Shown: piece after piece, positions 1 to 63,450 of the stretch
How the letters are laid out: each line of letters starts with the position of its first letter
How positions within the stretch are numbered: position 1 is the first letter of the stretch
Source of the DNA: Patescibacteria group bacterium
GTDB lineage: Bacteria > Patescibacteriota > Saccharimonadia > CAILAD01 > JADZBC01
Assembly (NCBI GenBank): GCA_052034495.1
Contig: JBPOIL010000018.1
Span: 1 to 63,450 of the forward strand
DNA length: 63,450 nucleotides
Reading direction: 5' to 3'
The notes under the pieces: model-generated
Told to the model about the DNA's origin: nothing
Seen by the model: only the letters and a program-made list of their open reading frames with translations
Databases searched by the model: none
Program-made: the position numbers and the translations under genes

Positions 1-57
1 GCATTATTGAAGGAGAAGAGGGCGGTTTCTCTCCAGACAAACCACCAAAAACAAACA

Positions 58-3000
58 ATGGCAGATAAAGCCAAATCATTACTCCAAAGGCTCCACCTAA
101 AGCCATCTACCACCCTAAAGGTTAGTAGGACGGCTATTTTTATTCTCCTAGGTCTCATCTCTGTTCAAACCGTAGTCGGCGGACTGCTGTGGTACGCCAA
201 GCAGATTAAGGCGGCAAGTGGATTGCAGTACGTAAAGAGCTATGCAGAAGGCAATGGGGCTGCAAAAGTCATAACTCGAGACAGCCAGAACAACTTATAC
301 ACGTATGATCTGGGTAGCTATACAATCAAGAAGTATGACACGAATGGTAATGACGCCGGTCAAATTGGGGCGAACGGTAGTGGAGTGGGTGAATACGGAG
401 ATGTGAGTGGAATGGCGGTGGATAGCGCCGACAACCTGTACGTGCTTGATTCAGGCAACTTGAGGGTACTAAAGTACGGCTCTGATGGACAATATAGTGG
501 AGTATCGTGGGGGAGTTACGGCACGAATGACGGGGAGTTCGCCTCTCTAGGGTCAATTGCTATAAATTCGTCCAATGAAGTGTACGTAGTAGATTCTGGG
601 AATAGTAGGGTGCAACGCTTTGACGGTTCCGGTGGGTTCATTGGCAAATGGGGCGCTGCGGGTTCTGGAGCAGGACAGTTCACGTACCCATACAGCATAA
701 CGACTGATTCTGCCGGGTCGGTGTACGTTATAGAAGGATTTTCGGGCCGTATTCAGAAGTTCGGGGCTGCCGGCGGCACGCCTACAGTGACGTGGACCCT
801 TGGCGGTAACTGGGGCGGATACATGACTACGGGGCCAAGCGACAGAATATACGTAACGAGCTTAAACGGTAAATTCGTACGGGAGTACAACACAAGTGGC
901 ATGCAGCAAAACTCTTGGGGCGGGTCTGGCAGTGGCTCAGGAACATTTGGCGGCTCATATTTGGACGGAACGATCACGGTTGATACGACTGGCAGCGTAT
1001 ATGTGGCGGACTATGGCAACGCCCATATCCAGAAGTTTACCGCTGCCGGAGTGTATACAGGAGTGTACACAGGCCGGGGAATAGCATCCCAGGTAAGAGA
1101 TGTAGCGACTGACGGCGCGGGTGGGAATATATACGAAGTTGGTGGCGGGACTTTAAGGAAGGTGCGAAGGTCAGACGGGCGCTTGCTTATGAGCGTCAGT
1201 ATTGCCGGGAGCGCAGTGGACGTTTCTCCTGATGGCAGCTTCGTGTATGTTTTGAGTCAAGGCTGGTCTGACCCGAACTCTCGTATGACAAAGCTTACGT
1301 CTGCGGGCGTTGTTTCAGCTCAATGGGGCACATTCGGTGAGGCTGAAAACCAGTTCAAGGGAGCTGAAGCGATGGCGGTAGGTAGCGATGGCAGTGTGTA
1401 CGTTGCTGATACAGCTAACCACCGCATCCAGAAGTTTGATGCTAATGGAGTATTCCAGCGCATGTGGGGCTGGGGCGTGGAGGATGGTTCATCGGCGTTC
1501 CAGGTGTGTACCACTGGGTGTCAAACAGGTATTGCAGGCAATGGCGATGGTCAGTTTGATATGACCGATTGGTACGGTACAGGCGACAATCGCGGCATAG
1601 ATGTGGACAGCCAGGGCAACGTATACGTGGCGGATATGCATAATGCCCGCATCCAAAAATTCAGCTCAGCCGGTGCATTTTCGGGCAAGTGGGGCGTGTT
1701 TAGCGACAGTCAGGGCAACTTCAAATACCCATACGCAATTGCGATTGATGGGCAGGATAACATCTACATAGCCTGCTTGCAGGGGGCTGGCGAACGGATA
1801 CAGCGCTTTAATTCGAGTATGCAGTTTGTTTCACAAATTACAACAAGCGGGAACACAGTTCTTGACGACCCAGAAGGAATCGCGACCGATGAGCAAGGGC
1901 ATTTGTATGTAGCCGACACTTCGAATAGCCGCATCCAGCAGTTTAAGTACAACTTCTGGCTATCAATATCAGACACCGGAAGCGGGAGTGGCACGACGGG
2001 CGAGGCATACTCGAGTACGGTGGGTATTGATGACCCTCAGGGAGCAACGACATTTGCGCTTGTAAGCGGAGAGTTGCCACCAGGGCTGTCTCTTAACAGT
2101 GCAACTGGGGAGATATCGGGCACACCAACCTTGGCGGGTCAGTATTCCTCTGTAATTAGCGTTACCGACGGGCAGACTACAGTGAATACTCCGGGCACGA
2201 GTATTACGATTGAGGATCCTCCCCCCGACCCACTTGCATTTGCATCGGCAACGCTCCCTAATGCGCGTTCAGGGGTAGCATATTCCCGTACTATTGGCCT
2301 AAGTAGCGTTGTTGGAACACCACACTACGAGAACATCACGGGGATTATTCGGTATGATCGGGAGGGATACGGACTGGGTATGGCATCCGGCCTAGAAATG
2401 GCGTTCAATACGACTACTGGCTTGCTTTCAGGTACGCCATCGGCAAATGTGGGTACCTACAGGTTCACTCTGGAGGCATATGACGATCGATGGCAGGTTG
2501 TTTCGCAGCAGTTTACGCTGGTCGTAGACTCTGCGCATCAAGTTACAACTCTGCCGGCGACGAACATCGTAGATGGCTTTACGGACATTACTGCGACGCT
2601 GAATGGCGCAACGAATTACCCAGATGAAATTACAGCCCGTGGCTTTCAGTATGGGCTTGATACCAATTACGGCACACAAATAGCCGATACGACTGTTGCC
2701 CCAGGATACACTGAAGTCCAATCTTGGGATACTGTTGCTAACATTGCGACACAGTCAAACGGAGGCTGGGGCATGGCTTTGGATAAAGATGAGAATCGCT
2801 ATCTAGTCGATTCGGCGAATAATCGAATCCTGAAATATTCAAAGAGCGGAGTGCTCCAGGCAACTTGGGGATCAGCCGGGGCTGGAGATGGGCAGTTCGA
2901 TGCGCCGGCAGACATTGCAATTGGCCCGAGCGGTAAGTTCTACGTTATTGAAGGTGGTAACAGTAGGGTGCAGGTATTAAATAGCAATGGTGATTATGAA

Positions 3001-6000
3001 AGGCAATTTGCTATCCCGACGGGGCGTGGCCAGTCTATAGCCGTTGATTCCAACGAGGACATTTATGTAAGCGGAGATGCGAGAACCGGTCCATGGTATT
3101 CGTATGATTGGAACCCATACCTCAGAAAGTATGATTCGTCTGCCAACTTCAACTTGTTGATCGAAATATCGGCTGGTCAGGGGCGTGATGACGGCCAGTT
3201 TTGGTGGGCGGCAGATGATCTTGTGGTGGACGGCAATGATTATCTTTATGCGGTAGATGGGAGCAACAACCGAGTCCAGAAGTTTGATAGCGCTGGTCAG
3301 TTTGATCTGGTGATTGGAGGTACCGGGCCTGGTAATTACGGCGCAGGTTCGACAGATGGCCAGTTTGACTATCCGCGGGCTGTAGCGGTTGATGTGAGTA
3401 ATAACGTGTATGTGGTTGATAATGGGCGAGCTCAGCGGTTTGGCCCTAACGGGGTCTTTAAGGCTAGCTGGAACAGTACCACCTATTATGAACTCTCTAT
3501 TGGGGTAGACCTGGAAGGTAATGTGATTGCTTCATCCTATAACAACCCCCATCAGCTCGTTAAGTATTCATCTGCTATCCAGGCAGACATCTCTGGGCTA
3601 GCCTGTAGTACGACGTACCACTACCGAGCTTTTGCCACGAATGCCGATGGCACAAAGTACGGAAGTGATGCAACGTTTACAACACCAGACTGCCCTGATA
3701 CGCCAATTAACATAACGAACACCAGCCTTCTCGGGGGCACGGAGGGGACGTATTACCAGGACTTGGTCGGCGTAGAAAATGACACTGGGCAGGTTACCTA
3801 CACTGTGGTGTCTGGTAATTTGCCTTCCGGGCTAAGCTTGAACAGTAGTACGGGGTACATTACGGGGACTCCAAACTATGGCGAGACGGCCAACTTTACC
3901 GTGCGAGCGCAGGACAGCAATTCATATGACGACCAGAGCTATAGCATTACTATTGAGGCGCTGCCATTGCCGCCGCTGCAGATTACTACAACGACGTTGC
4001 CCGACGGAGTCCTCCTGTATAACTCTCAGTACGAATACTATGACCAGTATGTCTATACAGCAGATTACTACGATGGAGTTAACTTTACTCTTGAGTCGGG
4101 GACTTTGCCTCCAGGGCTAGAGTTGGCCAACTCAGGTGGATACAACGCTAGGATTTCTGGCTATCCGACCACTCCCGGCACGTATACATTTACTCTCCAG
4201 GCCGATGATGGCCGGTGGCAGGGCAATAATGGGGTCGACACCCAGGAATACACCATTGTGGTCCCTGAACCTACGTACCCCGATATCTACATCGATACTA
4301 CTAGTCTAAATAATGCCCGCGAAGGCATGCCTTATAATGCGACCATTTACTACCAGAACTCTCGTGCTACGCCTGTGTTCTCGCTCGTGTCCGGTTCTCT
4401 CCCGGAAGGGATCGCTCTCACCCTTGAGGGCTTCTTGGAGGGCACATCAACTACCCCTGGCACCTATACCTTTACGGTACAGGCGGATGATGGCTTCAGC
4501 ACTGATACGCAAGAACTTACGCTTACCGTACTCTCTGCTCCTGCCCCTGTTGTGAATACTCCCTTCGTAACCATCACTTCGCCAGGTACCGGAGCTACCT
4601 TTATCGGTGGAGCATCTACCATTACCGGTACTGGCCCTGCTAATCAAGCAATTTCGCTCTTCGTTGATAACCAGCAAATAGGCACTACTACTAACTCCGA
4701 AGGCCTCTGGAGTTACCAAGCCGTCAACATTGCGGCAGGCAACCACACTCTTGACGCAAAGTGGATACCCGGCGCAGAGGTGATGTTTGTGCCGATAATT
4801 GATATGGAAGCTATGCGTACAGTGCTTAAGGTTTACGACACATCGACCGACATACTAATTAAAGAAGTGGTGTTGCCGGGCTACTCCTTTGGCTTGACGG
4901 CGGTAGCTGCTCCCGGCAGCCACAAGGTCCAGGTGTTTGGCTATGGCGTTACGGTGAGCTCTACAGTTTGGGAGCTAGACACATACGATGGAAGTATTCG
5001 AGAATATGTCGCCCCTGGCTACCCGGTATTCTCGGCCGTGCCATCACCTGACGGAAGTAGAGTATATACAGTATCTATGGGGAATCAGCTCCGAGTTTTT
5101 ACGTCTGGGCAGGGGTTCGAGGAGGATTCGCTAGATATCAGCACTGGCCAGGTATACGATTCTCCTGCCGCGCTTAGGATATCGGATGACGGGGAAGAGC
5201 TTTACGCCGTTATATTTGATTCGTATGGCCAAGATGCCCCGCTACCCCACATCATTAGAACGATTTCTACAGACAATTTATCCATAGGATCTACAATTGA
5301 AGTTACATCTGTGGCCGACGTTAACACGCGTGAGTGGGCGAGTGGCTTTGGGGTGGCAGGAAGTGTTGCTTACGTCCCTCATGTGTCTAGGTTTGCGCCC
5401 AACGGCTATAACGGCCTGGCCGCTATTCGGCTCTACAACCTTACTGACGGTTCATTGATCCGCAGTGTCCCGGTATCTACTCTGAGTGATGTCGAAGATG
5501 GTGGCTATATACCGTACGGGTACATGCATATTGATACGGTGAATCAGCTCGCTTATACGAGCGCCGTAAGCAACTTTGGTCCTACCAGGTCTAGGGCTCT
5601 CTTGAGAATTAACCTACAGACTGACGAGGTAACGGTTGTTCAGTTATTGTCGACGACAACGTCTGATTCTCCGTACATGGTCTTAAGTGGTGTTTCGCCA
5701 GCCTTATCTGCTGGTAAGCTTTATCTCGCCCCATACATGACGGATGGCCCTAATGCTGGCCTAGAGGCGTATGACGTTAATACCCAATCAATTTTGGCAG
5801 ACGAAAGGCACCCAATTCTGACAGAATTTTCGCTCTCCCTCGGCTCCAACTTCATCGGCTCCATCACTCCACCAAAGGATAGCATCGCCTTCAGCGTCCC
5901 TGGAGGTGGCAACCCAACCTGCGAACAGCTTGGTAACTGCCCTCAAACCTGTGAAGAGCTCGGCAACTGTCCTCAAACCTGCGAACAGCTCGGCAATTGC

Positions 6001-6435
6001 CCTAAGCCACCAACCTGCGAAGAAACTAGCACATGTCCAACTACGGTTGTACCTCCAACACCTCCTACGACCTCTGTAACGCCCAAGATCATTTCAACCC
6101 AGTTCCCAACCCCTGCAGCTACTCCGAGCACCTCACGCCTCGGCTGGTTAGACCGTACTGCATTGGCTGTAGCTCGCTTTGTGCCACAACAAGCTGCCAT
6201 AGGCTTCCCATACGTCCTCTTTGTCCTCCTCCTATGCTTTGCCCTGTCTCTGTACTACCAAAGTAGTAATGAAATACGTAAAGACAAACTCAACCGTGAC
6301 TTCCTAGCCAAACGAACCTCCATCCGTGCCCAACAAGACAACTTCATAGCCCTAGCCTCACACTACCTCAATACCCCCATTACCATCATCCAGGGTGGAG
6401 TAGAGCTGGAAGAGGGGAAGAGGGGGCGTCGTTGA
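58..6435 (+). CDS. Giant cell-surface protein: multiple NHL-repeat beta-propellers, Ig-like (He_PIG/Fn3-type) modules, Cys-rich stalk, C-terminal TM anchor and a terminal HisKA H-box
   Basis: Longest ORF in the window (track 7..6435 starts at TTG; the first ATG at 58 precedes the hydrophobic anchor AIFILLGLISVQTVVGGLLWY; the frame is also open to the window edge). More than 12 copies of the NHL-type motif Y(V/I)xDxxNxR(I/V)QKF. Repeated SGxLPxGLSLNxxTGxISGTP modules. 3x TCEQLGNCPQ repeat, P/T-rich linker, TM FPYVLFVLLLCFALSLYY. The protein ends FIALASHYLNTPITIIQGG, matching the HisKA consensus (SHELRTPL). Confidence 0.85.
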   Translation: MADKAKSLLQRLHLKPSTTLKVSRTAIFILLGLISVQTVVGGLLWYAKQIKAASGLQYVKSYAEGNGAAKVITRDSQNNLYTYDLGSYTIKKYDTNGNDAGQIGANGSGVGEYGDVSGMAVDSADNLYVLDSGNLRVLKYGSDGQYSGVSWGSYGTNDGEFASLGSIAINSSNEVYVVDSGNSRVQRFDGSGGFIGKWGAAGSGAGQFTYPYSITTDSAGSVYVIEGFSGRIQKFGAAGGTPTVTWTLGGNWGGYMTTGPSDRIYVTSLNGKFVREYNTSGMQQNSWGGSGSGSGTFGGSYLDGTITVDTTGSVYVADYGNAHIQKFTAAGVYTGVYTGRGIASQVRDVATDGAGGNIYEVGGGTLRKVRRSDGRLLMSVSIAGSAVDVSPDGSFVYVLSQGWSDPNSRMTKLTSAGVVSAQWGTFGEAENQFKGAEAMAVGSDGSVYVADTANHRIQKFDANGVFQRMWGWGVEDGSSAFQVCTTGCQTGIAGNGDGQFDMTDWYGTGDNRGIDVDSQGNVYVADMHNARIQKFSSAGAFSGKWGVFSDSQGNFKYPYAIAIDGQDNIYIACLQGAGERIQRFNSSMQFVSQITTSGNTVLDDPEGIATDEQGHLYVADTSNSRIQQFKYNFWLSISDTGSGSGTTGEAYSSTVGIDDPQGATTFALVSGELPPGLSLNSATGEISGTPTLAGQYSSVISVTDGQTTVNTPGTSITIEDPPPDPLAFASATLPNARSGVAYSRTIGLSSVVGTPHYENITGIIRYDREGYGLGMASGLEMAFNTTTGLLSGTPSANVGTYRFTLEAYDDRWQVVSQQFTLVVDSAHQVTTLPATNIVDGFTDITATLNGATNYPDEITARGFQYGLDTNYGTQIADTTVAPGYTEVQSWDTVANIATQSNGGWGMALDKDENRYLVDSANNRILKYSKSGVLQATWGSAGAGDGQFDAPADIAIGPSGKFYVIEGGNSRVQVLNSNGDYERQFAIPTGRGQSIAVDSNEDIYVSGDARTGPWYSYDWNPYLRKYDSSANFNLLIEISAGQGRDDGQFWWAADDLVVDGNDYLYAVDGSNNRVQKFDSAGQFDLVIGGTGPGNYGAGSTDGQFDYPRAVAVDVSNNVYVVDNGRAQRFGPNGVFKASWNSTTYYELSIGVDLEGNVIASSYNNPHQLVKYSSAIQADISGLACSTTYHYRAFATNADGTKYGSDATFTTPDCPDTPINITNTSLLGGTEGTYYQDLVGVENDTGQVTYTVVSGNLPSGLSLNSSTGYITGTPNYGETANFTVRAQDSNSYDDQSYSITIEALPLPPLQITTTTLPDGVLLYNSQYEYYDQYVYTADYYDGVNFTLESGTLPPGLELANSGGYNARISGYPTTPGTYTFTLQADDGRWQGNNGVDTQEYTIVVPEPTYPDIYIDTTSLNNAREGMPYNATIYYQNSRATPVFSLVSGSLPEGIALTLEGFLEGTSTTPGTYTFTVQADDGFSTDTQELTLTVLSAPAPVVNTPFVTITSPGTGATFIGGASTITGTGPANQAISLFVDNQQIGTTTNSEGLWSYQAVNIAAGNHTLDAKWIPGAEVMFVPIIDMEAMRTVLKVYDTSTDILIKEVVLPGYSFGLTAVAAPGSHKVQVFGYGVTVSSTVWELDTYDGSIREYVAPGYPVFSAVPSPDGSRVYTVSMGNQLRVFTSGQGFEEDSLDISTGQVYDSPAALRISDDGEELYAVIFDSYGQDAPLPHIIRTISTDNLSIGSTIEVTSVADVNTREWASGFGVAGSVAYVPHVSRFAPNGYNGLAAIRLYNLTDGSLIRSVPVSTLSDVEDGGYIPYGYMHIDTVNQLAYTSAVSNFGPTRSRALLRINLQTDEVTVVQLLSTTTSDSPYMVLSGVSPALSAGKLYLAPYMTDGPNAGLEAYDVNTQSILADERHPILTEFSLSLGSNFIGSITPPKDSIAFSVPGGGNPTCEQLGNCPQTCEELGNCPQTCEQLGNCPKPPTCEETSTCPTTVVPPTPPTTSVTPKIISTQFPTPAATPSTSRLGWLDRTALAVARFVPQQAAIGFPYVLFVLLLCFALSLYYQSSNEIRKDKLNRDFLAKRTSIRAQQDNFIALASHYLNTPITIIQGGVELEEGKRGRR
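5917..6006 (+). repeat. 3 x 30-nt in-frame tandem repeat encoding TCE(Q/E)LGNCP(Q/K)
   Basis: Direct reading: acctgcgaacagcttggtaactgccctcaa / acctgtgaagagctcggcaactgtcctcaa / acctgcgaacagctcggcaattgccctaag. Confidence 0.9.
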
Positions 6436-7679
6436 TGGTTGTAGCTGCACAACGTATACTAGAGCATAAGGGGAATATGCAAGAATCTACACCTAACGTA
6501 AAACAGGATAAGGCGTCATTGGCGGTTGGGCATCTGGATGAAACCGTTGCCCAGACGGCCGATGCTCTGCACGAGTATATGCGTACACAAGAGGACGCTA
6601 GTCCTGATTTGCGCGAGCACACCCAGGCTATGGCCAAAATAGTAGGTACGCTCTCGGCCAAAATCAATGCCGTAGATGAGAGTGGGGGTAAGGACTTTGT
6701 AATACCAGAAACCAAGAACCCACTGCTTAGCCCAGCCTTTTTGGTTCCAGTATTTTTACTAACCACAAGCGTAACCGTAGGGGTGTGGTTATTTTCGCTA
6801 GCCGGCGTACTGAAGGCCGATGTGCTCTACATTATTACTGCTGTGGTGGCTTTTTTGCTCGTGTTCCAGGTGTTGCTGACCAACGTTCGCAACCTACAGC
6901 TACACAGGCGTATAGCTAAGCAGTCACACTTGGCAATCGATGAGGAGTTGAAGCTCGAGAAGGCACGCGCCGAGCTGTTTAGCAGCGCCACAGAAGAGCT
7001 GCAGGGCCACCTGTTTGCGATCACGGCAGAAATACCGCCCGGGACAAACAAGTCCATTGACGATGCTGCCGGCCGGCTCATGTCCTTACTAGATAGGATG
7101 AGCTTGATATCAAACCTTACGAGTCGTGGTGCGGACTATGTATTGAACACCGAGGAGATCGATGTAGCTGCTCAGTTAGCTCATATCATTGCGGGCGGCA
7201 AAGCCGATGCTGGAGATGCCAAGGTGTCGATCGACCTGCACGCGCCAAAGCAAATGGAGTTTGACCTCGACCCACTACTTTTAGAGCAGGCGATCAAGCC
7301 AGTTCTGGATAATGCCGTAAAGTTCAGTAAAGATGTGAGCGGTGGAGGCCAGGTGCACGTCGCCCTCAAGCCGTATAAGGAGGGGTTTGAGCTCCGTATC
7401 ACTGACAATGGTCCAGGTATAGCCCCCGAGCGTCGTGCGCAGCTATTTAAGCCGTTCTCGCGCGGAGAGGATGCATTGCGTTTTAACTACGAGGGCGCCG
7501 GACTTGGCTTATACTTGGCCAGCCTGGCAACCGGTTTGCTAGGTGGAAGCCTGGAAATTGCTGATAGCAAGCAGGGGGCCGAGTTCGTTTGGAAATTTAG
7601 TGGATTGAAGCCCGCAACAGATACACAAAAGCCAGGAATAGCTAAGCCGAATAATTCTCTTGCCAAGCACGCCGCATAG
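6435..7679 (+). CDS. Membrane histidine-kinase-like protein with an HATPase_c catalytic domain and a degenerate H-box
   Basis: ATG at 6435 overlaps the upstream TGA (TGATG). Two TM helices are present. ATP-lid boxes: LDNAVKFS (N), ITDNGPGI (G1), FKPFSRG (F), GAGLGLYLA (G2). The DHp position reads ELFSSATEELQGHLFAI, not SHELRTP-like. Confidence 0.8.
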   Translation: MVVAAQRILEHKGNMQESTPNVKQDKASLAVGHLDETVAQTADALHEYMRTQEDASPDLREHTQAMAKIVGTLSAKINAVDESGGKDFVIPETKNPLLSPAFLVPVFLLTTSVTVGVWLFSLAGVLKADVLYIITAVVAFLLVFQVLLTNVRNLQLHRRIAKQSHLAIDEELKLEKARAELFSSATEELQGHLFAITAEIPPGTNKSIDDAAGRLMSLLDRMSLISNLTSRGADYVLNTEEIDVAAQLAHIIAGGKADAGDAKVSIDLHAPKQMEFDLDPLLLEQAIKPVLDNAVKFSKDVSGGGQVHVALKPYKEGFELRITDNGPGIAPERRAQLFKPFSRGEDALRFNYEGAGLGLYLASLATGLLGGSLEIADSKQGAEFVWKFSGLKPATDTQKPGIAKPNNSLAKHAA

Positions 7680-7723
7680 ACAGACTCTAGCTGCTATACT
7701 GTAGGCCTAATCAAAGGACTCAT

Positions 7724-8056
7724 ATGAAGAAGAATAATACAGGTAAGTCAGCAGTAATTTTGGCTGGTAGCGTTCTGCCTGCTGCGTACCTGACAGGCAT
7801 GGTTGTGGGACAAGTGTATAAGTACTACAACACAGCAAACGTAGATATCAACTCTGGGCTGGCGTACTTGCGGCAGATTCTAATCAGTAGCTTTGCAGTC
7901 TGGGGTATCGTTGCAGTATCCGCCCTCGTAGCCACTGTTATTGCGCATCGCCAGGGAGATCGTGATAATGCACGCCTCGCTACCATTCTGTTGCTAATCC
8001 AGCTCGGTGTATTCTTAATTCTATTTACGGTTCGCGCAGCCTTCCCGACGCCGTAG
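7724..8056 (+). CDS. Small integral membrane protein (3 predicted TM helices), unknown function
   Basis: ORF with hydrophobic segments, followed by a strong hairpin terminator at 8078-8115. Confidence 0.6.
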   Translation: MKKNNTGKSAVILAGSVLPAAYLTGMVVGQVYKYYNTANVDINSGLAYLRQILISSFAVWGIVAVSALVATVIAHRQGDRDNARLATILLLIQLGVFLILFTVRAAFPTP

Positions 8057-8077
8057 TCCAAGCTTTTCGCAGTTGTT

Positions 8078-8115
8078 AAAAGTAGCCCCACAATGGGGCT
8101 ACTTTTAATTTTTGG
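8078..8115 (+). terminator. Rho-independent terminator hairpin (usable from both strands)
   Basis: AAAAGTAGCCCCA-caa-TGGGGCTACTTTT followed by a T-run. Confidence 0.7.
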
Positions 8116-8300
8116 TAAAAGGCGATGGACGCAAAAGAAGAAGCCCCGCTTCAGTTTAACCTGTTGCGGGGCTTCAAATTTGGTTTGTTTTTGTTTTTGA
8201 GTAATTTATGTGTGCAGCACTGAATTCATAATAATGCTTACGCATACCTACTGTCAACAACTTTTTTTGAAAAAGTTGTGGATAAATACAAGAAAGTATT

Positions 8301-9341
8301 CTAGCTAAAGATTTCCATGTCGGCAGAATATTCGCCGCTACGTGCCGCGCTATTGCATGCAAGCCTGTGGTAAAAGATCTTTTGGGCAGACTGGACGTTC
8401 TCCGCCTTACCGCCCCAGGCCTTCATGACTGGGTCTTGAACGGCGCGCGAGAACGAATAAGTAATGGGCCATGGCGCATCTGCGCTCTGCGCACCAACCG
8501 CGTTGAGGTTCTCAGTAGCTTGTCGGGGAGCTTGCCCGCCAGACAAGAACACAATACCGCCCACTTCGCTGGAGACGCTGTCCGTCAGTACGCTTAGGGT
8601 CGCTTCCGCCACTTCAGCGGGGGTGGATTGCTGGCGACCCTGCGACCCTGCAAGCACCATGCTTGTTTTGAGGATGACGGCTCGCATATCCACACGGTAT
8701 GCTTCGATGACCTCTAGCGTGGTGCTGATGACGCGGGCAGTAGTTTCTTTGGCCTGCTGGAGGCTGTGAGGGCCCTCGTAGAGCATCTCAGGCTCAATGA
8801 TGGGTACAATGCCGTTAGACTGGCATAACGCAGCGTAGCGGCCAAATACGTTAGCATTAGCGTGAATAGCTGCGGGGGAGGGTGTATTGGCTCCTATCGT
8901 GAATGCAGAACGCCACTTCGCAAAACGTGCGCCCATAGCGTAGTACTCCTTTAAGCGTGCATCGAGCCCGTCTAGACCTTCAGTTATGGTCTCGCCGGTA
9001 AAGTTGGTTAAATCAACCAAACCCGCATCTACTTTAATTCCTGGCACAATGCCATGCGAGTTCAAGAACTCCGCAAAATTCTCCCCAGCGCTCGTCTTCT
9101 GGCGAATCGTTTCGTCGTATAGGATAACCCCACTAATAAAATCATCGAGGTGCGGGGTAGAGAGGAGGAGCTCTCGCCAGTCGCGCCGAGTTAGCTCGGT
9201 TTCGGGCAGCCCAAGTGCCTCTAGCCGCTTGTTCGCGCTCTTGGTGCTTTCATCAGCAGCCAACAGGCCTTTATTTCCCTCGAATAGGTGTTCGATTGTG
9301 GCATATAGTCTTGCGTGAGAGGACGAGTGAGGGTTAGTCAT
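8301..9341 (-). CDS. fba: Fructose-bisphosphate aldolase, class I
   Basis: LLAADESTKSANKRL, ISGVILYDETI and GIKVDAGL motifs are typical of class I (Schiff-base) aldolases. Confidence 0.85.
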   Translation of the reverse strand: MTNPHSSSHARLYATIEHLFEGNKGLLAADESTKSANKRLEALGLPETELTRRDWRELLLSTPHLDDFISGVILYDETIRQKTSAGENFAEFLNSHGIVPGIKVDAGLVDLTNFTGETITEGLDGLDARLKEYYAMGARFAKWRSAFTIGANTPSPAAIHANANVFGRYAALCQSNGIVPIIEPEMLYEGPHSLQQAKETTARVISTTLEVIEAYRVDMRAVILKTSMVLAGSQGRQQSTPAEVAEATLSVLTDSVSSEVGGIVFLSGGQAPRQATENLNAVGAQSADAPWPITYSFSRAVQDPVMKAWGGKAENVQSAQKIFYHRLACNSAARSGEYSADMEIFS

Positions 9342-9445
9342 GGTTCTACCTGTAATTCTTATGCCTCTAGCATAGCATAACCACTACTGAGCAGTAAAAC
9401 ATTTACATATACTTAATGCTTTCGCATGAAAGTTAAGTGGATTAA

Positions 9446-9916
9446 CTAGGCTTTTCCAGGTTTGACTTCGCGATTAGCGTCCCTTAACATATCGCGCTTT
9501 TTGATGACCTCTCGCTTGTCGAAGTTCTTCTTGCCTCGCCCTACACCAATCTCGACTTTTACGAGCCCGCGCTCTAGGCCTACACTAAGGGGCACGATAG
9601 ACATGCCTTGAGCCTTGGCATCTCCTAGCAGGGAATCGATCTGCTTTCGGTGGAGTAGGAGCTTGCGGCTACGGATTGGGTCGTAGTCCTTTATATTGCT
9701 CGCGTTCGCATACTGGCTAACGTGGGCGTTTGTTAGGTAGGCCTCACCTGATTTGAAGGTAATGAAGCTGCCCTTAAGGCTCATATGCCCGGCTTTAACG
9801 CTTTTGACTTCGTGCCCAGCCAAAACCAATCCAGCAACAATAGTTTGCTGAATATCATAATCAAATCGTGCTCGCTTGTTTTTGGCAACTATCTTCATGG
9901 TATTCATAACTTGCAT
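9446..9916 (-). CDS. smpB: SsrA-binding protein SmpB
   Basis: IAKNKRARFDY, GxEVKS and a C-terminal basic tail. The true start may be one of the ATGs in the first 7 codons. Confidence 0.9.
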   Translation of the reverse strand: MQVMNTMKIVAKNKRARFDYDIQQTIVAGLVLAGHEVKSVKAGHMSLKGSFITFKSGEAYLTNAHVSQYANASNIKDYDPIRSRKLLLHRKQIDSLLGDAKAQGMSIVPLSVGLERGLVKVEIGVGRGKKNFDKREVIKKRDMLRDANREVKPGKA

Positions 9917-9978
9917 TATAGCACCACCAGGCTAGGGAAGGGTTCGGCAAGGGGGATAAATAGGGTATAATTGCCAGT

Positions 9979-11703
9979 ATGCAAACCATAAAAGAGCACA
10001 TTACAAGTCTCGTTGAGGCAGCTAGTCTGGCGGCCTATCCTTCGCTGTCAGAATTAGGGAGCTTGGCTGACACGATTAGCTTTCCTGAGCAAAAGTTTGG
10101 TGACGTGGCAACGAGTGTGGCTTTAAGGATAGGGTCACTAACGTCGCAAGATCCCCGTGAGGTTGCCCAGAGGCTCATAGGGCATCTGCCCCAGAACGAA
10201 ATTGTTACGGAATCTACCATAGCGGGTGCTGGCTATATCAACTTTCGGATTTCTTCAGCGGTATTTGCGGCACGAACCAGCTTCATAGCTGATTTTAGTG
10301 CGAATATCGTGCCTGCACTGCAGCAAATCGGCGCCGGCAAGAAGGTAGTTATGGATTACTCACATCCAAATACCGGTAAGCCTATGGGTGTGCACCACCT
10401 GCTCTCAACCATCATCGGCGACTCGGTTAAATTGTCATTGCGCCAGAGCGGCCACGAGGTTGTTGCGGATAACTTTATCGGGGATATGGGCACACAGTTC
10501 GGAAAACTCATTTGGGCCGTGAAGCAGTGGGGAGATACGGCTCAGATAGAGGCTGATCCGATAACCGAGTTACAAAAGCTCTACGTTAAGTTTCACATCG
10601 AAGCGGACGGAGACGTTACGCTCGATGACGCCGGAAGGTCAGAGTATCGTAAGCTCGAAGAGGGGGACGAGGAGAACCGCCGATTGTGGCAGCAGATAAT
10701 TGCTTGGAGCAAGGCGGAGATTCAGCCGATCTATGACGCGCTCGGAGTTGCATTCGACTATATGAACGGTGAGAGCTTTTATGAAGATAAAATGGAGCCG
10801 TTACTGCAGCGAGGCATAGATGAAGGCATCTTCGTCCAAAGCGAAGGTGCTCTGGTATGCCCAGCAGACGACCCTGAGCAGCCCCCGGCACTATTGCGAA
10901 AGCAGGACGGCGCTACGCTATACCTTACCAGGGACTTGGCTCGTATCGATTACTGGGAAAAGACCTGGCAGCCAGACATAATGGTCGTGGTGGTGGATGT
11001 TGCCCAGCAATTTGCCCAAAAACAGCTCTACGCAGTCTCCCGCAAGCTGGATCTAACAGACGCAGACCTGGTTCAGGTGAACTTCGGCCGTATGCGCTTT
11101 GCTGATGGCGGAATGAGCACAAGAAAGGGCAACATTTTGCTTCTCAAAGACCTGATTGAGGAGGCCCGCGAACGTGCCCAGCAGCTTGTATCTGAACGAT
11201 CCCATTTGATGAGCGAGGAACAAATACTCGAGGCTGCTAATAAGATTGCAATAAGTAGTATTAAATACAACATTTTGATGCAGAATAGACTCTCGGACAT
11301 TATCTTCGACTGGAGCACTATGCTCAACTTCGAGGGCAACAGTGCGCCGTACCTCCTATACACGAGTACGAGGATACGTTCGCTTCTAGCTAAATCAGAG
11401 TCTGACAGCACGGGTGTTGATGTGGCGCATAGCTGGGATAGCCCTGTTGAGCGTGAGGTGGTATTACTGCTAGATCAGTACGCGGATCATCTGGAGCGTT
11501 CCGTCAGAGAGTATAAGCCGAGCCACCTCACGAACTATATCTACTTGTTAGCACAGCGTTACAACAGCCTATACAATAACTTGGCGATCTTGCAGGCGAG
11601 TCCATCTGAGCGCGAAGCGCGGCTAAAGCTGAGTCGTGCTGTCGGTGAGGTCTTGGGTCATGCCTTTGGCTGCCTCGGGCTCAGCGTCCCAGAACGAATG
11701 TAG
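9979..11703 (+). CDS. argS: Arginine--tRNA ligase
   Basis: Class I HIGH-type region (HPNTGKPMGVHHL), MSTRKG (KMSK equivalent), and a C-terminal DALR-like anticodon-binding region ending in M. Confidence 0.9.
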   Translation: MQTIKEHITSLVEAASLAAYPSLSELGSLADTISFPEQKFGDVATSVALRIGSLTSQDPREVAQRLIGHLPQNEIVTESTIAGAGYINFRISSAVFAARTSFIADFSANIVPALQQIGAGKKVVMDYSHPNTGKPMGVHHLLSTIIGDSVKLSLRQSGHEVVADNFIGDMGTQFGKLIWAVKQWGDTAQIEADPITELQKLYVKFHIEADGDVTLDDAGRSEYRKLEEGDEENRRLWQQIIAWSKAEIQPIYDALGVAFDYMNGESFYEDKMEPLLQRGIDEGIFVQSEGALVCPADDPEQPPALLRKQDGATLYLTRDLARIDYWEKTWQPDIMVVVVDVAQQFAQKQLYAVSRKLDLTDADLVQVNFGRMRFADGGMSTRKGNILLLKDLIEEARERAQQLVSERSHLMSEEQILEAANKIAISSIKYNILMQNRLSDIIFDWSTMLNFEGNSAPYLLYTSTRIRSLLAKSESDSTGVDVAHSWDSPVEREVVLLLDQYADHLERSVREYKPSHLTNYIYLLAQRYNSLYNNLAILQASPSEREARLKLSRAVGEVLGHAFGCLGLSVPERM

Positions 11704-11722
11704 ATAGCGCACCGACTTTAAC

Positions 11723-13780
11723 CTAAAGGCCACCAACGAGAATCTTCTTGCCACTCAATATATAGACCTGGTTTTGATCATTCGTGGCGTATGCCTGAAT
11801 GGTAGACCCGCTTGGTAGGGCGTACTGCTTGACAAAGCTTAGTCCGCTATCAGCGACAGTCATACTTATCAGGCGCTGCCTACCCTTTGTGGCTGATAGT
11901 GCAGTGGATTGATCAACGAGGCTGATATCAATAAGCCCGGATATGCTTTTTGGTAAATCCTGCACGGGAGTTTCTTCGCCAATACCGTTGGTGAATACCG
12001 CCAGGCTACGAGAGCCGTCCGTAACAATGATTGAGCCATTGATGGCGAGTGCAGTCGAGGACCCGACATCCACCGTGTTGGCCTTTTTAATATAGCTTGA
12101 GCTGGCACTAAAGCCAATCGAGGTGCGGCTGTGCCTGTAGATCTGCTTATCCTGAGGGGAGAGTATATATAAGTTACCTATATAGCTTGCGATGGCGTTA
12201 CCGATTGGCCACGTGCCGCCACTTAACTTTACGTTCGAGAGGGCTTTACCGGGGCTATACTGCCAAACAGAAGATTTAGATGTGAGGATGAATATGGAGT
12301 CCCCTGATGAAGCCGTTGCTGCCGCCACGGCCGAGCGCAGTGCTTCGTTTTGGCCTACCTTCACATACAACTTCTTGGCTGGATCGGCCTGGTAGAGGGT
12401 GCCTGATTTGGTGTCGACGGTATAAAGTCGGTCGTCCATACGTACAAGGAGCGATGCGGAGAAGCCAGAGATTGATGAGAAATCTACAACGTTACTTAGG
12501 CTGAGCCTCGAAACGTTGTTAATCTTATCCTCGATGACGGCAATTTTTGCACTAAGTTGCTTAAGCTCGATGTTCTGCTGGCCAGACAGGTCCGCATCCT
12601 TCTTGATAGCGCGTTCAATCTGGCTCGGAGTATATTCTTCTTGTAGGTCTTTAATTTTAGCCTTTGCGGAGACGACTGCTTTAGAGCTTTGTTCGTCTTT
12701 ACCGAGACTTTCTTGGGCTTCGGCACTTTGAGTGAGGGCAATTACCTCCTTGTAGGTTGTAACGAGGCTGCGATAGTTATAGTTGTTACTTGTGTAAGCG
12801 TACGTACCAATAAGTATGGCTATAACTAAGCCAGCGGTAATCGCCAACGCCTTTCGTGGATTGGGATTAATATGGTTGGTCCAGAGCTTGTTCCACTGAG
12901 TTTTGCTGTGGTGCTTTGCTGTTGGCAGGGCAGAAGTCGTTAGCCAGTGCTGCCCACGCCTTAGACCCATAGTGACTTTCTTCGTTGCCTTGTTGGCAGT
13001 TGGGAGTACCGCAGCCTTGGCATTGTCGAGTTTTGTCTGTTGTCGGCCAGCCATAACGGTGTCGGGGTTGGAATCGAGTGGTTCGTCTGCCGCGTTCTCA
13101 TAGCTAGAAAGCTCAACCATGAGTGCTGCGCAGCGCGCGGCATTCTCGTCCTCGTGGAGCTGTGAATTCATCTTCTGGACGCAGGTGGCAGGCGAGTTGT
13201 CCTGAATGAGCCTATCGAGAGCCTTAGTTTCAAACTCGAACATAACGGCCGGAGTGGCGAAGAACAGCTTATCCTTTTCCTTAAGGGTACCTTCGGCAAT
13301 GCCGTGGAAGGTTTTGGCTGCGTTACTGCCTTCGTTTAGCCCACTAGCCAGATCAATGACGGAGTTTTTGCGATAGAGCTTGGCATGAGCTTTGCCGCAC
13401 TGCGTGAGGTAGAGGCTTTCTTGATTAATCACTCCAATCACAGCACTCAAGCCAGCGAGTTGTTTGCCATGATGTGATTCGTGGAGTTTGGCTAGCTGAG
13501 TATTGAGCGCGGCTACAGCTTTTTCGAAGCGCTTATCGGGCTCATCCGTGAACTTTTTGTTGTAGTACTCTTCGCCAATCGTTTTGATGATAAGGTCCAC
13601 GACCTGGCTAGCTAGGGCATCCTTCGCCATCACCTCTATGGATATAAACAGGCTGCCAAGCTGGTTGTCTTGGTCGGCTGGTGGCTCGAAATGATATGCG
13701 AAAGCAAGCGCGGGCACGGTCGTGTGCTTGGCGGTGTAAGGAATAAGTTTTGCTACGCGTTGAAAGAATTGGGGGTTCAT
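11723..13780 (-). CDS. Hypothetical membrane protein: N-terminal PPM/SpoIIE-like fold, one TM, coiled coil, C-terminal beta-rich (propeller-like) domain
   Basis: 685-aa ORF with TM LAITAGLVIAILIGTYAY. Function unknown; the domain guesses come from sequence pattern only. Confidence 0.6.
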   Translation of the reverse strand: MNPQFFQRVAKLIPYTAKHTTVPALAFAYHFEPPADQDNQLGSLFISIEVMAKDALASQVVDLIIKTIGEEYYNKKFTDEPDKRFEKAVAALNTQLAKLHESHHGKQLAGLSAVIGVINQESLYLTQCGKAHAKLYRKNSVIDLASGLNEGSNAAKTFHGIAEGTLKEKDKLFFATPAVMFEFETKALDRLIQDNSPATCVQKMNSQLHEDENAARCAALMVELSSYENAADEPLDSNPDTVMAGRQQTKLDNAKAAVLPTANKATKKVTMGLRRGQHWLTTSALPTAKHHSKTQWNKLWTNHINPNPRKALAITAGLVIAILIGTYAYTSNNYNYRSLVTTYKEVIALTQSAEAQESLGKDEQSSKAVVSAKAKIKDLQEEYTPSQIERAIKKDADLSGQQNIELKQLSAKIAVIEDKINNVSRLSLSNVVDFSSISGFSASLLVRMDDRLYTVDTKSGTLYQADPAKKLYVKVGQNEALRSAVAAATASSGDSIFILTSKSSVWQYSPGKALSNVKLSGGTWPIGNAIASYIGNLYILSPQDKQIYRHSRTSIGFSASSSYIKKANTVDVGSSTALAINGSIIVTDGSRSLAVFTNGIGEETPVQDLPKSISGLIDISLVDQSTALSATKGRQRLISMTVADSGLSFVKQYALPSGSTIQAYATNDQNQVYILSGKKILVGGL

Positions 13781-13877
13781 GAAGTAAATGAGTGAGTTAC
13801 TGCGTGCTTATGCTTTTGTCCTAGCATAACATTTTTAGGGTTCAACTGCCAGATAAGATAACTGCTATAATACAGAT

Positions 13878-16730
13878 ATGAAGCAAAGTGCTAGCGATCA
13901 CACAACCGGTCTAAATGCCGCACAGGCCAAGGCGGTAACGCACAACACTGGCCCAGCGCTTGTTGTGGCTGGAGCTGGCACGGGCAAAACAACGGTGATT
14001 ACGCGCCGAATTGCCTGGCTGATCGCTACGGGTAAGGCTAAGCCCGATGAAATCCTGGCCCTCACCTTTACTGACAAGGCCGCGCGTGAGATGGAGGAGA
14101 GGGTAGATCGCTTGTTGCCATATGGGGTGGTGAGCACGAATATCATGACTTTCCACGCCCTGGGCGACCAGGTGCTGCGCGACCAAGCATTGGAAATTGG
14201 CATTTCGACTGACTTCCAGGTGATGAGTACCTTCCAGCAGGTAATATTCTTGCAACAAATCTTGCCAGAAATGGAGTTGAGCCATTATGCGCCGCTTGGT
14301 AACCCATATCAGTTCCTGGAGGCGCTCACCCAGCATTTTTCGCGGCTCAAAGACGAGTGCATAACCCCAGAAGCCTATGCGAAGTTCGCGCTGAGGGTTC
14401 GAAAGGGAGCACAGAGTGAAGAGGAGAGGGACGAGGCAGATCGGGTAGAAGAGCTTGCCAGGGCTTACTACGTATATACTCAGATGGCTCGAGAACAGGC
14501 CAAGCTCGATTTTGGCGATCAAATTAGCCTGACAATCGAGCTGTTTAACAAGAGGCCCGCCATCCTTGCCGGTTATCAAAAGCGCTTCAAATACATCCTG
14601 GTCGACGAATATCAGGATACAAATTATGCGCAAAACCAGATTGTAAAAATGTTGTCAAAAAAGCATCAAAACATCATGGTTGTAGGTGATGATGACCAGT
14701 CGATTTACCGTTTCCGTGGTGCAGCAATTGCGAATATCCTGGACTTTAAAGAGCATTACCCCAAAGCCAAGCAAATAGTCCTCATAGAAAACTATCGATC
14801 TACGCAGGAGGTTCTCGATACCAGCTATACACTTATTGGACATAATAATCCTGACCGACTCGAGGTTAAAAACGGCATCAATAAGCAACTCGTTGGCCTT
14901 TCGCATGGCCCGGTGCCAGAGCTCCTGCAGGCCGCTACCTTGCCCGAGGAGATGCAACTTGTGGCTCAACGGGTTGCGCGACTCATTTCAGAAGGAACAG
15001 AGCCTCGAGATATCGCTATATTACTGCGCAAAAACAGCCAGTCTCAGGCTGTAATGCTTGCCCTAGAGGCCGAGGGCGTTGTAGCGGAGACTTCTCAGCG
15101 CGAGAGCTTGTTTGCGCAGGCAGAAACCAAAGCCCTTCTTAATTTCGTAGCCGTCATTAACGACCCACATGATTCAGCCGCTATGTATGGCTTGCTGGCG
15201 GGCGATATTTACCAGCTTAACTTACATTCCCTAGTTGATTTGAGCTCAAAGGCCCACCGCGAGCGCGTTAGCCTGGAGCGTTACCTCAAGGAGCTTGGAG
15301 AGACGGATAGCAAGATATCCGAGGCACTTGAAGCAATCGCGCAGTATCGGGACTTCGCCTCTGAGCTAAGCGCTGGGCAGCTTTTGTACAAATTCATCCA
15401 CGAACAGGGGTATTTGGGTAGGCTGCTTGATGGCGCGGAGGAAAATAGCGCCTCAGCTCGTAAAATTCAGAATATTGCGCAGTTTTTTGGTCTGATCCGA
15501 GAGTTTGAATCAGTTAGCTTAGATCCCACCATTTATCATTTGTGGAGCTATGTGTCGGAAATGCGTGCGTCCGAAGCAGACATTTTGGCTGCCGACTCAC
15601 CACTTGATCAAAACGTAGTGCGCATTATGACGGTTCACAAGGCCAAAGGACTCGAGTTCGAGGCTGTATTCGTGGTAAATCTAGTGAGTGACGTGTTCCC
15701 GTCCAGGCGGATGGCTGACAAGATCAAAATTCCCGATGGCTTGATTAGCATTGAGACCTCGCGCGAGTGGCACGTAGCCGAGGAGCGGCGACTGTTCTAC
15801 GTTGCGCTTACCCGAGCAAAGAAGTACTTGTATCTGTCATGCTCATACGATCATGGAGGCGCTCGGCTGCGTAAAATGTCGCCGTTTGTGTCAGAAGCGC
15901 TTGGTGAAACCTCGCAACTTTCTTTAGAAAGCAAAACAGGCGCGTTGGAGCTCATAAGCCAGTTTGCGCAGCCCAAAGCTGCTGAGCACGATGTGGTGGC
16001 CCACCTGTACGATGACGGTTGGCTAAATCTCACACCCCACCAGATAGATGATTACTTGAGGGACCCTGAAAAGTTCTGGCTGTTCCATGTGCTCAAGTTA
16101 CCACAAGGGCCGTTTCATGCTCTTGTATATGGTTCGGCAGTTCACCACGCTATCGAGTTTTACTATCGGGGTCGACTGGCAGGGCGCAAAGTCGCACTCA
16201 AAGACACGCAGCAAGCGTTCGAAGATGCCTGGTCGAGCGAGGGCTTTGTATCGAAGCGACACGAAGAGCAGCGCCTTATTAGGGGCAGGGAGGTTATTAA
16301 GGATTTTTACAACCGGCAAAAGGCCGCCGAACTTCCTGCTATGGTCGAGCAGCCATTTAGCCTGCTTATTCCCGAGCTGAAAGTGCGCATTAGCGGCCGC
16401 TATGATGCTGTTTTCCGCCATGGTAGAGGTGGTGAGGGGGTCGAAATCCGTGATTTCAAGACGTCTCAGGTCAAGGACCAAGCGGGCGCAGAACGTCGCC
16501 TAAAGGACAACATCCAGCTAGCAATTTACGCCCTTGCCTGGGAGCGCACTACGAATACTCCCGTCTCTTCAGTCTCGCTCGACTTTGTAGAGTCTGGTTT
16601 GATTGCTACTAAAACCAGCATTGATCATGCCAAAACACTCGATGACATCAAAAAGGTAGTGGAGGGAATAGCTCGCCGAGACTTCAAAGGCGGCAAGAAC
16701 TCGCTATATAAGGTAGTCCAACCATGGTAA
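13878..16730 (+). CDS. UvrD/PcrA-family SF1 helicase with a C-terminal PD-(D/E)XK (RecB/AddB-like) nuclease domain
   Basis: Walker A GAGTGKT, DEYQDT (motif II), VGDDDQSIYRFRGA, TVHKAKGLEF. C-terminal GRYDAV...EIRDFKT nuclease motif. Confidence 0.88.
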   Translation: MKQSASDHTTGLNAAQAKAVTHNTGPALVVAGAGTGKTTVITRRIAWLIATGKAKPDEILALTFTDKAAREMEERVDRLLPYGVVSTNIMTFHALGDQVLRDQALEIGISTDFQVMSTFQQVIFLQQILPEMELSHYAPLGNPYQFLEALTQHFSRLKDECITPEAYAKFALRVRKGAQSEEERDEADRVEELARAYYVYTQMAREQAKLDFGDQISLTIELFNKRPAILAGYQKRFKYILVDEYQDTNYAQNQIVKMLSKKHQNIMVVGDDDQSIYRFRGAAIANILDFKEHYPKAKQIVLIENYRSTQEVLDTSYTLIGHNNPDRLEVKNGINKQLVGLSHGPVPELLQAATLPEEMQLVAQRVARLISEGTEPRDIAILLRKNSQSQAVMLALEAEGVVAETSQRESLFAQAETKALLNFVAVINDPHDSAAMYGLLAGDIYQLNLHSLVDLSSKAHRERVSLERYLKELGETDSKISEALEAIAQYRDFASELSAGQLLYKFIHEQGYLGRLLDGAEENSASARKIQNIAQFFGLIREFESVSLDPTIYHLWSYVSEMRASEADILAADSPLDQNVVRIMTVHKAKGLEFEAVFVVNLVSDVFPSRRMADKIKIPDGLISIETSREWHVAEERRLFYVALTRAKKYLYLSCSYDHGGARLRKMSPFVSEALGETSQLSLESKTGALELISQFAQPKAAEHDVVAHLYDDGWLNLTPHQIDDYLRDPEKFWLFHVLKLPQGPFHALVYGSAVHHAIEFYYRGRLAGRKVALKDTQQAFEDAWSSEGFVSKRHEEQRLIRGREVIKDFYNRQKAAELPAMVEQPFSLLIPELKVRISGRYDAVFRHGRGGEGVEIRDFKTSQVKDQAGAERRLKDNIQLAIYALAWERTTNTPVSSVSLDFVESGLIATKTSIDHAKTLDDIKKVVEGIARRDFKGGKNSLYKVVQPW

Positions 16731-16758
16731 TCAACGCGTCAGTTGCTATACTTGGGGC

Positions 16759-17268
16759 ATGAGTAAGGCACGCTACCTTAGCTACCGCGATCAGGATTGG
16801 CTGGAAAACCTCCTGGCAGATGTTTGGTATCGCCATTTCGAGGATGTTCCCCAGAGTAACGAGGTACGGATTGTGTATGGCCGCAAAGCCAAGCGTCGGC
16901 TGGGCTCGATTGGGCGCGACAAGCATGACCCCTCGGTCAGCGTCATAACTATTAACTCGCTATTCCAGGACCTAGACGTGCCAGAATTCGTTATTCGAGC
17001 CACGATCGTGCACGAAATGACGCATTATGCCCACGGATTTGGCTCGCCATTAGAGCAAAAGCATAAACACCCTCATAGTGGCGGGGTAATCAGGCAAGAG
17101 TTCGCCGAGCGGGGCCTAGAGCAGCTGTTTCTGGACCAAAAGCGTTGGCTCAAGGAGAACTGGACGGGCTTTTTGCTAAAGTATTTTCCGCAAGATCGCT
17201 ATATAGTAGTGAATAAAACAACATCTAGGCCTGTACCGTTGCCGTGGTGGTTGCGAGGAATGCGCTAG
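16759..17268 (+). CDS. SprT-like zinc metalloprotease domain protein
   Basis: HEMTHY (HExxH) motif preceded by RRLGS..I.IN, typical of SprT-like or DUF45-like proteins. Confidence 0.6.
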   Translation: MSKARYLSYRDQDWLENLLADVWYRHFEDVPQSNEVRIVYGRKAKRRLGSIGRDKHDPSVSVITINSLFQDLDVPEFVIRATIVHEMTHYAHGFGSPLEQKHKHPHSGGVIRQEFAERGLEQLFLDQKRWLKENWTGFLLKYFPQDRYIVVNKTTSRPVPLPWWLRGMR

Positions 17269-17381
17269 AGCTTGCAATATTACGGTAAATATGCTATATT
17301 AGTGCCACTGTCCTCGCAGTAACTTTAGTGCCATTCCGCGCTGAAGTATGTCTATCCGCTACGGCGGGGAAGAAGGTAAAG

Positions 17382-17711
17382 ATGGGAACGATTCGAGCCA
17401 GCTGCAGCGACTGTGGGGATGTCGAGTTGACATCTGCAGACGTCACCGTTCGGGTTTGTAGTGCCAACTCAGCTGGCAGCTACAGCTTCGCATGCCCCAC
17501 GTGTGGGCGTATCGTTGCTAAGTCAGCAGAACCACGCGTCGTGGAACTACTGGTGACGTCGGGCGTCCGCCTGGTCACCTGGCATCTCCCCGAGGAGCTC
17601 ACCGAGCCCCGCGCAGGAGATCCGATCGACCACGATGATCTGCTCGATTTCCACGGACTCCTGCAGCGTGACGACTGGATCGACACGCTGCGCAAGATGA
17701 CGCCCGGCTGA
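17382..17711 (+). CDS. High-GC small zinc-ribbon protein (CxxC...CxxC), actinobacterial-looking
   Basis: ORF track 17328..17711 starts at GTG; the first ATG at 17382 follows GAAGAAGG. Motifs CSDCG...CPTCG. G/C-rich third codon positions. A GC-rich hairpin GGGCCCGGT-cacgcag-ACCGGGCCC lies downstream (17751-17775). Confidence 0.6.
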   Translation: MGTIRASCSDCGDVELTSADVTVRVCSANSAGSYSFACPTCGRIVAKSAEPRVVELLVTSGVRLVTWHLPEELTEPRAGDPIDHDDLLDFHGLLQRDDWIDTLRKMTPG

Positions 17712-17808
17712 AGAAGCCAGGCACGACAGCCGAGGGGTATACCTCTCACCCGGGCCCGGTCACGCAGACCGGGCCCTTCGCTTTGCAATTATTTCGTATT
17801 GTGTTCGT

Positions 17809-18906
17809 ATGCGGCTCGTGTATAATACGCTTATGGAAGTTTTGGTGGGTATACTTATTTTCGTAATGATTCTGGGCTTTGGTGCAGTGCTCTTTATGCT
17901 GTCACGCAAGGGTTCGGATGCTACCTCCGACGGCTCGCTCGCCATGCTTAAGCAGGATTTACAGGGCATGAGCCAGCTGCTGTCGCAAACCCAGTCACAG
18001 ATGGGAGAGCGGCTGGATAAGAACAACGACGCTATGCGCGACTCAATCCATCGTCAAATGAGCGAATCAGCTAAGTTAATAACCGAGGTTACTGAGCGTC
18101 TAACCAAGCTTGATGACACCAATAAGCGCGTCGTAGATGTAGCTGACGAGCTAAAGACGCTTCAGAACGTACTACAGAATCCTAAACAGCGCGGTGTGCT
18201 GGGCGAATACTACCTCGATACTGTTCTAAAGAATGTCTTGCCGCCGGATCGCTACAAATTGCAGTACAAATTTGAGGACGGCGAGATCGTGGACGCCGCA
18301 ATCTTCCTAGAAGAGGGCAAGGTATTGCCCATTGACTCCAAGTTCAGCCTAGAAAACTACAATCGCCTGATCGAGGAGAACGATAAGACTAAGCGTGACG
18401 CGATTATTAAGGTGTTTAAGCAGGATTTGAAGAACCGTATAGATGAAACAGCTAAATACATTCGGCCCAACGAGGGGACAATGGATTTTGCCTTCATGTT
18501 CATTCCGTCCGAAGCAATCTACTACGACCTGCTTGTGAACAAGGTCGGCATGGTACAGACTTCATCACGCGACCTGATTGAATATGCTTTCCGGGATAAA
18601 AAGGTAATCATTGTATCCCCAACATCATTCATGGCCTACCTGCAGACGGTCCTGCAGGGGCTGCGCTCGTTGCAAATCGAAGAGCAAGCTAAGGAGATTC
18701 AGTTACGCGTAGGCCAGCTCGGACAGCATTTGCGAGCCTACGACACTTTCATGGCCAAACTAGGGAATTCCCTTGGAACAACCGTGAACCACTACAATAA
18801 TGCTCACAAAGAGCTCAAAAAGGTTGATAAAGATGTCGTTAAGATATCTGGTGGCAGCCCCGCTGTAGAGGCGCTGTTGGTTGATAAGCCAAGCTTAGAC
18901 GAGTAA
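17809..18906 (+). CDS. rmuC: DNA recombination protein RmuC
   Basis: N-terminal TM, coiled coil, and a conserved RmuC core (GEYYLDTVL, LPIDSKF, FMFIPSE). Confidence 0.85.
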   Translation: MRLVYNTLMEVLVGILIFVMILGFGAVLFMLSRKGSDATSDGSLAMLKQDLQGMSQLLSQTQSQMGERLDKNNDAMRDSIHRQMSESAKLITEVTERLTKLDDTNKRVVDVADELKTLQNVLQNPKQRGVLGEYYLDTVLKNVLPPDRYKLQYKFEDGEIVDAAIFLEEGKVLPIDSKFSLENYNRLIEENDKTKRDAIIKVFKQDLKNRIDETAKYIRPNEGTMDFAFMFIPSEAIYYDLLVNKVGMVQTSSRDLIEYAFRDKKVIIVSPTSFMAYLQTVLQGLRSLQIEEQAKEIQLRVGQLGQHLRAYDTFMAKLGNSLGTTVNHYNNAHKELKKVDKDVVKISGGSPAVEALLVDKPSLDE

Positions 18907-18937
18907 AGTAGATACAGAACAGAGGAACATAAGGATT

Positions 18938-19918
18938 ATGCGCATACTTTCTGGCATTCAAGCCACCGGCAAGCTTCACATAGGTAATTATTTAGGTATG
19001 GTTCGTCCTTTTGTAGCTATGCAGGAGCAAGGCGAGGCTTTTTACTTTATACCGAATCTACATTCTCTGAACGTGCGTCCTGATGCCGAAACCCTACGCC
19101 ATGATACCCTGGCCAACGTTGCCTGGTTCTTGGCTGCAGGGGTCGATCCAAAAAAGTCGGTCGTCTTCGCACAGTCGCACGTGCCGGCTCACTCCGAACT
19201 ATGCTGGACCCTGAATAACTACGTGACTATTGGCGAACTCAACCGCATGACTGCCTATAAGGACAAAAGCGCCAAAAGGGGCGCCGAAGGGCAGCTGGTA
19301 GCCCTGTTTACCTATCCAATCCTGATGGCGGCAGACATTATTTTGTATGATGCTGAAATTGTTCCTGTTGGCGAAGACCAGAAGCAGCATGTAGAGCTGG
19401 CCCGTGACATAGTAAATAGGTTTAATAAGCTTCACGGCGAGACGTTTGTACTGCCAAAAGCTGTTCTTCCGCCTGTCGGAGCCAGAATCATGAGCCTGCA
19501 AGACCCTGCGACCAAGATGAGTAAAAGCGACCCGAATCAGAGCGGGAACATTATGCTCCTCGACGACGAAGCGACGATTCGCTCTAAGGTAAAAAGGGCA
19601 GTAACAGATGACAAGGGTGCCGTAGTGGTCTCAGAGTCTGGCGGGGCAGTTACGAATTTAATCCATATTTACGCCGGGTTCTCGGGTAAGACTGCTGCGG
19701 AAATTGAATCTATGTACGCAGGAAAAGGGTATGGAGACTTTAAATCTGATCTAGCAGGCCTTTTGGTCGACAAAATAGGCGACTTGCAGCGCACCTTCCA
19801 TGCCCTGATGGCCGATGAGGACTATTTATTGAAGGTACTTGAAGAGGGTGGGGCCAAGGCAGGCACAATAGCTGTTAAGAAGCTTGCTGAAGTAAGGCTA
19901 AAGTTAGGCCTTTTGTAA
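18938..19918 (+). CDS. trpS: Tryptophan--tRNA ligase
   Basis: GIQATGKLHIGNYLG (HIGH), KMSKS, and a length of about 326 aa. Confidence 0.92.
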   Translation: MRILSGIQATGKLHIGNYLGMVRPFVAMQEQGEAFYFIPNLHSLNVRPDAETLRHDTLANVAWFLAAGVDPKKSVVFAQSHVPAHSELCWTLNNYVTIGELNRMTAYKDKSAKRGAEGQLVALFTYPILMAADIILYDAEIVPVGEDQKQHVELARDIVNRFNKLHGETFVLPKAVLPPVGARIMSLQDPATKMSKSDPNQSGNIMLLDDEATIRSKVKRAVTDDKGAVVVSESGGAVTNLIHIYAGFSGKTAAEIESMYAGKGYGDFKSDLAGLLVDKIGDLQRTFHALMADEDYLLKVLEEGGAKAGTIAVKKLAEVRLKLGLL

Positions 19919-19970
19919 AAATTACAACAGTATCTACCAGGTGTAGAGGCCTAAATAGGCATAAAAAGTA

Positions 19971-20000
19971 TTGACATAAGCATAAGCACTCTGCTATACT
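19971..20000 (+). promoter_or_regulatory. Sigma-70-type promoter (TTGACA-18-TATACT) driving the orphan ncRNA
   Basis: TTGACA at 19971-19976 and TATACT at 19995-20000. No ORF downstream. Confidence 0.6.
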
Positions 20001-20006
20001 TGTATC

Positions 20007-20486
20007 AACATAAGTTAGTACTTTAAAACAAAAATAAAAACAAATGAAATCCGCAATACCTCCATAAGGTTGCCCTGATCTCTCAGGGCGTTTTCAGTAG
20101 GGGAAGCCCGGCATAGAAACAACCCCCTTGTTTCTAGTCGGACTCTCCCTACTGTTCTAGGGTTAGCAAATCGTTCGTTAAGTATTTGCTAGCACACTAC
20201 CCGCAGGATTAGTCAGTAATCTGCACCCATCGCAACCGTGATGGGGATAGCTTACTGACTAAACCGTACGGATGGTGGGGAAGCGTTGACCACTCAGCAA
20301 AAGCAGTGATGCTTGTGCTACAGTTCTGGTCCCACTTTGGTGATTTTGGCCTCATTGGCTAAGATTACTTTACCGGGCCTCCGCGTGCCATTAGTTCCAT
20401 AACTTTAGGGCAGATGCGATTAGAGGCCCGTAACCATTGCATTCATTCAAATGTCTAAGCTTCGCACAATATGCGAAGCTTTTTTA
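20007..20486 (+). ncRNA. Unclassified, highly structured ncRNA of about 480 nt with its own promoter and intrinsic terminator
   Basis: No ORF of 60 aa or more on the + strand. There is a chain of strong hairpins: GCCCTGA/TCAGGGC; CAGTAGGGGAAGCCCGGC..GTCGGACTCTCCCTACTG enclosing TAGAAACAA/TTGTTTCTA; TTAGTCAGTAA/TTACTGACTAA; GGGCCTC/GAGGCCC. Many G-U pairs are valid only on the + strand. Terminator AAGCTTCGC-acaatat-GCGAAGCTT+TTTTT at 20457-20485. Confidence 0.55.
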
Positions 20487-20718
20487 GTACCGAAAATATA
20501 GCTGAGCCCGTGGAGCTATGTCGGGAAACCACAACAACAATCCCACTGGTAGTAATAGAGTAAAAAGTTTGCTCAGTACAGGCGCGGAGAAGACCCCAGT
20601 AATTATAGTGTTCAAAAAATACCACCACTTGTTCACTTGCCATTTCGCATGTGGATAACTTATGCACAATCACGCTATGCTTGAGACTGAGCCTGTAATC
20701 TGGGATAATAGCTAGAAT

Positions 20719-21117
20719 ATGCAGGTAATTGAGAAAATCCAAAAAGGCTTCATGGGTGCAGGACTCGTAACTACGTGTCTTTTGTCTTTTGCAGTTGTAG
20801 TCTCTCTGATGCTTTTAACAACTCCAGCGGCACTAGGTCCTGCTGGCGTCACCTTATGGTTTCTGTTGGTCTACGCGGCCATTGCTTCATTGATCATGCT
20901 GCTGATACTCGGGGTTTCTCGGCAGAAGGTATCTGACATTAGTAGGGCAAAATTCGTAAATGCGATTAAGGCCGCCGTTGTCCCCGCGGGAGCGATCACT
21001 ATCTTGCTCGGTATGAGCAGCTTAGGTTCGCTTGGTATGACCGATCTGCTACTCGTGCTGGGGGCTGCAGGCATTATTCAGCTATATCTGTACACCAGCG
21101 GAAAGAGGGCAGCATAG
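20719..21117 (+). CDS. Small integral membrane protein (4 TM)
   Basis: Hydrophobic 132-aa ORF directly abutting pheS. Confidence 0.6.
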   Translation: MQVIEKIQKGFMGAGLVTTCLLSFAVVVSLMLLTTPAALGPAGVTLWFLLVYAAIASLIMLLILGVSRQKVSDISRAKFVNAIKAAVVPAGAITILLGMSSLGSLGMTDLLLVLGAAGIIQLYLYTSGKRAA

Positions 21118-21128
21118 TGGAGGACGTG

Positions 21129-22091
21129 ATGATTAATGCAGGTGCTGCGGCTGCTGCGGCCAAGACGGAAAACGACTTGCAGCTTGCAAAGGCCCAGTAT
21201 CTTGGCAAAAAGAGCGAGTTGGTCGAAGGACTAAAATCCCTATCTGGCCTGGAAGGCGAGGAGCGCAAGCGTAAGGGCGCGGAGCTAAATAAGCTCAAAG
21301 CGTCACTAGAGTCAATCTTTGCGAATCGCCAGCAAGAGCTCCTTGATGAGCTAGACGCTCTGCCACCACTTGACCTTACTCAGCCGGGGATAGGGGAAGG
21401 ATTGGGCCATGCGCACCCGGTAACACTTGTAATGGATGAGCTCTATGCGTCTTTCACTCGCCTTGGTTTCGCAATCGTGGATAGTAACGAAATTGAGAAC
21501 GATTGGTATAACTTCGAAGCGCTAAACATGCCTCCGCACCACCCAGCCAGGGACATGCAGGATACGTTCTACATCAAGGATTCAAAGGGGACCAACAGTA
21601 CATTGCCGCGCACCCATACGTCTGGCATGCAGGTCCGGTATATGGAGCAGAATAAACCGCCATTTAAGATTATTGTTCCTGGGAAGGTGTTTCGCAATGA
21701 AGACGAAGACCGTACTCATCTGTGGTCATTTACGCAGGTCGAAGGTCTTGTAGTGGGTGAGGGCGTTTCGGTGGCTCACTTGAAGGGAACGCTTCTGGCA
21801 GTTATGAAGGATCTACTGGGGGAAGACACAGAAATTCGGCTGCGACCAAGCTTTTTCCCATACACCGAGCCATCGATTGAGATTGACGTTAGCTACAAGG
21901 GCGAGTGGCTGGAGCTACTCGGAGGCGGCATGGTTCATCCGAAGGTCCTCGAGAATGCTGGGATAAATGCAGAGAAGTACAGCGGCTTCGCATTCGGGCT
22001 TGGTCCCGAGCGTATCGCAATGGTTAAATACGGCATCACAGACCTGCGTAACTTCTGGCGACCTAATTTAGCATATTTGGAGCAGTTTTAA
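21129..22091 (+). CDS. pheS: Phenylalanine--tRNA ligase alpha subunit
   Basis: Class II motifs (HPARDMQDTFY, FRNEDEDRTHLWSFTQVEG, GFAFGLGPERIAM). The track start at 21117 is GTG; ATG at 21129 sits 5 nt after GGAGG. Confidence 0.92.
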   Translation: MINAGAAAAAAKTENDLQLAKAQYLGKKSELVEGLKSLSGLEGEERKRKGAELNKLKASLESIFANRQQELLDELDALPPLDLTQPGIGEGLGHAHPVTLVMDELYASFTRLGFAIVDSNEIENDWYNFEALNMPPHHPARDMQDTFYIKDSKGTNSTLPRTHTSGMQVRYMEQNKPPFKIIVPGKVFRNEDEDRTHLWSFTQVEGLVVGEGVSVAHLKGTLLAVMKDLLGEDTEIRLRPSFFPYTEPSIEIDVSYKGEWLELLGGGMVHPKVLENAGINAEKYSGFAFGLGPERIAMVKYGITDLRNFWRPNLAYLEQF

Positions 22092-24856
22092 TGAAGATTT
22101 CAGTTGATTCACTCAATAGGTACTTGAAGCGCAAGCTGCCAACCGATCGCGTGGTTGAGTTACTCCTGCAAACAGAAGTAGAGATTGAGGAGGTTATGCC
22201 CGCCAACACTTGGGATGAGAATATTGTCGTAGTACGGGTGGAGGAAGTTGAGCCTCATCCAGATGCCGATAGATTGCGTATCGCTCGGGTAACCACGGGT
22301 CAAGAGGTAATTGAAGTAGTTTGCGGCGGGCCGAATCTCGCCGTTGGCCAGACTGTCGTGCTCGCTAAAGCTGGCACGACTATGCCGGACGGGCTTAGAA
22401 TTAAGATTGGAAAGATTCGTGGAGTCGTGTCGAGCGGAATGCTTTGTACCGCCGCGGAGCTCGGAATTTCCGATGACCAGAGCGGCCTACTAGTTCTGCC
22501 TGACGAGACACCCCTGGGTACAACATTGTGCGACATATGGCAAAAGGGTGACTACCTGGATATAAAGACGCCTGCAAATAGGTGGGATTACCTTAGTTTG
22601 ATTGGACTGGCTAGGGAAGTCGCAGCACGTGATGAGGGTAATGAGCTGGTATTACCTGATACCAGTAAAAATGCATACGAAAACACAGAAGTAGTGAATG
22701 TCAAGGAAGTCGGGGAGTGTAAGAGGTTTGTGTCTGTGAAAATGAGGGTAGACAATTCCGTGAAAAGTCCTCAGTGGCTTGTGGATAACTTAGAAGGGAA
22801 TGGCCTACGTAGTATTAGCCCTGTTGTAGACATTACTAACTTTGTGATGCTCGAGACTGGGCACCCCTCACATGCCTTCGATGCCAAAAAGATACATGGT
22901 CAAGTTTCTGTGCGCTATGCCTCCCCCACCGAAACTATTACAACACTCGACGGTACAAGCCACAAGCTGACAACTGAGGACCTCGTGATCGGTGACGATA
23001 ACGGCCCATTGGACATAGCGGGGGTTATGGGTGGCGCGCATAGCGAGGTTTCCGATAATACAACAGAAATATTACTTACCGTGGCAAACTTCGACAGAAC
23101 CACCGTTCGCAAGGCGGCACTTAGGCACGGCACTCGTAGCGAGGCGTCGGCGCGATATGAGCGCTCACTCCCCCTTCCACTAACTCTTTTAGCCGCCGAT
23201 AGATTGACTCAGTTACTAAGAGAAATATGTGGAGCAGAAGTTCTCGGCTCCCCTACGGACCAGCTGTATGGCTGGCCGTGGGTTCAGCATGTTGGTTTGC
23301 GTTTGCGTAAGGCAGAGAAATTATTGGGAATAAAGCTAGATGAAAAGCAGGTTGTAGGTGGACTGAAGCGACTAGGCTTTGAAATTGAGCATTTCAGCCT
23401 CAGCAAAGAAGCCCAGAAACACCTCGGCAAGCCGTACCTATGGGGCGCGAACTTCCGCCAGAACGGCGAGAATGCTTTTGATTGCTCATATTTAATTGAC
23501 AGAATATATAGCAAAATTGGGAAAATGGTTGGCCATACGGCTCAGCAGCAATATGATGCCGGCACACCTGTAGAGATCGGTGATTTACGACCTGGCGACG
23601 TAGTATTCTATTCAGGCCACTGGGAAAAACTAGACCCAAATGAGCGTGGTGGAGTTGGCCACAACGGTCTCTATATCGGGGGTAATCAGGTGCTCGAGGC
23701 AGTTCAATACAAATATAATAATAAAACAAAGAATTACGAAGCGATTGATGAGTCGGGGGTTCGCATTAGCCCACTATCTGACTTTACAAACAATCCAACC
23801 TACCTTGGAGCGCGCAGGTATGTAGATAGCTTTAACCATATATTTGCGATAGTTGCACCATGGTGGCGAATGGATATTCGCTCCGAAGAAGACATCGTGG
23901 AGGAGATTGTAAAAATCGTAGGCTACGATGCTATTCCAGCTGAGCTACCTACCCTGCCGGCTACCAATACACGCCCGCATCAATTGATTCCAAGGCTGCA
24001 CGAACTCCGCAAGACAATGGTGGCAACGGGCCTTCAGGAGATTGTCACCTATTCGTTTATTAGTGAACAAATGATTGAACGGTTAGGCTTTGCTGCTAAA
24101 GGCCACTTGGAGATCGCCAACCCACTGAGTCGCGAGCAGCAGTACTTAAGGACCACAATGCTCCCAAGCCATATAGAGATGGTTCGAACTAACCAGCGTT
24201 ACAAAAAGCAGTTTGGTGCCTTCGAAGTAGCGCGCGTCTATGCGCCGACCACGGATGGCGAGCTGCCACAGGAAGTGTGGAAGTTGGCAATTACTATGGT
24301 TGGCCCCGATAGCACACTAAGGTTAAAGGCAGTCTTGGATAGGTTGTCCCAATACACAAGAGTTGATTTAGATATTACTCCTGCAGAAGATCCTAACTAT
24401 GCTGCGGGAAGATTTGCGAGCATTGCTATGGCTGATGAGCTACTTGGCAGTTATGGCCAACTGAGCAAGCGAGTATTGAATAGTTTTGGAGTTCAGGTGG
24501 AAGCTAGCTTCGCTGAAATATCAATTGCTTCGGTTCTGAGTCAGACACAACAGGCCCTAGTTACTGATTTGCCGGAATACCAAATAATTAAACGAGATAT
24601 CTCTATCGTTTGTCAGGATCAGGTTATTTGGTCTGATATACGACGAAAAGTTCTTGATTCGGCCCAAGTAAGTTCTGTTGAGTATGTGGGGTACTATCAG
24701 GACGAGGCACTCCAAAGTTCTGGCAAAAAGAACATTACATTGCGAGTCGGCTTCGATTTGGGAGCTAACCCCGGCGGGGACGAAATAGCAAAGGTGCTTG
24801 AAGGAGTGCACCTCGGCCTACAATCTGGAAGTTTGGGCGAGGTAACGATTAACTAG
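22091..24856 (+). CDS. pheT: Phenylalanine--tRNA ligase beta subunit with an NlpC/P60 domain inserted in the B5 domain
   Basis: tRNA-binding OB domain (HPDADRLRIARV), B3/4, B5 (LKRLGFEIE ... VAPWWRMDIRSEEDIVEEIVKIVGYDAIP), and C-terminal FDX-ACB. An extra block of about 130 aa, GKPYLWGA..FDCSYLI..LRPGDVVFY..GHNGLYIGGNQVLEA, matches NlpC/P60. Confidence 0.9.
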   Translation: MKISVDSLNRYLKRKLPTDRVVELLLQTEVEIEEVMPANTWDENIVVVRVEEVEPHPDADRLRIARVTTGQEVIEVVCGGPNLAVGQTVVLAKAGTTMPDGLRIKIGKIRGVVSSGMLCTAAELGISDDQSGLLVLPDETPLGTTLCDIWQKGDYLDIKTPANRWDYLSLIGLAREVAARDEGNELVLPDTSKNAYENTEVVNVKEVGECKRFVSVKMRVDNSVKSPQWLVDNLEGNGLRSISPVVDITNFVMLETGHPSHAFDAKKIHGQVSVRYASPTETITTLDGTSHKLTTEDLVIGDDNGPLDIAGVMGGAHSEVSDNTTEILLTVANFDRTTVRKAALRHGTRSEASARYERSLPLPLTLLAADRLTQLLREICGAEVLGSPTDQLYGWPWVQHVGLRLRKAEKLLGIKLDEKQVVGGLKRLGFEIEHFSLSKEAQKHLGKPYLWGANFRQNGENAFDCSYLIDRIYSKIGKMVGHTAQQQYDAGTPVEIGDLRPGDVVFYSGHWEKLDPNERGGVGHNGLYIGGNQVLEAVQYKYNNKTKNYEAIDESGVRISPLSDFTNNPTYLGARRYVDSFNHIFAIVAPWWRMDIRSEEDIVEEIVKIVGYDAIPAELPTLPATNTRPHQLIPRLHELRKTMVATGLQEIVTYSFISEQMIERLGFAAKGHLEIANPLSREQQYLRTTMLPSHIEMVRTNQRYKKQFGAFEVARVYAPTTDGELPQEVWKLAITMVGPDSTLRLKAVLDRLSQYTRVDLDITPAEDPNYAAGRFASIAMADELLGSYGQLSKRVLNSFGVQVEASFAEISIASVLSQTQQALVTDLPEYQIIKRDISIVCQDQVIWSDIRRKVLDSAQVSSVEYVGYYQDEALQSSGKKNITLRVGFDLGANPGGDEIAKVLEGVHLGLQSGSLGEVTIN

Positions 24857-24896
24857 CGCGCATGGGGCCGCAAGGTTATAATGAACTATAAGCATT

Positions 24897-26366
24897 ATGA
24901 GGCGGCAAGAAAAACAACCAAACGTGAGCGCCCCCGAGGTTAAGCCGAAGGGGTCGTTGCCCCGTACTCTCGGCCTAACAGTTGCCGGCGTTATTCTTGG
25001 CCTGGCCGCGATGAACATTGCACTCGCAGCACCGCTTACCGGGGCAATGTACCCTGGCGTTACGCTTGCTGGGCATGATGTTTCCTTCAAGACGAGGGCA
25101 GAAGCGGTAGCTTTAGTCAAAAAGCTAGAAAGCAGACATACTCTGACGATCAACTTAGGCGAGAAGAAATACGTGGTCAAGAGCGACCAGTTGGGCGCGA
25201 GCCGCGATACTACTGCGAGCGTAGATGCTGCCTATAGGGTTGGTCGAGAAACTCCTTTTCCGCTTATCGGGGTCACAAACTCTCTCCGCAATGGCAGGAC
25301 TGGCTTTGCCTACTCTCTCGACACCGCTGCGTTGAAGCTCTTTGCCCAGAAGCTTACGAGTGATATTGGCCGCGCGCCAGTAAATGCCAAGGTTGAAGTG
25401 GTGAACGGCGAAATCGTTGTTACCCCCGACCAAGACGGTATAGAAATTAATAAGGCCGAGCTGACGAAGGTTTTACAGAGTGCCCTGGCCGAAGGCGAGG
25501 ATAAGTCTGTGGCGCTAGAGCCTAGTACGGTCAAGGCTGACGTAGATGTGTCTGCCACTGAACCCGTAGTTAGTGAGGCAAAAAGCCTTATGGCTCAAGA
25601 CGTCTCGCTCAAATATGCAGAGCAAGCCTTCAAACCCAGCGCAGCTACTTTGGCAAGCTGGCTGGTGTTTCCAATTAAGACCGATAATGGTACGAAGCCC
25701 GCTTTGAAAGTTGAGGTTGATGAGGCTAAGGTCCGGGGCTATGTGCAGTCGGTTGCCAATGAAATTGACCAAGCCGCCGTGAACAAGAAGGTGACGATCA
25801 AGAACGGGGTAAGTACGACCGATCAAGAGGGTGCGGATGGTTTAGCAATGAATCAGGATGAGGCTGTAGCTGCCTTAGTAGCGGCCATGAGGAATAAGGC
25901 TGCAATAGCTTACGGTGTTACAACGAGACCAGTTGCCTTTAAGACTCAGTACAATCGGGTGACCACCCTCGATGTGGGCCGCTACATAGAGATAAACTTA
26001 ACAACTCAACAGCTATGGGTATACCAAGACAGTCAGGTGATATATTCATCGCCAATCACAAGCGGGGCTACAGGGATGGGCTTCCCTACGGTCACGGGCC
26101 TCTTTAGTATTTATTCAAAGGCCACAAACATTTGGCTTGACGGCCGCGCGTACGGAGAAAGGTATGATTATCGAGTGCTCGTTGATTACTGGATGCCGTT
26201 CCATGCGGGCTACGGGCTGCATGATGCCTGGCGTTGGCGCAGCAGCTTTGGCGGGCAGGACTACTACTATAATGGCAGTCATGGTTGTGTGAACTTGCCA
26301 ATCGCGACCGCTGCATTCATTTATAACTGGGCTGATATTGGCACGCCAGTATGGGTTCACAACTAG
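24897..26366 (+). CDS. L,D-transpeptidase (YkuD domain) with an N-terminal anchor and YoaR/PG_binding_4-like region
   Basis: C-terminal YIEINLTTQQLWVY...GLHD...GSHGCVNLP, the YkuD catalytic signature (SHGCxN). Confidence 0.85.
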   Translation: MRRQEKQPNVSAPEVKPKGSLPRTLGLTVAGVILGLAAMNIALAAPLTGAMYPGVTLAGHDVSFKTRAEAVALVKKLESRHTLTINLGEKKYVVKSDQLGASRDTTASVDAAYRVGRETPFPLIGVTNSLRNGRTGFAYSLDTAALKLFAQKLTSDIGRAPVNAKVEVVNGEIVVTPDQDGIEINKAELTKVLQSALAEGEDKSVALEPSTVKADVDVSATEPVVSEAKSLMAQDVSLKYAEQAFKPSAATLASWLVFPIKTDNGTKPALKVEVDEAKVRGYVQSVANEIDQAAVNKKVTIKNGVSTTDQEGADGLAMNQDEAVAALVAAMRNKAAIAYGVTTRPVAFKTQYNRVTTLDVGRYIEINLTTQQLWVYQDSQVIYSSPITSGATGMGFPTVTGLFSIYSKATNIWLDGRAYGERYDYRVLVDYWMPFHAGYGLHDAWRWRSSFGGQDYYYNGSHGCVNLPIATAAFIYNWADIGTPVWVHN

Positions 26367-26421
26367 AACGCGCTAGCAGAGCATAAGCTTTATTGCTATA
26401 ATTGGGCAAAAGGTTTATTCT

Positions 26422-26853
26422 ATGCAGCCAGTAAACATACCCGATACAAAGCCGCAGATGTCGCAGTCGGAGCCACGACCTGCTGCGCAGCAAAATCCCG
26501 AACAGCAGATTAGTAGCCAGGAAGCAATCGTTACCCCTGCAGCTGAAACTGGCGCCCTTGCGCCAAATGGAATGCCTGCGGCCCCCGTCGTTCAGCAGCC
26601 TGTGCAGGCTCCCCTGCAGCAGCAGGCGGCAACCCCTGCCGTTGTATCTACTCAGCCCACTGTAAAACACGGCGATCTAGATACCGCCGGGGGGGATAAC
26701 ATCGAGAAGGAATGGGTTGACCGTGCAGACGCCATAATAAAGCAGCACTCGACGGATCCTTATCTGGAAGAAGAGGAGCACGAAGACCTTAGTGCTGCGT
26801 ATCTGAAGAAGAGATTCAATCTTGAGATTAAACGGAGTGATCCGAAGCCTTAG
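26422..26853 (+). CDS. Hypothetical P/Q-rich protein
   Basis: 143-aa ORF with a low-complexity N-terminal half and an acidic C-terminal half, immediately upstream of the coupling-ATPase gene. Confidence 0.5.
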   Translation: MQPVNIPDTKPQMSQSEPRPAAQQNPEQQISSQEAIVTPAAETGALAPNGMPAAPVVQQPVQAPLQQQAATPAVVSTQPTVKHGDLDTAGGDNIEKEWVDRADAIIKQHSTDPYLEEEEHEDLSAAYLKKRFNLEIKRSDPKP

Positions 26854-26873
26854 GGCACGGGCGGGCGGAACCA

Positions 26874-29402
26874 TTGGAATCTGAAAACCAACTATTTATC
26901 TTACTTACTACCGTTCTAGCGCTTGCCTTCTTTGCCGCGCTTGGATTGGTTTGCTTTTTAATTTACCGCAAGATGGTGCGTAAAACCAAGGATATAGAGC
27001 GTAGTCTTAAGCTCGTACCGCTACAGATTAAGCTTCCGCCCGCAGAAGCAAGCGAAGCAGGCGGTAGGGACACACGCGAGCTTTTCAAGGAAAACATATC
27101 AAAGGCCGAAGGCATTTTTAATTTACTCTCGGGTATTACTGCAGATAAGTCGAAGCTGTATGGCAATCGCTACGTTAGCTTTGAGATCATAGCCGATGGC
27201 CAAATGATTTATTTTTACACAGCGGTACCGGTTACTTTGCTGTCGACGGTCCAGAAGGCTCTTATTTCTGGCTACCCTACAATTCAGATCGAACAAGTTG
27301 ATGACCCGAATATCTTTTCAAAGACGAGTAAGCTTGCCGGCATCGCAGGAGGAGAGCTGGAGTTGGCCAACGACTCATACTACCCCATTGCCACATATAA
27401 GAGTCGTGACGCGGATCCACTCGCGGGTATTCTGAGTAGCTTATCTCGACTGCAGCAGGGCGAGGGCGCTGGAATTCAGATTCTTATTAGGCCCGCTCAC
27501 AAAAAGTGGGCCAAGAATGCCAAGAAATACGCCAAGGACTTGCTAGACCCAGAAGAGATCGCTGCCGAAAAACATACTCCGCAGAAGATGCTTAAAGAAA
27601 TTGCCATGGCCCCAATCAAGCAGCCAAAGTATTCCAAGAAGCTAGAGGAAGGAACCATAAAACAGGACTACCAGCCTGACGCGATTAATCAAAAGATGAG
27701 CCAACTGGTGGAAGAAAAGTACGCCATGCCGGCGTTTGAAACGATGATCCGAGTAATTGCCAGTTCTGATGACCCAAACAAATCAAGGGCCACTGTGCAG
27801 GACATACTAACTGGCTTCGCCCAGATGGCACTGCCGAATTCAAATCAGTTCAAGCTTGTTTCAGCTAAGTCTTCCGAGCAGCTGGCAACGGACTTCATAT
27901 TTCGGTTCTTCCCAGCAAATAAGAACAAGACGGTCCTGAACTCAACCGAGCTAGCTGGCATATTCCACTTCCCTGGTGAGGATATGCAGGTTTCTACCCC
28001 AGTCATTCGCAAGGGTGCACGTGAGGTTGCTGCACCGGCTGATCTTGCGACGGAAGGCCTTATCCTGGGCAGTAACATGTATAGGGGCCAAGAAACAGTT
28101 GTACGCCTAACTGATGACGACCGAAGGCGCCACGTATATATCATTGGTCAGACCGGTACCGGTAAGTCTGTATTCTTAGAAAACTGCATCGTGCAAGATA
28201 TGCATATGGGTAGAGGCTTGTGCTTCTTGGACCCACACGGGGATACGGCGGAGGCACTTATGGCGAAAGTCCCGCCCCATAGGCTAAAGGACGTCATCTA
28301 TTTCAACCCAGGCGATACAGAGTATCCACTTGGTTTTAACCTGCTTGAGTTTGACCCGGCCCACCCAGAGCAAAAGGATTTCTTGGTCCTCGAGGCTATC
28401 AATATGTTCTACAAGCTCTACGATCCTAAAGGTCAAGGTTTTGTAGGCCCTATGTTTGTGGATTGGTTCCGTAATGCCGCTCTGACAGTCATGTCTGACC
28501 CAGAGGGAGGGACTTTGATCGAGGTGCCGAAGCTCTTTACGAATGATGACTATTTAAAGCAGAAGTTTCGCAACGTCAAAGACCCAATCGTTCAGGAATT
28601 CTGGACGGGCCAAATGGCGCAGACCAGCGAACACTCCAAGAGTGAGATGTTGGGCTACTTTACCTCGAAATTCGGAGACTTTGCCAATAACGAAATCATG
28701 CGCAACATCATTGGCCAGAAGCACTCGAGTTTCAATCTGCGAGACGTTATGGATAGTAAAAAGATTTTGTTCGTTAACTTGTCCAAGGGTCTCTTGGGAG
28801 ATATGAACTCTAAGATTCTGGGTATCGTGTTTATCATTAAGTTTCAAATGGCTGCTATGAGCAGGGCTGACATGGACGAAAAAGACCGGCAGGATTTTAG
28901 TGTATATATCGATGAATTCCAGAACTACGCGACTGATTCTATCGCAACGATTTTGTCTGAGGCGCGTAAGTACCGGCTCAGCATGATTATGGCAAACCAG
29001 TTTATTTCGCAACTTGAAGAACCAATTCGCGACGCGGTGTTTGGTAACGTAGGCAATATGGTGGGCTTTCGTGTTGGCCCAGAGGATGCAGAGTTTATGG
29101 CTAAGCAGTTTGCCCCGCAGTTTGATAAGGACGACATCATTAATACCCCTAACTTGAATGCAGTCGCTCGGATTATTAACAAAGGTGCAGTTACCCCCTC
29201 CTTTTCCCTCAAGGAAATATTTCCACCGATTGGCGTGAAGACGCCAGGCATCTATGATCAGATGGTGCAAATTTCCCGCCAGAACTATGCGCGGCCAAAA
29301 GCCGAAGTGGCAGCAGAGATTGCAAAGGCGCTTGCAGTAGTTCCGGCTACGCCTAAGCCTGAACCAGGTAAAATGCCAATCTCGACTGGCCGTCAAGGCT
29401 AG
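26874..29402 (+). CDS. Membrane-anchored TraD/TraG/VirD4-like (type IV coupling protein / DUF87-type) P-loop ATPase
   Basis: N-terminal TM, Walker A GQTGTGKS, Walker B FSVYIDEFQNY, and ARKYRLSMIMANQ, typical of FtsK/HerA-superfamily coupling ATPases. TTG start in the track; the start is uncertain. Confidence 0.75.
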   Translation: MESENQLFILLTTVLALAFFAALGLVCFLIYRKMVRKTKDIERSLKLVPLQIKLPPAEASEAGGRDTRELFKENISKAEGIFNLLSGITADKSKLYGNRYVSFEIIADGQMIYFYTAVPVTLLSTVQKALISGYPTIQIEQVDDPNIFSKTSKLAGIAGGELELANDSYYPIATYKSRDADPLAGILSSLSRLQQGEGAGIQILIRPAHKKWAKNAKKYAKDLLDPEEIAAEKHTPQKMLKEIAMAPIKQPKYSKKLEEGTIKQDYQPDAINQKMSQLVEEKYAMPAFETMIRVIASSDDPNKSRATVQDILTGFAQMALPNSNQFKLVSAKSSEQLATDFIFRFFPANKNKTVLNSTELAGIFHFPGEDMQVSTPVIRKGAREVAAPADLATEGLILGSNMYRGQETVVRLTDDDRRRHVYIIGQTGTGKSVFLENCIVQDMHMGRGLCFLDPHGDTAEALMAKVPPHRLKDVIYFNPGDTEYPLGFNLLEFDPAHPEQKDFLVLEAINMFYKLYDPKGQGFVGPMFVDWFRNAALTVMSDPEGGTLIEVPKLFTNDDYLKQKFRNVKDPIVQEFWTGQMAQTSEHSKSEMLGYFTSKFGDFANNEIMRNIIGQKHSSFNLRDVMDSKKILFVNLSKGLLGDMNSKILGIVFIIKFQMAAMSRADMDEKDRQDFSVYIDEFQNYATDSIATILSEARKYRLSMIMANQFISQLEEPIRDAVFGNVGNMVGFRVGPEDAEFMAKQFAPQFDKDDIINTPNLNAVARIINKGAVTPSFSLKEIFPPIGVKTPGIYDQMVQISRQNYARPKAEVAAEIAKALAVVPATPKPEPGKMPISTGRQG

Positions 29403-29434
29403 CTTAAGGTACTTGCCCAGTAATCTACAGGTAG

Positions 29435-31582
<2,148 letters not shown>

Positions 31583-31589
31583 GAACACT

Positions 31590-34163
31590 ATGGCTGAACC
31601 AATCGACAACATCACCCCAGAACCAGAACAGTCCCCTGCTGCCGAGCAGGCTAATCAAGCAATGATCGACAGCGGCATAGGTCAAGTAGAGTTTCGAACG
31701 ATCGAAACTGAAATGGAGAAGAGCTACCTAGACTACTCTATGAGTGTGATCGTATCCCGTGCCTTGCCAGATGTTCGTGACGGGCTTAAGCCAGTGCACC
31801 GACGTATTCTGTATGTCATGAACAACTTGGGGCTTCGTCATGGTTCTAAGTTCCGTAAGAGCGCCACGGTAGTTGGTGATGTAATGGGCAGCTACCACCC
31901 CCACGGCGACAGCGCCATTTACGATGCGATGGCGCGTATGGCGCAGGACTTTTCGATGCGCTACATGCTGGTTGATGGTCAAGGTAACTTTGGCTCGATT
32001 GATGGCGATATGCCCGCTGCCATGCGTTACACCGAAGCCCGCATGCAAAAGCTTACTGAAGAATTACTTGTTGATATCGACAAAGATACCGTTGATTTCC
32101 AACCGAACTATGATGGTAACAAAAAAGAGCCAACAGTCTTGCCGGCCAAGTTGCCAAACCTACTTCTGAACGGCGTGCAGGGTATTGCCGTTGGTATGGC
32201 AACCAATATCCCGCCACACAACCTTACCGAAATCGTCGATGCGATTGTGCATATCATTGATAATCCTGAAGCAACGGTCGCGGATCTAGTCAAGATTGTA
32301 ACAGGGCCCGACTTCCCGAGCGGGGGCATCATCTTTGATGATGGCGGCATTGCCCAAGCTTACGGTACCGGCAAGGGCAGTATTGTTATGCGGGCTAATG
32401 CCGAAATCGAAGAGGACAAGAAGGGCAAGCAGCGTATCGTTGTAACTTCGATACCGTTCCAGGTCAATAAGTCCACACTTGTTACGAAGATAGCTGATCT
32501 GTACCACGAGAAGAAACTCATTGGTATCTCCGATGTACGTGACGAGTCCTCTGATCGCGTCGGTGTGCGCATTATTATTGAACTCAAAAAAGACGCTTAT
32601 GCGCAGAAACTCCTCAATCAGCTCTTTAGATTGACACCACTCCAGACGACTTTCCATGTAAATATGCTGGCACTCGTTGACGGCATCCAGCCGCGCGTAC
32701 TGAACTTGGAAATGGTTCTTCGTTACTACTTGGATCACCGTAAGATTGTGGTCCGTAGACGAACTGAGTTCGAATTGCGAAAGGCCCAGGCTCGCGCACA
32801 TATCTTAGAAGGTTTGCGAATAGCCTTAGACCAGATTGATAAGGTTATCTCTACTATCCGCGCAAGCAGCACCAAGGAAGAGGCGCTTGCCAACTTGGTT
32901 AAAAACTTCAAGCTAACAGAGATCCAGGCCAAAGCAATACTAGACATGCAGCTGCGTACCCTTGCAGGGCTAGAGCGCAAGAAGATTGAAGATGAATATA
33001 CGGCCCTCATGGCTTTCATTAAGGAGTGTGAACGAATCCTTTCTGACGAAGCAAACATCCTGGCCGTAATTCGCGAAGAGCTTGTGGAGTTGCGGGAGAA
33101 GCACGGCGACAAGCGGCGCACCACGGTAGTGAAGTCTACAATTGGTAAGTTCTCTGACGAAGACCTCATCCCAAATGAGGAAGTGATTATCACGCTCACG
33201 GCAGGTAATTATATAAAACGTATGCCTTCAAGCACCTACACTGCACAGGCCCGCGGTGGTAAGGGCAAGATTGGTATGGCCACTAAGGAAGAAGACGTTG
33301 TGGAGCATATGGTACAGACGAACAACCACGATACGATCCTGTTCTTCACTTCTCTTGGTCGTGCCTTTAAGCTTAAAGCCTATGAAGTTCCTGCTGCGTC
33401 CCGCACAGCTAAAGGCCAAGCGATCGTGAACCTTCTGAATCTTAGCCCTGACGAGCGAGTCACGTCACTGATAACGCTAGAAAAGGACAATACAGCTAAG
33501 TTCCTGTTTATGACCACTAAGTGTGGCGTAATTAAGAAGACTGCTATTACCGAGTATCAGAATGTTCGAGCCAGTGGCCTAATTGCGATTAAGCTCGACA
33601 AAGGCGATGAGCTTAAGTGGGTTAAGAAGACCCATGGCAGCGATGACATTATTATCTCGACGTCTATGGCGCAGGCCATTAGGTTCAAAGAGACCGATGC
33701 ACGTCCTATGGGTCGAGCGACTCGCGGGGTGCGTGGTATCCGTCTGCGCACCGGGGATACCGTAGTCGGCATGGACGTTCTCAGCGAAGACAGCATGATG
33801 CTCGTAGTAATGGAGAATGGCTACGGCAAGATTACTAAGACGGCTCAGTTTAGCCCTCATAACCGCGGTGGCGTGGGGATTAAGGCTGGCGTGGTCAGCA
33901 CTAAGACAGGCAAGGTCGTAGACGTGCGGGTGATGGATGACATTACTCAGGATGTCCTCATCATCTCCAAGCAAGGCCAAGTGATTAGATTGCACGCGGA
34001 CAAAATACCGGTAATCAGCCGGGCTACACAGGGCGTGCGCATTATGCGCTTGAGCGAAAAAGACTGCGTTGCTTCCGTCACTCTATTGCCGGGTGGCACA
34101 ATTGAAGAGACTGAGACTGATGAGAATCAGATTGTCGAAGAGGCACCAACCAAACAGGGCTAG
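31590..34163 (+). CDS. gyrA: DNA gyrase subunit A
   Basis: [30 protein letters not shown], catalytic-Tyr region [11 protein letters not shown]-terminal beta-pinwheel repeats. Confidence 0.97.
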
Positions 34164-34177
34164 TAAGCTTAAGCGAT

Positions 34178-34804
34178 TTGAGGCATACTATAACTGTAAA
34201 AGATGAGTTTGGTATGTTGAGCGCTTTGCCTCGTAAAATATTAAGCCGCTTGAGCGGTAAGTTTGTAAGCCCACAGGTCATCTTGGACGAAGTAGGCTTA
34301 CGTAGTGGTCAATCAGTCCTAGAGCTCGGCTCGCCTGTTGGCTTTTTTGCCCAAGCTGCTCTGGCAAAGGTCGGCGTGGATGGCAATGTGTATGTGGCAG
34401 GGCCAGATAATGAATCTCTCGAAGCGGTAAGCCATTATGACCACCATGAAAACTTGCACCCCGTCTTGTTGCGGAATGTCTTGGCCGGCAAAACCGTGCC
34501 ACTCGGCGGAATTGATACCGTGGTGCTTACTAATTTACTTTCAAGTTCGTTATACCCCGCCGACTTTTGCATCTCAATCGATCAGTATCTTCGACCGGGC
34601 AGCGAGGTTGTTTTAATTGATTGGGACTCTAAGGTGGAAGAGGTCGGCCCCGATCCCGCAAAGCGCGTCTCGCGCGAGCAAGCCATTAAGCTTATGGGCG
34701 AATGCGGCTTAGAATTTAGCCGAGTTCTTAAGACTACCGGGTATCATTACGGACTCGCGTTTCATGCTACTGGCCAAAGCCATGCCGAAAGTGATAATCT
34801 ATAA
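34178..34804 (+). CDS. Class I SAM-dependent methyltransferase-like protein
   Basis: VLELGSPVGFF (motif I-like) and VVLTNLL. TTG start in the track; the alternative ATG is at 34214. Confidence 0.55.
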   Translation: MRHTITVKDEFGMLSALPRKILSRLSGKFVSPQVILDEVGLRSGQSVLELGSPVGFFAQAALAKVGVDGNVYVAGPDNESLEAVSHYDHHENLHPVLLRNVLAGKTVPLGGIDTVVLTNLLSSSLYPADFCISIDQYLRPGSEVVLIDWDSKVEEVGPDPAKRVSREQAIKLMGECGLEFSRVLKTTGYHYGLAFHATGQSHAESDNL

Positions 34805-34809
34805 TTACT

Positions 34810-35655
34810 ATGATTCAAGTAACTCCACTTCTCATTATTCCATTCCTCGTCTGGGTAGTCGCTCAAGGAATTAAGTTTAGCCTTGCTCTAATCCGTGGCG
34901 AGTTTGACCTGCGCTATCTATTTGCCTCTGGCGGAATGCCCAGTGTTCACTCAGCAGTTGTGTGCTCGCTCGCTACGGTGACGCTCATTGAATATGGGCT
35001 AATGAGTCCGATCTTTGGTATCGCTGCCGTGTATGCAGGCATCGTCATGTACGATTCGTTTGGCGTACGGCGAGCAACCGGGGATCAAGCGCATGCGCTA
35101 AATAAACTACTAGACGAACTGACCGACGGCGGTACCATAGCAGACCGTGCACGCTACGGTAAATTACGCGAAGTGTTAGGGCATAAGCCCACAGAGGTCA
35201 TGGCCGGCGCAGTCCTGGGTGTGGTTGCAGCCGCAGCAATGGAATATAACAAGGTAAGCCCGTACCTAAGTTTCCTTGCAGCTCAGCCGTACCGGTACGA
35301 ATTAATATTCTATGCAATTTTTAGTGCCATATTGGTGCTTACGGGGGCGGCGGCTCTTGTTGGCCAGCGCAAAAAGCGCTCTAGTCGGGCGAAGGTTATT
35401 CGCAGACTTGGCTACCTCAATATCGTTACTGGAGCTACCCTCGCTTTCTTGGCTGTTACGCAGTACGAACGGATTAACATACTTAGTGGCCGCGGCCTTG
35501 CCTGGATTGTTCTTTTGGCCTGGTTGGTTTGGAACGTTGTATATATCTCTATGAACGCCAAGATTCTGCGGCAAAAGGATGTCAAAGACGAGGACGAAGA
35601 GCGCAAGGAAAAGTGGCTCAAAAAAGCCAAGCGAACTACGAAGAAAAAGCGTTAG
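34810..35655 (+). CDS. Divergent PAP2 (DUF212) family membrane protein with an extra C-terminal TM/basic extension
   Basis: GGMPSVHSAVV ... YDSFGVRRATG ... LGHKPTEVMAGAVLG are DUF212 signatures. Lys-rich tail. Confidence 0.7.
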   Translation: MIQVTPLLIIPFLVWVVAQGIKFSLALIRGEFDLRYLFASGGMPSVHSAVVCSLATVTLIEYGLMSPIFGIAAVYAGIVMYDSFGVRRATGDQAHALNKLLDELTDGGTIADRARYGKLREVLGHKPTEVMAGAVLGVVAAAAMEYNKVSPYLSFLAAQPYRYELIFYAIFSAILVLTGAAALVGQRKKRSSRAKVIRRLGYLNIVTGATLAFLAVTQYERINILSGRGLAWIVLLAWLVWNVVYISMNAKILRQKDVKDEDEERKEKWLKKAKRTTKKKR

Positions 35656-35676
35656 ATTCTCGCTACGCCAAAGGTG

Positions 35677-35705
35677 TTGACTTATCCTCGGCCAGTCTCT
35701 ACAAT
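35677..35705 (+). promoter_or_regulatory. Candidate 16S rRNA promoter (TTGACT-17-TACAAT)
   Basis: Hexamers at 35677-35682 and 35700-35705, about 245 nt upstream of the mature 16S 5' end. Confidence 0.55.
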
Positions 35706-35948
35706 AGTAAGGTCTTGATACTTCGTTATCGCTCAAAATAAACAGCGACTCGATCATTCGGTCTCCTGACTGAACCAAATCGACAAAAAGGTTGCTGATT
35801 TTATTTTGACTCTATTGCGCTAGTCAAGCACGAACTACTTTGACAAGTGAATAGTGCTAGTAACACCTTGTTATTAAATGGGTCTGACTACTCCTTCGGG
35901 AGAGTCAGTCAATTTCTGTGAATATTGCTTTTCAAAGAGTAATAAACT

Positions 35949-37454
<1,506 letters not shown>

Positions 37455-37667
37455 TAGGGAGTATCGATGCAGCAATGCATTCCATAGCAGCAAGGCTATG
37501 GCCAGAAGACTCTTGTTTAAGAGCTGCTCACTTCGGTGGGATGTGCTCACTTGAGTCCTTTGCGGAACTTCTAGGTCGAGCATTATGTCTTTAGGGGCAT
37601 AATGTTGTTACTAAAATTCCCTGTAGGTAATCAAGGCTGTTTACTAGCACTATTGACTTGTTAAATC

Positions 37668-37700
37668 AAAAAGACACTTCGTAATGAGGTGTCTTTTTGT
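37668..37700 (+). terminator. Intrinsic terminator directly after the 16S transcription unit
   Basis: AAGACAC-ttcgtaatgag-GTGTCTT followed by TTTT. Confidence 0.65.
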
Positions 37701-37770
37701 ATTGAGGTGAGATTAGCGAGTATTTGCATTCGTTAGGGGTAAAGGTTATGCTTACCTAAAGGTTATACAT

Positions 37771-39630
37771 ATGGCTCAACAAAAAAACAAACAAGCATCA
37801 CGGTATCCCAAGGCGCGCACGGGTCGCTTGGGTCTTGCTGCAAAGAAAACGAATTCATTTAGCCTTAAGAAGGGGCTTATTGCTGCTGGTTTGGTTGCTA
37901 TTGTCGGTCTTGTTGCCGTGGCTTTTAGCTTCGCTGGCGGGACGCCAGATTATCAGTATTCTATAGCCGAAAAGTGTTCGGGAGACCAGGCTACGCAGTC
38001 GTGTAGAGACCTGAGTGCTGAAGCACTTATATATCGTCTCTACCTCGGGCTCTCCGGCCGCGAACCAAATGCCGGCGAGCTTTCGGAGTGGACACAAAAG
38101 CTTGCCGGCGACCGGGTTAGGCCCCAGGGCGTCATTGAGGTAGGCTTAAGGAATCCTGCATTTACCTCTTTGTCCAATAAGGCGTATGTCGAAAAGTTAT
38201 ACCAAGGTTTCTTTGGCCGTCAGGCAGACACGAATGGGCTAGACTACTGGACCAAACAGCTTGATGCAAACAAGCTTACGCGTGGAGCGGTGGCAATTCG
38301 TTTGGCACAGAGCAGCGAAGCCAAGCGCAAGGCTGCGGCTGGCCTAGATACGCTCATAGCCCAGAACGCACCTATCGTAGTACGCAAAACAGCAGCAACT
38401 CAGCAATCAGACCGTGCAACAAAAAGTGCTCGCCGACTTACAGCAAGCACCCCGAGCTATAGCCGAATAGTCGAGAAAGTTTCCGAGGCTCAAGCTCGAG
38501 AAGTTGCTGCCAGGAACGCTGCACGCAAGGATTTAAAATCTCAAAAGCCAGAAGAAATGTTAAAGAAGCTCAATGAAATTGAAGCTCATGGTCCATTCAT
38601 AGCATCCGTAATTAAGGCCATGCAGAAGGACACAAATTGGCACCGCAAGGTAGAATCAAGCTTTGCCGCTACACAAAAAGATTACTTGGCCTCAAAAGAG
38701 CTATCGGCCTATGCCGCTGACATACCTTACACGGACATAACGAAGACCTACGAGGAGGCGAAGAAGCAGAGTGATTTTTCTAAGGCGAGCTATGCAAAAA
38801 TGCTCACCAGCATTGCCAATATAGAAAAAAGCGCCCGCAGCATCGAAAAGCAATATTGGACGGTGTTAGAAAAACGAGGCCGCACATTCGCTCGATCTAA
38901 ATCGCTCCCTCTGCCTGGCCTGCCGGCGGGCATGAAGTATTGGGTTGACGACACGTATGGCGACAAGCGCGTCCATGTTCTCAAAATCGACTTAACGAAC
39001 CCGAAAGTTTCTTTAAGAGCCTCAAAGCCAGATGAACGGGGTATTACCCCCACGGATTTTGCCAAAAGGACTGGTGCAGTGGCGGCAATCAACGGAGACT
39101 TCTTTACTCCATCTCAAAGCTTCCGTGCGACAGGCCCGGCTGTCGGCCAGGGTGTAGCATGGCAGAATTCATACAACCGCAGTGACTGGTCGTACCTTGC
39201 CTGCACAAACAGCAAGTCGTGCATTATTGATCCGCAGCGCTCTACTACTCCGCCGGCAGCTAGCTATAGCACCGTTGTGGGTGGCTCTCCGGTTCTTGTG
39301 GAGCCAGGTTTTGGCTGGTATTTGAAGCCTGGTGACAACGGCTGTGCACCGTCTTGCTCCGAGCCGGCACCTCGAACCGCTGTCGGCTTAAGCGCAGACA
39401 AGAAGACCATGTGGTGGGTTATGGCCGAAGGCCGCCAAGGATCTGTTACTGGGCTTAGCCTGTATGATCTAACCGGCGTGTTCAAAAAGCTGAATGCCAA
39501 GTGGGCGGTAAACTTAGACGGTGGTGGCAGCTCGGGCATGGTGTTGAACAAGAAACTCGTTAATCGCAGACCTACTGGCGAGCAGACCGAGCGCAAGGTC
39601 GGGAATTCCCTTGGAATAATTATTCGCTAG
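37771..39630 (+). CDS. Paralog family member 1: basic N-terminus, TM, DUF4214 repeats, coiled coil, C-terminal phosphodiester glycosidase (NAGPA/DUF2233-like) domain
   Basis: Shared N-terminus (..GLVAVAFSFAGGTPDYQYS), LYLGLSGREPNAGELSEWTQKLAGDR (DUF4214-type). C-terminal AINGDFF ... NLDGGGSS. Confidence 0.75.
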   Translation: MAQQKNKQASRYPKARTGRLGLAAKKTNSFSLKKGLIAAGLVAIVGLVAVAFSFAGGTPDYQYSIAEKCSGDQATQSCRDLSAEALIYRLYLGLSGREPNAGELSEWTQKLAGDRVRPQGVIEVGLRNPAFTSLSNKAYVEKLYQGFFGRQADTNGLDYWTKQLDANKLTRGAVAIRLAQSSEAKRKAAAGLDTLIAQNAPIVVRKTAATQQSDRATKSARRLTASTPSYSRIVEKVSEAQAREVAARNAARKDLKSQKPEEMLKKLNEIEAHGPFIASVIKAMQKDTNWHRKVESSFAATQKDYLASKELSAYAADIPYTDITKTYEEAKKQSDFSKASYAKMLTSIANIEKSARSIEKQYWTVLEKRGRTFARSKSLPLPGLPAGMKYWVDDTYGDKRVHVLKIDLTNPKVSLRASKPDERGITPTDFAKRTGAVAAINGDFFTPSQSFRATGPAVGQGVAWQNSYNRSDWSYLACTNSKSCIIDPQRSTTPPAASYSTVVGGSPVLVEPGFGWYLKPGDNGCAPSCSEPAPRTAVGLSADKKTMWWVMAEGRQGSVTGLSLYDLTGVFKKLNAKWAVNLDGGGSSGMVLNKKLVNRRPTGEQTERKVGNSLGIIIR

Positions 39631-39716
39631 GGCAGAATAAGTTTGCCTTTCGGTTTTGATTGTATTATGCTTATGCTAAGTATCAATTTTTAAGGATTCT
39701 TTAAGGTAAGGAACCT

Positions 39717-41411
39717 ATGTCAGCAAAACCAACAAGCAAAAAAGCACCAGTCCGTAAAAAAACAACTTTCAAATCAAGCACAGCATCTCGGCCAAAGAGT
39801 CGAGTAGGCAGCACTCTTCTTAAGAGTAGCACTAAAAGGGCCAGTCTCTTTACTAAGCGCAATGGAATTATTGCAGGGGTAATGGCAGCTATTGCAGGCC
39901 TTGCCTTTGTGGCCCTCAGTTTTGCTGGCGGTACACCGGATTACCAGTATTCGGTAAGCGCTAAATGCGCGGGCCAACAGGCTACCCAGAGCTGTAAGGA
40001 CAAATCGGCCGAAGCCGCAGTATATAGAATGTACAAAGGCATACTTGGCTATACCCCAGACTCTGCTGGCTATGCTTTCTGGACGCAGCTGTATGCTGGT
40101 GACCGCACGCCTACGACTACGATTGTAAATAGATTCTTAGCCCAAAGCGCGCCCAAAGCCAAGTTGGGCCCGCTTACGACCAACGAACAGTTTGTAGGTT
40201 ACTTGCAAAAGAACTTTACGGGTAAAACAGCTGCCGCAACCCCCAGTAACTACTGGGTAAAACAGCTCAAAGACAAGAAGATGACCAGAAACGACGTAGC
40301 ACGTAAGTTCATATTCGTAGGGGAATCAGTCAAGTACCACCAGGCAGGCCTGAGCGCTTACTTGGCTACTGCCGCACCAGTTGCTGTTAAGCAAACTGCG
40401 CTTGACGCTCAAAACGAGCTTGCGCGTAAGGCTAAAGTATACGCCGCAGTTAGCACAAAGGAACTCGCAAGCGCAAAGGCAAAGTTCAAGATTGTTGAGG
40501 CTCGCTACAAGGCAGCTAAGAAGCTAGGCGATCAGCGTCAATCAGACGTGTCTCAGGGCGACATTACCAATGCGGAGTCTAATGCATCTGAGGCAAGCGA
40601 ATATGCAGCTCAGGTACGGATCCATTATGTACGGGCTCAAGACGCATGGAATAAGAGCAAAGTCCTAGTTGGTGAGGCCCGAAGACGAGCACAGCGTTCC
40701 CCCGACATTACTACAACGTTAGTGATTAAGAATGCTGAATCTGGTCGCAAGCCAACCGAAGAAGCTCGTCAGCTAAATAGCCAGGCGCAAACACGGGTTG
40801 GATGGGCGAACCAGTCAGTAGCTCAAGCAAAGCAGAAGTATGCGGCCGAGCAAGCCAGGTTAGCCGAAATCCGTAGACAGCAAGAGCTTGCCGCGCAGCA
40901 GGCTGCACAAGAAGGTAGTGGTGGCGGCGCCACAGGGGGAGGAAACATAACAGTCGATCTTAGTGGCGAACCTGCTGCGCCCGGCGCAGACTTGGCGGCT
41001 TTGCGGGACGAGGCGGCTAGGGCATGTGCCGCCCAGGGTGGGGGTACAGCGAGGAGGCGTGTTGCACACGGGTATGCACTTGCAAAACGAATCTATTCCT
41101 TTTCGGGGAGATTTGATAACAGCGGTGCAATCTGTGAATTTAGATATGGTTCCTTTGTTGCCGGCAGCCTTAATTGCGATGCTGGCTATAAGCAAGCTCA
41201 TAGAACCGACTTAGGGCGTGGGTGTGTTAGGGTCAACATCAGACCAACAGCTGGTAACCCATCACCTACACGATACTACTGTAAGAAGCCAAATCAACAC
41301 CGGTTCTATAAGGGCAATGGCAAGTGGGGCTATATAGGGCCATTCTTGCTCGTCACGAAAAACTCATGTGACGCACTAGGGGGCATCATTAAGTACACGA
41401 CTGCGCGTTAG
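39717..41411 (+). CDS. Paralog family member 2: basic N-terminus, TM, DUF4214 repeats, Ala/Lys coiled coil, Cys-rich C-terminal domain
   Basis: KKAPVRKKTT..SRPKSRVGS..LFTKRNGIIAGVMAAIAGLAFVALSFAGGTPDYQYS; YRMYKGILGYTPDSAGYAFWTQLYAGDR. Confidence 0.75.
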   Translation: MSAKPTSKKAPVRKKTTFKSSTASRPKSRVGSTLLKSSTKRASLFTKRNGIIAGVMAAIAGLAFVALSFAGGTPDYQYSVSAKCAGQQATQSCKDKSAEAAVYRMYKGILGYTPDSAGYAFWTQLYAGDRTPTTTIVNRFLAQSAPKAKLGPLTTNEQFVGYLQKNFTGKTAAATPSNYWVKQLKDKKMTRNDVARKFIFVGESVKYHQAGLSAYLATAAPVAVKQTALDAQNELARKAKVYAAVSTKELASAKAKFKIVEARYKAAKKLGDQRQSDVSQGDITNAESNASEASEYAAQVRIHYVRAQDAWNKSKVLVGEARRRAQRSPDITTTLVIKNAESGRKPTEEARQLNSQAQTRVGWANQSVAQAKQKYAAEQARLAEIRRQQELAAQQAAQEGSGGGATGGGNITVDLSGEPAAPGADLAALRDEAARACAAQGGGTARRRVAHGYALAKRIYSFSGRFDNSGAICEFRYGSFVAGSLNCDAGYKQAHRTDLGRGCVRVNIRPTAGNPSPTRYYCKKPNQHRFYKGNGKWGYIGPFLLVTKNSCDALGGIIKYTTAR

Positions 41412-41476
41412 CAGAATTCTACTCTAGAGAGCCCCAATAAGTAGAGAACCCTCTTGGTGTAGGAGCAGAAGTTGGT

Positions 41477-41737
41477 TTAATAGTCGGCGTTGATCGGGCT
41501 AAATACGTCGCGGATGCCGTCGTTGATCGGCTGGGTCAGCCAGGTGCCTAAGCCAGTGGCGAATAGTAGGCCTATAAACACTGCAAGCAAGCTCATTAGC
41601 TTTAAGAAGCTCGAGCTACCTCCTGGTAAGCGCTTTTCTACAAAGTCGATGCGACCAGTCATGTTGAATACTTGTTGATGGTATACGAGGGACGCTGCCC
41701 CGCCTACTACAAGGAATAAGCCAATAAGAAAATTCAT
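41477..41737 (-). CDS. Small membrane protein (2 TM)
   Basis: 86-aa hydrophobic ORF; its ATG follows an AT-rich promoter-like region. Confidence 0.5.
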   Translation of the reverse strand: MNFLIGLFLVVGGAASLVYHQQVFNMTGRIDFVEKRLPGGSSSFLKLMSLLAVFIGLLFATGLGTWLTQPINDGIRDVFSPINADY

Positions 41738-41828
41738 ATGCTTATTATAGCCTACTTGCTACTTGAAAAATATCACAAAATAGGCGAAAATAGGTAAGTT
41801 CTTACGGGTAACCCAGGTACGCATTATT

Positions 41829-41905
41829 TGGGCGATTAGCTCAGGTGGTTAGAGCGCGTCACTGATAATGACGAGGTCCCAGGTTCAAGTCCTGGATCGC
41901 CCACC
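41829..41905 (+). tRNA. tRNA-Ile(GAU): tRNA-Ile (anticodon GAU), CCA encoded
   Basis: Manual cloverleaf: GGGCGAT/ATCGCCC acceptor, GCTC/GAGC D-stem, CGTCA-CTGATAA-TGACG anticodon arm, CCAGG-TTCAAGT-CCTGG T-arm, then A-CCA. Confidence 0.95.
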
Positions 41906-42008
41906 AAGCATAAGTATTATAGATATAGGCCCCATCCGAGGGGTCTTTTCATTTCCTGCTTTCCAGGGTGTGATGTTGCTACTCTGTCCGAGCATTCAGT
42001 ACGGGTTT

Positions 42009-42635
42009 CTACCTGAGCTCAATAGGCTTTATCGGCAGTCCGGTAGCTTTTTTGCGCATACAATGAGCCACCTCGTGGATAAGGTCTAAGATATCTCCGT
42101 CGAGCATGAACTCAAATAGAACTTTTTGATCATGCAGATCGTCTGTAATCTCATACTCAACCTTATCTCCGCCTCCCCGCCATGTATCGCGAGTGTGTGC
42201 AGGGTATTCTGCCAGTCGCTTCCTGCCCCCGGTAGTGAAGTGAAACATATTCCCGTGGGCCACCCCGTTTCTTAGGTGATAGACCATTTCAAGCGCTGGG
42301 TCGTGACCGAAGTAGCCGGGGTCAAGAGCATCGGCCAAAACTATCAATGCATCGGCCATATATGCTTTCTTGAAATCGTCAAGCTTGGTTGGTACTTTTG
42401 CCAAGAAGACCTCTGGTGCGAATCCATGCTGGTCTATTGAGTTTTTTCTCTCGATAGTCGCCCATTCGTTGGAGTTTGGAAGTAGCTGAAATGCTCTCGG
42501 GTCATGGGCAACCATAAGAGATGCTAGGAGGACTGGGTAGTTACTGCTTAGGCGTTGCGCTAGCGCTTCGACACGCAGAGCAGCATCACGAGTCTCCCCA
42601 TCTTCGTATACTGGTTCGTCGTCAGTGTATTTCAT
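42009..42635 (-). CDS. Hypothetical protein with a HEPN-type Rx4H motif (possible Abi/HEPN RNase)
   Basis: 208-aa ORF. The motif YHLRNGVAHGN matches the R-x4-H HEPN signature in a predicted helical protein. It is the first gene after tRNA-Ile. Confidence 0.55.
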   Translation of the reverse strand: MKYTDDEPVYEDGETRDAALRVEALAQRLSSNYPVLLASLMVAHDPRAFQLLPNSNEWATIERKNSIDQHGFAPEVFLAKVPTKLDDFKKAYMADALIVLADALDPGYFGHDPALEMVYHLRNGVAHGNMFHFTTGGRKRLAEYPAHTRDTWRGGGDKVEYEITDDLHDQKVLFEFMLDGDILDLIHEVAHCMRKKATGLPIKPIELR

Positions 42636-42995
42636 AGGATCATTATATGCCGAGCCTTGGCCTATTGATAGCTACCCTCGTCAGCGCGATAATCCTCTAA
42701 TAAAGAGAACATCCTCATCGCAACAAGTAACACATCAAAGGACGCGAGTTCGAAGCGCAAGTCTGGACCACCGCCCGGTCGTAAGCCAGGCAGAGGTAAG
42801 GTAGTTATCAATCCCAAGCTGAAGGCAGAGCCAGACTTAGAGAAGTTCGCCACAGCCATCGTCTTTGATGTTCTAGATAAGCTCAACAAGGCTCGCTCCG
42901 ACGACTCTGAATCTAGACAGTAGGCTCGCTATATGGTATAAACATAGGGACTAAGGCGGCTATCAGCCGCTTTGTGTTTGCTCCTTGAATTGTGT

Positions 42996-43074
42996 TCTTC
43001 AGACCGGATCATTGCTCACCTCTGCTGAGTAGCGACCCGGTCTGCAAGGACTGTGGTCACAAAGGAGCCCGCCC
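42996..43074 (+). repeat. Element A, copy 1: conserved leader with a long hairpin plus GACTGTGGTC..AGGAGCCCGCC immediately before the ATG
   Basis: CAGACCGG(43000-07)/CCGGTCTG(43037-44) stem extended by about 9 further pairs. Near-identical copy at 44117-44198. Confidence 0.8.
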
Positions 43075-43989
43075 ATGAGCGAGCGAAACTGGAATGAACT
43101 GCTCGCGGCCCAACAGGCCAAGGGCAGGTTCGTCTGCGTTGGCCTCGACAGCGACGTCGACAGCCCGAAGTTCCCCACCCATCTCGCCGACAAGCGGTTC
43201 TCGAACAGCCAGTTCGCGTTCAACCAGTCGATCGTCGACGCGACCAAGGACATCGCGGGCTGCTACAAGCCGAACCTCGCGTTCTACCGCGGTGACGCCG
43301 GCAAGCGGTCGCTGCAGCGGATCATCCAGTACATCAATCGGGTGGCTCCGACCGTCCCGGTCATCCTCGACGCCAAGTGGGGCGACATCGGCAACACCAA
43401 CGACGGCTACGTCGCGGACCTCGGTGAGTTCTACGGCGCCGACGCGGTCACCGTCCACAACTACATGGGGATGGAGGCGATGAAGCCGTTCCTCGACCAG
43501 GGGAACAAGGGCATCATCGTGCTGTGCCGTACCTCCAACCCTGGTTCGGACGAGATGCAGTCGATCCTCGTCCAGGCATGGACTCAGGAGGAGGGGGAGG
43601 TCCTTTACCCGCAGCGCGAGGAGGTTCCGGGTGGGCCCGTTCACTCGGTGCTCGTTCCCAACTACCAGTACGTCGCCAATCGCGTGGCGAACCAGTGGAA
43701 CATCAACGGGAACTGCGCCCTCGTGGTCGGCGCGACCTACGCCGACGTCGAGCTGGCCATCGTGCGGGAGATCGTCGGCGACATGCCGATCCTCCTCCCT
43801 GGCATCGGCGCTCAGGGCGGTGACCTCGAGGCGACCATCGACAACGGTCGCAACTCGCAGGGTCAGGGCATGATCGTCAACAGCTCGCGCGGGATCATCT
43901 TCGCCTCCAGCGATCATGACTTCGCTCAGCGAGCTGGCGAGGAGGCGGCCAAGCTGCACGGAGCCATCACGGCTCGGCTCGCTGCCTGA
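43075..43989 (+). CDS. pyrF: Orotidine-5'-phosphate decarboxylase, type 2 (actinobacterial-type), high GC
   Basis: FVCVGLDSD, ILDAKWGDIGNT and LPGIGAQGG motifs. Third codon positions are almost all G/C. Two hand-counted 60-nt lines gave 60 % and 67 % GC. Confidence 0.85.
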   Translation: MSERNWNELLAAQQAKGRFVCVGLDSDVDSPKFPTHLADKRFSNSQFAFNQSIVDATKDIAGCYKPNLAFYRGDAGKRSLQRIIQYINRVAPTVPVILDAKWGDIGNTNDGYVADLGEFYGADAVTVHNYMGMEAMKPFLDQGNKGIIVLCRTSNPGSDEMQSILVQAWTQEEGEVLYPQREEVPGGPVHSVLVPNYQYVANRVANQWNINGNCALVVGATYADVELAIVREIVGDMPILLPGIGAQGGDLEATIDNGRNSQGQGMIVNSSRGIIFASSDHDFAQRAGEEAAKLHGAITARLAA

Positions 43990-44100
43990 CGGCACACCAC
44001 AAGCAAGGAGCTCTGTGCCAGCTCCGGGATGAACTCCCGGGGCTGGCCACTGCCACGAGTCACTCAGCAATTGAGTGGTTCATGGCAGTGAAAGCACTGC
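43987..44100 (+). repeat. Element B, copy 1: roughly 110-nt three-hairpin element directly after the cassette stop codon
   Basis: Hairpins GGCACA/TGTGCC, CCAGCTCCGGGA/TCCCGGGGCTGG (12 bp) and CACTGCCACGAGTCACTCA/TGAGTGGTTCATGGCAGTG (19 positions). Second copy at 44876-44990. Confidence 0.8.
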
Positions 44101-44116
44101 ATCGCTCTTTACATAC

Positions 44117-44198
44117 ATTTCAGACCGGATCGTTGCACGCTTCTAAGTAGGCGACGACCCGGTCTGAAGAAGACTGTGGTCCCAATTAGGAGCCCGCC
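44117..44198 (+). repeat. Element A, copy 2
   Basis: CAGACCGG(44121-28)/CCGGTCTG(44159-66), then GACTGTGGTCCCAATTAGGAGCCCGCC-ATG. Confidence 0.8.
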
Positions 44199-44615
44199 AT
44201 GTGTGCGAGCGAGACGGTAGGTGTAGTCCCGGTCCGCGTTCGCTACGCGGTCTGGTTCGGGCCCGAAGAGTCGGACATCTTCGACTGCGAGGTCGGGCGC
44301 AAGGCACCCGATGAGTTCGTCCTGGATCCAGCGGCGGACTACTTCCAGTTCTACGACCGCATGGTCGTCGATCTCGAAGTGGAGGAAAGAGGAACCCTCC
44401 GGCTTGTCAGCCCGCGGCTCAACGAGTCGCCGTACTACGTCCCGGGTGGGCTCATCCTCGAGGGAGAGGAGCGTGCTGCTGCCTTCGCGCCCGGTGGGCC
44501 CTTGGCCAACATCGGCTCACGGGAGGATGACATCGTCGTTCGGTCTCGTTACCGAACCCTCTGCTTCGGTGCACAGACCGGAGTGGTCGTTCTTCCGGCT
44601 CCGCCAACCCAATGA
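44199..44615 (+). CDS. High-GC hypothetical protein (138 aa)
   Basis: GC3-rich frame, AGGAG 8 nt upstream, and an ATGA overlap with the next ORF. Confidence 0.65.
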   Translation: MCASETVGVVPVRVRYAVWFGPEESDIFDCEVGRKAPDEFVLDPAADYFQFYDRMVVDLEVEERGTLRLVSPRLNESPYYVPGGLILEGEERAAAFAPGGPLANIGSREDDIVVRSRYRTLCFGAQTGVVVLPAPPTQ

Positions 44616-44878
44616 GTGCGGCTGCCAAGTTGCCCCGCAAGCCCTTCTTCTGCGGGCTGGGCCTTCACAGCTGGTTCATCGACAGGGCAATGCTCACTCG
44701 TGCGAAGCAGTGCCGCCGCTGCGAGGTCTACAAGGATGAGCAGGCCGGCCGGCGGCTTGAGTTCGAGCGCGAGGTTCGAGCATGGGCAGCCACCAGCTTT
44801 CCTTCCGAGGCGGCAGACGAACTCGTTCGGCTCAACCTCAGGGGCTGGGACGTCCTTCAGGTCATGCACAGCGCTTGA
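44612..44878 (+). CDS. High-GC hypothetical small protein with a CxxxxH...CxxC zinc-ribbon-like segment (88 aa)
   Basis: GC3-rich frame, translationally coupled (4-nt overlap) to the upstream ORF. FFCGLGLHSW...CRRCEVY. Confidence 0.6.
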   Translation: MSAAAKLPRKPFFCGLGLHSWFIDRAMLTRAKQCRRCEVYKDEQAGRRLEFEREVRAWAATSFPSEAADELVRLNLRGWDVLQVMHSA

Positions 44879-44990
44879 CGGCATACCACAACGCAAGGAG
44901 CTCTGTGCCAGTTCCGGGATCCGTCCCGGGGCTGGCCATTGCCACGAGTCACTCAATAGATGAGTGGTTCATGGCAGTGAGAACTGCAGT
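44876..44990 (+). repeat. Element B, copy 2
   Basis: Same three hairpins as copy 1. The three stem substitutions I compared (one per hairpin) are C-to-T opposite G, keeping G-U pairs on the + strand. The loop sequences differ. Confidence 0.8.
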
Positions 44991-45040
44991 TCCTTAACTT
45001 GGCCTAATCCCAGGCCCCTACAAAGAAAAGGGGGCCTGAG

Positions 45041-45430
45041 ATGGCTTCTGTTCTGTCCCTCCTGCTCGCCACCTTGGTGGTCGGCACGATCTACAACTTC
45101 GTCGACGTAGCCGTCGACAGAGACAGGCCCTTCCGGCCAGTCCATGCCATGCTGGAAAACCCCCTCATGTGGGCCGCTTCCTACGGCATCGCGCTCGTGG
45201 CTGGAGCGGTGGCCTTGCTGCTGAACGTCAGCCTCGATCCGTGGCTCACGCTGTTCATCGTGGGGGTCGTGTCCTTCATCATCGCAACGCTCCTCATCCT
45301 CACCGACAAGACGGTCAAGAACAAGGCGAAGGAGTTCCGCAACTGCTTCGTCGGCTTGGTCTCCTTCGCCCTGGTGTCCGGTTGCACCGCTGCCGGCACC
45401 CTCTGGCTGCTCAGCCTGAGCGGGAGCTGA
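45041..45430 (+). CDS. High-GC integral membrane protein (4 TM, 129 aa)
   Basis: GC3-rich frame and hydrophobic segments. Confidence 0.65.
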   Translation: MASVLSLLLATLVVGTIYNFVDVAVDRDRPFRPVHAMLENPLMWAASYGIALVAGAVALLLNVSLDPWLTLFIVGVVSFIIATLLILTDKTVKNKAKEFRNCFVGLVSFALVSGCTAAGTLWLLSLSGS

Positions 45431-45434
45431 CGTC

Positions 45435-45767
45435 ATGAACATCAACGACTACGAGGCCATTGCCGCTGATCCGGCACTGGTGGAGAAGATCCGGTTCGGA
45501 ACCTTCTATGCCATGGGCAGGTCCAAGGATCCTCGCTTCGTCGCGAAGTGGGCCGAGGTACCAGAGGCGGAGAAGGCTGCGGCTGGTGTCGTCGGCCTCG
45601 AGGCCCTTCGGTCTCTGGTAGACGACTACACGACTCCTGGTTGCAGGTGCAAGTACTGCACCTGGAAGGGCGAGTCGACCCACGGGCGACTGATCATGTG
45701 CACGCAGCGGTGGGACCGACTCTCCCCAGAGGAGCGTCGCACGATCGGTGAGTCGTGCGCCGACTGA
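45435..45767 (+). CDS. High-GC hypothetical Cys-containing protein (110 aa)
   Basis: GC3-rich frame 4 nt after the upstream stop. CRCKYC..C motif. Confidence 0.6.
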   Translation: MNINDYEAIAADPALVEKIRFGTFYAMGRSKDPRFVAKWAEVPEAEKAAAGVVGLEALRSLVDDYTTPGCRCKYCTWKGESTHGRLIMCTQRWDRLSPEERRTIGESCAD

Positions 45768-45810
45768 CAGCAAGCACTACCCGAACCCCCGTGGTTCGGT
45801 TGGGCACCAA

Positions 45811-45857
45811 GGCCCACGGAGAGACTTACGTCCCGCCCGTGGGCCTCTTCAGTTTTT
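45811..45857 (+). terminator. GC-rich intrinsic terminator closing the high-GC array
   Basis: GGCCCACGG-N17-CCGTGGGCC followed by TCTTCAGTTTTT. Confidence 0.65.
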
Positions 45858-45902
45858 GGGCTTAGCTACGTCTAAGAATGCAAGTTTTGTTATAATAGGC
45901 GG

Positions 45903-46490
45903 ATGAAGAGCCTTAACGATCTCGCGGAAATCTATGAGCGGACACTTGTCTTGCCAAAGGTTAAGCCTGAGCCGCAGTTTTACCTTGTCTCGGTTGGGCT
46001 AATGGGTTCAGGTAAGAGCACCGTGCTGAAGAGGCTTTCTGAAATGCTAGGCCTGGTACGGATATGTGGCGATGATATTAGGAAAGTGGTTTTTGAGAAT
46101 GAAGGGAACGAGGAGGATACCTGGGAGATTGGAAGACGAGTCGTTGAGAAGTATGTAGCTCAGGGGTATAGTATCGCCCATGACACAGACGGCGCAACCG
46201 CTAAGACACAAGCCGCGATTGCTAAGCAAGCGCAAGAGTATGGCGTTAAGACCGTCTGGGTCCACGTCAACCCGCCAGAGAGTTTTATACTGGCGAACCT
46301 GGATCGGCCTAAGCCGAAGTGGCTTTTTGAGAGCCAAGAAGCGGCTAGAGCAAAATATCTAGAGCGCAAGAAGCTTCATGAGAACCTCGATATCCAGTTT
46401 GCATTTGAGTTTGATCCATCGAGATCAGACTTCGAACTACAGATAGAACAGGCAGCAGCTGGGATACAGGGCCTTCTTCTCGCCCAATAG
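45903..46490 (+). CDS. P-loop NTPase/kinase (AAA_33 / zeta-toxin-like fold)
   Basis: Walker A GLMGSGKST. About 195 aa, typical of small nucleotide or polynucleotide kinases. Backbone-like GC. Confidence 0.6.
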   Translation: MKSLNDLAEIYERTLVLPKVKPEPQFYLVSVGLMGSGKSTVLKRLSEMLGLVRICGDDIRKVVFENEGNEEDTWEIGRRVVEKYVAQGYSIAHDTDGATAKTQAAIAKQAQEYGVKTVWVHVNPPESFILANLDRPKPKWLFESQEAARAKYLERKKLHENLDIQFAFEFDPSRSDFELQIEQAAAGIQGLLLAQ

Positions 46491-46512
46491 TCAGAGGCTC
46501 GGGCCTCTTTCG

Positions 46513-46947
46513 TTACTTTGGCGGCCAACCTCGGCGAGGTCGAAGGGTAACGTTAGCCCTCAGGAAGCGCTTACGAACGGTAGAAGCATCCAGGCCATAC
46601 TGTTGACCTATAACAGATAGCGAGTTACCATTGTTGTAGGCACGAATAGCAGCTGCCAAGGTCTGCTCATCCCATTTGAGGGATTCTCCGACAGTTGGCA
46701 CTCCTCTTCGTCTGAGGTGATTCATCACCGTGGTTCGTCCGACTCCAAAGGTCGATGCGAGCTCGAGGATGGAAGCACCCGCCAATCGGGCATCTAGTAA
46801 GTCATCGACCTCACTCTCAGTGAGGCGTACTTGTGCCTGACGAGGCCCACGGGGCCGTCGGGTAGAGATCAAGCGCTCAGACACCTGGTCAACAACCACA
46901 AGCGGTATTGACAAGGGGTTTGAGAGCTGTCCTAGTAGGTCCACCAT
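46513..46947 (-). CDS. DNA-binding protein with two resolvase/Hin-type HTH modules and no catalytic recombinase domain
   Basis: LTESEVDDLLDARLAGASILELASTFGVGRTTVMNHLRR and SLSVIGQQYGLDASTVRKRFLR. The track ORF start (47004) overlaps tRNA-Ala, so the internal ATG at 46947 is preferred. Confidence 0.55.
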   Translation of the reverse strand: MVDLLGQLSNPLSIPLVVVDQVSERLISTRRPRGPRQAQVRLTESEVDDLLDARLAGASILELASTFGVGRTTVMNHLRRRGVPTVGESLKWDEQTLAAAIRAYNNGNSLSVIGQQYGLDASTVRKRFLRANVTLRPRRGWPPK

Positions 46948-46997
46948 TGATAGGGGGTGGCGCTGGCTTACGCCAGCAACACTCCACCATAGTTTTT

Positions 46998-47074
46998 GGG
47001 GCATTAGCTCAGCTGGTTAGAGCGCCTGCTTTGCAAGCAGGAGGTCGTCGGTTCGACTCCGACATGCTCCACCA
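46998..47074 (+). tRNA. tRNA-Ala(UGC): tRNA-Ala (anticodon UGC), G3-U70 present, CCA encoded
   Basis: GGGGCAT/ATGCTCC acceptor (G3-U70), CCTGC-TTTGCAA-GCAGG anticodon arm, GTCGG-TTCGACT-CCGAC T-arm. Confidence 0.95.
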
Positions 47075-47159
47075 AAGAAAGCGTCCGAGTTTATCTCGGG
47101 CTTTTTCTTTGGGCAGATTTTATTTTGTGCTACGATGGGTGCAACCAAGGAAAACAAAC

Positions 47160-48428
47160 ATGGCAAACAAAGATTTGAGTACGCAAGACAAAACCCATTT
47201 AGCTCATGCAATCGCCTATCATCCGGAAAAGCGGTTGGACGTGTATTTGGGCATCGATGCCGAAGCACGGCCTGAAGTGTTTTCCTTGCTGAGCAAGGCC
47301 ACTAGACAGGCTTTGGTCCATCAGTTGTCCGACGAAGACCTGATAAGTTTGCTTAACAGCTTAGACCCAGATGACGCTACCGATGTATTGCAGCTGCTGA
47401 GCCGACACCGCCAAGACAAGGTAATGTCCGAGGTTAGCGAGGCCCTACGAGATTCTGTGTCGGGCTTGTTGCAGTTCGATCCAGACACCGCGGCTGGGTT
47501 GATGACCCTAGACTATGTGCAGGTAGACATGAAGGAAACCGTTGCTGACGTGTCGCGTAAGTTTAAACAGCACGAAAAGCGTACGGGTAGGCCGCCGGTA
47601 GTGCTGGTGCAGAACGAAGGCAAGCTGGTCGGCTTTTTGCCCGGGCACGAACTAGGCTTTGCTGCCCGCACGGAAAAGGTGGGACGGTATGTTAAAAAGC
47701 TTGCCACTATTCATCATTCAGCAAGCCATAAGGAAGTGATTCAGGTATTTAAAGCCCACCCGCACAGCAAAGTGGCGGTACTTAATGATGATGATAGCGT
47801 GCTTGGTATTATCTATTCCGATGATGTACTGCAGTTGCTTCATCAGCAAGAATCGGCATCTCTTTACGACTTCGCCGGTGTAAGCGATGAGGAAACCGTG
47901 ACAGATGGGGCTAGGCGCAAGATTCAGCTGCGCTACAAGTGGCTAATTATCAACTTGGGCACAGCATTCTTGGCCGCCTTTACCGTTGGCCAGTTCGAGG
48001 GGGTGCTAAGCAAGTTTGTACTTCTGGCTGTATATATGCCAATCGTCGCTGGCATGGGTGGCAATTCAGCTACGCAGACTTTGGCTGTGATGGTGCGCGG
48101 TATCGCGCTGCGCCAGGTTGATTTAAGCACGGCCTACAGGACGTTGCGGAGTGAGCTTGGCTCTGGGCTTGCCAATGGCTTGATTAACGGTTTACTCGTA
48201 GCGCTCGTAGTGTTAATTGTGAACAGAGACGCAAAGATTGCTCTCATATTGGCACTAGCGATGGTAGTGAACCTGCTCGTTGCTGCTACATTCGGTACAA
48301 TGGTGCCATTGATTATGTCTAAGCTCAAGAAAGACCCCGCTGCCTCGGCTACCATATTCATTACAACTGCCACCGACGTACTCGGCTTCCTGGTATTTCT
48401 AGGTCTTGCCACTCTCATTCTTATGTAA
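47160..48428 (+). CDS. mgtE: Magnesium transporter MgtE
   Basis: MgtE N-domain, CBS pair, and a 5-TM C-terminal domain with ...PIVAGMGGNSATQTLAV... The track ORF (46908) runs through the tRNA, so ATG 47160 is chosen. Confidence 0.88.
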   Translation: MANKDLSTQDKTHLAHAIAYHPEKRLDVYLGIDAEARPEVFSLLSKATRQALVHQLSDEDLISLLNSLDPDDATDVLQLLSRHRQDKVMSEVSEALRDSVSGLLQFDPDTAAGLMTLDYVQVDMKETVADVSRKFKQHEKRTGRPPVVLVQNEGKLVGFLPGHELGFAARTEKVGRYVKKLATIHHSASHKEVIQVFKAHPHSKVAVLNDDDSVLGIIYSDDVLQLLHQQESASLYDFAGVSDEETVTDGARRKIQLRYKWLIINLGTAFLAAFTVGQFEGVLSKFVLLAVYMPIVAGMGGNSATQTLAVMVRGIALRQVDLSTAYRTLRSELGSGLANGLINGLLVALVVLIVNRDAKIALILALAMVVNLLVAATFGTMVPLIMSKLKKDPAASATIFITTATDVLGFLVFLGLATLILM

Positions 48429-49751
48429 ATGCGCTACAATAGTAGTATGACAAAACGAAATACAAAAGTTGGCCTCGTGCTTACTTGGCTTGTCGCCTTA
48501 GCACCAATCGCAATAGTCGCGACCTTTGGCCCGCGGCCGGCCGACCAGGCTTTGCAAACGGTGATCGACAGCTTTGCCCGTATGGCTGGGTTTATAGGTT
48601 TTACTCTCTTTGCCTGGAACTTGATTTTATCAGCGCGAATCCTATGGCTGGAGAAACAGTTCGGTGGGCTCGATAAGCTTTACAAGGTCCACCATACGGT
48701 TGGTGGCATAGCGTTCATCGCCATGCTCGTACATCCCACGCTCCTGACTATTAAATACGCTACCATTTCATTTGCGTCGGCCTATAGCTTTTTACTGCCA
48801 ACGCTCGATGATGTGGCGCTGCAGGCTGGCAAGGTGGCTCTGGGTGGCATGTTCGTCGTGCTGTTCATTACGTTCTATGTCTGGGTGAGCCACGAGCGGT
48901 TTATGTGGATCCATCGACTCACGGGCGTGCTGTTCGCCTTTGCTGTCTACCACGCCTTTTTTGTAACGGGCAGCAGGGTGTTGCAGATTCCTGTGCTCGC
49001 GTTCTATCTAGGGTTACTGAGCTTAACTGCGCTTGGGTTGTTTGGCTATAGGTATGCTTTTAAGAGCCTCAAGCCACGCCGGCGATACAAGGTCTCTAAT
49101 GTGGAAGACTTGAACGGGGCCTGGGAGATTAGTATGAGCCCAACGTCTCGCGGCATCGATCACGTAGCTGGTCAGTTTGCGTTCCTGACCTTTACAAGCT
49201 CAAGTCTGCCGCAGCAGACTCATCCATTCACGATTGCATCGGCACCCAGCGAGAAAGACCTGCGCTTTGTTATCAAGAACCTTGGTGACTTTACGGCCAA
49301 GTTGGGCGAGCTGAAGGTTGGCGACCATGTGTTTGTAGAGGGTCCATACGGAACATTTAATTATGCCAATATGTCGCGCAAGAGGCAGGTGTGGGTAGCA
49401 GGGGGAATTGGAGTCACGCCATTTCTAAGTATGGCTCGTAGCTTCGAGCAGAGTGACGGGGTTGAGGCGCACTTGTTCTACTCAGTTGCGGATGAAACCC
49501 AAGCATATGGCTCCGAGGAGCTGACTCGTTTAAGCGCAGGGCTCAAGGGCAGCTTGGACTTTATGCTGCATGATAGCAGTAAGCAGGGCTTCATATCGGT
49601 TGAGCAAATTGCAAAACACGTGCAGGACCTGGTTGAGTGCGAAGTTTTGCTGTGTGGGCCAAAGGGTATGATGAAGGCACTTGAAGCCCAGTTTGTAGCT
49701 GCCGGAGTAAGCAAAAAGCATATTCAGTACGAGGAGTTTTCATTACTATGA
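48429..49751 (+). CDS. Ferric-reductase/NOX-like membrane flavoprotein (FRD TM domain plus FAD- and NAD-binding domains)
   Basis: Six TM helices with conserved His residues, HPFTIAS (FAD-binding), GGIGVTPF (NAD-binding), CGP near the C-terminus. Confidence 0.8.
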   Translation: MRYNSSMTKRNTKVGLVLTWLVALAPIAIVATFGPRPADQALQTVIDSFARMAGFIGFTLFAWNLILSARILWLEKQFGGLDKLYKVHHTVGGIAFIAMLVHPTLLTIKYATISFASAYSFLLPTLDDVALQAGKVALGGMFVVLFITFYVWVSHERFMWIHRLTGVLFAFAVYHAFFVTGSRVLQIPVLAFYLGLLSLTALGLFGYRYAFKSLKPRRRYKVSNVEDLNGAWEISMSPTSRGIDHVAGQFAFLTFTSSSLPQQTHPFTIASAPSEKDLRFVIKNLGDFTAKLGELKVGDHVFVEGPYGTFNYANMSRKRQVWVAGGIGVTPFLSMARSFEQSDGVEAHLFYSVADETQAYGSEELTRLSAGLKGSLDFMLHDSSKQGFISVEQIAKHVQDLVECEVLLCGPKGMMKALEAQFVAAGVSKKHIQYEEFSLL

Positions 49752-50221
49752 CGAGTGTAAGAGATTTTACCAAGCGAGTGTTTGGCACCAGCAAGATTAT
49801 GACTGCAGTTGCCATTGCGATGATCATAGTCAGCGTTGTAATGGGCGGGCTGTTCGTCGCTGGCTGGGCAGACAAGCAACAAAAGGAGGACTTGGCTGAG
49901 CAAAGAATGACTCCAGGAGCCACCACTCCTACACTCAACCAGGGTCAGGCGCCGACTGTGGCGAATCAAAAAACCTACACCACTGCAGAGGTTGCTCAGC
50001 ATAATTCAGTGGAGGATTGCTGGATGATAATCGGTTCAGGTGTGTACAATCTAACGAGCTTCCTACGTCAGCATCCGGGCGGGGTACAGAGTATGGCTAA
50101 ATACTGTGGCCAAGATGGTACCCAGGGGTTTGAAACTTTGGACAGAGGACAAGGCCAAAGTCACTCAAGTAGCGCGAGTATGCTCAAAGAAGATTACAGG
50201 ATCGGCACACTCGCCAACTAG
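49748..50221 (+). CDS. Membrane-anchored cytochrome b5-like heme-binding domain protein
   Basis: 4-nt overlap with the reductase gene. N-terminal TM. HNSVEDCWMIIGSGVYNLTSFLRQHPGG is the Cyt-b5 signature. Confidence 0.8.
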   Translation: MTSVRDFTKRVFGTSKIMTAVAIAMIIVSVVMGGLFVAGWADKQQKEDLAEQRMTPGATTPTLNQGQAPTVANQKTYTTAEVAQHNSVEDCWMIIGSGVYNLTSFLRQHPGGVQSMAKYCGQDGTQGFETLDRGQGQSHSSSASMLKEDYRIGTLAN

Positions 50222-50770
50222 AGTTCGTGAGTATCCTTGCTCTAACCCCGACCTTGGAGCAACAGGATCAACGAATCTGAGGCTTCAGCCTTGGCGAGGA
50301 CTTAGCGTAAGCGATCCCACAGCCGAATGCTCGTAAGTCGAAGCATGAGACGAATCCTTGTTTGCGAACCAGTGGTCGGTAATACTTTTGGTAATTCCTT
50401 AAAATTACTAACCGCAGGGCCCTACTTTTGGTATCTTCAAAAGTAGTAATACATAAAGCCATATTTCACTAAGTCATTCGTTCTTTTGAAAGGGCCAAAA
50501 GAACCTAAAGCCCTTGCGACATGGGGCTCACATCAAGGAGTATCTTTTCGTTCTCGCCTATAATGTCACTCCCACTGCGAGTTTGAGGACTATCGTGGTT
50601 AGCTCCGTCTAGGCTCTGAACTCCAGACTTCCTGATGTTCGAATGTCGCGGTTTCAGCGGCAGAGTTCCAAGGTCGGCTAGAGCAGAGCTGCAGATGGCG
50701 GGGCAGCAACGGGCGGCTTGAATAATTCACCTATTCCGTCTATGCTTAGGGCGATAAACCACGAGGCCTG

Positions 50771-51265
50771 ATGCCCCGCAAAAACACAACCACCAAAAAG
50801 AATCATGGCAAATACCGATCTAAGAAGAGGCCGAAGCCTAGTCTTTTTACTCTCAACTTCCAGTCATGGATGGTCGTGCCAATCGTTGCAATTACGATTA
50901 TCATGGGCTTTGCGTGGGTAAGCCTTACCAGGGCGAGCACTGTGCCGCCACCGCCATGTAATGGTGTAAATATGTGTGCGCCGGTTCCGACTGGTGTGCC
51001 AGAGCTTATCGAATATTGGTCGGAGTACTATGGCCTGGACGGAACCCGTATGCTGCGGATAGCACAGTGTGAATCCAAGTTGAACCCGAGCGCCCAAAGC
51101 CGCGGCGGGCACTACGGGGTCTACCAGTTCCTGTCTACCACGTACGCTGCTAATCACAAGGCAGCTGGTGCAGGGCCAGACTACATGGACGCCGGCAGCA
51201 ACATTCGCACAGCGGCCTATATGTTCAGCATTGGCCAAGCTTGGCAATGGGAGTGCAAAGGATAG
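50771..51265 (+). CDS. Rpf-like transglycosylase domain protein (secreted or membrane-anchored)
   Basis: N-terminal basic segment plus TM. IAQCESKLNP...GVYQF is the transglycosylase-like (Rpf) motif. Promoter TTGAAT-17-TATGCT at 50722-50750. Confidence 0.7.
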   Translation: MPRKNTTTKKNHGKYRSKKRPKPSLFTLNFQSWMVVPIVAITIIMGFAWVSLTRASTVPPPPCNGVNMCAPVPTGVPELIEYWSEYYGLDGTRMLRIAQCESKLNPSAQSRGGHYGVYQFLSTTYAANHKAAGAGPDYMDAGSNIRTAAYMFSIGQAWQWECKG

Positions 51266-51330
51266 GAGTTGTATTTGTATCTAGATACTATTATGCTTAT
51301 GCTAACTATAAATTAAGGGAATATTAAGCT

Positions 51331-52326
51331 ATGGCAGTAAACAAAAAAGCACCTGTACGCAAAAACACTACGAAAACCAGATCTAATGTCGGCGGCTCAT
51401 CTCTGGGCAAAAAGACCACTCTGTTTAGTAAGCGCAACGGTCTCATCGTGGCAGGGCTAGCAGCGATTGTAGGCCTCGTGTTTGTGGCTTTTAGTTTTGC
51501 TAGCGGCCCTTCTATGGGCGCATACCAGTACTCTTTGAATAATTGTAAAATGCTTCGAGCAAGCGGCACTACTGGCAAACTTTTGCCACAGACTAAACAA
51601 ACACAGAATTGTATAAATAAGTCTGCCGAATCTGCAGTGTATAGGACGTACATAGGAGTCCTCGGTAGAACCCCAGACATCAGTGGATACCAGTACTGGA
51701 CGCAAAAGTTGGCCGGAGACAAGGTTGCATCAACTTTGGTCGTTAGAAGCTTCTTAAGCTCGAGCCAGGTCAAGAATAAACTTGCGCCACTGAAGACGAA
51801 CGAAGAATTCGTGGCTTATTTGGCGAAGAACTTCCAGGGTAAAACTACTTTGACTAGTTATGACAAATACTGGTTGAAGCGACTAGATAACAAAAAGAAA
51901 ACACGAAGTGAGGTAATCCGCCAGTACATCTTTGCTAAAGAGACAGTTGCCTACCAACAGGCCGGCTTTGATTTATTCCTCGAAGACGCGCCTAGAGTAA
52001 GTGTGGTTGTCTATGCAAAGAAGGGCGAGTACGCCAACCCGACTGCTACCCCAACCTGCGAAGCGGGCTACAGCCTCATAACCAACAAGATCAAAGAAAC
52101 TTCACGATACGCTGGCGGTGCTATAAGTAGCTATGGTTGCGGCCGCGCTGCCGCCAGTAAGCCAGACTTAGACGAAAACGGAGAATTACGGAACGTTACT
52201 CCTAAGCTTGCTTGCCCAGCGGGCTATAAATCTACAGCTGTACGCGGCAACGGCACGAGGTTCTATGACTCCACCACCGGTGGCTACTACCCATCTAGCA
52301 CTAATGTGGCCTGCAAGAAGTCCTAG
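51331..52326 (+). CDS. Paralog family member 3 (short): basic N-terminus, TM, DUF4214 repeats, Cys-rich C-terminus
   Basis: KKAPVRKNTT..LFSKRNGLIVAGLAAIVGLVFVAFSFASG; YRTYIGVLGRTPDISGYQYWTQKLAGDK. Confidence 0.75.
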   Translation: MAVNKKAPVRKNTTKTRSNVGGSSLGKKTTLFSKRNGLIVAGLAAIVGLVFVAFSFASGPSMGAYQYSLNNCKMLRASGTTGKLLPQTKQTQNCINKSAESAVYRTYIGVLGRTPDISGYQYWTQKLAGDKVASTLVVRSFLSSSQVKNKLAPLKTNEEFVAYLAKNFQGKTTLTSYDKYWLKRLDNKKKTRSEVIRQYIFAKETVAYQQAGFDLFLEDAPRVSVVVYAKKGEYANPTATPTCEAGYSLITNKIKETSRYAGGAISSYGCGRAAASKPDLDENGELRNVTPKLACPAGYKSTAVRGNGTRFYDSTTGGYYPSSTNVACKKS

Positions 52327-52399
52327 GGCTTGCAATCCTAATACGACTATATTATGCTTATGCTAAGTTATATAAATTTAAGCTAACTATAAGGTATAC

Positions 52400-54178
52400 A
52401 TGGCCACATCAAACAAAAAAGCACCCGTTCGAAAATCAAATACTCGCTACGCAAGTAGTTCTAAATCATCTCGACCCAAGTCTCGCACTGGCAGCTCCAG
52501 CCTGGCTCGTAGCTCCAAGAGCACCATCTTCACCAAGCGCAACGGTATTATAGCTGCCGGCATGGCTGCTGTTGCTGGACTCGCCTTCGTAGCCTTCAGC
52601 TTCGCGAGCGGAGCGCCCAAGACCCCCGACTATCAGTATTCTTTTAGTAAAGCCTGTATACCTACTGGTACTACTACGGGTTCTGCAGGAACCCCTGCGC
52701 CCACAGACGCCGAACAGCTCAAGGCTCAGCAGGACTGCTATGACAAGAGTGCCGAGGGACTCGTTTACCGTGTATACAAAGGGGTTTTTAACCGCGAGCC
52801 GAATGCTGGTGAATACGCCTACTGGGTTCAGCAGCTCGCTGGAGATCGCGTCCAGGGCACTACCTTTGTAAGCAAAATGATTGCTAGCAATGGCGCGGTT
52901 GTCCCAAAGACCGCCACAGACGCACAGTTTGTGAACGGACTATACAAGAACATGCTATTACGCACCGATGCAGGAATTACGGCCGACAAAAAAGGTACCG
53001 ACTATTGGGCCAAAAAGATGCAAGGCGCAAAGAAGTGGTCCCGTGCAAAAGTTGCCTATCACTTTGCTACTACCAATGAAGCTAAGCGTGCTAACGCTAC
53101 GACCTTCGTTGCATACATTAGCGCAGCAACTCCTGTGGTGATTAAGGAAAATGCCAAGGAAGCGCAAGCCGCTCGACTTGTCCAAATGAAAAAGTACGCG
53201 ACGACAGCTGGTACGAACGCCACAGCTGCCAAAAGGGCTGAGAATGCCGCCAAGTCTGCGTTAGGAACTGCCAAAGCCAGCTCTAGCTTAGAAGCAATTG
53301 CCGCAAACAAGGCAACGGCAGCCGCTGAGGCTGCGAAGGCACGAACTGCCATGCGTGCCGCCAAGACTGCGGCCGGCAAAGCCGACCGGCTCAAGAAAAG
53401 GGCTCGATCACTAGCAGTTTATGCTAAAGACATTGGCGCCGACCCAGTGTATGGCATGGCCAAGATTAACGATGTGCATAAGCTGACTAAGGCATATAGT
53501 ACTAATGCATCAAAGTCTGCAAGTACTGCCGGAAAGACTCTAGCGCAGATTGACGCTGCTTATGCAGCTCGTCGGGCGAAGATAGCAGAAGAAGCAGCAG
53601 CCGCAGCTGCAGCAGCGGAGAGAGCTAATAATTCTGGAGCGGGGAATATCCCAACCGGCGATCCTAACAAAACTCCGCCTCCGCCTCCGCCAGGTGCGAC
53701 CGTGGAACAAGTAGATGCTATCTGGAAAAGCCACTGTAATTCTAAAGCAAACTTCTTGAGTAGTGAGGCAAACTTGACGGGGGGAATAGGTAAGTACGCA
53801 TATATTATTGACTCTTCTTATACGGACGACGGCAAACACCGTAGGAGTTGCACGGAAACTCCAAAAGGGATTAGGGTGACTTCATGCACAAGGTCGTACG
53901 AAGCAAATGCTGATAGAACGCAATGTGTGCTAATTACGCGCGCAAATAATACCCCGGCTTCTCCTTACTGCAAGGGTAAGAACGTTAATAAACAATACTG
54001 GGATTATCACTACAAGGCTGTCGCTAACGCTGAAACTAATCATGCAATTAAGAAACGTACAGCAGTTTGTGATGCCAGAGGCAATATTACATATGGCCAA
54101 TGGAGTAAGTATATTCCAATTAGCTACAATACGTATAAAAACAATAAGCCCAAGTATGAAGATGGGATATTTAAGTAG
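52400..54178 (+). CDS. Paralog family member 4: basic N-terminus, TM, DUF4214 repeats, Ala-rich coiled coil, Cys-rich C-terminus
   Basis: KKAPVRKSNTRYASS..SRPKSRTGS..IFTKRNGIIAAGMAAVAGLAFVAFSFASG..PDYQYS. Confidence 0.75.
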   Translation: MATSNKKAPVRKSNTRYASSSKSSRPKSRTGSSSLARSSKSTIFTKRNGIIAAGMAAVAGLAFVAFSFASGAPKTPDYQYSFSKACIPTGTTTGSAGTPAPTDAEQLKAQQDCYDKSAEGLVYRVYKGVFNREPNAGEYAYWVQQLAGDRVQGTTFVSKMIASNGAVVPKTATDAQFVNGLYKNMLLRTDAGITADKKGTDYWAKKMQGAKKWSRAKVAYHFATTNEAKRANATTFVAYISAATPVVIKENAKEAQAARLVQMKKYATTAGTNATAAKRAENAAKSALGTAKASSSLEAIAANKATAAAEAAKARTAMRAAKTAAGKADRLKKRARSLAVYAKDIGADPVYGMAKINDVHKLTKAYSTNASKSASTAGKTLAQIDAAYAARRAKIAEEAAAAAAAAERANNSGAGNIPTGDPNKTPPPPPPGATVEQVDAIWKSHCNSKANFLSSEANLTGGIGKYAYIIDSSYTDDGKHRRSCTETPKGIRVTSCTRSYEANADRTQCVLITRANNTPASPYCKGKNVNKQYWDYHYKAVANAETNHAIKKRTAVCDARGNITYGQWSKYIPISYNTYKNNKPKYEDGIFK

Positions 54179-54369
54179 CTAGAATCAGGAATATTGTGCA
54201 CGAAATTACAGGCGAGATAGCTGCTAAAGGTTAGTGGATCACACAGTTCTGCACAGTTGCTAAACATTTTGACATACAATGACTGGATATAAGCTGGGCA
54301 AACTTAGGATGGATAGCATGTAGGTACACTAACTGTTTGTGCGTAACAATGAGTAGATTGTAGCGGCGG

Positions 54370-54615
54370 CTATACGAATAACAGCAAGAGCAGGCTAATT
54401 AGCATTACAAGTAGTGATATAGTTAACATTATCCCAGCCATGTCCCAGCTCCATGCCGGAGCGCTAAACTTATATATGTATTGAGTCTTATCCACCTGCA
54501 CAGGGGCGGGAGCTGTTTGGCCAGGGGTAGAGTTCGCCGCGATGTAGTTGGCTACACAGTCACTGAGTCGAATGTTCTCTAAAAGGTTCGGATAAGTGGC
54601 ATGAGCTGCCAACAT
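54370..54615 (-). pseudogene. Truncated copy of the 56615..57151 membrane-protein gene (C-terminal third only)
   Basis: 81-aa ORF whose residues SDCVANYIAANSTPGQTAPAPVQVDKTQYIYKFSAPAWSW align with the C-terminus of the 178-aa paralog. Near-identical DNA at 54520-54560 and 56770-56810. Confidence 0.55.
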
Positions 54616-54680
54616 TGCATTTAGTCGATAAACTAGTTATGCTTGTGTAAGCCTTATAAATTTAGCGACGCGAAGTATAC

Positions 54681-56426
54681 ATGGCCACAATAAACAAAAA
54701 GCCCTCTGTCCGAAAAACAAATACTCGTTACGTGAGTAACCCCAAATCATCCCGTGCCAAATCCCGCACTGGCCCTTTGGGGCTTGCTCGCAATACCAGG
54801 CTAACACTCTTTACTAAACGTTATAGTCTCATAGCCGCAGGTATGGCTGCTATTGCTGGCCTTGCTTTCGTAGCCCTCAGCTTCGCTGGCGGTACGCCAG
54901 ACTATCAGTACTCATTAAGCGAGAAGTGCGTAACTACACCACCAGTTGCAGTTGATCCCGCAGTAGGTGCGAACCCCACGCCCGCCTCCACAACTAACAC
55001 CCCCCAGACTTGTAAAGATTTAAGTGCAGAAGGTATGGTTTATAGACTCTATAGAGGCCTACTAGGCCGTAATCCCGACCCGGCGGGATACCAGTACTGG
55101 ACTCAGAAGCTAGCCGGAGACAGAATCAATGCCGGGGAAGTAATCAGGCAAATGGGCGGCGCTAAAATGATTACAGGAACAGACGACGCCTTTATTTCAG
55201 CCTTATATACGAATATGATGGCCCGCCCGGCCGATGCTAGAGGCAAGGCGTACTGGCTTAAGAACATGAAGAATAAAAAGAAATGGTCACGCCAAAGAGT
55301 TGTTCTTCACTTTGTGTCAACTCGCGAAGCCAAGAGAAAGAACCAGGCCGGCTTCAACACCTTCCTTGCAAGTGCATCTCCCGTAAAGATAACTCAGAAA
55401 GCTGCTGCAGAACAAAAGAAGCGCTACGAAGCAATCGTTGCATACACGAAGGCTCAAGGCAAGAACGCTGAAGCCGCGCGCAAAAATGCTTTAGCAGCAC
55501 AAAATGCCCTAAATGCAGCTAAATCTAATGCTTCTGGAGGCATTGGCCGTGAAAGACTTGCAGCTATTGCCGCCAATCAAAAAACAGCAGAGGGTGAATA
55601 TAATAAAGCTAAAGCAAATGCACGCACGACGGAGAGTATTAAAAAAATCGCGATTGCATTAAAGAATCAGTCGGATAGTTTATACAAACATGCAACCGAT
55701 ATCAAGGACGATCCTAAATATGGTAAGAATAAATTTGATGCCAACTATAAATTACTCGTAGCATTGGATAAGAATGCGGATAAAGCTGTTGCAGCCGCAA
55801 GGCAACGCATTACAGACGTTGCTGCGCAGTACGAGATTGCAGAGGCCAAGTATGAGGCTGAACAAAATAGGCTAGCGACAGAAGCAGCCGCAAGACGAGC
55901 AGCTGAACAGAGTACTAGCAACCAGGGTGGCGGGGGTAATGGAGCGACAAGTGAGGCTTGTCCTCCCGGGCAACAAAGGAATTCCAACGGCACGTGCTAC
56001 AGCCCTACTCCTCGAGAACCTAGATGTGATTCCACCAAAAGGACCACCCAAAAGATAGAAGGCAATGGCATTAGGACTATAACTACTTGGCAGTCCGTAA
56101 AACCTGATAAGAGTGGATGTTTTGACAATTCCATAAATAACTGGCAGAAGCTTACTGGTGTCTCCGGTGGCGCTAAAAAGGCACGTAAAAACCAATGTTA
56201 CTCTAGCAGGAATCTCACTGATGAGAGGCATAAATGGAAGTGGATAAGAGTTACTACAGATCTTGGTATAGGTAAAATTACCGCTCCACAGTATTCCAAC
56301 GTCAGACAGACGAGAACAGGTAGATGGTCGTGGAATGACAGCGGGAATGGTACCTGCACAAATGTATGGGGCCCCTGGATAGATCACTGGAAGGCATCAA
56401 GTGGTAGTGGTGAACTGGCTAAATAA
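54681..56426 (+). CDS. Paralog family member 5: basic N-terminus, TM, DUF4214 repeats, coiled coil, Cys/Trp-rich C-terminus
   Basis: KKPSVRKTNTRYVSN..SRAKSRTGP..LFTKRYSLIAAGMAAIAGLAFVALSFAGGTPDYQYS. Confidence 0.75.
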   Translation: MATINKKPSVRKTNTRYVSNPKSSRAKSRTGPLGLARNTRLTLFTKRYSLIAAGMAAIAGLAFVALSFAGGTPDYQYSLSEKCVTTPPVAVDPAVGANPTPASTTNTPQTCKDLSAEGMVYRLYRGLLGRNPDPAGYQYWTQKLAGDRINAGEVIRQMGGAKMITGTDDAFISALYTNMMARPADARGKAYWLKNMKNKKKWSRQRVVLHFVSTREAKRKNQAGFNTFLASASPVKITQKAAAEQKKRYEAIVAYTKAQGKNAEAARKNALAAQNALNAAKSNASGGIGRERLAAIAANQKTAEGEYNKAKANARTTESIKKIAIALKNQSDSLYKHATDIKDDPKYGKNKFDANYKLLVALDKNADKAVAAARQRITDVAAQYEIAEAKYEAEQNRLATEAAARRAAEQSTSNQGGGGNGATSEACPPGQQRNSNGTCYSPTPREPRCDSTKRTTQKIEGNGIRTITTWQSVKPDKSGCFDNSINNWQKLTGVSGGAKKARKNQCYSSRNLTDERHKWKWIRVTTDLGIGKITAPQYSNVRQTRTGRWSWNDSGNGTCTNVWGPWIDHWKASSGSGELAK

Positions 56427-56614
56427 TATCGTGATTAACACTAAAGTAGCATAGCGTACGGCCTACTGGGTTTGAGTGCGTTCAGCCTTCTGTAGATGCC
56501 CGTAAAAATCTCGCAAGCAAATGGACTACATGTAGAAATAAATACCGCTAAATCTTTACCTGGTCTAGGCGGCGGAACGTAAAACGCCCAGCGTTGTCGC
56601 TGGGCGTTTATGGC

Positions 56615-57151
56615 TTAGATCAGGCAAAGGCAGGCTGCAAGGAGTATTGCTGACATAGAGGCCAACATCACGATTCCTGCTGCGCCCCAGCTCCAAGCTG
56701 GGGCGGTGAACTTATAGATGTATTGGTCCCTATCAACCTGCGCGGGGGCTGGAGCTGTTTGGCCAGGGGTAGAGTTCGCTGCGATGTAGTTGGTTACGCA
56801 GTTACTAAGCTGAATGCTGTCTACGCGCGCTGAGCAAGCCGCCTGGGCATCAGTATAGACTTTAGCACCGCCTTGGGTTTGCTGTAGCGCAGCGGCTTGT
56901 GCGGCCGCTACAGCACGGCTATAGCTGCCCTGCAAAGCAAAGTTCGTGCTGGAGTTCATGTGGCTTTTAACGTACGTTTCGAGCTTTTTAATATCTTGAT
57001 CCACTGGCTTACCGGCTTTATCGGCCGCTATGATGGCCTCGACTTGCTTTTGCGCGCTCACCGCATTGTTGCGATAGAGTAGTATGCCGGCTACGAATAA
57101 TATTGCGGAAAGTATGAATAGGTATTTGGCGTAGTGTTTTGTAGGTTTCAT
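56615..57151 (-). CDS. Bitopic membrane protein (N-terminal and C-terminal TM), unknown function
   Basis: 178-aa ORF. TGTATAATG extended -10 just upstream of the ATG. Bidirectional terminator at 56583-56612. Confidence 0.65.
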   Translation of the reverse strand: MKPTKHYAKYLFILSAILFVAGILLYRNNAVSAQKQVEAIIAADKAGKPVDQDIKKLETYVKSHMNSSTNFALQGSYSRAVAAAQAAALQQTQGGAKVYTDAQAACSARVDSIQLSNCVTNYIAANSTPGQTAPAPAQVDRDQYIYKFTAPAWSWGAAGIVMLASMSAILLAACLCLI

Positions 57152-57172
57152 ATATGCATTATACAGGGCTGG

Positions 57173-57233
57173 TGTGAAATTATGTGAATATCTGTGAAAA
57201 CAGATTTGTGAAAAAGTGTGAATAATCGTGAAA
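57173..57233 (+). repeat. Six direct TGTGAAW (CGTGAAA in the last) repeats with 10-10-14-10-10 nt spacing; DnaA-box-like on the opposite strand (TTATTCACA, TTTTTCACA)
   Basis: Repeat starts counted at 57173, 57183, 57193, 57207, 57217 and 57227. Confidence 0.8.
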
Positions 57234-57491
57234 ATAATACAAAAGAGAAGGGGCCGAGCATGATCGCTCGGCCCCGCACTCGTCGTTGAGTGTCCTCTCG
57301 TCTTGAGCGCTACTCCTCGGCACCCTTGTCACGTGCTGGCGGCAGGTCCTTCAGTCCCGTTCCCCTTGGCAGATCCACCGGAGGCGCGTTGCGCTTGATG
57401 CCCGAAGGTCCCCTGCGGTCTGCGACAGCCGATGGGTCGTCGCCGCGAGCCTGGTGGTCCGGACGGCAGTCAGGTGGGTGAGCCTTGCGGC

Positions 57492-57608
57492 TCACCGTTG
57501 GCCGAATGCGCGTCGAGGGTGCTGACGGGCCTTGGCTTCATCAGCCCGTCGCTTCTTCTCCTTCTTGCTCAGCTTCTTGGCTGGACCCTTCTTGACCAGG
57601 CCGCTCAT
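57492..57608 (-). CDS. High-GC Lys/Arg-rich micro-ORF (38 aa), translationally coupled (TGATG)
   Basis: Hand translation gives MSGLVKKGPAKKLSKKEKKRRADEAKARQHPRRAFGQR. It is followed by the hairpin GGTGAGCC-gcaa-GGCTCACC. It is below the ORF-track size cut-off. Confidence 0.3.
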   Translation of the reverse strand: MSGLVKKGPAKKLSKKEKKRRADEAKARQHPRRAFGQR

Positions 57609-57931
57609 CAGCGCTTGCCACCCTTCTTCCCGCCCTTGCGCTCGGCTCGACGGGCTTTGCCGCTGAGCTTCGGCCCGCTCTGGCGACCCTTGTCGGGCTG
57701 GACCTGGCCTCCGAAACTGGCTTGTTGTCCGCCACCACCCTTGCCACCACCCTTGGAGGTGATGGCATGCATGGTCTGCGGCGGACTGACTGCTCCGGTG
57801 ACAGCTTTGGGCCGGCTGTGGCTGTTGAGAGGCGTTGGCGTCCCGCTGAAGCGGTCGACCTCGTCCTCGTCATCGAACAGTGGTCGCCCGCCTCGCATGT
57901 CACGCCTGAGCGCTGACTCTCTCGTTGCCAT
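57608..57931 (-). CDS. High-GC hypothetical Gly/Lys-rich basic protein (107 aa)
   Basis: The best GC3-rich frame among several overlapping ORFs. Starts at an ATG. The stop overlaps the next small ORF. Confidence 0.45.
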   Translation of the reverse strand: MATRESALRRDMRGGRPLFDDEDEVDRFSGTPTPLNSHSRPKAVTGAVSPPQTMHAITSKGGGKGGGGQQASFGGQVQPDKGRQSGPKLSGKARRAERKGGKKGGKR

Positions 57932-58040
57932 TGTGTGATGAGCTCCCCTTTGGCGCTGTGGCCAAGTTGACGATAGGTAGTGATTATTCTACGCTCGAAA
58001 CGAAAAATGTCAAGGTTAATCCATTTGTTATAATGGTGAT

Positions 58041-58733
58041 ATGAACAAGTCTTACATCTATACTAACAGTTCGAATAAATCTAATATGGCCGTAATAATT
58101 TTGCCAGAAATTTTCGGAGTCACGGACTTTATAAAGCGCGCGACTGATCGGTTTGCGAAGGAGTTTAAACTCCCGGTCTTCGCGCTCGATCACTTCTACG
58201 CTGTTACGGGTAAGTGTGAAGTGTTTGATTATGCTAAGGATATGGATAAGGGCGTGGAGATTATGAATCGCATGACTGGTGATGGCTTCTTTGAATTCTT
58301 CGCGAAGACTCTGGGCGAGATTCAAATCGAGCACCCGGGCATAACTGAATTTATTGTGGTTGGGTTTTGCTTCGGTGGTCGGTTGGCGTATCTAGCCGGC
58401 ATGGATGAGCGGGTTAGTAAAGTAGTGAGCTTCTATGGCGGGCAGCCGCATTTGCCGAAGTACTACGAGGGCAAGAGCCCGGTCGAGGCGCTTATTTTGG
58501 CTAGGGGCGGTAACGCGCTACAAGTATTGTCATTCTATGGCGGGCAGGACGAAAGTATCCCTGCCGAGGATAGAGTCAAGACCAAGCAGTTGCTCGGAGC
58601 TGCTGGCATTGGCTATACAGAGAAGGTTTACGGGCAGGCAGGCCACGCGTACTTTAACGACTCGCGGCCAGAACGCTACAGCGCCGAAGCAGCTGCGGGA
58701 TCATGGGTAGATATTAAGAAGTTTCTACATTAG
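58041..58733 (+). CDS. Dienelactone hydrolase family protein
   Basis: ILPEIFGV..., nucleophile elbow GFCFGG, C-terminal GHAYFN. Backbone-like GC. Confidence 0.8.
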   Translation: MNKSYIYTNSSNKSNMAVIILPEIFGVTDFIKRATDRFAKEFKLPVFALDHFYAVTGKCEVFDYAKDMDKGVEIMNRMTGDGFFEFFAKTLGEIQIEHPGITEFIVVGFCFGGRLAYLAGMDERVSKVVSFYGGQPHLPKYYEGKSPVEALILARGGNALQVLSFYGGQDESIPAEDRVKTKQLLGAAGIGYTEKVYGQAGHAYFNDSRPERYSAEAAAGSWVDIKKFLH

Positions 58734-58804
58734 TCATAAGCGCATAAACGAGGAGGCCCCCGACGGATGTCGGGGGCCTTGGTGCTCACGGAAGCTCTTC
58801 GGGC

Positions 58805-59088
58805 TTACCGTGATGCCTGCTGCTCCAGGCTCATGCTGAAGGCGGCCAGTAGCCACTCGAGCCAGGCTGGGGCATCTGCGCCCGTTTGGGCTCGGTAGGT
58901 GGTCTGAGCTACGCCCATGGCGTCATTGAGTGGCTGACCCCGAGCCAGGTTTGGTCAGCCAAAGTGCATAGGGCGGTTACGGCTGCCTCGCGCTGACGTG
59001 AGGTGCAGGGCGGGATTTGCCCCTGATCGCTCAAGAAGGCTTCGACGAGTCGGAGGGCCTTACTGCTGGGGTCTACCACTCGGCTCAT
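58805..59088 (-). pseudogene. High-GC small gene, apparently frameshifted (59-aa frame, then a 50-codon continuation in another frame)
   Basis: Strong SD AGGAGGTGAACG-ATG at 59088. Hand translation stops at 58909, while a second GC3-rich frame stays open from 58954 to 58805. GC-rich hairpin GGCCCCCGAC-ggat-GTCGGGGGCC downstream. Confidence 0.35.
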
Positions 59089-59227
59089 CGTTCACCTCCT
59101 AGGGCTAGTCGAGTAATGAGCTGGCAAAACTATACAATTATAGCCAGTGGAATACAAGCTTGAGAATAATTACAGGGTGACCCCGGTGCGCATGTGGCGC
59201 GCACCGGGGTCGGTGTTTCGCCGGGGC

Positions 59228-59845
59228 CTACCTGCTGCAGAGCAGCTTGTGGAGGCCCAGCAGGATGTCGCGGGTGACCTCTTCCGTGGATTGCTCCCCG
59301 TTGACGCGGATCAGCCCCCCGAGCCAGTCGTAGTAGTCGATGACCGGAAGCGTGTGCTCTCGGAACTCCGTCAGCCGATGCTCGTGCTTGCTGGGGGTGT
59401 CGTCTTCTCGGCCCCTGGGTCCTCCTTCGTGGCCACGTCGCCGCGTTTCGTCTTCGCTGACGTCGATGTAGACCACTGCTAGCACGGGGTGGCCTCGCTC
59501 AGCCATGACGCGCATGGTGTCGGCTTCTTCGCCCTGCTTGCGCCCGACGGCGTCGAGCCAGAGCATCTGGCCGTCGTATTCAGGCCCTCCCAGCTGGGAC
59601 AGGACGATCTCTGCGAACAGCTTGCTGTTCACCACGTCGCCCCCGTCCAACGATGCCTTGGCTTCTGGGTTCAGCTGTGCTGCCCGGAACAGATCGCCGC
59701 TGGAGGTGGTGGCACCACCGACGGTCTCGACCAGGATGCGGCACTGCGTGCCCTTGCCGCCGCGGGGTCGGGCATGCACGATGATCGAGCCGCAGCCGAT
59801 GGCTTCTCGGAGTTGCTGGATGGCTTCTTCTTCCAGTACGCCCAC
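59228..59845 (-). CDS. High-GC adenylate kinase homologue with a degenerate P-loop and NMP-binding motifs
   Basis: Colinear with Adk: ARPRGGKGTQ (Adk has GPPGAGKGTQ), SSGDLFRA, WLDAVGRK (Adk has LLDGFPRT), PRGREDD, RLTEFREHTLPVIDYY. The track start (59896) is a TTG inside a promoter-like motif; GTG at 59845 follows GAGGTG. The start is uncertain. Confidence 0.6.
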   Translation of the reverse strand: MGVLEEEAIQQLREAIGCGSIIVHARPRGGKGTQCRILVETVGGATTSSGDLFRAAQLNPEAKASLDGGDVVNSKLFAEIVLSQLGGPEYDGQMLWLDAVGRKQGEEADTMRVMAERGHPVLAVVYIDVSEDETRRRGHEGGPRGREDDTPSKHEHRLTEFREHTLPVIDYYDWLGGLIRVNGEQSTEEVTRDILLGLHKLLCSR

Positions 59846-59973
59846 GGCGCACCTCACTTTCAAGGTCTTGTATGAACGCGACTTGCGAACTGGCAAACTA
59901 TACTATAATTCGATCGATTTACCAAGCGTGAGGATTTTGCTGACAGTAGGTCATTTTCTCCTGACAAAAGTCT

Positions 59974-60002
59974 TTACACAGGCCGCGGAACTTGCTAGTA
60001 TG
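59974..60002 (+). promoter_or_regulatory. Candidate 23S rRNA promoter (TTTACA-17-TAGTAT)
   Basis: Hexamers at 59974-59979 and 59997-60002, about 220 nt upstream of the 23S 5' end. Confidence 0.5.
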
Positions 60003-60896
60003 TATTAGTTAAGAACGAGCAACCGAGCATGAGTAAACAAACTACTACCGGAGGCGCTAAGGCCTAAGCACTTGTTTGTTCCTGCTTGGTCGCCTCGAAG
60101 CCCTGCTTCATAAGCGGCCATTTTTTGTTCATTGAAATATGAATACTAACAAGGGTAATACAATTACACCAAAAGAAGACAATTTGATATTTTCAAATTG
60201 TCAGTCAAAATGTTCAAACGAGTTAAGAAGTTACTTAAGAGCACATGATGAATGCCTTGACGTGATACGCCGAAGAAGGTCGTAGAAGGCTGCGATAAGC
60301 CCCGGGGAGCTGCCAATCAAGCTTTGATCCGAGGATAACCGAATGGGGAAACCCGGCTAGGGTAATGCCTAGTCACCCTATGATGAATATATAGTCATAG
60401 TGGAGGGCACCCCCCGAACTGAAACATCTAAGTAGGGGGAGGAGAAGAAAACAACCGTGAGTCCCAAAGTAGTGGCGAGCGAAATGGGATCAGCCAAAAC
60501 TTATTCGCTTCCTGTAGTACCTGTACGTAACCAATTAGTTTACTAGTTGGAGCAGTATAGACAACGCAGGTTACCTCAATAATAGCGAAGAGGGTTGCGA
60601 GGTATTGACGAATATTTTGCGTTTTAGTATTTGGTCACTATGGACTTGTTCCTTAGTTACCAATTGCTAAGCGCTAAGTATGACCACCGATGAGGATCGA
60701 GTGGATAAAGTTACAAAACAGATTTGTTAGAAGAAGGAGCCTGGAAGGGACCGCCAAAGAGCGTGATAGCCGCGTATTCGAAAACACTCTGTCTTTATGT
60801 CAATATACTCAAGTAGGTCGGGACACGTGAAACCCTGACTGAATCTGGGAGGACCACCTCCCAAGGCTAAATACGTATCATGATCGATAGTGAACG

Positions 60897-60927
<31 letters not shown>

Positions 60928-62478
60928 GTAAGGGGAGTGAAATAGAATCCTGAAATCATGTGCTTACAATGAGTGGGAGCCGGCTTGTCCGGTGACCGCG
61001 TGCTTTTTGTAGAACGATCCAGCGAGTTAATGTATACGGCGTTAGGTTAAGTCTTTTTCAAGATGGAGCCGTAGTGAAAGCGAGGGTTAATAGCCCGAAT
61101 TAGTCGTATGTATTAGACCCGAAACCGGGTGACCTAACCATGGGCAGGCTGAAGCTTCGGTAAAACGGAGTGGAGGGCCGAACCACCGCACGTTGTAAAG
61201 TGCTTGGATGACCTGTGGTTAGCGGAGAAATTCCAATCGAACCCGGAGATAGCTGGTTCTCCTCGAAATAGCTTTAGGGCTAGCGTCATAAACTACTGCT
61301 CGGAGGTAGAGCACTGAATGGGTTAGGGCCGTTTACGGTACCACGCCCAACCAAACTCCGAATGCCGAGCAAGACTATTATGGCAGTCAGAAAGTGGGAG
61401 CTAAGTTCCATTTTCGAAAGGGAAACAGCCCAGACCGCCGTCTAAGGTCCCAAAGTCATAGCTAAGTGGGAAACGAGGTGAGATTGCATAAACAACCAGG
61501 ATGTTGGCTTAGAAGCAGCCATGCATTTAAAGAGTGCGTAACAGCTCACTGGTCAATCGTGATCTTGCGCGGAAAATATATCGGGGCTAAAGCTATGCAC
61601 CGAAGACGCGGATTGTCTACATTTGTAGATAGTGGTAGAGGAGCGTTCCTCACGCACTGAAGTCAAACCGTGAGGTTTGGTGGAGTGTGGGGAAGTGAGA
61701 ATGCTGGAATGAGTAACTATAAGGTAGGTGAGAATCCTACCCACCGTAAGACCAAGGTTTCCTGGGCAACGTTTATCGTCCCAGGGTTAGTCGGGCCTAA
61801 GCCGAGGCGAGTAGCGTAGGCGATGGACAACAGGTTGATATTCCTGTACCGGCTGTATTGTTCCCAGACAAGACGCAGGATGGTAGCTAGAGCGGTTTCA
61901 TGGCTATAGCCGTCTAAGCAGGTAGTCACGTAGTAATACGTGGTGAGACGCGAATGAAATCCTAGCAATAGGAGATTCTAGCAAGCCAAACTGACTAGAA
62001 AATTGTCTGATTAATAGATACAGTCGCCCGTACCGATAACCAACTCAGGTGGTCGGGTCGAGTAGACCAAGGTGCTCGGGAGAACCCTCGTTAAGGAACT
62101 CGGCAATATAGCGACCGTAACTTCGGGATAAGGTCTGCCGGGGCGTACCACAGTGACTTCAATGTCGCTGATTGGTAATGTAGGTTTTGCCTACAGTGCT
62201 TAGAGGTATTCTTTGTGCAATGAACATTTGCACTCAGTAATACAAAACCAATCCAGTTAGGGATAAATCTTAATCCCTAACAGCAGAGACATTGGATTCA
62301 ACTGTGGTGCGTCTCGGCCGCAGCGAAAGAACCCATGCGACTGTTTATCAAAAACACAGGTTTGTGCGAACACGAAAGTGGATGTATACGAACTGACGCC
62401 TGCCCAGTGCTGGAAGGTTAAGTGGCGTTGTGCAAGCAGCAAAATGAAGCCCCAGTAAACGGCGGCCCTAACTATAAG

Positions 62479-63238
<760 letters not shown>

Positions 63239-63450
63239 GAAGTTCCGACCTGCACGAATGGCGTAACGATATGGGTACTGTCTCAACGAGGGACCCGGTG
63301 AAATTGCAATAGCGGTAAAGATGCCGTTTACCCGCACCAAGACGGATAGACCCCGTGCAGCTTTACTACAGCTTGGCATTGTGTCCGGTCTTACTTTGTG
63401 TAGCATAGGTGGGAGACTTTGAAGCATTGACGCTAGTCGATGTGGAGTCG

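Follow-up and report, generated by a model that had tools for sequence, protein, structure and literature searches.

Two overlapping genes in a member of the Saccharimonadia raise the question of whether one sensor histidine kinase can be divided between a giant surface protein, which would carry the phospho-acceptor histidine, and a second membrane protein, which would carry the catalytic domain. The original prediction for this locus, which lies in a stretch of 63,450 nucleotides (hereafter, the window), offered two explanations: a kinase composed of a sensor/phospho-acceptor subunit and a catalytic subunit acting in trans, or a single enormous kinase interrupted by frameshifting, read-through or a sequencing error. 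Having analyzed both reading frames and their relatives, we favor, with moderate confidence, the reading that ORF1 and ORF2 together make up a HisKA-type sensor kinase of Saccharimonadia (Candidatus Saccharibacteria) that is naturally split into two subunits. The first gene has the following features:

58..6435, + strand: ORF1, putative giant sensor and phospho-acceptor subunit (2,125 aa counted from the ATG at 58)
121..177, + strand: N-terminal signal-anchor or transmembrane (TM) helix of ORF1 (residues 22-40; hydropathy scan)
5916..6003, + strand: Cys-rich stalk of ORF1 (CEQLGNCPQT) just outside the membrane, a 30-bp tandem repeat of 2.9 copies
6196..6252, + strand: C-terminal TM helix of ORF1, AIGFPYVLFVLLLCFALSL (residues 2047-2065; hydropathy scan)
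6253..6432, + strand: cytoplasmic tail of ORF1, predicted DHp helix 1 with H-box DNFIALASHYLNTPITIIQ (Pfam, NCBIfam, conservation and alignment with fused relatives)

The open frame of ORF1 spans 7-6435, its earliest ATG being at 58, and Pfam searches of the protein returned NHL (E 2e-57, 8 stretches), He_PIG (7e-36) and Big_7. Its length and the position of its C-terminal TM helix agree with the ~2,100-aa extracellular protein that had been predicted. The cytoplasmic tail ends in ...SIRAQQDNFIALASHYLNTPITIIQGGVELEEGKRGRR, followed by the stop codon, and the candidate phospho-acceptor is His2102, encoded by the CAC codon at 6361-6363. When the 94-aa tail was searched against Pfam, HisKA matched over profile positions 2-26 of 66 (E 5e-4) with 20.4 bits, under the gathering score of 26.9; the HisKA matches obtained scored 20-24 bits, all below that value. 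Since only positions 2-26 are matched, the tail would represent helix 1 of the domain alone, at a sub-threshold score. NCBIfam likewise matched the tail to the H-box region of PhoR, although generic kinase models were the only ones to match, far under their cut-offs. The predicted HisKA phospho-acceptor helix following the TM segment is therefore present, with its His codon where it had been placed, but as helix 1 only; the early stop was also borne out, although it lies 6 residues past the motif originally quoted (23 past the His) rather than ~10.

Orthologues or paralogues of ORF1 that share this tail were found at L001, L009, L010, L012 and L013-L016. Tail identity among these proteins was 80-92%, compared with 33-60% for their ectodomains, the H-box was invariant in 5/5 aligned tail sequences and the C-terminal TM helix was partly invariant across the tails compared. 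The alignments showed strong constraint on the tail. A homologue search with the 102-aa tail also returned three short tail-like "proteins" (P0121-P0123), each of which turned out to be the truncated call of a gene, lying at the end of a long extracellular ORF, and no peptide in its own right; a metagenome scan using the tail alignment gave no matches. The second gene has these features:

6435..7679, + strand: ORF2, putative catalytic subunit (414 aa; 12 orthologue clusters)
6513..6689, + strand: N-terminal cytoplasmic helices of ORF2 (alignment with fused relatives, AF2 secondary structure and conservation)
6738..6878, + strand: TM hairpin of ORF2 (residues 102-120 and 130-148 by hydropathy), also present in fused relatives
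6882..7136, + strand: His-less DHp-like hairpin of ORF2 (helix 1', residues ~150-199; helix 2', ~206-234)
7269..7595, + strand: HATPase_c catalytic domain of ORF2 (residues 279-387; Pfam E 1.9e-19)

An exact-sequence lookup of ORF2 returned no record, and orthologues were used in its place; these form 12 clusters of 388-423 aa, free-standing throughout. The two TM helices and complete HATPase_c domain of the original prediction were both recovered. As in class I kinases, the domain carries N (DNAVKFS), G1 (DNGPGI), F (LFKPFSRG) and G2 (GAGLGL) boxes, all invariant in the ORF2 alignment. The DHp-equivalent helix had been said to lack the canonical His, and indeed its H-box equivalent (ATEELQGHL) has Glu187 (6993-6995) at that position, orthologues having Asp or Glu, and Pfam found no HisKA match in ORF2. 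HMM searches of both proteins, as originally proposed, thus gave a HisKA fragment in ORF1 and HATPase_c alone in ORF2. An AF2 model of a single chain, obtained by artificial concatenation, had a pLDDT of 84, and Foldseek matched its DHp-CA part to HK853 and CpxA (E 5e-14). On motifs and model, the catalytic half looks functional. At its N-terminus ORF2 has an extra helix (residues 27-53), which has no equivalent in fused forms, followed by a helix at residues 55-85 (LREHTQAMAKIVGTLSAKINAVD, with an invariant His62) that may be the counterpart of DHp helix 2. To see if the extra helix could have arisen from helix 1 by degeneration, we aligned the ORF2 N-terminus by hhalign with the helix 1-helix 2 region of fused forms; the outcome was ambiguous (P 0.025).

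Is the division between the two genes real? The junction has the following layout:

6410..6437, + strand: apparent translational-coupling junction, with a Shine-Dalgarno-like GAGGGGG within the end of ORF1, then a TGATG stop/start overlap

The ATG of ORF2 (6435-6437) starts 1 nt inside the TGA of ORF1 (6433-6435), as had been noted at the outset, and the overlap recurs in independent genomes. An indel, a recent frameshift or pseudogenization, or programmed -1 frameshifting of one giant kinase could produce such a picture: runs of GGGG and GGGGG occur shortly before the stop, the frame of ORF2 is -1 relative to that of ORF1, and fused relatives exist. However, an equal layout was found at L001, L010 and L013, the tail end and TGATG overlap being identical in L001-L003 (ORF2 73% identical) and in L010/L013 (66%), and the junction DNA of the window differs from that of these two lineages of Saccharimonadia, which are diverged species assembled independently. 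A Shine-Dalgarno-like motif precedes the ATG of ORF2 in 3/3 lineages in which both genes are adjacent, and no slippery heptamer of the X XXY YYZ type is present or conserved at the junction, as read from the junction sequences compared. Moreover, in JAYRIB010000004.1 and CAZRJR010000003.1 a tail-bearing giant gene and an ORF2 orthologue lie ~18-19 kb apart on one contig each, and both the tail and ORF2 are strongly constrained. Because the junction recurs with different DNA in two lineages and the genes are 18-19 kb apart in two genomes, the two-gene split is, on comparative grounds, genuine and due neither to sequencing error nor to a frameshift; programmed frameshifting is rejected on two counts, the lack of a slippery site and the unlinked position of the genes in some genomes. 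We regard an artefact or decay as exceedingly improbable, and the frameshift, read-through or sequencing error entertained by the original prediction fails on this evidence. As in the CheA3/CheA4 type, putative acceptor and catalytic modules occur here on separate, evolutionarily conserved polypeptides.

True decay does occur in the family. At L020, a second copy (P0377), which had appeared to be an additional split member, is preceded by a 1,051-aa ORF interrupted in its H-box, where an in-frame TAA falls at the SHY Tyr and the His is replaced by Asn; it looks like a decayed gene, and its break is of another kind than the split in the window, although a truly broken copy does lend some color to the idea of decay. 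Another apparent split member, P0345, had a miscalled start, its ORF being continuous upstream. Three short calls (P0306, P0318 and P0340) were also among the apparent split members of the profile search. We dropped a model in which an inversion split the gene, considered from the synteny of L026, L022 and L014-L016, because a single inversion fails to give the observed gene order.

Comparison of orthologous loci, which had been suggested as a check, found the genes split in two other lineages, unlinked in two genomes and fused in the wider family. In ~55 protein clusters an ectodomain, TM helix, HisKA (SHYLxTP), TM hairpin, His-less DHp and HATPase_c follow one another on one chain. L017, for example, is a single fused ORF of 2,112 aa; the tail and ORF2 of the window are colinear with its C-terminus (30% identity over 490 aa, E 2e-50), and its fused motif covers HisKA profile positions 3-50. 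P0124-P0126 and about 50 more 50%-identity clusters are fused too, PF00512 being precomputed for P0125 and P0126. The H-box of the ORF1 tail aligns with that of the fused relatives, where the His lies upstream on the same chain in 48/55 representatives. One further representative is the split clade itself, and the remaining six have no H-box in the called protein (four short gene calls, one of them with a miscalled start; one in-frame stop; one other). Wherever the H-box region of a fused relative could be recovered, SHYLxTP, with Thr at H+4 and Pro at H+5, was kept. A separate metagenome scan with the ORF2 alignment gave no new split loci, 19/21 of the family ORFs detected being fused, distant members. 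The order HisKA-TM hairpin-His-less DHp-HATPase_c is covered by no family-level model in Pfam or NCBIfam, and we found no description of it in the literature.

Two points about the parent architecture follow from these alignments. The canonical column of the second DHp has a His in 0/55 representatives, fused ones included; as judged by this comparison, its His-less state is ancestral and no degenerate relic of splitting. As in class I kinases, the H-box lies on DHp helix 1 (ORF1 tail, FIALASHYLNTPITII), but no complete DHp hairpin is joined directly to the catalytic domain: helix 1 is on ORF1 and the remainder on ORF2, and fused relatives also have a TM hairpin and second hairpin between the acceptor DHp and the catalytic domain. 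The aligned break point is inside the first DHp, in the loop after helix 1, and not between DHp and CA. Homology and colinearity with fused relatives, an ATP-binding domain intact in its motifs and a coupled gene layout are shown by these comparisons.

The histidines of ORF2 itself might instead be used. ORF2 could be a self-sufficient kinase that autophosphorylates its own His192 or His62, the ORF1 tail being a signal input or belonging to some other partner. Both residues are invariant in 13/13 ORF2 sequences, some orthologues have no giant gene alongside, and His192, five residues beyond the canonical His position, has a counterpart in 7/55 fused representatives with a +5 His (as HY). Against this, neither site is a His in most fused relatives, yet the upstream H-box is always kept, and at least one tail-bearing giant shares the contig of ORF2 in 3/3 genomes where the two genes could be placed. 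The +5 site is also the place of the conserved Pro of the HisKA motif, and we know of no HisKA kinase with that position as acceptor. We therefore think this reading quite improbable.

A different alternative takes the ORF1 tail helix to be a docking or regulatory element and no phospho-acceptor: it would bind the ORF2 bundle, modulate the ATPase or pseudokinase, or anchor the giant protein, the His being structural. At H+1 the window, like essentially all members of the family, has Tyr (SHYL) and not Glu or Asp; since this Tyr is family-wide and replaces the acidic residue used in HisKA autophosphorylation, the chemistry may depart from the textbook. Conservation extends over the entire tail helix, beyond the His alone. 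The ORF2 core has among its structural neighbors DivL and RetS, kinase-like proteins that signal via protein contacts and not by their own phosphorylation. As the original prediction held, there is no adjacent response regulator: when every ORF of the window of at least 70 aa was searched by phmmer with CheY, PhoB and NarL, no receiver domain came up, nor was one seen in the Saccharimonadia loci examined. As in pseudo-histidine kinases, and as in DivL and RetS, the DHp-CA core of ORF2 taken alone lacks the canonical His beside the catalytic domain (Glu187; 0/55 in the family). Unlike DivL and RetS, however, ORF2 keeps all its ATP-binding motifs, and the system has a candidate acceptor: fused relatives have a bona fide H-box upstream within one chain, and at the present locus ORF1 supplies a conserved one. 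By its kept motifs and the H-box of fused relatives, ORF2 resembles an active kinase's catalytic half rather than a pseudokinase. The invariance of the H-box and the retention of SHYLxTP likewise weigh against mere docking, as does a single-domain response regulator directly after a fused giant family member at L020; response regulators also occur in the family loci L035, L040 and L042. On balance, docking appears unlikely.

The division into sensor/phospho-acceptor and catalytic subunits that was originally envisaged is thus supported by the conserved split and the fused relatives, and a two-subunit kinase in which ORF2 phosphorylates the ORF1 His in trans is the most likely interpretation. 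The ancestor-type order would be the fused one, with a variable, often giant ectodomain, a TM helix, a His-bearing DHp, a TM hairpin, a His-less hairpin and HATPase_c. Within the clade of the window the gene would have come apart at the loop of the first DHp, leaving the ectodomain, TM helix and helix 1 with its His to ORF1, and the helix 2 counterpart, one extra helix, the TM hairpin, the His-less dimerization hairpin and the catalytic domain to ORF2. In the membrane, helix 1 of ORF1 may pack against the N-terminal helices of ORF2; a ligand-dependent signal would travel down the ORF1 TM helix, the catalytic domain of ORF2 would phosphorylate His2102 in trans, and the phosphoryl group would pass on to a response regulator encoded elsewhere. 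In CAYPSN010000004.1 there are two tail-bearing giants, yet one ORF2 was found on the contig, directly after the L013 giant only. Given this genome with two such giants and one ORF2, and given that linkage of the genes is dispensable, several sensor subunits probably share a single catalytic subunit. More tentatively, and with rather less than even confidence, we propose a class I kinase whose acceptor four-helix bundle is assembled in trans from two membrane proteins, with an ORF2 shareable by at least two giant, fast-evolving sensors at different loci.

Trans-phosphorylation functions in natural split CheA kinases (PMC3591291). In these systems, Rhodobacter sphaeroides CheA3/CheA4 and Synechocystis Hik36/Hik43 (PilL-N/PilL-C) (PMC3591291; PMC7656254), as at the present locus, the His module is apart from the dimerization-plus-catalytic module, neither half is expected to work alone and the genes may be unlinked; P3, like the DHp-like hairpin of ORF2, is a His-less helical dimerization element adjoining the catalytic domain. 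However, split CheA kinases are class II, soluble and receptor-coupled, with the His on an HPt (P1) four-helix bundle and with CheW-like domains, whereas here a surface protein of 2,100 aa has a TM helix that runs on into a HisKA-type H-box helix, the break is inside the DHp hairpin and both subunits are membrane proteins. The HPt (P1), P3 and CheW-like P5 set of the CheA3/CheA4 type is lacking: Pfam found no Hpt, H-kinase_dim or CheW match in ORF1 or ORF2, of kinase modules only the HisKA fragment and HATPase_c.

Orthodox HisKA kinases such as HK853, EnvZ, CpxA and PhoR share with the present pair an H-box with Thr at H+4 and Pro at H+5, the DHp-CA fold, the N, G1, F and G2 boxes and an input path from ectodomain through TM to helix 1. 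They differ in that here the TM hairpin and a second, His-less hairpin separate the acceptor hairpin from the catalytic domain, H+1 is Tyr, the acceptor helix is on another protein and no response regulator is adjacent. The separated DHp and CA domains of EnvZ complement in trans in vitro (cited in PMC3591291). HisKA-only proteins have been listed as candidate split kinases from SMART counts (PMC3591291, Discussion) and, like ORF1, have a HisKA element without HATPase_c, beside or apart from a HATPase_c protein. Those candidates are database counts without evolutionary or structural follow-up, whereas here the first protein carries half a HisKA domain and the fission is documented by fused orthologous architectures. 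Our literature search found nothing on Saccharibacteria kinases, and a 2026 preprint on HisKA profiles had no relevant content.

Experimentally shown natural split kinases have so far been of the CheA type only; for orthodox HisKA kinases, splitting has hitherto been suspected from database counts and achieved in vitro with EnvZ (PMC3591291). The present locus would be a HisKA-type case in which fused and split versions coexist in related genomes and the break maps to the DHp loop. Saccharibacteria are episymbionts with very few signaling proteins. Tying a giant NHL/Ig surface protein directly to a kinase could offer such cells a way to sense their environment or the surface of the host cell, and a shared catalytic subunit would be economical for a genome of ~1 Mb. 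If true, the whole parent family would operate on a CheA-like logic, with a membrane hairpin and a His-less dimerization hairpin between acceptor and catalytic domain, and the split clade would follow a modular plan of "one kinase, many receptors" within the ultra-small genome of an episymbiont.

In the window, the two halves of a probable histidine kinase are carried by adjacent genes: ORF1, which encodes a giant NHL/Ig surface protein ending in an H-box tail, and ORF2, which encodes a catalytic membrane protein. Their features are as follows:

7-6435: ORF1, open-frame reading, first ATG at 58, 2,125 aa
ORF1 residues 22-40: N-terminal signal-anchor (hydropathy scan)
ORF1 residues 2047-2065: single C-terminal TM helix (hydropathy scan)
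6435-7679: ORF2, 414 aa
ORF2 residues 102-120 and 130-148: TM helices (hydropathy scan)
ORF2 residues 279-387: HATPase_c (Pfam, E 1.9e-19)

The original prediction described an H-box tail on ORF1, a TGATG overlap, and two TM helices plus HATPase_c on ORF2, and this description is accurate, since Pfam, the hydropathy scan and the ORF coordinates all agree with it. Pfam recognized NHL repeats in eight stretches of ORF1 (E 2e-57), He_PIG Ig-like domains (7e-36) and Big_7. Within the 60-residue cytoplasmic tail lies DNFIALASHYLNTPITIIQGG, with the candidate phospho-acceptor His encoded by codon 6361-6363 and the stop 23 residues further on. When both proteins were checked by Pfam for the kinase domains, HATPase_c was found on ORF2 and a partial HisKA match on the ORF1 tail, covering only profile positions 2-26 of 66 (i.e., helix 1) and, on the isolated tail, scoring below threshold (E 5e-4, 20.4 bits vs. 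26.9). The residue following the tail His is Tyr, where an acidic residue is usual. A rival explanation is that the tail serves docking only. Sequence comparison of ORF1 with five relatives shows the tail to be under the strongest constraint within the giant proteins: identity is 80-92% over the last ~75 residues, just 33-39% over the 525 residues before the tail and 39-60% over entire ectodomains, and DNFIALASHYLNTPITIIQ is invariant across five aligned tails. Immediately outside the C-terminal TM helix comes a Cys-rich stalk (CEQLGNCPQT...) that is encoded by a 30-bp tandem repeat (5916-6003, 2.9 copies); Cys/Pro/Thr-rich stalks of differing size but similar character also occur in the relatives.

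No HisKA match was obtained for ORF2 with Pfam. Its orthologues form 12 clusters (58-98% identity, 388-423 aa), all free-standing and all with HATPase_c as the sole Pfam domain. Alignment of the ORF2 sequences shows N, G1, F and G2 boxes without variation and an H-box equivalent that reads AT[D/E]ELQGHLFAIT; Asp or Glu thus occupies the His position, bearing out the earlier claim that this helix lacks a canonical His. Two histidines, His192 (+5) and an N-terminal one, His62, are likewise invariant, and use by ORF2 of one of these residues of its own is a second rival to phosphorylation of the ORF1 tail. A lineage-specific extension forms the start of ORF2, and a counterpart of DHp helix 2 (LREHTQAMAKIVGTLSAKINAVD) comes after it. 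Downstream, a 110-aa ORF (7724-8056) without a family match is conserved 3' of ORF2 wherever ORF2 adjoins the giant gene (window, L001-L003, L010 and L013, the last copy being hydrophobic-looking), and is replaced by a NUDIX gene in genomes with ORF2 alone.

Comparison of orthologous loci, as the original prediction had proposed, showed the kinase to be split in loci L001-L003, L010, L011 and L013 as well and fused in L017 and other relatives. In L017 (MAG 'bacterium SJ655'), one ORF of 2,112 aa has a C-terminal 490 residues colinear with the window tail and then ORF2 (30% identity, E 2e-50), and Pfam finds HisKA positions 3-50, i.e., both helices, plus HATPase_c. Homologues P0124 (497 aa), P0125 (598 aa) and P0126 (606 aa) are also fused, with small ectodomains. 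Multiple alignment gave a common order of TM helix, H-box helix 1, short loop, helix 2, TM hairpin, second helical hairpin and catalytic domain, and the cut in the Saccharimonadia split genes falls in the loop after helix 1. An ORF2 profile run against 1.84 billion cluster representatives yielded about 55 family clusters, nearly all at the C-terminus of 500-2,300-aa proteins and sharing the spacing TM, ~125 aa, TM-TM. SHYL[N/R]TP, the family H-box signature, lies upstream on the same chain in 48 of 55 representatives; of the seven without it, one is the split clade, and the other six are short gene calls apart from a decayed copy and an unexamined protein. A further scan, of metagenomes, gave 21 family ORFs, of which 19 were fused. 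Since none of the 55 representatives has a His at the canonical column of the second hairpin, the lack of His in this ORF2 helix is, on this distribution, ancestral to the family and did not arise from the split. One further locus, L020, holds a second family copy (2821-7086) that is apparently a kinase in decay: an in-frame TAA falls precisely on the Tyr codon of SHY, and Asn stands in place of the His (FWHLAAN*LRAPITLLMGG).

In an AF2 model of fused P0124 (pLDDT 77), a single long helix (residues 67-153) spans the TM segment and the H-box; it is followed by helix 2 (158-183), a TM hairpin (205-228 and 233 onward), the second hairpin (to 302, then 312-338) and an alpha/beta catalytic domain. 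The window tail and ORF2, modeled as an artificial single-chain concatenation (pLDDT 84, pTM 0.74), gave the same layout plus an extra helix (ORF2 residues 27-53), possibly a degenerate copy of helix 1, ahead of helix 2. Structural matches to the second hairpin and catalytic domain of both models include HK853, CpxA and further DHp-CA structures (E ~3-5e-14), as well as DivL and RetS.

The A of the ORF1 stop TGA (6433-6435) is the A of the ORF2 ATG. In L001-L003 (ORF2 73% identical) and L010, L011 and L013 (66%), the upstream giant carries the same tail end and its stop overlaps the ORF2 start as TGATG, with a Shine-Dalgarno-like GAGG ahead; the surrounding DNA varies between lineages sharing the overlap. 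No slippery heptamer (X XXY YYZ) is present or conserved among the junction sequences compared. The ORF2 orthologues of JAYRIB010000004.1 and CAZRJR010000003.1 occupy a window-like neighborhood (aldolase, SmpB, ArgRS, UvrD-like helicase) with the giant gene absent upstream; each of these contigs carries a same-tail giant ~18-19 kb off, with HIT and BacA genes after it. CAYPSN010000004.1 has two tail-bearing giants, one coupled to ORF2 and the other beside HIT/BacA. A tail scan of species-representative genomes assigned the system to MAGs of Candidatus Saccharibacteria / Saccharimonadia. Because TGATG recurs with varied DNA, the heptamer is absent and the genes are unlinked in two genomes, the split is, on comparative grounds, real, and the alternatives of a sequencing error, a recent pseudogene and programmed frameshifting can for practical purposes be excluded, the last by the missing heptamer and the unlinked genes. 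The frameshift, read-through or error alternative offered by the original prediction accordingly falls away.

L022 and L026 carry a fused small (497 aa) or fused giant (2,163 aa) kinase among HIT, RNase H, Bac_transf, glycosyltransferase, DUF4012, L20/L35/IF3, bactofilin and DUF4446 genes. Since the tail-only giants of L014-L016 share part of this neighborhood, gene order places the fission of the kinase gene at a conserved locus, where the gene may have been split in place and then duplicated, or else relocated; in an ORF scan HIT adjoins these giants, annotation puts bactofilin and DUF4446 farther down the L016 contig, and the intervening genes were matched by position and product sequence only. 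Giants without ORF2 after them (L014, L015, L016 and L009) share an intergenic motif, TTATGCTCGC, directly 3' of the tail stop, and in L015, L016 and L009 only, a TATAAT-like box follows it, ahead of the HIT gene. Elsewhere in the window, the rRNA operon is dispersed over ~27 kb with protein-coding ORFs in between, and a 685-aa ORF lies on the minus strand:

11723-13780 (-): 685-aa ORF
35949-37453: 16S
41830-41906: tRNA-Ile(GAT)
46998-47074: tRNA-Ala(TGC)
60224-63450: 23S
62720-63205: ORF inside the 23S match

Orthologues of the 685-aa ORF (685-686 aa; L001, L004, L006) are flanked by ArgRS and the UvrD-like helicase; they lack Pfam annotation. The 23S match spans model positions 1-2188 in 3,227 nt, implying an insertion of ~1 kb.

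No family-level model in Pfam or NCBIfam covers the ORF1/ORF2 system, and a literature search found no paper on it. Orthodox HisKA kinases have an acidic H+1 residue and a contiguous DHp-CA, whereas this system has neither. The fused family resembles CheA in logic, with the acceptor His on a helical module apart from a His-less dimerization module bearing the catalytic domain. Natural split CheA kinases and in vitro-separated EnvZ domains act in trans (PMC3591291, PMC7656254); the former are the closest experimentally known systems and share functional logic with ORF1/ORF2, although kinase class and domain set differ. As originally claimed, no response regulator is adjacent (none anywhere in the 63-kb window); in L020, the gene right after an intact fused giant copy encodes a 137-aa single-domain response regulator (2327-2740). 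In the split clade, ORF1, as sensor and acceptor helix, and ORF2, as catalytic subunit, would assemble in the membrane, where ORF2 would phosphorylate His2102 of ORF1 in trans, and the phosphoryl group would then pass to a response regulator encoded elsewhere. Since the genes can be unlinked and one contig has two tail-bearing giants and one ORF2, gene content suggests that one catalytic subunit may serve several sensors.

Follow-up and report, generated by a model that had tools for sequence, protein, structure and literature searches.

Terminators with a GC-rich stem and no U tract have been reported for some actinobacteria, and the effects reported for GC-biased gene conversion in bacteria amount to a few GC3 points. 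From the known relation between codon-position GC and genome GC, a GC2 of 0.41 is what a genome of about 50 % GC normally shows. In the sister lineage L184, the genes for tRNA-Ile and tRNA-Ala are 53 nt apart. The window, i.e., the whole stretch of 63,450 nucleotides analysed here, belongs to a Saccharibacteria-like genome with a backbone GC of about 50 % and, relative to L184, has positions 41907-46940 inserted between these two tRNA genes. The rRNA operon is arranged as follows:

35949..37453, + strand, 16S rRNA gene, start of the pulled-apart rRNA operon
41830..41906, + strand, tRNA-Ile(GAT)
46998..47074, + strand, tRNA-Ala(TGC)
60224..63450, + strand, 23S rRNA gene, truncated where the window stops, with about 1 kb of extra sequence

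Four GC-rich islets (2-5) lie inside this pulled-apart 16S-tRNA-Ile-tRNA-Ala-23S operon, which is a new finding. The 16S sequence mismatches all four Saccharibacteria-specific primer sites (4/4), each covering >95 % of known Saccharibacteria 16S sequences, so that the premise of a Saccharibacterium living on an Actinomycetota host is an assumption.

Composition and Expression Signals of the Islets

Five discrete GC-rich islets had been described in the first-pass annotation. The GC excess is evident, but the number is not, since islets 4 and 5 form a single continuous block in the sliding GC. The window has 50.7 % GC (200-nt windows: mean 0.507, SD 0.056), and with a threshold of 200-nt window GC >0.58 the high-GC segments are:

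17372-17831, 460 bp, 59.6 % GC
42954-45913, 2960 bp, 62.0 % GC
57213-58010, 798 bp, 62.0 % GC
58630-59919, 1290 bp, 61.3 % GC

The four blocks lie at 17.33-17.80, 42.98-45.89, 57.19-58.00 and 58.62-59.93 kb (GC 59-62 %). Islet 1 is the weakest in GC amplitude, and a few peaks of the backbone are comparable, such as the one at 8331-8815 within the aldolase gene (58.6 %). The GC3-rich ORFs and the overlapping shadow ORFs noted earlier were both recovered: GC3 of the curated islet ORFs is 0.68-0.885 vs a backbone median of 0.553 (MAD 0.034), which places islet genes 2.5-6.5 robust SD off that median (pyrF 0.885, the membrane protein gene 0.877, the Adk-like gene 0.794, the islet 1 gene 0.682). 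Islets and backbone are separated by a GC-normalised dinucleotide distance (delta*, x1000) of 136, vs a mean of 39 and a maximum of 91 in 200 equal-size random backbone samples.

Expression signals differ as well. The reported SD sequences are borne out, an SD-like motif being found upstream of 7/10 islet ORFs vs 5/32 backbone ORFs (Fisher p = 0.002), and a TATAAT box 4-10 nt upstream of the start codon occurs in 10/32 backbone ORFs vs 0/10 islet ORFs; islet genes thus look SD-led, and many backbone genes look leaderless. The four perfect GC hairpins quoted earlier are all present letter for letter (17752-17776, 57250-57275, 58755-58778 and 59179-59211), two of them being listed outright, and a third in part, by the terminator scan. 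Composition, signature and expression signals together make a foreign, high-GC origin of the islets plausible; for the orphan ORFs, "foreign" would refer to composition, and a putative donor is identified only for islet 1.

Islet 1

17382..17711, + strand, islet 1 gene, 109 aa, four Cys in the pattern CxxC...CPxC, helical C-terminal part with HDDLLDFH
17752..17776, + strand, hairpin, predicted islet 1 terminator, perfect 9-bp GC stem GGGCCCGGT/ACCGGGCCC, then a T-rich tail

The islet 1 protein matched no Pfam or NCBIfam family, and its AlphaFold2 model (pLDDT 87) gave no significant fold match in the PDB. Among its 635 homologues, all labelled ones from outside the clade belong to Acidimicrobiales or Aquihabitans, at 59-76 % identity, and one homologue is native in a 168-kb contig of 69 % GC. 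Homology links the Cys4 gene (gene GC 0.612) to an Acidimicrobiia-like actinobacterium, and composition suggests that transfer went from there to the present clade.

Islet 1 is held at the same position by sister contigs L085-L091 and L186, and at another site by L099. Its gene exceeds the backbone GC by 9-13 points in L086, L088 and L186 and by about 8 in L099, and its GC3 is 0.66-0.77 in lineages with saturation at the 4-fold sites of the backbone. Between the window and L086, nucleotide identity is 85.5 % for the gene and 86-89 % for the flanks, and 4-fold synonymous excess identity is 0.41 for islet 1 and 0.47 for RmuC. Against the two most distant sisters this excess is 0.35 for islet 1 vs 0.01-0.13 for the flanks, so that later exchange or synonymous constraint would fit better than plain vertical descent. 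Acidimicrobiia is a class of Actinomycetota.

Islets 3-5

57250..57275, - strand, hairpin, predicted islet 3 operon terminator, perfect 10-bp GC stem with a T-rich tail
57310..57931, - strand, islet 3 operon, ORFs of 107 aa (57608-57931, C-terminal GKKGGKR) and 61 aa (57310-57495)
58754..59088, - strand, islet 4, predicted terminator hairpin (58754-58779) and 59-aa orphan ORF (58909-59088) with an AGGAGG SD
59179..59211, - strand, hairpin, perfect 13-bp GACCCCGGTGCGC/GCGCACCGGGGTC, just 3' of the Adk-like gene
59228..59896, - strand, islet 5, Adk-like NMP kinase, PF00406 at 64.5 bits (cut-off 26.8)

The islet 3 proteins are small, very basic and of low complexity (gene GC 0.65-0.66), and because they are Arg/Gly/Pro-rich, part of the GC excess of this islet (GC2 0.59) would follow from the proteins themselves. 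The 61-aa ORF is 53 % identical to the same-position ORF of L003; by inspection, the 107-aa protein has an N-terminal FDD..D.F in common with an L092 protein and a C-terminal GGKR in common with L092 and L003. A promoter-like site lies at 58013-57986 (11/12 matches). The slot equivalent to islet 4 holds four other small high-GC ORFs in L092 and is empty in L096.

The likely start of the Adk-like gene is the GTG at 59845, which gives 205 aa; a TTG at 59896 opens the longest ORF. The Adk-like product falls under all NCBIfam Adk cut-offs. Only nine close relatives were found, all beside the same dienelactone hydrolase (DLH) gene where the surroundings are known; the two genes adjoin in L092, L096/L097 and L003, and the 23S gene follows them directly in L092, L097 and L003. 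Between the window and L092, 4-fold synonymous excess identity is 0.21 for the Adk-like gene and 0.22 for DLH. The distant relatives form an unlabelled family (32-43 % identity) whose amino-acid composition is not high-GC-like. The protein had been proposed as a candidate Actinomycetota import, a view that a small family confined to the present clade argues against.

Islet 2: pyrF and the Cassette Array

43000..43074, + strand, 5' element copy 1, hairpin of about 20 bp CAGACCGGATC...GACCCGGTCTG, then AGGACTGTGGTCACAA, an AGGAG SD and the pyrF start codon
43075..43989, + strand, pyrF, predicted type-2 orotidine-5'-phosphate decarboxylase, 304 aa, PF00215 E = 3e-23
44012..44099, + strand, 3' element copy 1, perfect 13-bp hairpin GCCAGCTCCGGGA/TCCCGGGGCTGGC, then an interrupted hairpin of about 17 bp
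44121..44198, + strand, 5' element copy 2, upstream of the 138-aa ORF
44199..44878, + strand, two overlapping orphan ORFs in one cassette, 138 aa (44199-44615) and 88 aa (44612-44878)
44902..44988, + strand, 3' element copy 2, downstream of the 88-aa ORF
45011..45038, + strand, hairpin CAGGCCCC...GGGGCCTG, with the SD of the transmembrane (TM) protein ORF within its 3' arm
45041..45767, + strand, 129-aa membrane protein (45041-45430) and 110-aa orphan (45435-45767)
45773..45849, + strand, terminal element of islet 2, hairpin GGCCCACGG...CCGTGGGCC, then a T run

With 191.8 bits against TIGR02127 pyrF_sub2 (cut-off 110.6), the pyrF product is, as judged from its sequence, a true type-2 OMP decarboxylase. 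Its best labelled relatives are Candidatus Saccharibacteria, Saccharimonadales, Moraniibacteriota and Paceibacterota (50-58 %), followed by Chloroflexi, Halobacteria and Bacteroidota, and no Actinomycetota occur among the best 80 genome loci; by these hits the ORF groups with Patescibacteria, the outcome named beforehand as refuting an import from Actinomycetota. The actinobacterial origin first proposed for the islets is therefore kept for islet 1, whose labelled relatives are all Acidimicrobiia, and dropped for pyrF and the Adk-like protein; the other ORFs are orphan.

The broader proposal that all five islets are Actinomycetota host or host-phage DNA, taken up by natural competence and repeatedly inserted, is on this evidence quite unlikely. 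It draws on the relatives of islet 1, on the SD leaders of islet genes, on the GC-rich stem without U tract of the 3' element, and on the delta* of islet 2, which is 81 to a single Acidimicrobiia-like locus vs 159 to its own backbone and 130-180 to labelled Patescibacteria loci, although this comparison had one actinobacterial locus only. Besides the affinities of pyrF and the Adk-like family, it is opposed by the assumed status of an actinobacterial host, by the age of the islets and by the searches for phage relatives, both treated below.

The 5' element is present in 10 copies from five lineages, each directly upstream of the first cassette ORF, and has G.U pairs on the sense strand. The first 3' element copy begins about 20 nt past the pyrF stop codon (the repeated stretch starts at the stop itself) and scores 95.3 bits with covariance model R1; the second scores 86.7 bits and is 92 % identical to the element after the L185 pyrF. 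With the covariance model, 13 copies from five lineages were collected, with 98.7 % of cells paired. Compensatory changes affect 11/29 pairs, vs 3.7 +/- 1.0 in shuffled and <=2 in slid controls, counts obtained on five lineages only, whose copies were aligned by fitting them to the covariance model itself. At the position of the 45011..45038 hairpin, L003 and L184 have CAGGCCTC...GAGGCCTG, a compensated change.

The 138-aa and 88-aa ORFs (GC3 0.734 and 0.775) have no match in Pfam, PHROGs or NCBIfam; the latter is 34 % identical to an ORF of the L003 array, and the close sister L185 lacks the entire cassette. The TM protein and the L185 TM cassette share 39 % identity, similar TM cassettes occur in L184 and L003, and the 110-aa orphan has a GC3 of 0.775. 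The terminal element is 85 % identical to the stretch after the L184 pyrF, and the high-GC segment of L002 is essentially 5' element-pyrF-3' element. Compared with the window, L185 and L184 thus vary in cassette content and order, and the breakpoints fall at the elements. These comparisons identify islet 2 as a variable array of cassettes, built of units with a conserved predicted 5' hairpin leader and 3' double hairpin; such an array with covarying elements, common to five lineages, is a new finding.

These differences between close relatives would also be expected if the cassettes were a pool shared among related lineages through transformation and recombination at the 5'/3' elements or at conserved flanks, their composition mirroring this pool, or a reservoir of high GC such as a plasmid or phage outside the data, and not any single genome. 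Over the aligned stretches, the elements are about 87-93 % identical between lineages with 67 % identical pyrF proteins; islet 1 occupies a different site in L099; and 4-fold synonymous excess identity between the window and L002 is 0.45 for pyrF, whereas the backbone of L186, from the same sample as L002, is saturated against the window (0.01-0.15). However, L002 and L186 possibly come from separate genomes, co-divergence with the flanks fits most comparisons, neither the array nor its immediate surroundings yielded recombinase, plasmid or phage genes, and the IMG/VR search yielded zero element copies. As a full account, a shared pool is rather unlikely.

Junctions and Age of the Islets

The islets could owe their sharp compositional jumps to assembly or binning, with high-GC fragments of another organism joined to the contig. 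A Logan contig from an independent assembly (SRR34217545, 5192 bp) matches 41857-47048 at 100 % identity and crosses both islet 2 junctions. The arrangements of islet 1 and of Adk-like/DLH recur in several sister contigs, which stem from different samples and were built with different assemblers. Assembly chimerism is very unlikely, and the artefact explanation as a whole has next to no probability.

The phrase "repeated small imports" suggests recent events. The islets are instead common to sister lineages (the comparison covering some 16-20 kb per sister genome), at the same positions and still GC-rich where backbone synonymous sites are saturated, and they diverge in step with their flanks in most comparisons. 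Between the window and L185, for instance, 4-fold synonymous excess identity is 0.42 for pyrF and 0.47 for the ferric-reductase-domain gene FRE; the exception is islet 1 vs the two most distant sisters. The islets are not recent. The suggested actinophage or host-phage source likewise found no backing, no phage relatives being detected in PHROGs, in 50,697 phage records or in IMG/VR.

Origin and Maintenance

In another reading only islet 1 was transferred, the rest being native genes whose synonymous sites are kept GC-high by selection (on codon choice, or on the mRNA structure that SD-led translation would need where most genes are leaderless) or by a recombination hot spot with GC-biased gene conversion. 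The Patescibacteria-type pyrF agrees with it, combining an ordinary GC2 (0.41) with an extreme GC3 that stays at 0.79-0.92 across five lineages with proteins 65-69 % identical to that of the window (65-84 % among the other lineages), as do the conserved RNA structures around the ORFs and islet synonymous sites better conserved than those of the backbone in distant comparisons. Still, the dinucleotide signature deviates beyond GC, most islet ORFs are orphan and patchy in presence, islet 1 has clear actinobacterial relatives, boundaries are sharp and lie at cassette edges, and a gap of about 30 GC3 points is far above the conversion effects reported in bacteria. We consider this explanation unlikely.

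It is modestly probable, in our judgement, that the islets are old foreign high-GC expression units of mixed sources and mostly vertical descent, with islet 2 as a cassette array. Each would be a self-contained unit of promoter, SD leader, one to three small ORFs and GC-rich hairpin terminator. These compositionally foreign units may have reached the common ancestor of the clade from high-GC sources and been inherited mostly vertically afterwards, as old residents and not fresh imports; the Adk-like kinase and the small ORFs would be lineage-specific. Islets 2-5 would have gathered between 16S and 23S, pulled apart in the clade into a variable region. The 5' and 3' elements would form in sense-strand RNA, where they probably control how stable the mRNA is, where it terminates and how it is translated, and, being repeats, they probably let homologous recombination add, drop and reorder cassettes. 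Since the high GC3 has outlasted speciation, it is probably maintained by something other than slow amelioration, candidates being ongoing cassette exchange among related lineages and selection that acts on RNA structure or at synonymous sites.

In L002 the pyrF gene lies near FtsZ, with a thioredoxin-reductase-like gene nearby, and two labelled Patescibacteria loci likewise have a thioredoxin-reductase-like gene near pyrF, although the identity is low and the genes are not in the same order or orientation. On these surroundings pyrF could be a native gene. In the favoured reading it is a gene of Patescibacteria type that would have been pushed to, or held at, a very high GC3.

Composition and Expression Signals of the Islets

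The high-GC islets are discrete, compositionally distinct units with Shine-Dalgarno (SD) leaders and hairpin terminators, old and shared with related lineages, and conserved structured elements recur along the variable array that makes up islet 2. The first-pass annotation had counted five islets and had read them as candidate imports from an Actinomycetota host or its phages. High-GC blocks are indeed present in the window, the GC content of which is 50.7% (200-nt windows: mean 0.507, standard deviation 0.056), but islets 4 and 5 form a single block, so that four segments are obtained when a segment is defined by GC staying above 0.58 in 200-nt windows:

17372-17831, islet 1 segment, 59.6% GC
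17382-17711, islet 1 gene, encoding a 109-aa protein with four Cys; a terminator hairpin lies 3' of the gene
42954-45913, islet 2 segment, 2960 bp, 62.0% GC
57213-58010, islet 3 segment, 62.0% GC; a minus-strand operon of small, very basic, low-complexity proteins with its own promoter-like site and terminator
58630-59919, islet 4 and 5 segment, 61.3% GC; islet 4 is a 59-aa orphan ORF with an AGGAGG SD sequence and islet 5 carries the Adk-like gene

Islet 1 is the weakest segment, its GC not rising above a few backbone peaks. The contrast is much stronger at the gene level than in window GC: while the segments reach 59-62% GC, the GC3 of islet ORFs is 0.68-0.885 vs. a backbone median of 0.553 (MAD 0.034), that is, 2.5-6.5 robust standard deviations off, in agreement with the GC3-rich ORFs noticed at first reading. 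Moreover, the GC-normalised dinucleotide distance (delta*) between islets and backbone is 136, compared with a mean of 39 and a maximum of 91 for random backbone samples of the same size; the difference therefore exceeds what GC alone accounts for. Further traits ascribed to the islets were recovered as well. Shadow ORFs overlie them, the four perfect hairpins quoted were all found exactly as written (a terminator scan lists two outright and a third partly), and an SD-like motif precedes 7 of 10 islet ORFs vs. 5 of 32 backbone ORFs (p = 0.002). In the backbone, a TATAAT-like box ending 4-10 nt upstream of the start codon, with no SD sequence, is found at 10 of the 32 scored genes (examples of TATAAT-type starts in the window: 9979, 13878, 16759, 20719, 24897, 34810, 41737 on the minus strand, 42635 on the minus strand, 45903, 57151 on the minus strand and 58041), which suggests that leaderless mRNAs are widespread among backbone genes, unlike islet genes.

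An assembly artefact at the junctions was considered and ruled out, since an independent 5192-bp contig is 100% identical over islet 2 plus both of its borders, and the junctions of the other islets recur in sister contigs from different samples.

The rRNA Operon as the Site of the Islets

Rfam searches place the following genes around islets 2-5, shown together with the protein-coding features discussed below:

35949-37453, 16S rRNA
37771-39630, surface-protein gene, one of five paralogues
39717-41411, surface-protein gene, second paralogue
41830, tRNA-Ile
45903-47004, genes separating islet 2 from tRNA-Ala, for a 195-aa AAA_33/zeta-toxin-like kinase and for a 163-aa protein bearing two HTH domains
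46998, tRNA-Ala
51331-52326, surface-protein gene, third paralogue
52400-54178, surface-protein gene, fourth paralogue
54681-56426, surface-protein gene, fifth paralogue
60224, start of 23S rRNA
62720-63205, plus strand, 161-aa LAGLIDADG homing-endonuclease ORF inside 23S (PF00961, E = 2e-25)

The order 16S-tRNA-Ile-tRNA-Ala-23S is thus retained, stretched to about 24 kb by protein-coding genes, and from these positions islets 2-5 all lie within the stretched operon. The DNA added between 16S and 23S consists of the five paralogous surface-protein genes, mgtE, a ferric-reductase/cytochrome-b5 pair, a dienelactone hydrolase (DLH) gene and the islets. The five paralogues, which occupy much of the stretch and differ in number and sequence among relatives, share a basic N-terminus and one TM helix, and several bear long coiled-coil-like Ala/Lys-rich tails; a DUF4214 domain is confirmed here in two, and two more align to ORFs called as DUF4214 in sister loci.

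The arrangement varies among related lineages. In the window, 5 kb including islet 2 separate tRNA-Ile from tRNA-Ala; in the related locus L184 the two tRNA genes are 53 nt apart and the pyrF array follows tRNA-Ala. In L185, a sister contig, the pyrF cassette lies directly next to an inverted tRNA-Ile, and the ferric-reductase gene comes immediately after the array; tRNA-Ile is inverted also in the related contig L092. The AAA_33 kinase and the HTH protein, which has weak matches to resolvase/invertase-type HTH domains, belong like islet 2 to the 5 kb absent between the L184 tRNAs; both have backbone-like GC, and the kinase start is of the leaderless type. A metagenome scan based on the magnesium transporter MgtE for sister loci of islet 2 gave just distant relatives (53-68%) without islet genes, and no high-GC islets of the size of islet 2 were seen in them. 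At its 3' side, the operon shows a 23S match covering model positions 1-2188 over 3227 nt (60224-63450), hence about 1 kb extra, which together with the LAGLIDADG ORF suggests an intron or insertion in the 23S gene. As a separate observation, an 81-aa high-GC ORF (GC 0.65, GC3 0.81) lies between mgtE and the inverted tRNA-Ile in L092 (12077-12322) and has no counterpart in the window.

The Cassette Array of Islet 2 and Its RNA Elements

Islet 2 contains pyrF and ORFs of 138, 88, 129 (membrane) and 110 aa, and none of these four small ORFs has a family match. Two repeated elements surround its cassettes. The 5' element is a hairpin of about 20 bp (CAGACCGGATC...GACCCGGTCTG) followed by a conserved spacer, the SD sequence and the start codon; it precedes pyrF and the 138-aa ORF in the window and has ten copies in total, including those at cassette ORFs in L184, L185 and two other contigs of related lineages, L002 and L003. 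The 3' element is a stretch repeated from the stop codon on, the folded part of which, about 20 nt downstream, consists of a perfect 13-bp hairpin and then an interrupted hairpin of about 17 bp. With a covariance model, 13 copies of it are detected in five lineages (within about 10 kb of array sequence), and no further sense-strand copies at E < 0.1 either in the rest of the window or in 41 other loci. In the alignment, with the caveat that it was fitted to this model, 98.7% of cells are paired and 11 of 29 pairs show compensatory changes; shuffled controls give 3.7 +/- 1.0 and slid partners at most 2. Since the G.U pairs are conserved on the sense strand and scores fall from 95 bits there to 26 bits on the opposite strand, the evidence points to a structure formed in the sense-strand RNA.

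Over the stretches that align between lineages, the elements share about 87-93% identity, compared with 67% for the pyrF proteins of the same lineages. The high-GC segment of L002 amounts essentially to a single unit, 5' element-pyrF-3' element, in a 48% GC backbone, and the window differs from L185 by one extra unit (the 138- and 88-aa ORFs), with breakpoints within 3' elements. The membrane-protein cassettes carry an extra hairpin with the SD sequence in its 3' arm, just upstream of the start codon:

45011-45038, SD-enclosing hairpin in the window
about 232-262, SD-enclosing hairpin in L003
about 2478-2507, SD-enclosing hairpin in L184
about 3090-3121, second SD-enclosing hairpin in L184
about 1360-1390, SD-enclosing hairpin in L185

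A compensated change is seen in this hairpin between lineages (CAGGCCCC/GGGGCCTG vs. CAGGCCTC/GAGGCCTG). The hairpin is a candidate translational switch.

Neither the 5' nor the 3' element has a match at gathering score in Rfam 15 (two chance-level hits, E >= 0.4, in 42850-46000), and the sole match in a scan of IMG/VR for both elements was a chance hit in an amidase-like coding region of a 71% GC contig. They are candidate new cis-regulatory or recombination modules in a group whose expression signals are almost unknown. It is possible, although we hold it to be rather doubtful, that islet 2, together with the corresponding arrays of at least four related lineages, represents an undescribed gene-cassette system, in which variable arrays of small SD-led high-GC ORFs sit in a pulled-apart rRNA operon while the 5' leader and the 3' double hairpin control expression and serve as portable swap ends among competent reduced-genome bacteria. 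It is very improbable that the host-like codon usage, SD sequences and terminators exist because the cassettes are destined to function inside a high-GC host cell.

Two features of related arrays may be recorded separately. In the pyrF array of GCA_964477225.1 (L003, 2442-3388, minus strand), a 145-aa ORF weakly resembles nucleoside 2-deoxyribosyltransferases (PF05014; its 24.7 bits do not reach the cut-off), and by this sub-cut-off match it would be a second nucleotide-salvage-type gene in a pyrF array. In L184 (4903-5976), three small low-GC ORFs (0.44-0.48) break the high-GC array directly after pyrF; one of them looks HicA-like by eye, with no match in Pfam.

Relatives and Possible Sources of the Islet Genes

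An Actinomycetota origin is supported for islet 1. The 109-aa protein has 635 homologues, and all those with an organism name are from Acidimicrobiales or Aquihabitans (59-76% identity), so that the best labelled relatives are Acidimicrobiia. One homologue (73%), about 88% identical to an Aquihabitans protein as counted from the alignment, is located on a contig of 168 kb and 69% GC, the composition of which the gene shares; in contigs of related lineages the islet 1 gene stands above the surrounding GC by 9-13 points (L086, L088, L186) or by about 8 (L099). Because the composition is native in the former and deviant in the latter, transfer from Acidimicrobiia to this clade is the likely direction. 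A confident AlphaFold2 model of the protein has no significant match in the PDB (best E = 0.04, TM-score 0.34). Evidence for episymbiont genes from host lineages is scarce, and a conserved gene of Acidimicrobiia type is a pointer to a candidate partner lineage.

The case of pyrF is the opposite. The protein passes TIGR02127 (pyrF_sub2, the type 2 OMP decarboxylases) with 191.8 bits vs. a cut-off of 110.6 and PF00215 with 83.2 vs. 27, and D99-A-K101-x-x-D104-I-G is invariant across a 30-sequence alignment that includes it; the residues D99, K101 and D104 form an Asp-x-Lys-x-x-Asp pattern, the catalytic motif of the OMP decarboxylase family. Its labelled matches are Candidatus Saccharibacteria, Saccharimonadales, Moraniibacteriota and Paceibacterota, and in a scan in which each species was represented by a single genome, Patescibacteria again provide the best loci (50-56%), ahead of Chloroflexi, Halobacteria and Bacteroidota. 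No Actinomycetota pyrF occurs among the best 80 genome loci of this pattern-based scan, which a remote actinobacterial pyrF could escape; anything closer than the Patescibacteria matches would be expected to surface in the labelled-hit search. The proposal of an Actinomycetota pyrF, which was to fall if the closest relatives proved to be Patescibacteria, is thus refuted, and best hits within Actinomycetota are confined to the gene of islet 1. A caution follows from the most striking islet gene being of Patescibacteria type: composition alone misassigns donors.

The Adk-like protein of islet 5 matches Pfam ADK (PF00406) with 64.5 bits vs. a cut-off of 26.8 and stays under the cut-off in all 21 NCBIfam models of Adk or UMP-CMP kinase (best 86 vs. 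187); on these scores it is filed as an NMP-kinase-fold protein, not an Adk. By inspection, its P-loop reads ARPRGGKGT vs. GxxGxGKGT, with Ala for the first Gly and the P-loop Lys kept, while the NMP site S/TxGDxxR (as SSGDLFR) and the LID arginines (RRRGHEGGPRGREDD) are present. Its close relatives are nine only (54-99%) and adjoin the same DLH gene wherever the surroundings are known. A donor was sought by an exhaustive HMMER search, which yielded more distant relatives (32-43% identity), a family of proteins of about 205-215 aa that begin with a WLGTGSINxFGxPxxGKDTQ head; the ten members looked up have an amino-acid make-up not typical of high-GC genomes, and no donor emerged from this search. 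Reduced-genome episymbionts are generally regarded as dependent on host nucleotides. A role of pyrF and the NMP kinase in nucleotide salvage is plausible; no partner enzyme of pyrF (e.g., pyrE) is encoded within the window.

A host-phage source, that is, actinophages, was put forward together with the host itself, and no origin for the islet ORFs emerged from three phage resources. In PHROGs, there is no match apart from two weak ones for islet 1 (E = 2.5e-4 and 7e-3). Against the 50,697 phage records of INPHARED, tblastn gave none for islet 1 or for the 138-, 88- and 110-aa ORFs, and gut-phage contigs only, at 24-38% identity, for pyrF and for the Adk-like protein. In scans of IMG/VR, no relatives of islet 1, pyrF or the Adk-like protein turned up. 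On these searches, the phage source is rejected.

Age, Inheritance and Proposed History

Comparison with sister genomes, recommended at first reading for dating the insertions, shows that islets 1, 3 and 5 are kept at the same positions while the cassettes of islets 2 and 4 vary. In at least three further lineages islet 1 is likewise flanked by a 169-aa ORF and by rmuC, and in a fourth it occupies a different site. The Adk-like gene adjoins DLH in L003, L092 and the related contigs L096/L097, with the 23S start directly after in L092, L097 and L003, and L003 and L092 also possess parts of the islet 3 operon. Divergence was measured as 4-fold synonymous-site identity in excess of the codon-family-specific expectation.

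Excess synonymous-site identity of islet genes and of their flanks
Comparison; islet gene; flank
Window vs. L185; pyrF 0.42; ferric-reductase-domain gene (FRE) 0.47
Window vs. L086; islet 1 0.41; RmuC 0.47
Window vs. L092; Adk-like 0.21; DLH 0.22

In all three comparisons the islets diverge in step with their flanks, and nucleotide identity to L086 is likewise 85.5% for islet 1 and 86-89% for its flanks. These values fit descent from the ancestor of the clade rather than recent imports. As a whole, the host-import proposal is partly supported: it fits islet 1, one islet of five, while its flagship pyrF contradicts it and the events are old instead of repeated and recent.

Plain vertical descent with amelioration does not fit all the data either. 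The GC3 of pyrF is 0.79-0.92 in five lineages, that of islet 1 is 0.66-0.77 in lineages in which backbone synonymous sites are saturated relative to the window, and in distant comparisons islet 1 keeps an excess identity of 0.35 vs. 0.01-0.13 for its flanks. The unrelaxed GC3 and the excess of 0.35 imply either constraint on the synonymous sites of the islets or movement of cassettes between lineages that had already split. A GC3 near 0.9 that lasts through speciation in a 50% GC genome is at odds with simple amelioration and offers a tractable case for selection or biased conversion at synonymous sites.

In the proposed history, at least two high-GC sources would have contributed the units, at a time preceding diversification of the clade. 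The 5' and 3' elements would act within the mRNA (stability, termination, ribosome access) and, being repeats, could let cassettes be gained, lost and reordered, while the high GC3 would be upheld actively or through continued exchange. Elsewhere in the window, PheT (22091-24856 vs. L086 12719-15484) is only 80% identical between the window and L086, the closest sister, while the nearby UvrD, RmuC, TrpRS and 169-aa protein are 96-99% identical; this contrast suggests mosaic recombination between strains.

Identity of the Organism

The primers TM7314F, TM7580F, TM7-910R and TM7-1177R have a coverage above 95% each for the Saccharibacteria 16S sequences of SILVA (PMC6073563), and the window 16S has 2, 4, 2 and more than 4 mismatches to them, respectively, its 910 site being identical to that of the non-target control in the same study. 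Unusual changes occur in conserved stretches, e.g., GACGTCTGGTC and CACCCGTCCTACAATGG. TM7 sequences are reported to carry U at E. coli position 912, where the window 16S keeps C. Patescibacteria-like traits are kept in the unlinked rRNA genes and the LAGLIDADG ORF in 23S, and the FtsZ of L002 and L099, two contigs having the pyrF cassette or the islet 1 gene in common with the window, is 57-58% identical to that of a labelled Saccharibacteria locus. From these sequence comparisons, Saccharibacteria-like is the most suitable, if provisional, name for the organism. Its life on Actinomycetota is assumed, and the Acidimicrobiia-type gene is the sole hint of such a partnership. The window also encodes a 2142-aa protein with NHL repeats and He_PIG Ig-like domains (7-6435) and an 842-aa protein with a type IV secretion coupling-protein (VirD4/TraG-like) domain (26874-29402).

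Comparison With Known Systems

The presence of islets that were probably acquired horizontally is the ordinary part of these findings. What is unusual is an extreme GC3 that outlasts speciation, the clustering of islets within a pulled-apart rRNA operon, and a cassette array with two conserved RNA elements matching no described family. In the framework of Lawrence and Ochman, acquired islets are said to be recognised by an atypical composition that ameliorates slowly. The present islets are alike in being blocks deviant in GC, GC3 and dinucleotides amid native genes, one of them beside tRNA genes and one with a gene closest to another phylum; they differ in being tiny (0.5-3 kb), in lacking integrase or mobility genes, in holding the same positions across species and in a GC3 unrelaxed toward the backbone despite saturated backbone synonymous sites. 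Saccharibacteria have gained the arginine deiminase system (PMC8764695) as well as nrdD, ldh and CRISPR loci, while TM7x shows no strong sign of genes from its Actinomyces host (PMC7427843). As in those cases, reduced-genome episymbionts would here have gained metabolic genes from other bacteria; unlike those cases, with their mixed donors, one small gene points to Acidimicrobiia and the 16S is not typical of Saccharibacteria.

At the level of single units, phage morons are independent promoter-ORF-terminator units of deviant GC lying between phage genes. The islet units share this architecture, with their own promoter, SD sequence, small ORF, hairpin terminator and deviant composition, but they do not lie in a prophage, have no phage genes nearby and have no relatives in PHROGs, INPHARED or IMG/VR. 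Islet 2 also recalls integron arrays and CALINs in its one-directional small ORFs, which are mostly orphans and in most cases have a conserved structured repeat of about 85 nt behind them, and in a content that varies between close relatives. An attC site, however, is a single imperfect bottom-strand hairpin with extrahelical bases, whereas the islet 2 repeat consists of two adjacent hairpins with sense-strand G.U pairs, in which no R''/R' cores (RYYYAAC/GTTRRRY) are found by inspection, and the cassettes bring their own 5' leader with SD, which integron cassettes usually do without. The ORFs of 41.4-47.1 kb contain no integrase domain, only the HTH protein and the AAA_33 kinase. An integron or CALIN identity is rejected, since the features that define attC are absent and there is no intI, although the latter is not required for a CALIN.

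REP/BIME-type extragenic palindromes occur in 3' untranslated regions. The 3' element resembles them as a GC-rich hairpin repeat directly after stop codons, where it would likely stabilise or terminate the upstream mRNA; it differs in being longer, in having two hairpins, in occurring so far within one array only and in having no RAYT-type transposase in sight. Finally, Brown et al. in 2015 and Brewer et al. in 2020 reportedly described unlinked and intron-bearing rRNA genes in Patescibacteria. The window agrees with this in having 16S and 23S apart and a LAGLIDADG endonuclease ORF in 23S and departs from it in keeping the canonical gene order, stretched to 24 kb by paralogous surface-protein genes and high-GC cassettes.

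Follow-up and report, generated by a model that had tools for sequence, protein, structure and literature searches.

A candidate family of envelope-displayed modular proteins with recombining heads at the rRNA operon of a Saccharibacteria genome

Seven co-oriented genes of this Saccharibacteria genome lie within, or just 3' of, its single-copy and stretched 16S–Ile–Ala–23S–5S rRNA operon. We assign a rough probability of 0.6 to the reading that they form a family restricted to a Saccharibacterial lineage, whose modular proteins are exported by Sec, displayed on the envelope and subject to recombination of their heads. Replacement of the C-terminal tip between strains was observed directly. The proteins are candidates for cell-surface or host-contact functions, and their targets may be the epibiont's own wall, the host surface or teichoic acids. 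An earlier note had placed five such genes, starting at 37771, 39717, 51331, 52400 and 54681, in the window (the whole stretch of DNA analysed, 63,450 nucleotides). All five ORFs are present there on the + strand, and the family is thus real but larger than first noted, since two more distant members reside on contig C14. That contig carries the 3' end of the 23S rRNA gene and the 5S rRNA gene at its end, followed by ORF687, m6 and m7. The members and their setting are as follows.

35949..37453, + strand: 16S rRNA, directly upstream of m1 (Rfam RF00177, 1502 bits)
37771..39630, + strand: m1, ORF of 619 aa with a NAGPA (phosphodiester glycosidase) head (Pfam: two DUF4214 plus NAGPA)
39717..41411, + strand: m2, ORF of 564 aa with two DUF4214 and an orphan six-Cys tip
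41830..41906, + strand: tRNA-Ile(GAT) of the rRNA spacer
46998..47074, + strand: tRNA-Ala(TGC) of the rRNA spacer
51331..52326, + strand: m3, 331 aa, stalk-less; tip at 52012-52323 with two C[EP]AGY...C units
52400..54178, + strand: m4, 592 aa; stalk at 53150-53632, six-Cys tip at 53693-54175
54681..56426, + strand: m5, 581 aa; six-Cys tip of another type at 55941-56423
60224..63450, + strand: 23S rRNA, truncated at the window end (5' 2188 model positions; Rfam RF02541)
Contig C14, 89129-90316: m6, VanY-peptidase tip
Contig C14, 87358-88554: m7, Big_7 (Ig-like) tip

The common layout comprises a long basic N-terminal region, one hydrophobic helix, a GTPDYQYS motif with a Cys loop, two DUF4214 repeats, a stalk (in four of m1-m5, m3 being the exception) and a variable tip. 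Over the N-terminal ~240 residues m1-m5 share 40-45% identity and 43 invariant alignment columns, among them G..YQYS, C..C, SAE and YR.Y, and all five match a profile HMM built from this module, with E-values of 1e-98 to 1e-117. Alignment and Pfam together bear out the shared basic N-terminus, TM-type helix, TPDYQYS motif and DUF4214 repeats that the earlier note had described. The parts of m1 and m2 referred to below are these.

37771..37872, + strand: m1 basic N-region, aa 1-34, net charge +10, predicted cytoplasmic
37873..37935, + strand: m1 hydrophobic helix, aa 35-55, ending S-F-A (Kyte-Doolittle 2.64, the sole hydrophobic segment)
37942..38004, + strand: m1 TPDYQYS motif and conserved Cys...Cys loop, aa 58-78 (invariant columns)
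38014..38331, + strand: m1 two DUF4214 repeats, aa 82-129 and 136-187 (PF13946, E 2.8e-19; helical, pLDDT 83-96)
38389..38874, + strand: m1 helical stalk, aa 207-368, with helices at 207-252, 260-314 and 321-368 (AF2 model)
39073..39618, + strand: m1 predicted NAGPA catalytic head, aa 435-616 (PF09992, E 9e-31; PDB matches 3ohg and 6pki by sequence)
39517..39531, + strand: DGGGS loop of m1, aa 583-587 (from the sequence; motif from PMC13474241)
39864..39926, + strand: m2 hydrophobic helix, aa 50-70, after a 49-residue basic region of net charge +15
40005..40340, + strand: m2 two DUF4214 repeats, aa 97-146 and 156-208
40377..40913, + strand: m2 helical stalk, aa 221-399, homologous to the m4 stalk (alignment)
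40914..40994, + strand: m2 Gly/Pro-rich linker, the recombination breakpoint zone, where identity to P0002 of strain L025 collapses
40995..41408, + strand: m2 Cys-rich tip with six Cys; strain L025 has an unrelated tip in its place

All 25 family members examined carry a single hydrophobic helix near the N-terminus, behind a basic region of net charge +8 to +15, and lack a second hydrophobic segment, so the bulk of the protein is predicted to be extracytoplasmic; a cytoplasmic prediction would have counted against surface display. The basic region and helix would orient the protein N-in/C-out, after which the helix may be kept as a signal-anchor or cleaved at a conserved S/T-x-A site. The description 'membrane-anchored' is weakened by a conserved small-x-small motif directly behind the helix (SFA|G, SLA|S, TQA|S, TFA|S), a possible signal-peptidase site found in all 25. 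It is possible, if somewhat unlikely, that the helix serves as a Sec signal peptide, cleavable and unusual for the length of its basic n-region; the mature protein would begin at about GGTPDYQYS and would either be retained solely by non-covalent DUF4214 binding or diffuse to the host. Besides the motif itself, this reading draws on the neighbouring SLT lytic transglycosylase, which shares the layout (LTRA|S), and on sequence conservation, which along the protein peaks at the motif and the residues that follow it (dN 0.07-0.13). Against release, the hydrophobic stretch of ~20 residues exceeds a typical h-region and fits a membrane span, AF2 models the helix as running unbroken through the motif, and it is hard to see what purpose the conserved basic tail motifs KKAPVRK, SRPKSR and LFTKRNG would serve in a signal peptide that is thrown away. 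For m1, in whose model the helix spans residues 32-54, the segment at aa 35-55 could be either a signal-anchor or a cleavable signal peptide.

Two stretches of each of m1-m5 match DUF4214 (PF13946) at 46.5-73.3 bits (E 4e-12 to 2e-20), and m6 and m7 score 36 and 31.6 bits, all above the gathering score of 23.2 bits. The earlier description of one or two repeats was therefore right as to the domain, the number being two throughout m1-m5. AlphaFold confidence over the region is mostly 82-94 pLDDT, falling to 71-75 at residues 161-200; DUF4214 has no solved structure, and Foldseek returned no informative match. Next to the membrane, the disulfide loop and two helical DUF4214 repeats (three in some relatives) would tether the protein to a glycopolymer of the cell wall or surface, a role suggested by analogy. 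DUF4214 has been proposed as a surface anchor in predicted surface proteins of SFB (PMC12780176), and Psh of Pseudomonas putida, an RTX-DUF4214 protein, binds O-antigen (bioRxiv 10.64898/2026.09.02.748959). Like the present family, these secreted or surface proteins combine DUF4214 with varied cargo domains; for them, association of DUF4214 with a surface glycan is either proposed or shown. Psh differs in its type I export and C-terminal DUF4214, whereas the present proteins have an N-terminal Sec-type signal, membrane-proximal DUF4214 and C-terminal cargo.

For the stalk, AlphaFold predicts three long helices of 43-59 residues each (pLDDT 90-98). The stalks are homologous to one another and share a conserved loop between helices 2 and 3 (D-I/SPDI). 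The fold matches of the m1 stalk are confined to generic three-helix bundles (Foldseek). A long helical region, read earlier as a coiled coil, is thus present in four of the five, but as three predicted helices and not as one extended coil; as the bundle comes from a monomer prediction, the stalk may yet be an intermolecular coiled coil. According to the model, the conserved bundle of ~7-8 nm and the Gly/Pro linker would act as a spacer.

The C-terminal head would do the work. Some heads would be enzymes with wall glycopolymers or peptidoglycan as substrates: NAGPA in m1, VanY in m6 and, in relatives, an M64 protease with a peptidoglycan-binding domain. The Ig-like domain and the small disulfide-rich modules make up the rest, the latter most likely ligand-binding. 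The NAGPA-like domain that the earlier note had seen in m1 is full length (PF09992, 107.8 bits against a cut-off of 25, E 9e-31, model positions 2-168 of 169). By Foldseek it matches 3ohg (E 2e-10) and 6pku and 6pki (E 1e-9 to 4e-9), each with probability 1.00, the TM score (target) to NAGPA/DUF2233 structures being 0.46-0.53 at 17-23% sequence identity; an insertion at residues 445-505 is of low confidence in the AF2 model. The protein keeps AINGDFF and PRTAVG blocks and DGGGS (583-587), an invariant NAGPA substrate-recognition and catalytic motif (PMC13474241). Sequence and model together indicate that the m1 tip is a true NAGPA-fold phosphodiester glycosidase, predicted to be catalytically competent. 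Vertebrate NAGPA (PMC13474241) and bacterial DUF2233 3ohg share its fold and DGGGS. Human NAGPA also places a membrane-tethered head on a semi-rigid stalk (~5 nm), as proposed for m1, but uses C-terminal EGF-like domains where m1 has an N-terminal (type II) tether, DUF4214 and a helical bundle. At 90% identity, m1 is a singleton among ~15 billion proteins. Its head recurs, at 51% identity, in a stand-alone anchor-plus-NAGPA protein from another family of the class, which speaks for exchange of tips. The VanY/peptidase M15 tip of m6 scores 29.5 bits (PF02557, cut-off 25) and retains the zinc-ligand motif H-x6-D...H in SMHQWGLAID and EPWHY, and relatives bear an M64-like protease tip with PG_binding_1. 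An SLT gene of the window adjoins m3:

50771..51265, + strand: SLT lytic transglycosylase (Pfam PF01464)

This protein has a basic N-region and helix of the same kind as the family members and is a syntenic partner of m3, the SLT-m3 order being repeated in L050 and L051. Domain matches thus support a cell-wall direction for the recognizable tips (NAGPA, VanY/M15, M64-like with PG_binding_1) and for the SLT neighbour.

Such activities are ordinary ones in wall turnover, and the proteins could be the epibiont's own autolysins and wall-remodelling factors, tethered by DUF4214 and devoid of a specific host role, much as choline-binding and CWB2 proteins are tethered to the producer's own wall in Firmicutes. 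We regard this housekeeping account as unlikely. It gains from m6 (VanY) and m7 (Ig-like), which keep a constant position behind the 5S rRNA and have stable one-to-one orthologues throughout the genus, and from m3, whose tip is unchanged in three strains. Yet tip replacement, a more than tenfold jump in dS within a gene and the presence or absence of whole members are all unexpected of housekeeping enzymes, and no search identifies the Cys-rich tips as enzymes. Moreover, most of the class lacks the family (DUF4214 was found in 11 of 200 genomes, NAGPA in 12 of 300), so it is not essential for wall growth in general.

The tips of m2-m5 match no Pfam or PHROG family above threshold, that of m2 has no relatives among 5.8 billion proteins, and that of m4 is an orphan among 1.84 billion representatives. 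That the Cys-rich modules bind ligands is a guess from their size and disulfide content, because their AlphaFold pLDDT is below 50 and they match no family. The C-termini had been called unrelated. This holds for m1, m3 and m5, whose tips show no similarity to one another or to the rest, but not for m2 and m4, which have six Cys with near-identical spacing (p 0.002 for random placement; p 0.01 for residues given fixed Cys) and are probably remote homologues. Nor is each tip unique, for tip types recur across genera (L013a-L048, p 1e-5; m4-L049, p 4e-5; P0002-L044, p 2e-4), a recurrence that also favours tip exchange.

Comparison between strains carries the case for recombining heads. As far as about residue 400, the m2 protein and P0002, its allele in L025, keep an identity of 65-92% per window (65-88% per 40-residue window within the stalk), beyond which the alignment is noise; at the DNA level, 40934-41470 is not alignable while the flanks on both sides are. 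Over 350 codons dN/dS is 0.06-0.11, with dS >1.2, and m2 is thus a real gene under purifying selection. Conversely, m4 and P0004 of L026 have near-identical tips (dS 0.057) and saturated stalks (pS 0.79), the alignment as a whole being a mosaic of three divergence levels. Within the window, m4 and m5 are 73% identical at the 5' end and 83% in the 3' flank but do not share tips. Finally, m1 is missing in L025 and m5 in L026. Copy number and content therefore vary among strains, and the logic of a conserved anchor with a variable tip, put forward in the earlier note, has direct recombination evidence from the m2/L025 and m4/L026 pairs; swapping is not universal, as the stable m3 tip indicates. 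Both comparators come from metagenome contigs of only 2.6 and 1.8 kb, and the mosaics could conceivably be assembly chimeras, against which stand the three divergence levels in L026 and the P0002 tip, which is intact, in-frame and has a relative in another genus. Homologous recombination, acting at the linker and within the 3' flank, would move heads from one scaffold to another, and strains would consequently differ in the heads displayed and in member number.

A conserved N-terminal part with recombining C-terminal tips is also the hallmark of polymorphic toxin systems, reportedly described by Zhang, Aravind and colleagues in 2012, which likewise vary from strain to strain. As contact-dependent effectors, the proteins would use their N-part for delivery and their tips as toxins against competitors or the host, a reading we consider very improbable. 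The tip of m4 matches Ntox44 below threshold (13.9 bits against a cut-off of 24, E 0.07), and no tip reaches the cut-off of any toxin family. No co-oriented small ORF follows the tips, the downstream genes being convergent membrane proteins such as the following.

41477..41737, - strand: 86-aa two-helix membrane protein, convergent, after m2

Although L025 has a replaced tip beside it, this gene is 83% identical there; for the gene after m4'/m5, identity across strains is 92%. Nothing immunity-like, therefore, travels with the tip. A tblastn search of 11 tip modules against the whole genome found only the parent genes and no orphan cassettes, and the Pfam scan gave no RHS/YD, filamentous-haemagglutinin or other known delivery repeats. 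The present family differs from polymorphic toxin systems in all these respects: with no toxin domain, no orphan cassettes and no immunity gene co-varying with the tip, a toxin/immunity system is very improbable, and the effector interpretation of the earlier note fails in its toxin sense.

The reading of displayed, modular envelope proteins finds closer parallels among wall families that combine an anchor with a variable head, namely the Cwp proteins of Clostridioides difficile (three CWB2 repeats), SLH-domain proteins and pneumococcal choline-binding proteins. These similarly have many paralogues, a common repeated wall-binding module and differing functional domains, often a wall hydrolase (amidase, peptidase or glycosidase). 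Here the putative anchor is DUF4214 instead, accompanied by an N-terminal membrane helix, a three-helix stalk and tip replacement between strains. The mosaic adhesive trimer (MAT) fibres of Bdellovibrio bacteriovorus, some of whose tips bind prey glycans (Caulton et al. 2024, PMC10769870), are alike in that a bacterium living on bacteria displays multiple paralogues with a conserved stalk and chimeric, diversified tips. However, MAT fibres are long, trimeric and phage-like, some with a self-cleaving S74 chaperone (PMC10769870), whereas the stalk here is a short predicted helical bundle and some tips are enzymes. Pfam scans detected no S74 or fibre domains in the family proteins, which, with their predicted helical-bundle stalk, probably do not belong to the MAT superfamily.

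Three smaller features of the window accompany the genes.

39629..39649, + strand: terminator-like hairpin directly 3' of the m1 stop codon (consensus scan only)
39663..39679, + strand: TATTATGCTTATGCTAA element upstream of m2, with exact copies at 51289 and 52350 (before m3 and m4)
54370..54615, - strand: 81-aa truncated duplicate of the convergent gene at 56615-57151

The truncated duplicate is a scar of the segmental duplication of m4/m5. The genome holds only the three exact copies of the 39663 element (39663, 51289, 52350), which, with its -10-like TATGCT, is a probable duplicated promoter.

The five DUF4214 genes that the earlier note had described in the window (m1 to m5, 37771-56426) were all recovered at their coordinates on the + strand, and in each of them two stretches score over the Pfam cut-off for DUF4214. 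Their N-terminal ~240 residues share 40-45% identity and 43 invariant columns. When an HMM of this module was run against the source assembly (885 kb in 36 contigs, 98% complete), m1 to m5 scored at E 1e-98 to 1e-117 and two distant members were also picked up on a second contig, C14, so that the five genes stand but the genome total is seven:

m6, on C14: 395 aa; C-terminal VanY/M15 peptidase, with the zinc motif H-x6-D...H present
m7, on C14: 398 aa; C-terminal Big_7 Ig-like domain

A tree of the N-terminal module divides the family into an Ig, a VanY and a stalked subfamily; among the stalked proteins, m2 and its counterpart P0002 from another sample group with m3, and m1, m4 and m5 form deep, unresolved branches. 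This tree and the saturated dS between paralogues, which renders paralogue dN/dS uninformative, point to old paralogues and not to the product of a recent burst. For the VanY and Ig members, one-to-one orthologues exist throughout the genus. Clustering at 90% identity leaves m1, m2 and m4 as singletons in a set of about 15 billion proteins, and a whole-protein word-index search with m2 returned 3 proteins only, its candidate list being filled by low-complexity words. In the class, DUF4214 itself was detected in 11 of 200 genomes, belonging to 3 of 117 genera, and the source genome has the highest copy number. Our literature search found no paper that ties DUF4214 or phosphodiester glycosidases to Saccharibacteria.

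All seven members, together with 18 relatives from other genomes, share the same N-terminal layout: a basic stretch 24-50 residues long, in most of them with a net charge of +8 to +15, then one hydrophobic helix (~20 residues) and, right behind it, a small-x-small motif (SFA-G, SLA-S, TQA-S or TFA-S), with no second hydrophobic segment in these sequences. The positive-inside rule predicts that most of the protein lies outside the cytoplasm, which is the topology supposed by the first reading, against which a cytoplasmic placement would have counted. The helix may stay in the membrane as an anchor or may be removed by signal peptidase. Readings of the proteins as lipoproteins, sortase substrates or Tat substrates were rejected, as the sequences contain no lipobox Cys, lack both a C-terminal LPXTG and a hydrophobic tail, and have no twin arginine. 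The predicted cytoplasmic tail of m1 to m5 (residues 1-50) carries the conserved motifs KKAPVRK, SRPKSRTGS and LFTKRNG, and a similar tail occurs in the product of the lytic transglycosylase gene (SLT) upstream of m3; dN/dS in this tail, 0.16-0.39, is above that of the rest of the protein, and the motifs are nevertheless kept.

An AlphaFold2 model of m4, built on a family alignment of 19 sequences, predicts a compact helical domain for the DUF4214 region (residues 103-242; pLDDT mostly 82-94, with 71-75 at 161-200), followed by a stalk of three long helices (251-293, 297-341 and 353-411; pLDDT 90-98), which we interpret as an antiparallel bundle some 7-8 nm in length. The loop between stalk helices 2 and 3 is conserved (DI..DP.Y / SPDI), and the stalk is, on its alignment, a homologous domain and more than low complexity. 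What had been described as a long Ala/Lys-rich coiled coil is thus retained as a helical stalk in every member of the five except m3, which is without one, but its modelled form is three long helices. Foldseek comparison of the m4 model with the PDB returned generic three-helix bundles only, none below E 0.001, and left DUF4214 unmatched.

The C-terminal head of m1 had been assigned to the NAGPA-like phosphodiester glycosidases, and the assignment is borne out by a full-length Pfam NAGPA domain, by sequence matches to solved DUF2233/NAGPA proteins and by a Foldseek match of the head model to their folds (E 2e-10 to 1e-9, probability 1.00). In a 2026 structural study of NAGPA (PMC13474241), the DGGGS loop proved strictly invariant and critical both for recognising the substrate and for catalysis; m1 keeps this loop at residues 583-587. 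Judged by sequence and model, the head is probably an active GlcNAc-1-phosphodiester alpha-N-acetylglucosaminidase-type enzyme. Such a head is present in none of the 58 other genomes of the order; across the class, 12 of 300 genomes have one. Its nearest relative, from another family of the class, is a 317-aa protein (51% identity over 241 residues) made up of a signal/anchor and NAGPA, and nothing else. This distribution and the stand-alone relative show that the head was joined to the DUF4214-stalk scaffold within this lineage. The heads found in relatives include an M64-like zinc protease joined to PG_binding_1, and further Cys-rich tips.

As had been noted, m2 to m5 end in different Cys-rich modules, here found to be 97-163 residues long with four or six Cys each. 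An exhaustive HMMER search of 1.84 billion representatives with the m4 tip gave one near-identical relative and one chance match, region-restricted searches of 5.8 billion proteins with the m2 and m5 tips gave only the query itself or a 99% copy, and permissive scans of the four tips against Pfam and PHROG gave chance-level matches only, none over threshold. By these searches the tips are near-orphans, and their alignments are too shallow for folding (pLDDT below 50). The claim that the C-termini are unrelated holds in part. Within the genome, BLASTP of tip against tip found no significant match, and m1, m3 and m5 have C-termini with no detectable relation to the other tips; but those of m2 and m4 both contain six Cys at similar spacings ([36,14,16,19,29] versus [38,12,13,15,33]; p 0.002 under random placement), and with the Cys fixed, their other residues align better than 99% of shuffles. 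The same tests gave no signal on seven control pairs; remote homology between the m2 and m4 tips is probable. When 13 Cys-rich tips drawn from six genomes were compared, three pairs that cross genera exceed the Bonferroni threshold (L013a-L048, m4-L049 and P0002-L044, where L denotes contigs of tip-carrying relatives), which places the tips in a limited, old pool of types distributed as a mosaic over scaffolds.

Exchange of these modules, proposed from the sequence of one genome, is demonstrated by comparison between strains. L025, a 2.6-kb contig from another sample, encodes P0002, which is 65-92% identical to m2 per 40-residue window up to about residue 400, with only noise beyond the Gly/Ser-rich linker. 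Compared as DNA, the two genes match over the first 1.1 kb (55-83% identity in windows of 60 nt, 73.7% overall) and again in the 3' flank (63-82%); for the ~540 bases in between, which encode the tip, there is no alignment. The shared part has dN/dS of 0.06-0.11 at dS above 1.2; m2 and P0002 are therefore old, constrained alleles in which the tip has been replaced. The converse is seen for m4 and its counterpart P0004 on contig L026: the stalks are 50-70% identical with saturated synonymous sites (pS 0.79), whereas the DNA of linker, tip and 3' flank is 88-100% identical per window, mostly 95% or more, and dS in the tip is 0.057. Within the window, m4 and m5 form a 2.26-kb tandem unit that shares its 5' end (73%) and 3' flank (83%) but not its tips; part of the shared flank is a truncated version of the convergent gene downstream.

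Copy number also varies among strains. In L025 the 3' end of the 16S leads straight into the m2-like gene, so that m1 is absent, and in L026 the m4-like gene leads straight into the gene that follows m5 in the window, so that m5 is absent; an allele of m5 is represented by P0003. Two further strains retain both the order SLT-m3-m4' and the m3 tip. Because L025 and L026 are both short contigs of metagenomic origin, an assembly chimera is a possible, if unlikely, source of their arrangements. Tip exchange together with gene gain and loss suggests diversifying pressure, and a variable partner, be it the host surface or phages that use the proteins as receptors, would fit this pattern better than a housekeeping role.

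A polymorphic effector family in the toxin sense would be expected to travel with immunity genes, and here the first reading fails. No small co-oriented ORF lies behind any tip, the whole genome contains no orphan or silent tip cassettes, no tip matches a toxin family over threshold, and a toxin/immunity system was rejected on the lack of a co-varying gene and of such cassettes. The genes downstream of the tips encode convergent small membrane proteins. The 86-aa gene after m2 retains 83% identity in L025, where the tip is replaced, and the 178-aa gene found 3' of m5 in the window is found 3' of the m4-like gene in L026 (92% identity). These downstream genes are:

41477-41737, - strand: 86-aa two-helix membrane protein, no family match; same position in L025
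54370-54615, - strand: 81-aa truncated copy of the 3' end of the 178-aa gene, after m4
56615-57151, - strand: 178-aa convergent membrane protein with a C-terminal helix, after m5; intact directly after the m4-like gene in L026

In the mechanism that we favour, the N-terminal signal would direct Sec export and place the protein outside the membrane, where the membrane-adjacent DUF4214 pair may bind a wall or surface glycopolymer. This binding is suggested by the proposal that DUF4214 is a surface-anchoring domain in SFB (PMC12780176) and by the RTX-DUF4214 protein Psh, which binds O-antigen. Helical bundle and linker would hold the head some 10-20 nm out, as estimated from helix lengths, where it would either act enzymatically on wall polymers or serve as a binding module. 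The design resembles that of the Cwp/CWB2, SLH and choline-binding families and of the MAT fibres of Bdellovibrio (PMC10769870), and, formally, that of polymorphic toxins, but the family belongs to none of these groups.

Like other CPR members, Saccharibacteria live attached to bacterial hosts. Beyond type IV pili and a few adhesins from Tn-seq (PMC10633639), little is known of the surface molecules that determine their attachment and host range. The seven proteins are concrete, testable candidates for such roles, with a defined scaffold (DUF4214 anchor and helical stalk) that bears a probably active phosphodiester glycosidase, a D,D-peptidase and a pool of disulfide-rich tips reassorted by recombination across strains and genera. 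The family is well defined, with putative functions, and offers a tractable system for learning the ligand of DUF4214, a widespread domain of unknown function.

The notable genomic setting of the family is a stretched rRNA operon, of which Rfam locates the following parts in the window:

35949-37453: 16S rRNA
41830: tRNA-Ile
46998: tRNA-Ala
60224 to window end: 23S rRNA

The end of C14 carries the 3' end of the 23S and the 5S; behind them, with the strand unchanged, come the gene of a DUF11-repeat surface protein, then m6 and m7. The assembly has one 16S and one 23S only. The resulting order is 16S, m1, m2, tRNA-Ile, a 5-kb high-GC island, tRNA-Ala, mgtE, ferric-reductase-like, cyt b5-like and SLT genes, m3, m4, m5, further genes, 23S, 5S, ORF687, m6 and m7, with all seven members co-oriented with the rRNA genes. 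Across the operon (35949-63450 plus C14 87358-93181) the 16S-23S gap is about 23 kb, and the operon holds ~20 protein-coding genes, mostly co-oriented. Unlinked rRNA genes are reportedly a known phenomenon, and co-oriented 16S and 23S genes with gaps of 5-36 kb are common in the order (five other genomes). Each family gene appears, from sequence, to have its own promoter: a TATGCT-containing upstream element is duplicated along with the genes, and a terminator-like hairpin lies 3' of m1.

Similar linkage recurs elsewhere. In another genus a family member follows 16S, tRNA-Ile and tRNA-Ala, within the tRNA-Ala to 23S interval, and in two genomes of the source organism's own genus the VanY and Ig members lie 3' of the 5S. 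The stalked family is also found in a third genus (g44), where one tandem pair has different tips, but the nine loci examined there contain no rRNA gene. The 16S gene is missing from all five assemblies of the source organism's genus, and the apparent lack of m1-m5-type genes there may therefore be a binning artefact. Since rRNA regions assemble and bin poorly, genes linked to them regularly drop out of metagenome bins, and the seeming rarity of the family in CPR genomes may in part be artefactual.

Saccharibacteria are naturally competent (PMC10633639), and in this order the operon could be imagined as an exchange platform for surface genes, a reading that we consider improbable. The near-invariant 16S, tRNA-Ile, tRNA-Ala, 23S and 5S would serve as universal homology arms, between which cassettes could be replaced by DNA acquired even from rather diverged relatives, and the tips would define the host surface that the epibiont recognises or remodels. 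Three observations agree with it: each of the seven genes lies within or just past the operon and in its orientation, another genus also has a member between tRNA-Ala and 23S, and the contents of three intervals (m1, the 5-kb island and m5) vary by strain. Against it, the g44 members lie away from rRNA genes in the loci examined, and the observed breakpoints fall in or beside protein genes, none in rRNA or tRNA genes.

Several other features of the operon deserve mention. Between the two tRNA genes (41907-46997), 5.1 kb with a GC content of 0.57-0.61 against about 0.50 includes a pyrF-like gene and two 57-nt repeats (44035-44091 and 44924-44980, 91% identical); this island is absent from L025, where the tRNA genes are about 165 nt apart. 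The genes at 46908-50221 encode MgtE, a ferric-reductase/NOX-like flavocytochrome (Ferric_reduct, FAD and NAD domains) and a secreted cytochrome b5-like protein, a redox trio unusual for a reduced genome. On C14, ORF687 (90329-92392, - strand), between the 5S and m6, encodes 687 aa with DUF11, DUF7927 and DUF7507 surface repeats and is a probable surface protein. The 3227 nt of 23S at 60224-63450 cover model positions 1-2188 only, implying ~1 kb of extra sequence (insertion or intron), and positions 2189-2527 are on neither the contig of the window nor C14. Ahead of the 23S lie short high-GC patches (57300-58000 and 59100-60000), the second of which contains an adenylate-kinase-like ORF (59228-59896, - strand), with a dienelactone hydrolase gene (58041-58733) between the two.

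Follow-up and report, generated by a model that had tools for sequence, protein, structure and literature searches.

Genes and composition of the array

The window, that is the whole 63,450-nucleotide stretch of DNA analysed from a Patescibacteria group bacterium, carries at positions 42930-45857 of its + strand an array of five ORFs set among structured repeats and lying between tRNA-Ile and tRNA-Ala. The first ORF (43075-43989) codes for a 304-aa PyrF-like OMP decarboxylase; this assignment, made in a preliminary description of the locus, is supported by Pfam (PF00215 OMPdecase, 3e-23), and the best relatives of the protein are from CPR/Saccharibacteria. The 138-aa product of the following ORF (44199-44615) has no known domain, no Pfam or PHROG match and just 9 relatives among 1.84 billion representative proteins; its AlphaFold2 model (pLDDT 88) has a mostly beta fold with no match in the PDB. 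An ORF encoding a Cys-containing polypeptide of 88 aa (44612-44878) overlaps the preceding stop by 4 nt, gives no Pfam match and has a 118-aa homologue in the related array L003. The 129-aa product of ORF 45041-45430 is a predicted membrane protein (MAS..L family) whose family is present in most arrays, and the 110-aa product of ORF 45435-45767 has conserved Cys residues (VDDYTTPGCxCxYC...C), 11 homologues and a helical AlphaFold2 model (pLDDT 89) with no PDB match. Across arrays the cargo comprises pyrF and at least 10 unrelated families without known domain. Among the neighbouring genes, the kinase is a P-loop AAA_33/Zeta-like protein and the ORF described as HEPN-like has an RNGVAH (Rx4H) motif and no Pfam match.

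The array has 60-64% GC with GC3 saturation in a genome of about 50% GC. The 1-kb bins spanning 43001-46000 have GC fractions of 0.641, 0.613 and 0.602, while almost every other bin lies at about 0.45-0.54, and GC3 is 0.73-0.89 in the five array ORFs (0.89 in pyrF, 0.88 in the membrane-protein ORF) versus 0.48-0.60 in native genes. The high-GC segment between lower-GC neighbours is real and not an assembly chimera: a 5.2-kb Logan contig, 100% identical, covers both array junctions, and the junctions to native DNA recur in two other samples (L002, L023). The actinobacterial or phage origin that had been envisaged is not supported: pyrF has its nearest relatives in CPR/Saccharibacteria, and searches for phage, plasmid and viral matches found none.

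Structured elements punctuating the array

The modular arrangement of ORFs and structured repeats proposed in the preliminary description, with two copies each of elements A and B, is confirmed. Arrays have a fixed syntax, namely P, an A or A'+C leader, ORF(s), repeated units of B, A or A'C leader and ORF(s), and finally T, where P is a putative promoter with a 5' hairpin and T a canonical terminator. Element P (42930-42975) holds an extended -10-like box TGGTATAAA (42934-42942), a small hairpin (42955-42971) proposed as a 5' cap that would sit near the transcript 5' end, and a T-rich tail. Alignment reveals P conserved at the array starts of L002, L023, L003 (twice), L024 and L027 (twice), and the conserved TGGTATAAA box occurs at array starts only. 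In L002 and L023 a divergent tRNA lies upstream of the array, so a promoter must lie at P, which we infer to be the array promoter.

Element A1 (42998-43074) is composed of a hairpin (43000-43044), the conserved motif GACTGTGGT (43049-43057) and the Shine-Dalgarno (SD) sequence AGGAG (43063-43067), and precedes the pyrF ATG. A2 (44119-44198; hairpin 44121-44165) is 83% identical to A1 and places the same motif and an SD ahead of the 138-aa ORF. A folds as one long hairpin of 17 covariation-analysed pairs, with 97% of cells paired and compensatory change in 4 pairs. The 63-kb window has no further A copy, and A is not unique to this locus: about 20 A/A' copies are found on 7 contigs, all in ORF sense and only in high-GC arrays.

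Element B is a very stable structure that comes immediately past stop codons. B1 (44013-44110) comprises hairpin 2 (44017-44047), hairpin 3 (44048-44090) and a conserved 3' tail (..ACTGC..) without U-tract, and B2 (44903-45000) comprises the corresponding hairpins at 44907-44936 and 44937-44979; the two are 89% identical (43987-44093 versus 44876-44982). With filters off, covariance model R1 scores them at 92.3 and 87.6 bits, while the next + strand match in the window reaches only 13.6 bits and there is no further copy. B folds as a 13-bp plus an 18-bp hairpin (z = -3.3 to -5.2), with a symmetric internal mismatch in the stems and without extrahelical bases. Of the three hairpins originally drawn, only these two are conserved, the first being weak and confined to the window-type sub-family. 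The sub-families differ in hairpin 3 (window-type versus L003-type) and in hairpin-2 variants; the hairpin-2 loop varies in sequence and in length, from about 3 to 8 nt. B is likewise not restricted to this locus: its 25 copies are spread over 10 independent contigs from a single small clade, all 25 in ORF sense orientation and only within high-GC arrays. Covariation extends over 29-30 pairs, with 99% of cells paired and 10-11 pairs changed on both sides; none of 500 shuffles reaches the observed level and slid controls are 27-42% paired. Compensatory changes maintain the structure even where the cargo of the copies is down to 73% identity, and both A and B display the compensatory substitutions across diverged copies that mark conserved cis-regulatory RNAs. 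B was considered as a Rho-independent terminator and rejected: 1 T is found in the 8 nt after the B1 stem, and 22 copies have 1-3 T within 8 nt after hairpin 3, that is, no U-tract.

The pairing pattern indicates which strand folds. Read on the sense strand, G.U cells outnumber A.C cells 55:5 in B and 32:2 in A, counts that could be somewhat inflated by strand-biased C-to-T mutation and by the shared ancestry of copies, and this excess marks the sense strand as the folding one, the simplest case being an mRNA. Single-sequence folding energies of the B1-A2 junction (-104 versus -107 kcal/mol for the two strands) do not separate them, so the strand call rests on the comparative wobble counts. 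Selection on a folded single strand, initially argued from three C-to-T stem changes opposite G between B1 and B2, is upheld by the covariation and the wobble bias, although supported stems contain just two of these changes (alignment columns 15/36 and 44/85) and the third falls outside any conserved stem. The linker AACTGCACGCACCTTGAGACA and the GACTGTGGT motif are more conserved than the hairpins need, a pattern that would imply a specific partner, protein or RNA.

The third module, described as a two-gene unit closed by a GC-rich terminator, does have this organisation, to which two features are added. It is preceded by a leader (45000-45040) made of a degenerate A' remnant, GGCCTAATCCCAGGCC, and a hairpin C in which CAGGCCCC (45011-45018) pairs with GGGGCCTG (45031-45038); folding predicts that C encloses the SD of the membrane-protein ORF. 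The same A'+C leader stands ahead of membrane-protein ORFs in L002, L023, L003, L024, L027 and L028. The terminator itself belongs to a repeated family, T (45768-45857), with a small hairpin followed by an intrinsic terminator in which GGCCCACGG (45811-45819) pairs with CCGTGGGCC (45837-45845) ahead of a T-run. Seven T copies were aligned, five of them at array ends (L002, L003 twice, L024, L027), and all seven have a GC-rich hairpin with U-tract (45811-45857 in the window; 4-6 T in the next 8 nt). Array genes have long structured leaders and AGGAG; native genes, in contrast, appear to lack leaders. Only rRNA and tRNA pass the gathering threshold of Rfam 15 over the window, the best sub-threshold hits within 42850-45950 reaching 15-21 bits (E 0.4-3.7).

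Strain variability and search for mobile element functions

Content and order of arrays vary between strains, a positive outcome for the strain comparison proposed in the preliminary description. Module 2 is absent from L002 and L023, with the switch point in B, at its 5' edge; the arrays of L003, L024 and L027 have other cargo in another order; and L005 carries a lone high-GC A-pyrF-B unit between two native genes at an unrelated locus, where no flanking homology is visible. Strain differences consist of whole modules and of swapped alleles. The membrane-ORF allele is swapped relative to L002 (41-74% identity between flanks 97-99% identical) and pyrF of L023 is a patchwork with blocks of 34-96% identity. 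Some breakpoints also interrupt pyrF and the membrane ORF themselves, and others fall at repeat-free junctions, for example after the membrane ORF, whose downstream genes differ between L002 and L023. Since they occur inside genes, general homologous recombination fits better than site-specific cassette exchange. Hairpin-2 variants seem to travel with the upstream ORF and hairpin 3 with the downstream one (L003 1091-1638 versus L027m 4316-4873).

No recombinase is found near the array. Window ORFs scanned against Pfam over the 63 kb include no integrase, transposase or RAYT (no Y1_Tnp match), and the precomputed Pfam annotations of L003, L023, L024, L027, L028 and L034 contain none of these and no other recombinase family. 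The tyrosine or serine recombinase that was to be sought is absent from both sets, and neither intI nor Phage_integrase is present beside the array, in scanned window ORFs or in array-contig annotations. The absence of GTTRRRY cores noticed earlier extends to 22 B and 11 A copies (0/22 and 0/11), and no paired R''/R' cores are found. RYYYAAC occurs by chance in one B copy. A tRNA-targeted integrative island (ICE, prophage or tycheposon-like) was also considered and is not supported: there is no integrase, and the long direct repeats are only the A copies, the B copies and the two tRNAs themselves.

A proposed RNA-punctuated accessory operon and its alternatives

We privilege, with moderate confidence, the hypothesis that the array belongs to a type of hypervariable accessory operon, punctuated by RNA elements that act in cis and reshuffled through homologous recombination, in a small Saccharibacteria-like (CPR) clade. 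The array would probably be transcribed as a polycistronic mRNA from the native-type promoter P to the canonical terminator T, within which A and B would act as cis-acting RNA structures. B consists of two very stable tandem hairpins just past the stop codon, without U-tract; in A, GACUGUGGU and a strong SD come after a long hairpin. The B-A junction (about 190 nt) most likely serves to set cistrons apart within the RNA, through processing or stabilisation: B could block exonucleases at the 3' side or act as a partial stop, endonuclease cleavage would occur in the conserved single-stranded B-A linker, and the cistron downstream would receive from A both a 5' hairpin that protects it and a defined site for translation to begin. 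At the DNA level, the conserved junctions and leaders would serve as homology stretches through which homologous recombination, plausibly following natural transformation, would insert, remove or exchange modules and alleles. The lone unit of L005 tells against this hypothesis, since homologous recombination by itself could hardly produce it, and so does the conservation of the linker AACTGCACGCACCTTGAGACA and the GACTGTGGT motif beyond what hairpins need.

Functionally, the B-A junction appears most to resemble the RNase III sites between phage T7 early genes and the puf/mal intercistronic stem-loops, conserved hairpin families between cistrons of one transcript that leave each processed mRNA with protective terminal stems. 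The analogy is functional only: the sequences show no similarity, and the array sits in the chromosome of a CPR bacterium. Minimal mobile elements of Neisseria and phage morons offer a parallel for the shuffling, with different genes per slot between conserved flanks, exchanged by homologous recombination after transformation; here, however, the conserved flanks are structured intergenic elements, several slots are chained per array, and no phage context is found.

The L005 unit, of deviant GC amid native genes in the fashion of a moron, also suits the view that each module is an independent transcription unit, A and B being ordinary imported promoter-leader and terminator signals. B would then be a U-tract-less terminator, a common kind in high-GC bacteria, in keeping with its stability and position past stop codons, and a promoter would lie in the B-A linker or in A, where a -35-like TTGA(A/G/C)A is found 10-12 nt upstream of A. 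We consider this improbable. No acceptable -10 box follows the TTGA motif at 16-18 nt in any B-A junction or A-upstream flank inspected, a scan reveals none in the window's array, and a start there would fall within the A hairpin, yet both A arms covary as RNA. Array ends carry a distinct element with U-tract, T, and some B-to-ORF spacers lack A altogether and span only about 25-60 nt (L003 676, 1186, 4288).

The likeness to integron arrays, sedentary chromosomal integrons and CALINs (attC clusters lacking integrase) is wider: ORFs in tandem without promoters of their own, a structured imperfect palindrome after each ORF, repeats alike within an array, a single upstream promoter, strain-variable content and cargo mostly of unknown function with a composition foreign to the host genome. 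Membership in the integron family is nevertheless not supported, as the array has neither IntI nor R''/R' (RYYYAAC/GTTRRRY) cores, B consists of two distinct hairpins where attC is one bulged stem, and there are a second element, A, with leader and SD, and a dedicated end terminator. Where integrons fold the bottom strand with extrahelical bases, the array shows sense-strand wobble and a symmetric internal mismatch. A new DNA-level cassette system, with B or the B-A junction as an attC-like recombination site folded in ssDNA and a recombinase encoded elsewhere for site-specific capture, excision and reinsertion, could explain the switch point at the B 5' edge, the apparent linkage of hairpin variants to neighbouring ORFs and the L005 unit; the 13-nt inverted arms of hairpin 2 around a short spacer recall lox, FRT and dif sites. 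It seems quite improbable to us, with no candidate recombinase or Y1 transposase in the window or on array contigs, a hairpin-2 loop unlike a fixed crossover region, a wobble bias marking the sense strand and breakpoints not confined to repeats.

Enterobacterial REP/BIME, pneumococcal BOX and neisserial Correia/NIME elements are, like A and B, repeated extragenic palindromes between operon genes; transcribed and folded in mRNA, they stabilise upstream mRNA segments and are recombination substrates. The hosts of BOX, Correia and NIME elements are naturally transformable, as are Saccharibacteria (PMC10633639). Those repeats lie scattered across hundreds of sites, in either orientation, and RAYT transposases are associated with REPs, whereas A and B are confined to one array type. 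REP palindromes have about 35-40 nt; A (about 80 nt) and B (about 70 nt) are longer. The REP/BIME membership suggested at the outset is not supported, since no RAYT is found among the scanned window ORFs and no dispersal is seen: the window has 2 B and 2 A copies, all in the array, and none is found in its other 60 kb or in the native parts of L003, L005, L024, L027 and L028. That A and B are selfish intergenic repeats of MITE, REP/BIME, BOX or Correia type that invaded a horizontally acquired operon, with no host role, is very unlikely, even though sub-families exist. Their strictly sense orientation, their fixed position relative to stop codons, SD and ATG, the maintenance of structure across diverged copies and the absence of terminal inverted repeats and target duplications all speak against it.

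To our knowledge, next to nothing is known of gene-expression control or accessory-gene gain in CPR/Saccharibacteria. The analysis yields two new covariation-supported RNA motifs, with leader, proposed promoter and terminator families, which together would make up a reusable grammar for expressing foreign-looking genes in genomes with apparently leaderless native genes. It also points to a recombination hot spot that adjoins split rRNA/tRNA genes and differs in content between close strains. Elements that insulate or stabilise cistrons would be useful parts for new Saccharibacteria genetic systems. Were they recombination sites, they would represent a cassette-capture mechanism outside the integron paradigm. 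It is quite improbable that the B-A junction is the recombination site of a previously undescribed CPR gene-cassette system, integrase-less or with its recombinase encoded elsewhere. Such a site may act on folded sense-strand ssDNA, for example DNA entering in natural transformation; pyrF and many genes of unknown function would be captured and chained behind one promoter, and L005 would illustrate how a single A-ORF-B unit could be dropped elsewhere in a genome. In that reading the GC3 saturation, extreme in all cargo and left without account by the model of RNA elements and homologous recombination, would be a by-product of incessant recombination through GC-biased gene conversion. The saturation could also serve as a clean natural test of such conversion in bacteria.

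Composition and genomic setting of the array

The window appears to come from a CPR/Saccharibacteria genome of ~50% GC, judging by its proteins, whose closest relatives carry the names Saccharibacteria, Saccharimonadales or other CPR. The rRNA operon is interrupted, ~23 kb filled with protein-coding genes separating the 16S rRNA gene (35949-37453) from the 23S rRNA gene (60224-63450, with its start at 60224), and the spacer tRNAs, tRNA-Ile (41830-41906) and tRNA-Ala (46998-47074), lie 5 kb apart with the array between them. The 23S match spreads model positions 1-2188 across 3.2 kb, indicating that the gene carries an insertion. A LAGLIDADG endonuclease ORF is found within the 23S region (62720-63205).

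The array (42930-45857) has a GC content of 0.60-0.64 (three 1-kb bins covering 43001-46000), and GC3 is 0.73-0.89 in its five ORFs versus 0.48-0.60 in native genes, those outside the array. GC3 saturation extends to all cargo and is kept across copies diverged to 73-78% identity, while GC1 and GC2 are near native values despite it. The closest outside relative checked (contigs L025/L026, 61% amino acid identity) has an ordinary GC content of about 0.5. The segment is not an assembly chimera, a risk raised in the preliminary description: an independent Logan contig is 100% identical across 5.2 kb including both junctions, and contigs of other samples show these elements next to the same native neighbours.

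The pyrF product (304 aa), an OMP decarboxylase, is most closely related to CPR proteins, so that an actinobacterial host origin was rejected. The other array ORFs belong to at least 10 unrelated families with very few homologues and gave no Pfam or PHROG match. Two cargo proteins have confident AlphaFold2 models (pLDDT 88-89) for which Foldseek found no fold match in the PDB; they are likely to be genuine proteins of unknown function.

A family of structured elements

A1 and A2, the leader elements preceding ORFs, are 83% identical, and B1 and B2, which follow stop codons, are 89% identical; with the base composition, these values confirm the initial picture of a high-GC array carrying two repeated elements. 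A folds as one long hairpin and B as hairpins of 13 and 18 bp, all well below shuffled controls. The further, first hairpin initially attributed to B proved weak and lineage-specific. In the 63-kb window a covariance model of B run with filters off finds two copies only (92 and 88 bits), the next plus-strand match scoring 13.6 bits.

When public assemblies were searched for relatives of pyrF and of the 110-aa protein, arrays were recovered on contigs L002, L003/L004, L005, L023, L024, L027, L028, L034 and L036. With nhmmer and the covariance model, B was found 25 times, on 10 contigs, and A or its variant A' about 20 times, on 7 contigs; every copy points in the same direction as the ORFs and lies within a high-GC stretch. 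L027 has at least 10 small ORFs separated by seven B and eight A copies. A and B are a family and not a local duplication. They are lacking in the more distant cargo relatives, in genomes of about 37-52% GC (L025, L031, L033, L037). Pattern scans beyond these contigs, Actinomycetota included as envisaged in the preliminary description, yielded chance palindromes only. When 185,579 species-representative genomes and IMG/VR were scanned for hairpin 2 of B, the matches came from Actinomycetota and other high-GC genomes as isolated GC-rich palindromes; not one was accompanied by the rest of B, and all were dismissed as chance. A scan with the A-hairpin pattern gave four matches in JGI metagenomes and none in IMG/VR, with no real A; the contigs in question are evidently missing from both collections, which makes the absence weakly informative. 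Rfam has no family for the elements at gathering or relaxed thresholds, and no description of such arrays was found in the literature.

Alignments define five non-coding families. P opens arrays with TGGTATAAA and a small hairpin; A, the array leader, is a hairpin followed by GACTGTGGT and then AGGAG; A'+C stands before a recurrent membrane-protein gene, the C hairpin enclosing the SD of that gene; B follows ORFs; and T, a canonical terminator, closes arrays. The order in the window is P, A1, pyrF, B1, A2, the 138-aa and 88-aa ORFs, B2, an A' remnant with C, the 129-aa (membrane) and 110-aa (Cys) ORFs, and T. The 8 nt after the last stem contain 1-3 T residues in B versus 4-6 in the terminator.

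Folding strand and expression signals

The 29-30 pairs of B are 99% paired across 14-22 copies, slid controls being 27-42% paired, and 10-11 of them have changes on both sides; the 17 pairs of A are 97% paired with four compensatory, and these covariation counts are to be read as non-independent events because the copies share ancestry. The covariation observed in B was reached by none of 500 shuffles. Several hairpin-2 variants and two hairpin-3 subfamilies each retain pairing through double changes. G.U cells exceed A.C cells by 55 to 5 in B and 32 to 2 in A, an excess that would leave the antisense strand mismatched. Covariation and G.U excess together bear out the early proposal of selection on a folded single strand and, on this comparative evidence, the structure of A and B is under selection on the sense strand. 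Single-sequence folding energies are alike for both strands and do not separate them, so the assignment of the strand is comparative. A closing helix P1 around both B hairpins was rejected as a general feature, being confined to the window-type subfamily.

In most native genes a TATAAT box precedes the ATG by only 5-8 nt, as upstream of the ORF starts at 9979, 13878, 20719, 42635 (minus strand), 45903, 57151 (minus strand) and 58041, a spacing that suggests leaderless mRNAs. Array genes are in sharp contrast, with structured, SD-bearing leaders of 75-150 nt. In the listed B-A junctions and A-upstream flanks, the -35-like TTGA motif was not seen to be followed by a -10 box at a distance of 16-18 nt, and promoters within the B-A linker were rejected for this reason. 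As an alternative, the 3' arm (GCAGTG) of hairpin 3 can pair with a conserved (C)ACTGC downstream that repeats the 5' arm sequence (44085-44105), and likewise at the equivalent position after most B copies (L003, L024, L027); this pairing could act as a conformational switch. The remaining linker (..CGCACCTTGAGACA..) is also conserved and has no obvious pairing partner; the conservation of the linker and of GACTGTGGT implies some factor that recognises them.

Reshuffling of modules and possible roles

The comparison of strains showed, as the modular reading had anticipated, that array content differs. In L002 and L023, P-A-pyrF-B leads straight into module 3 (in the window, the membrane and 110-aa ORFs), and the one B present resembles B1 as far as ACCAC and B2 from there on. 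The window and L002 are 97-100% identical throughout except in the body of the membrane ORF (41-74%). In L023, pyrF is made up of a patchwork of blocks with 34-96% identity, its flanking A and B are nearly identical, and a different gene lies downstream of the membrane ORF. L003, L024 and L027 have other cargo in other orders. L005 has a lone A-pyrF-B unit (9850-11090; 0.64 GC in a 0.48 GC contig) flanked by an SNase gene on one side and the promoter of a thioredoxin-reductase (TrxR) gene on the other, with a degenerate, AT-rich P and no T after it.

We favour, with moderate confidence, the hypothesis that A and B act in cis as mRNA structures that punctuate a polycistronic accessory operon, its junctions doubling as recombination homology. 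B would serve as a barrier or processing element on the 3' side and A as a 5' stabiliser and translation-initiation module, and recombination through the conserved junctions would reshuffle the modules, which fits well since breakpoints lie inside genes. The mRNA reading is also the simplest account. Both the notion that the modules are independent moron-like units, which we consider unlikely, and that of A and B as selfish repeats, which appears very improbable, fit more poorly than the cis-acting mRNA account.

A true site-specific cassette system is likewise doubtful, even with the lone L005 unit, the hairpin-2/hairpin-3 linkage pattern and a sequence conservation exceeding pairing needs in its favour. 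Unlike integrons, which are characterized by an integrase and GTTRRRY/RYYYAAC cores, the arrays have neither: Pfam scans of the window ORFs and precomputed Pfam annotations of the array contigs revealed no integrase, serine recombinase, transposase or RAYT, and no such cores occur in the elements, so that the initial statement on integrase and GTTRRRY cores in the window stands. There are no att-like direct repeats of tRNA ends. A phage link, also contemplated at the outset, found no backing when the entire island was compared by blastn with 50,697 phage records; the B-A junction has no match in 72,556 plasmids, and viral contigs searched with the pyrF, 110-aa and 138-aa proteins gave no relatives.

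Around the array, L002 is devoid of the HEPN-like ORF (RNGVAH motif, no Pfam match), a small upstream ORF, the zeta-toxin-like P-loop kinase and an HTH protein (window 41907-42930 and 45858-46940), and its tRNA-Ala and tRNA-Ile genes are adjacent and inverted, indicating that the whole inter-tRNA region is a rearrangement hot spot. Three more small high-GC islets lie on the minus strand (~57240-57940, ~58790-59100 and 59180-59900), with basic low-complexity ORFs and a 222-aa ORF (GC3 0.79). Each has its own GC-rich hairpin terminator and none of the three has A, B or T; the islet position in syntenic L003 and L034 holds an ADK-domain ORF, with a partial match to L003 at the DNA level. Five paralogous DUF4214-domain proteins are encoded at 37771-41411 and 51331-56426, several of their genes having a TATGCTTATGCTAA-like motif upstream. 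Type IV secretion is represented by an 842-aa ORF at 26874-29402 that matches the coupling protein of the VirD4/TraG type, in keeping with the conjugation-like machinery that has been described for Patescibacteria.
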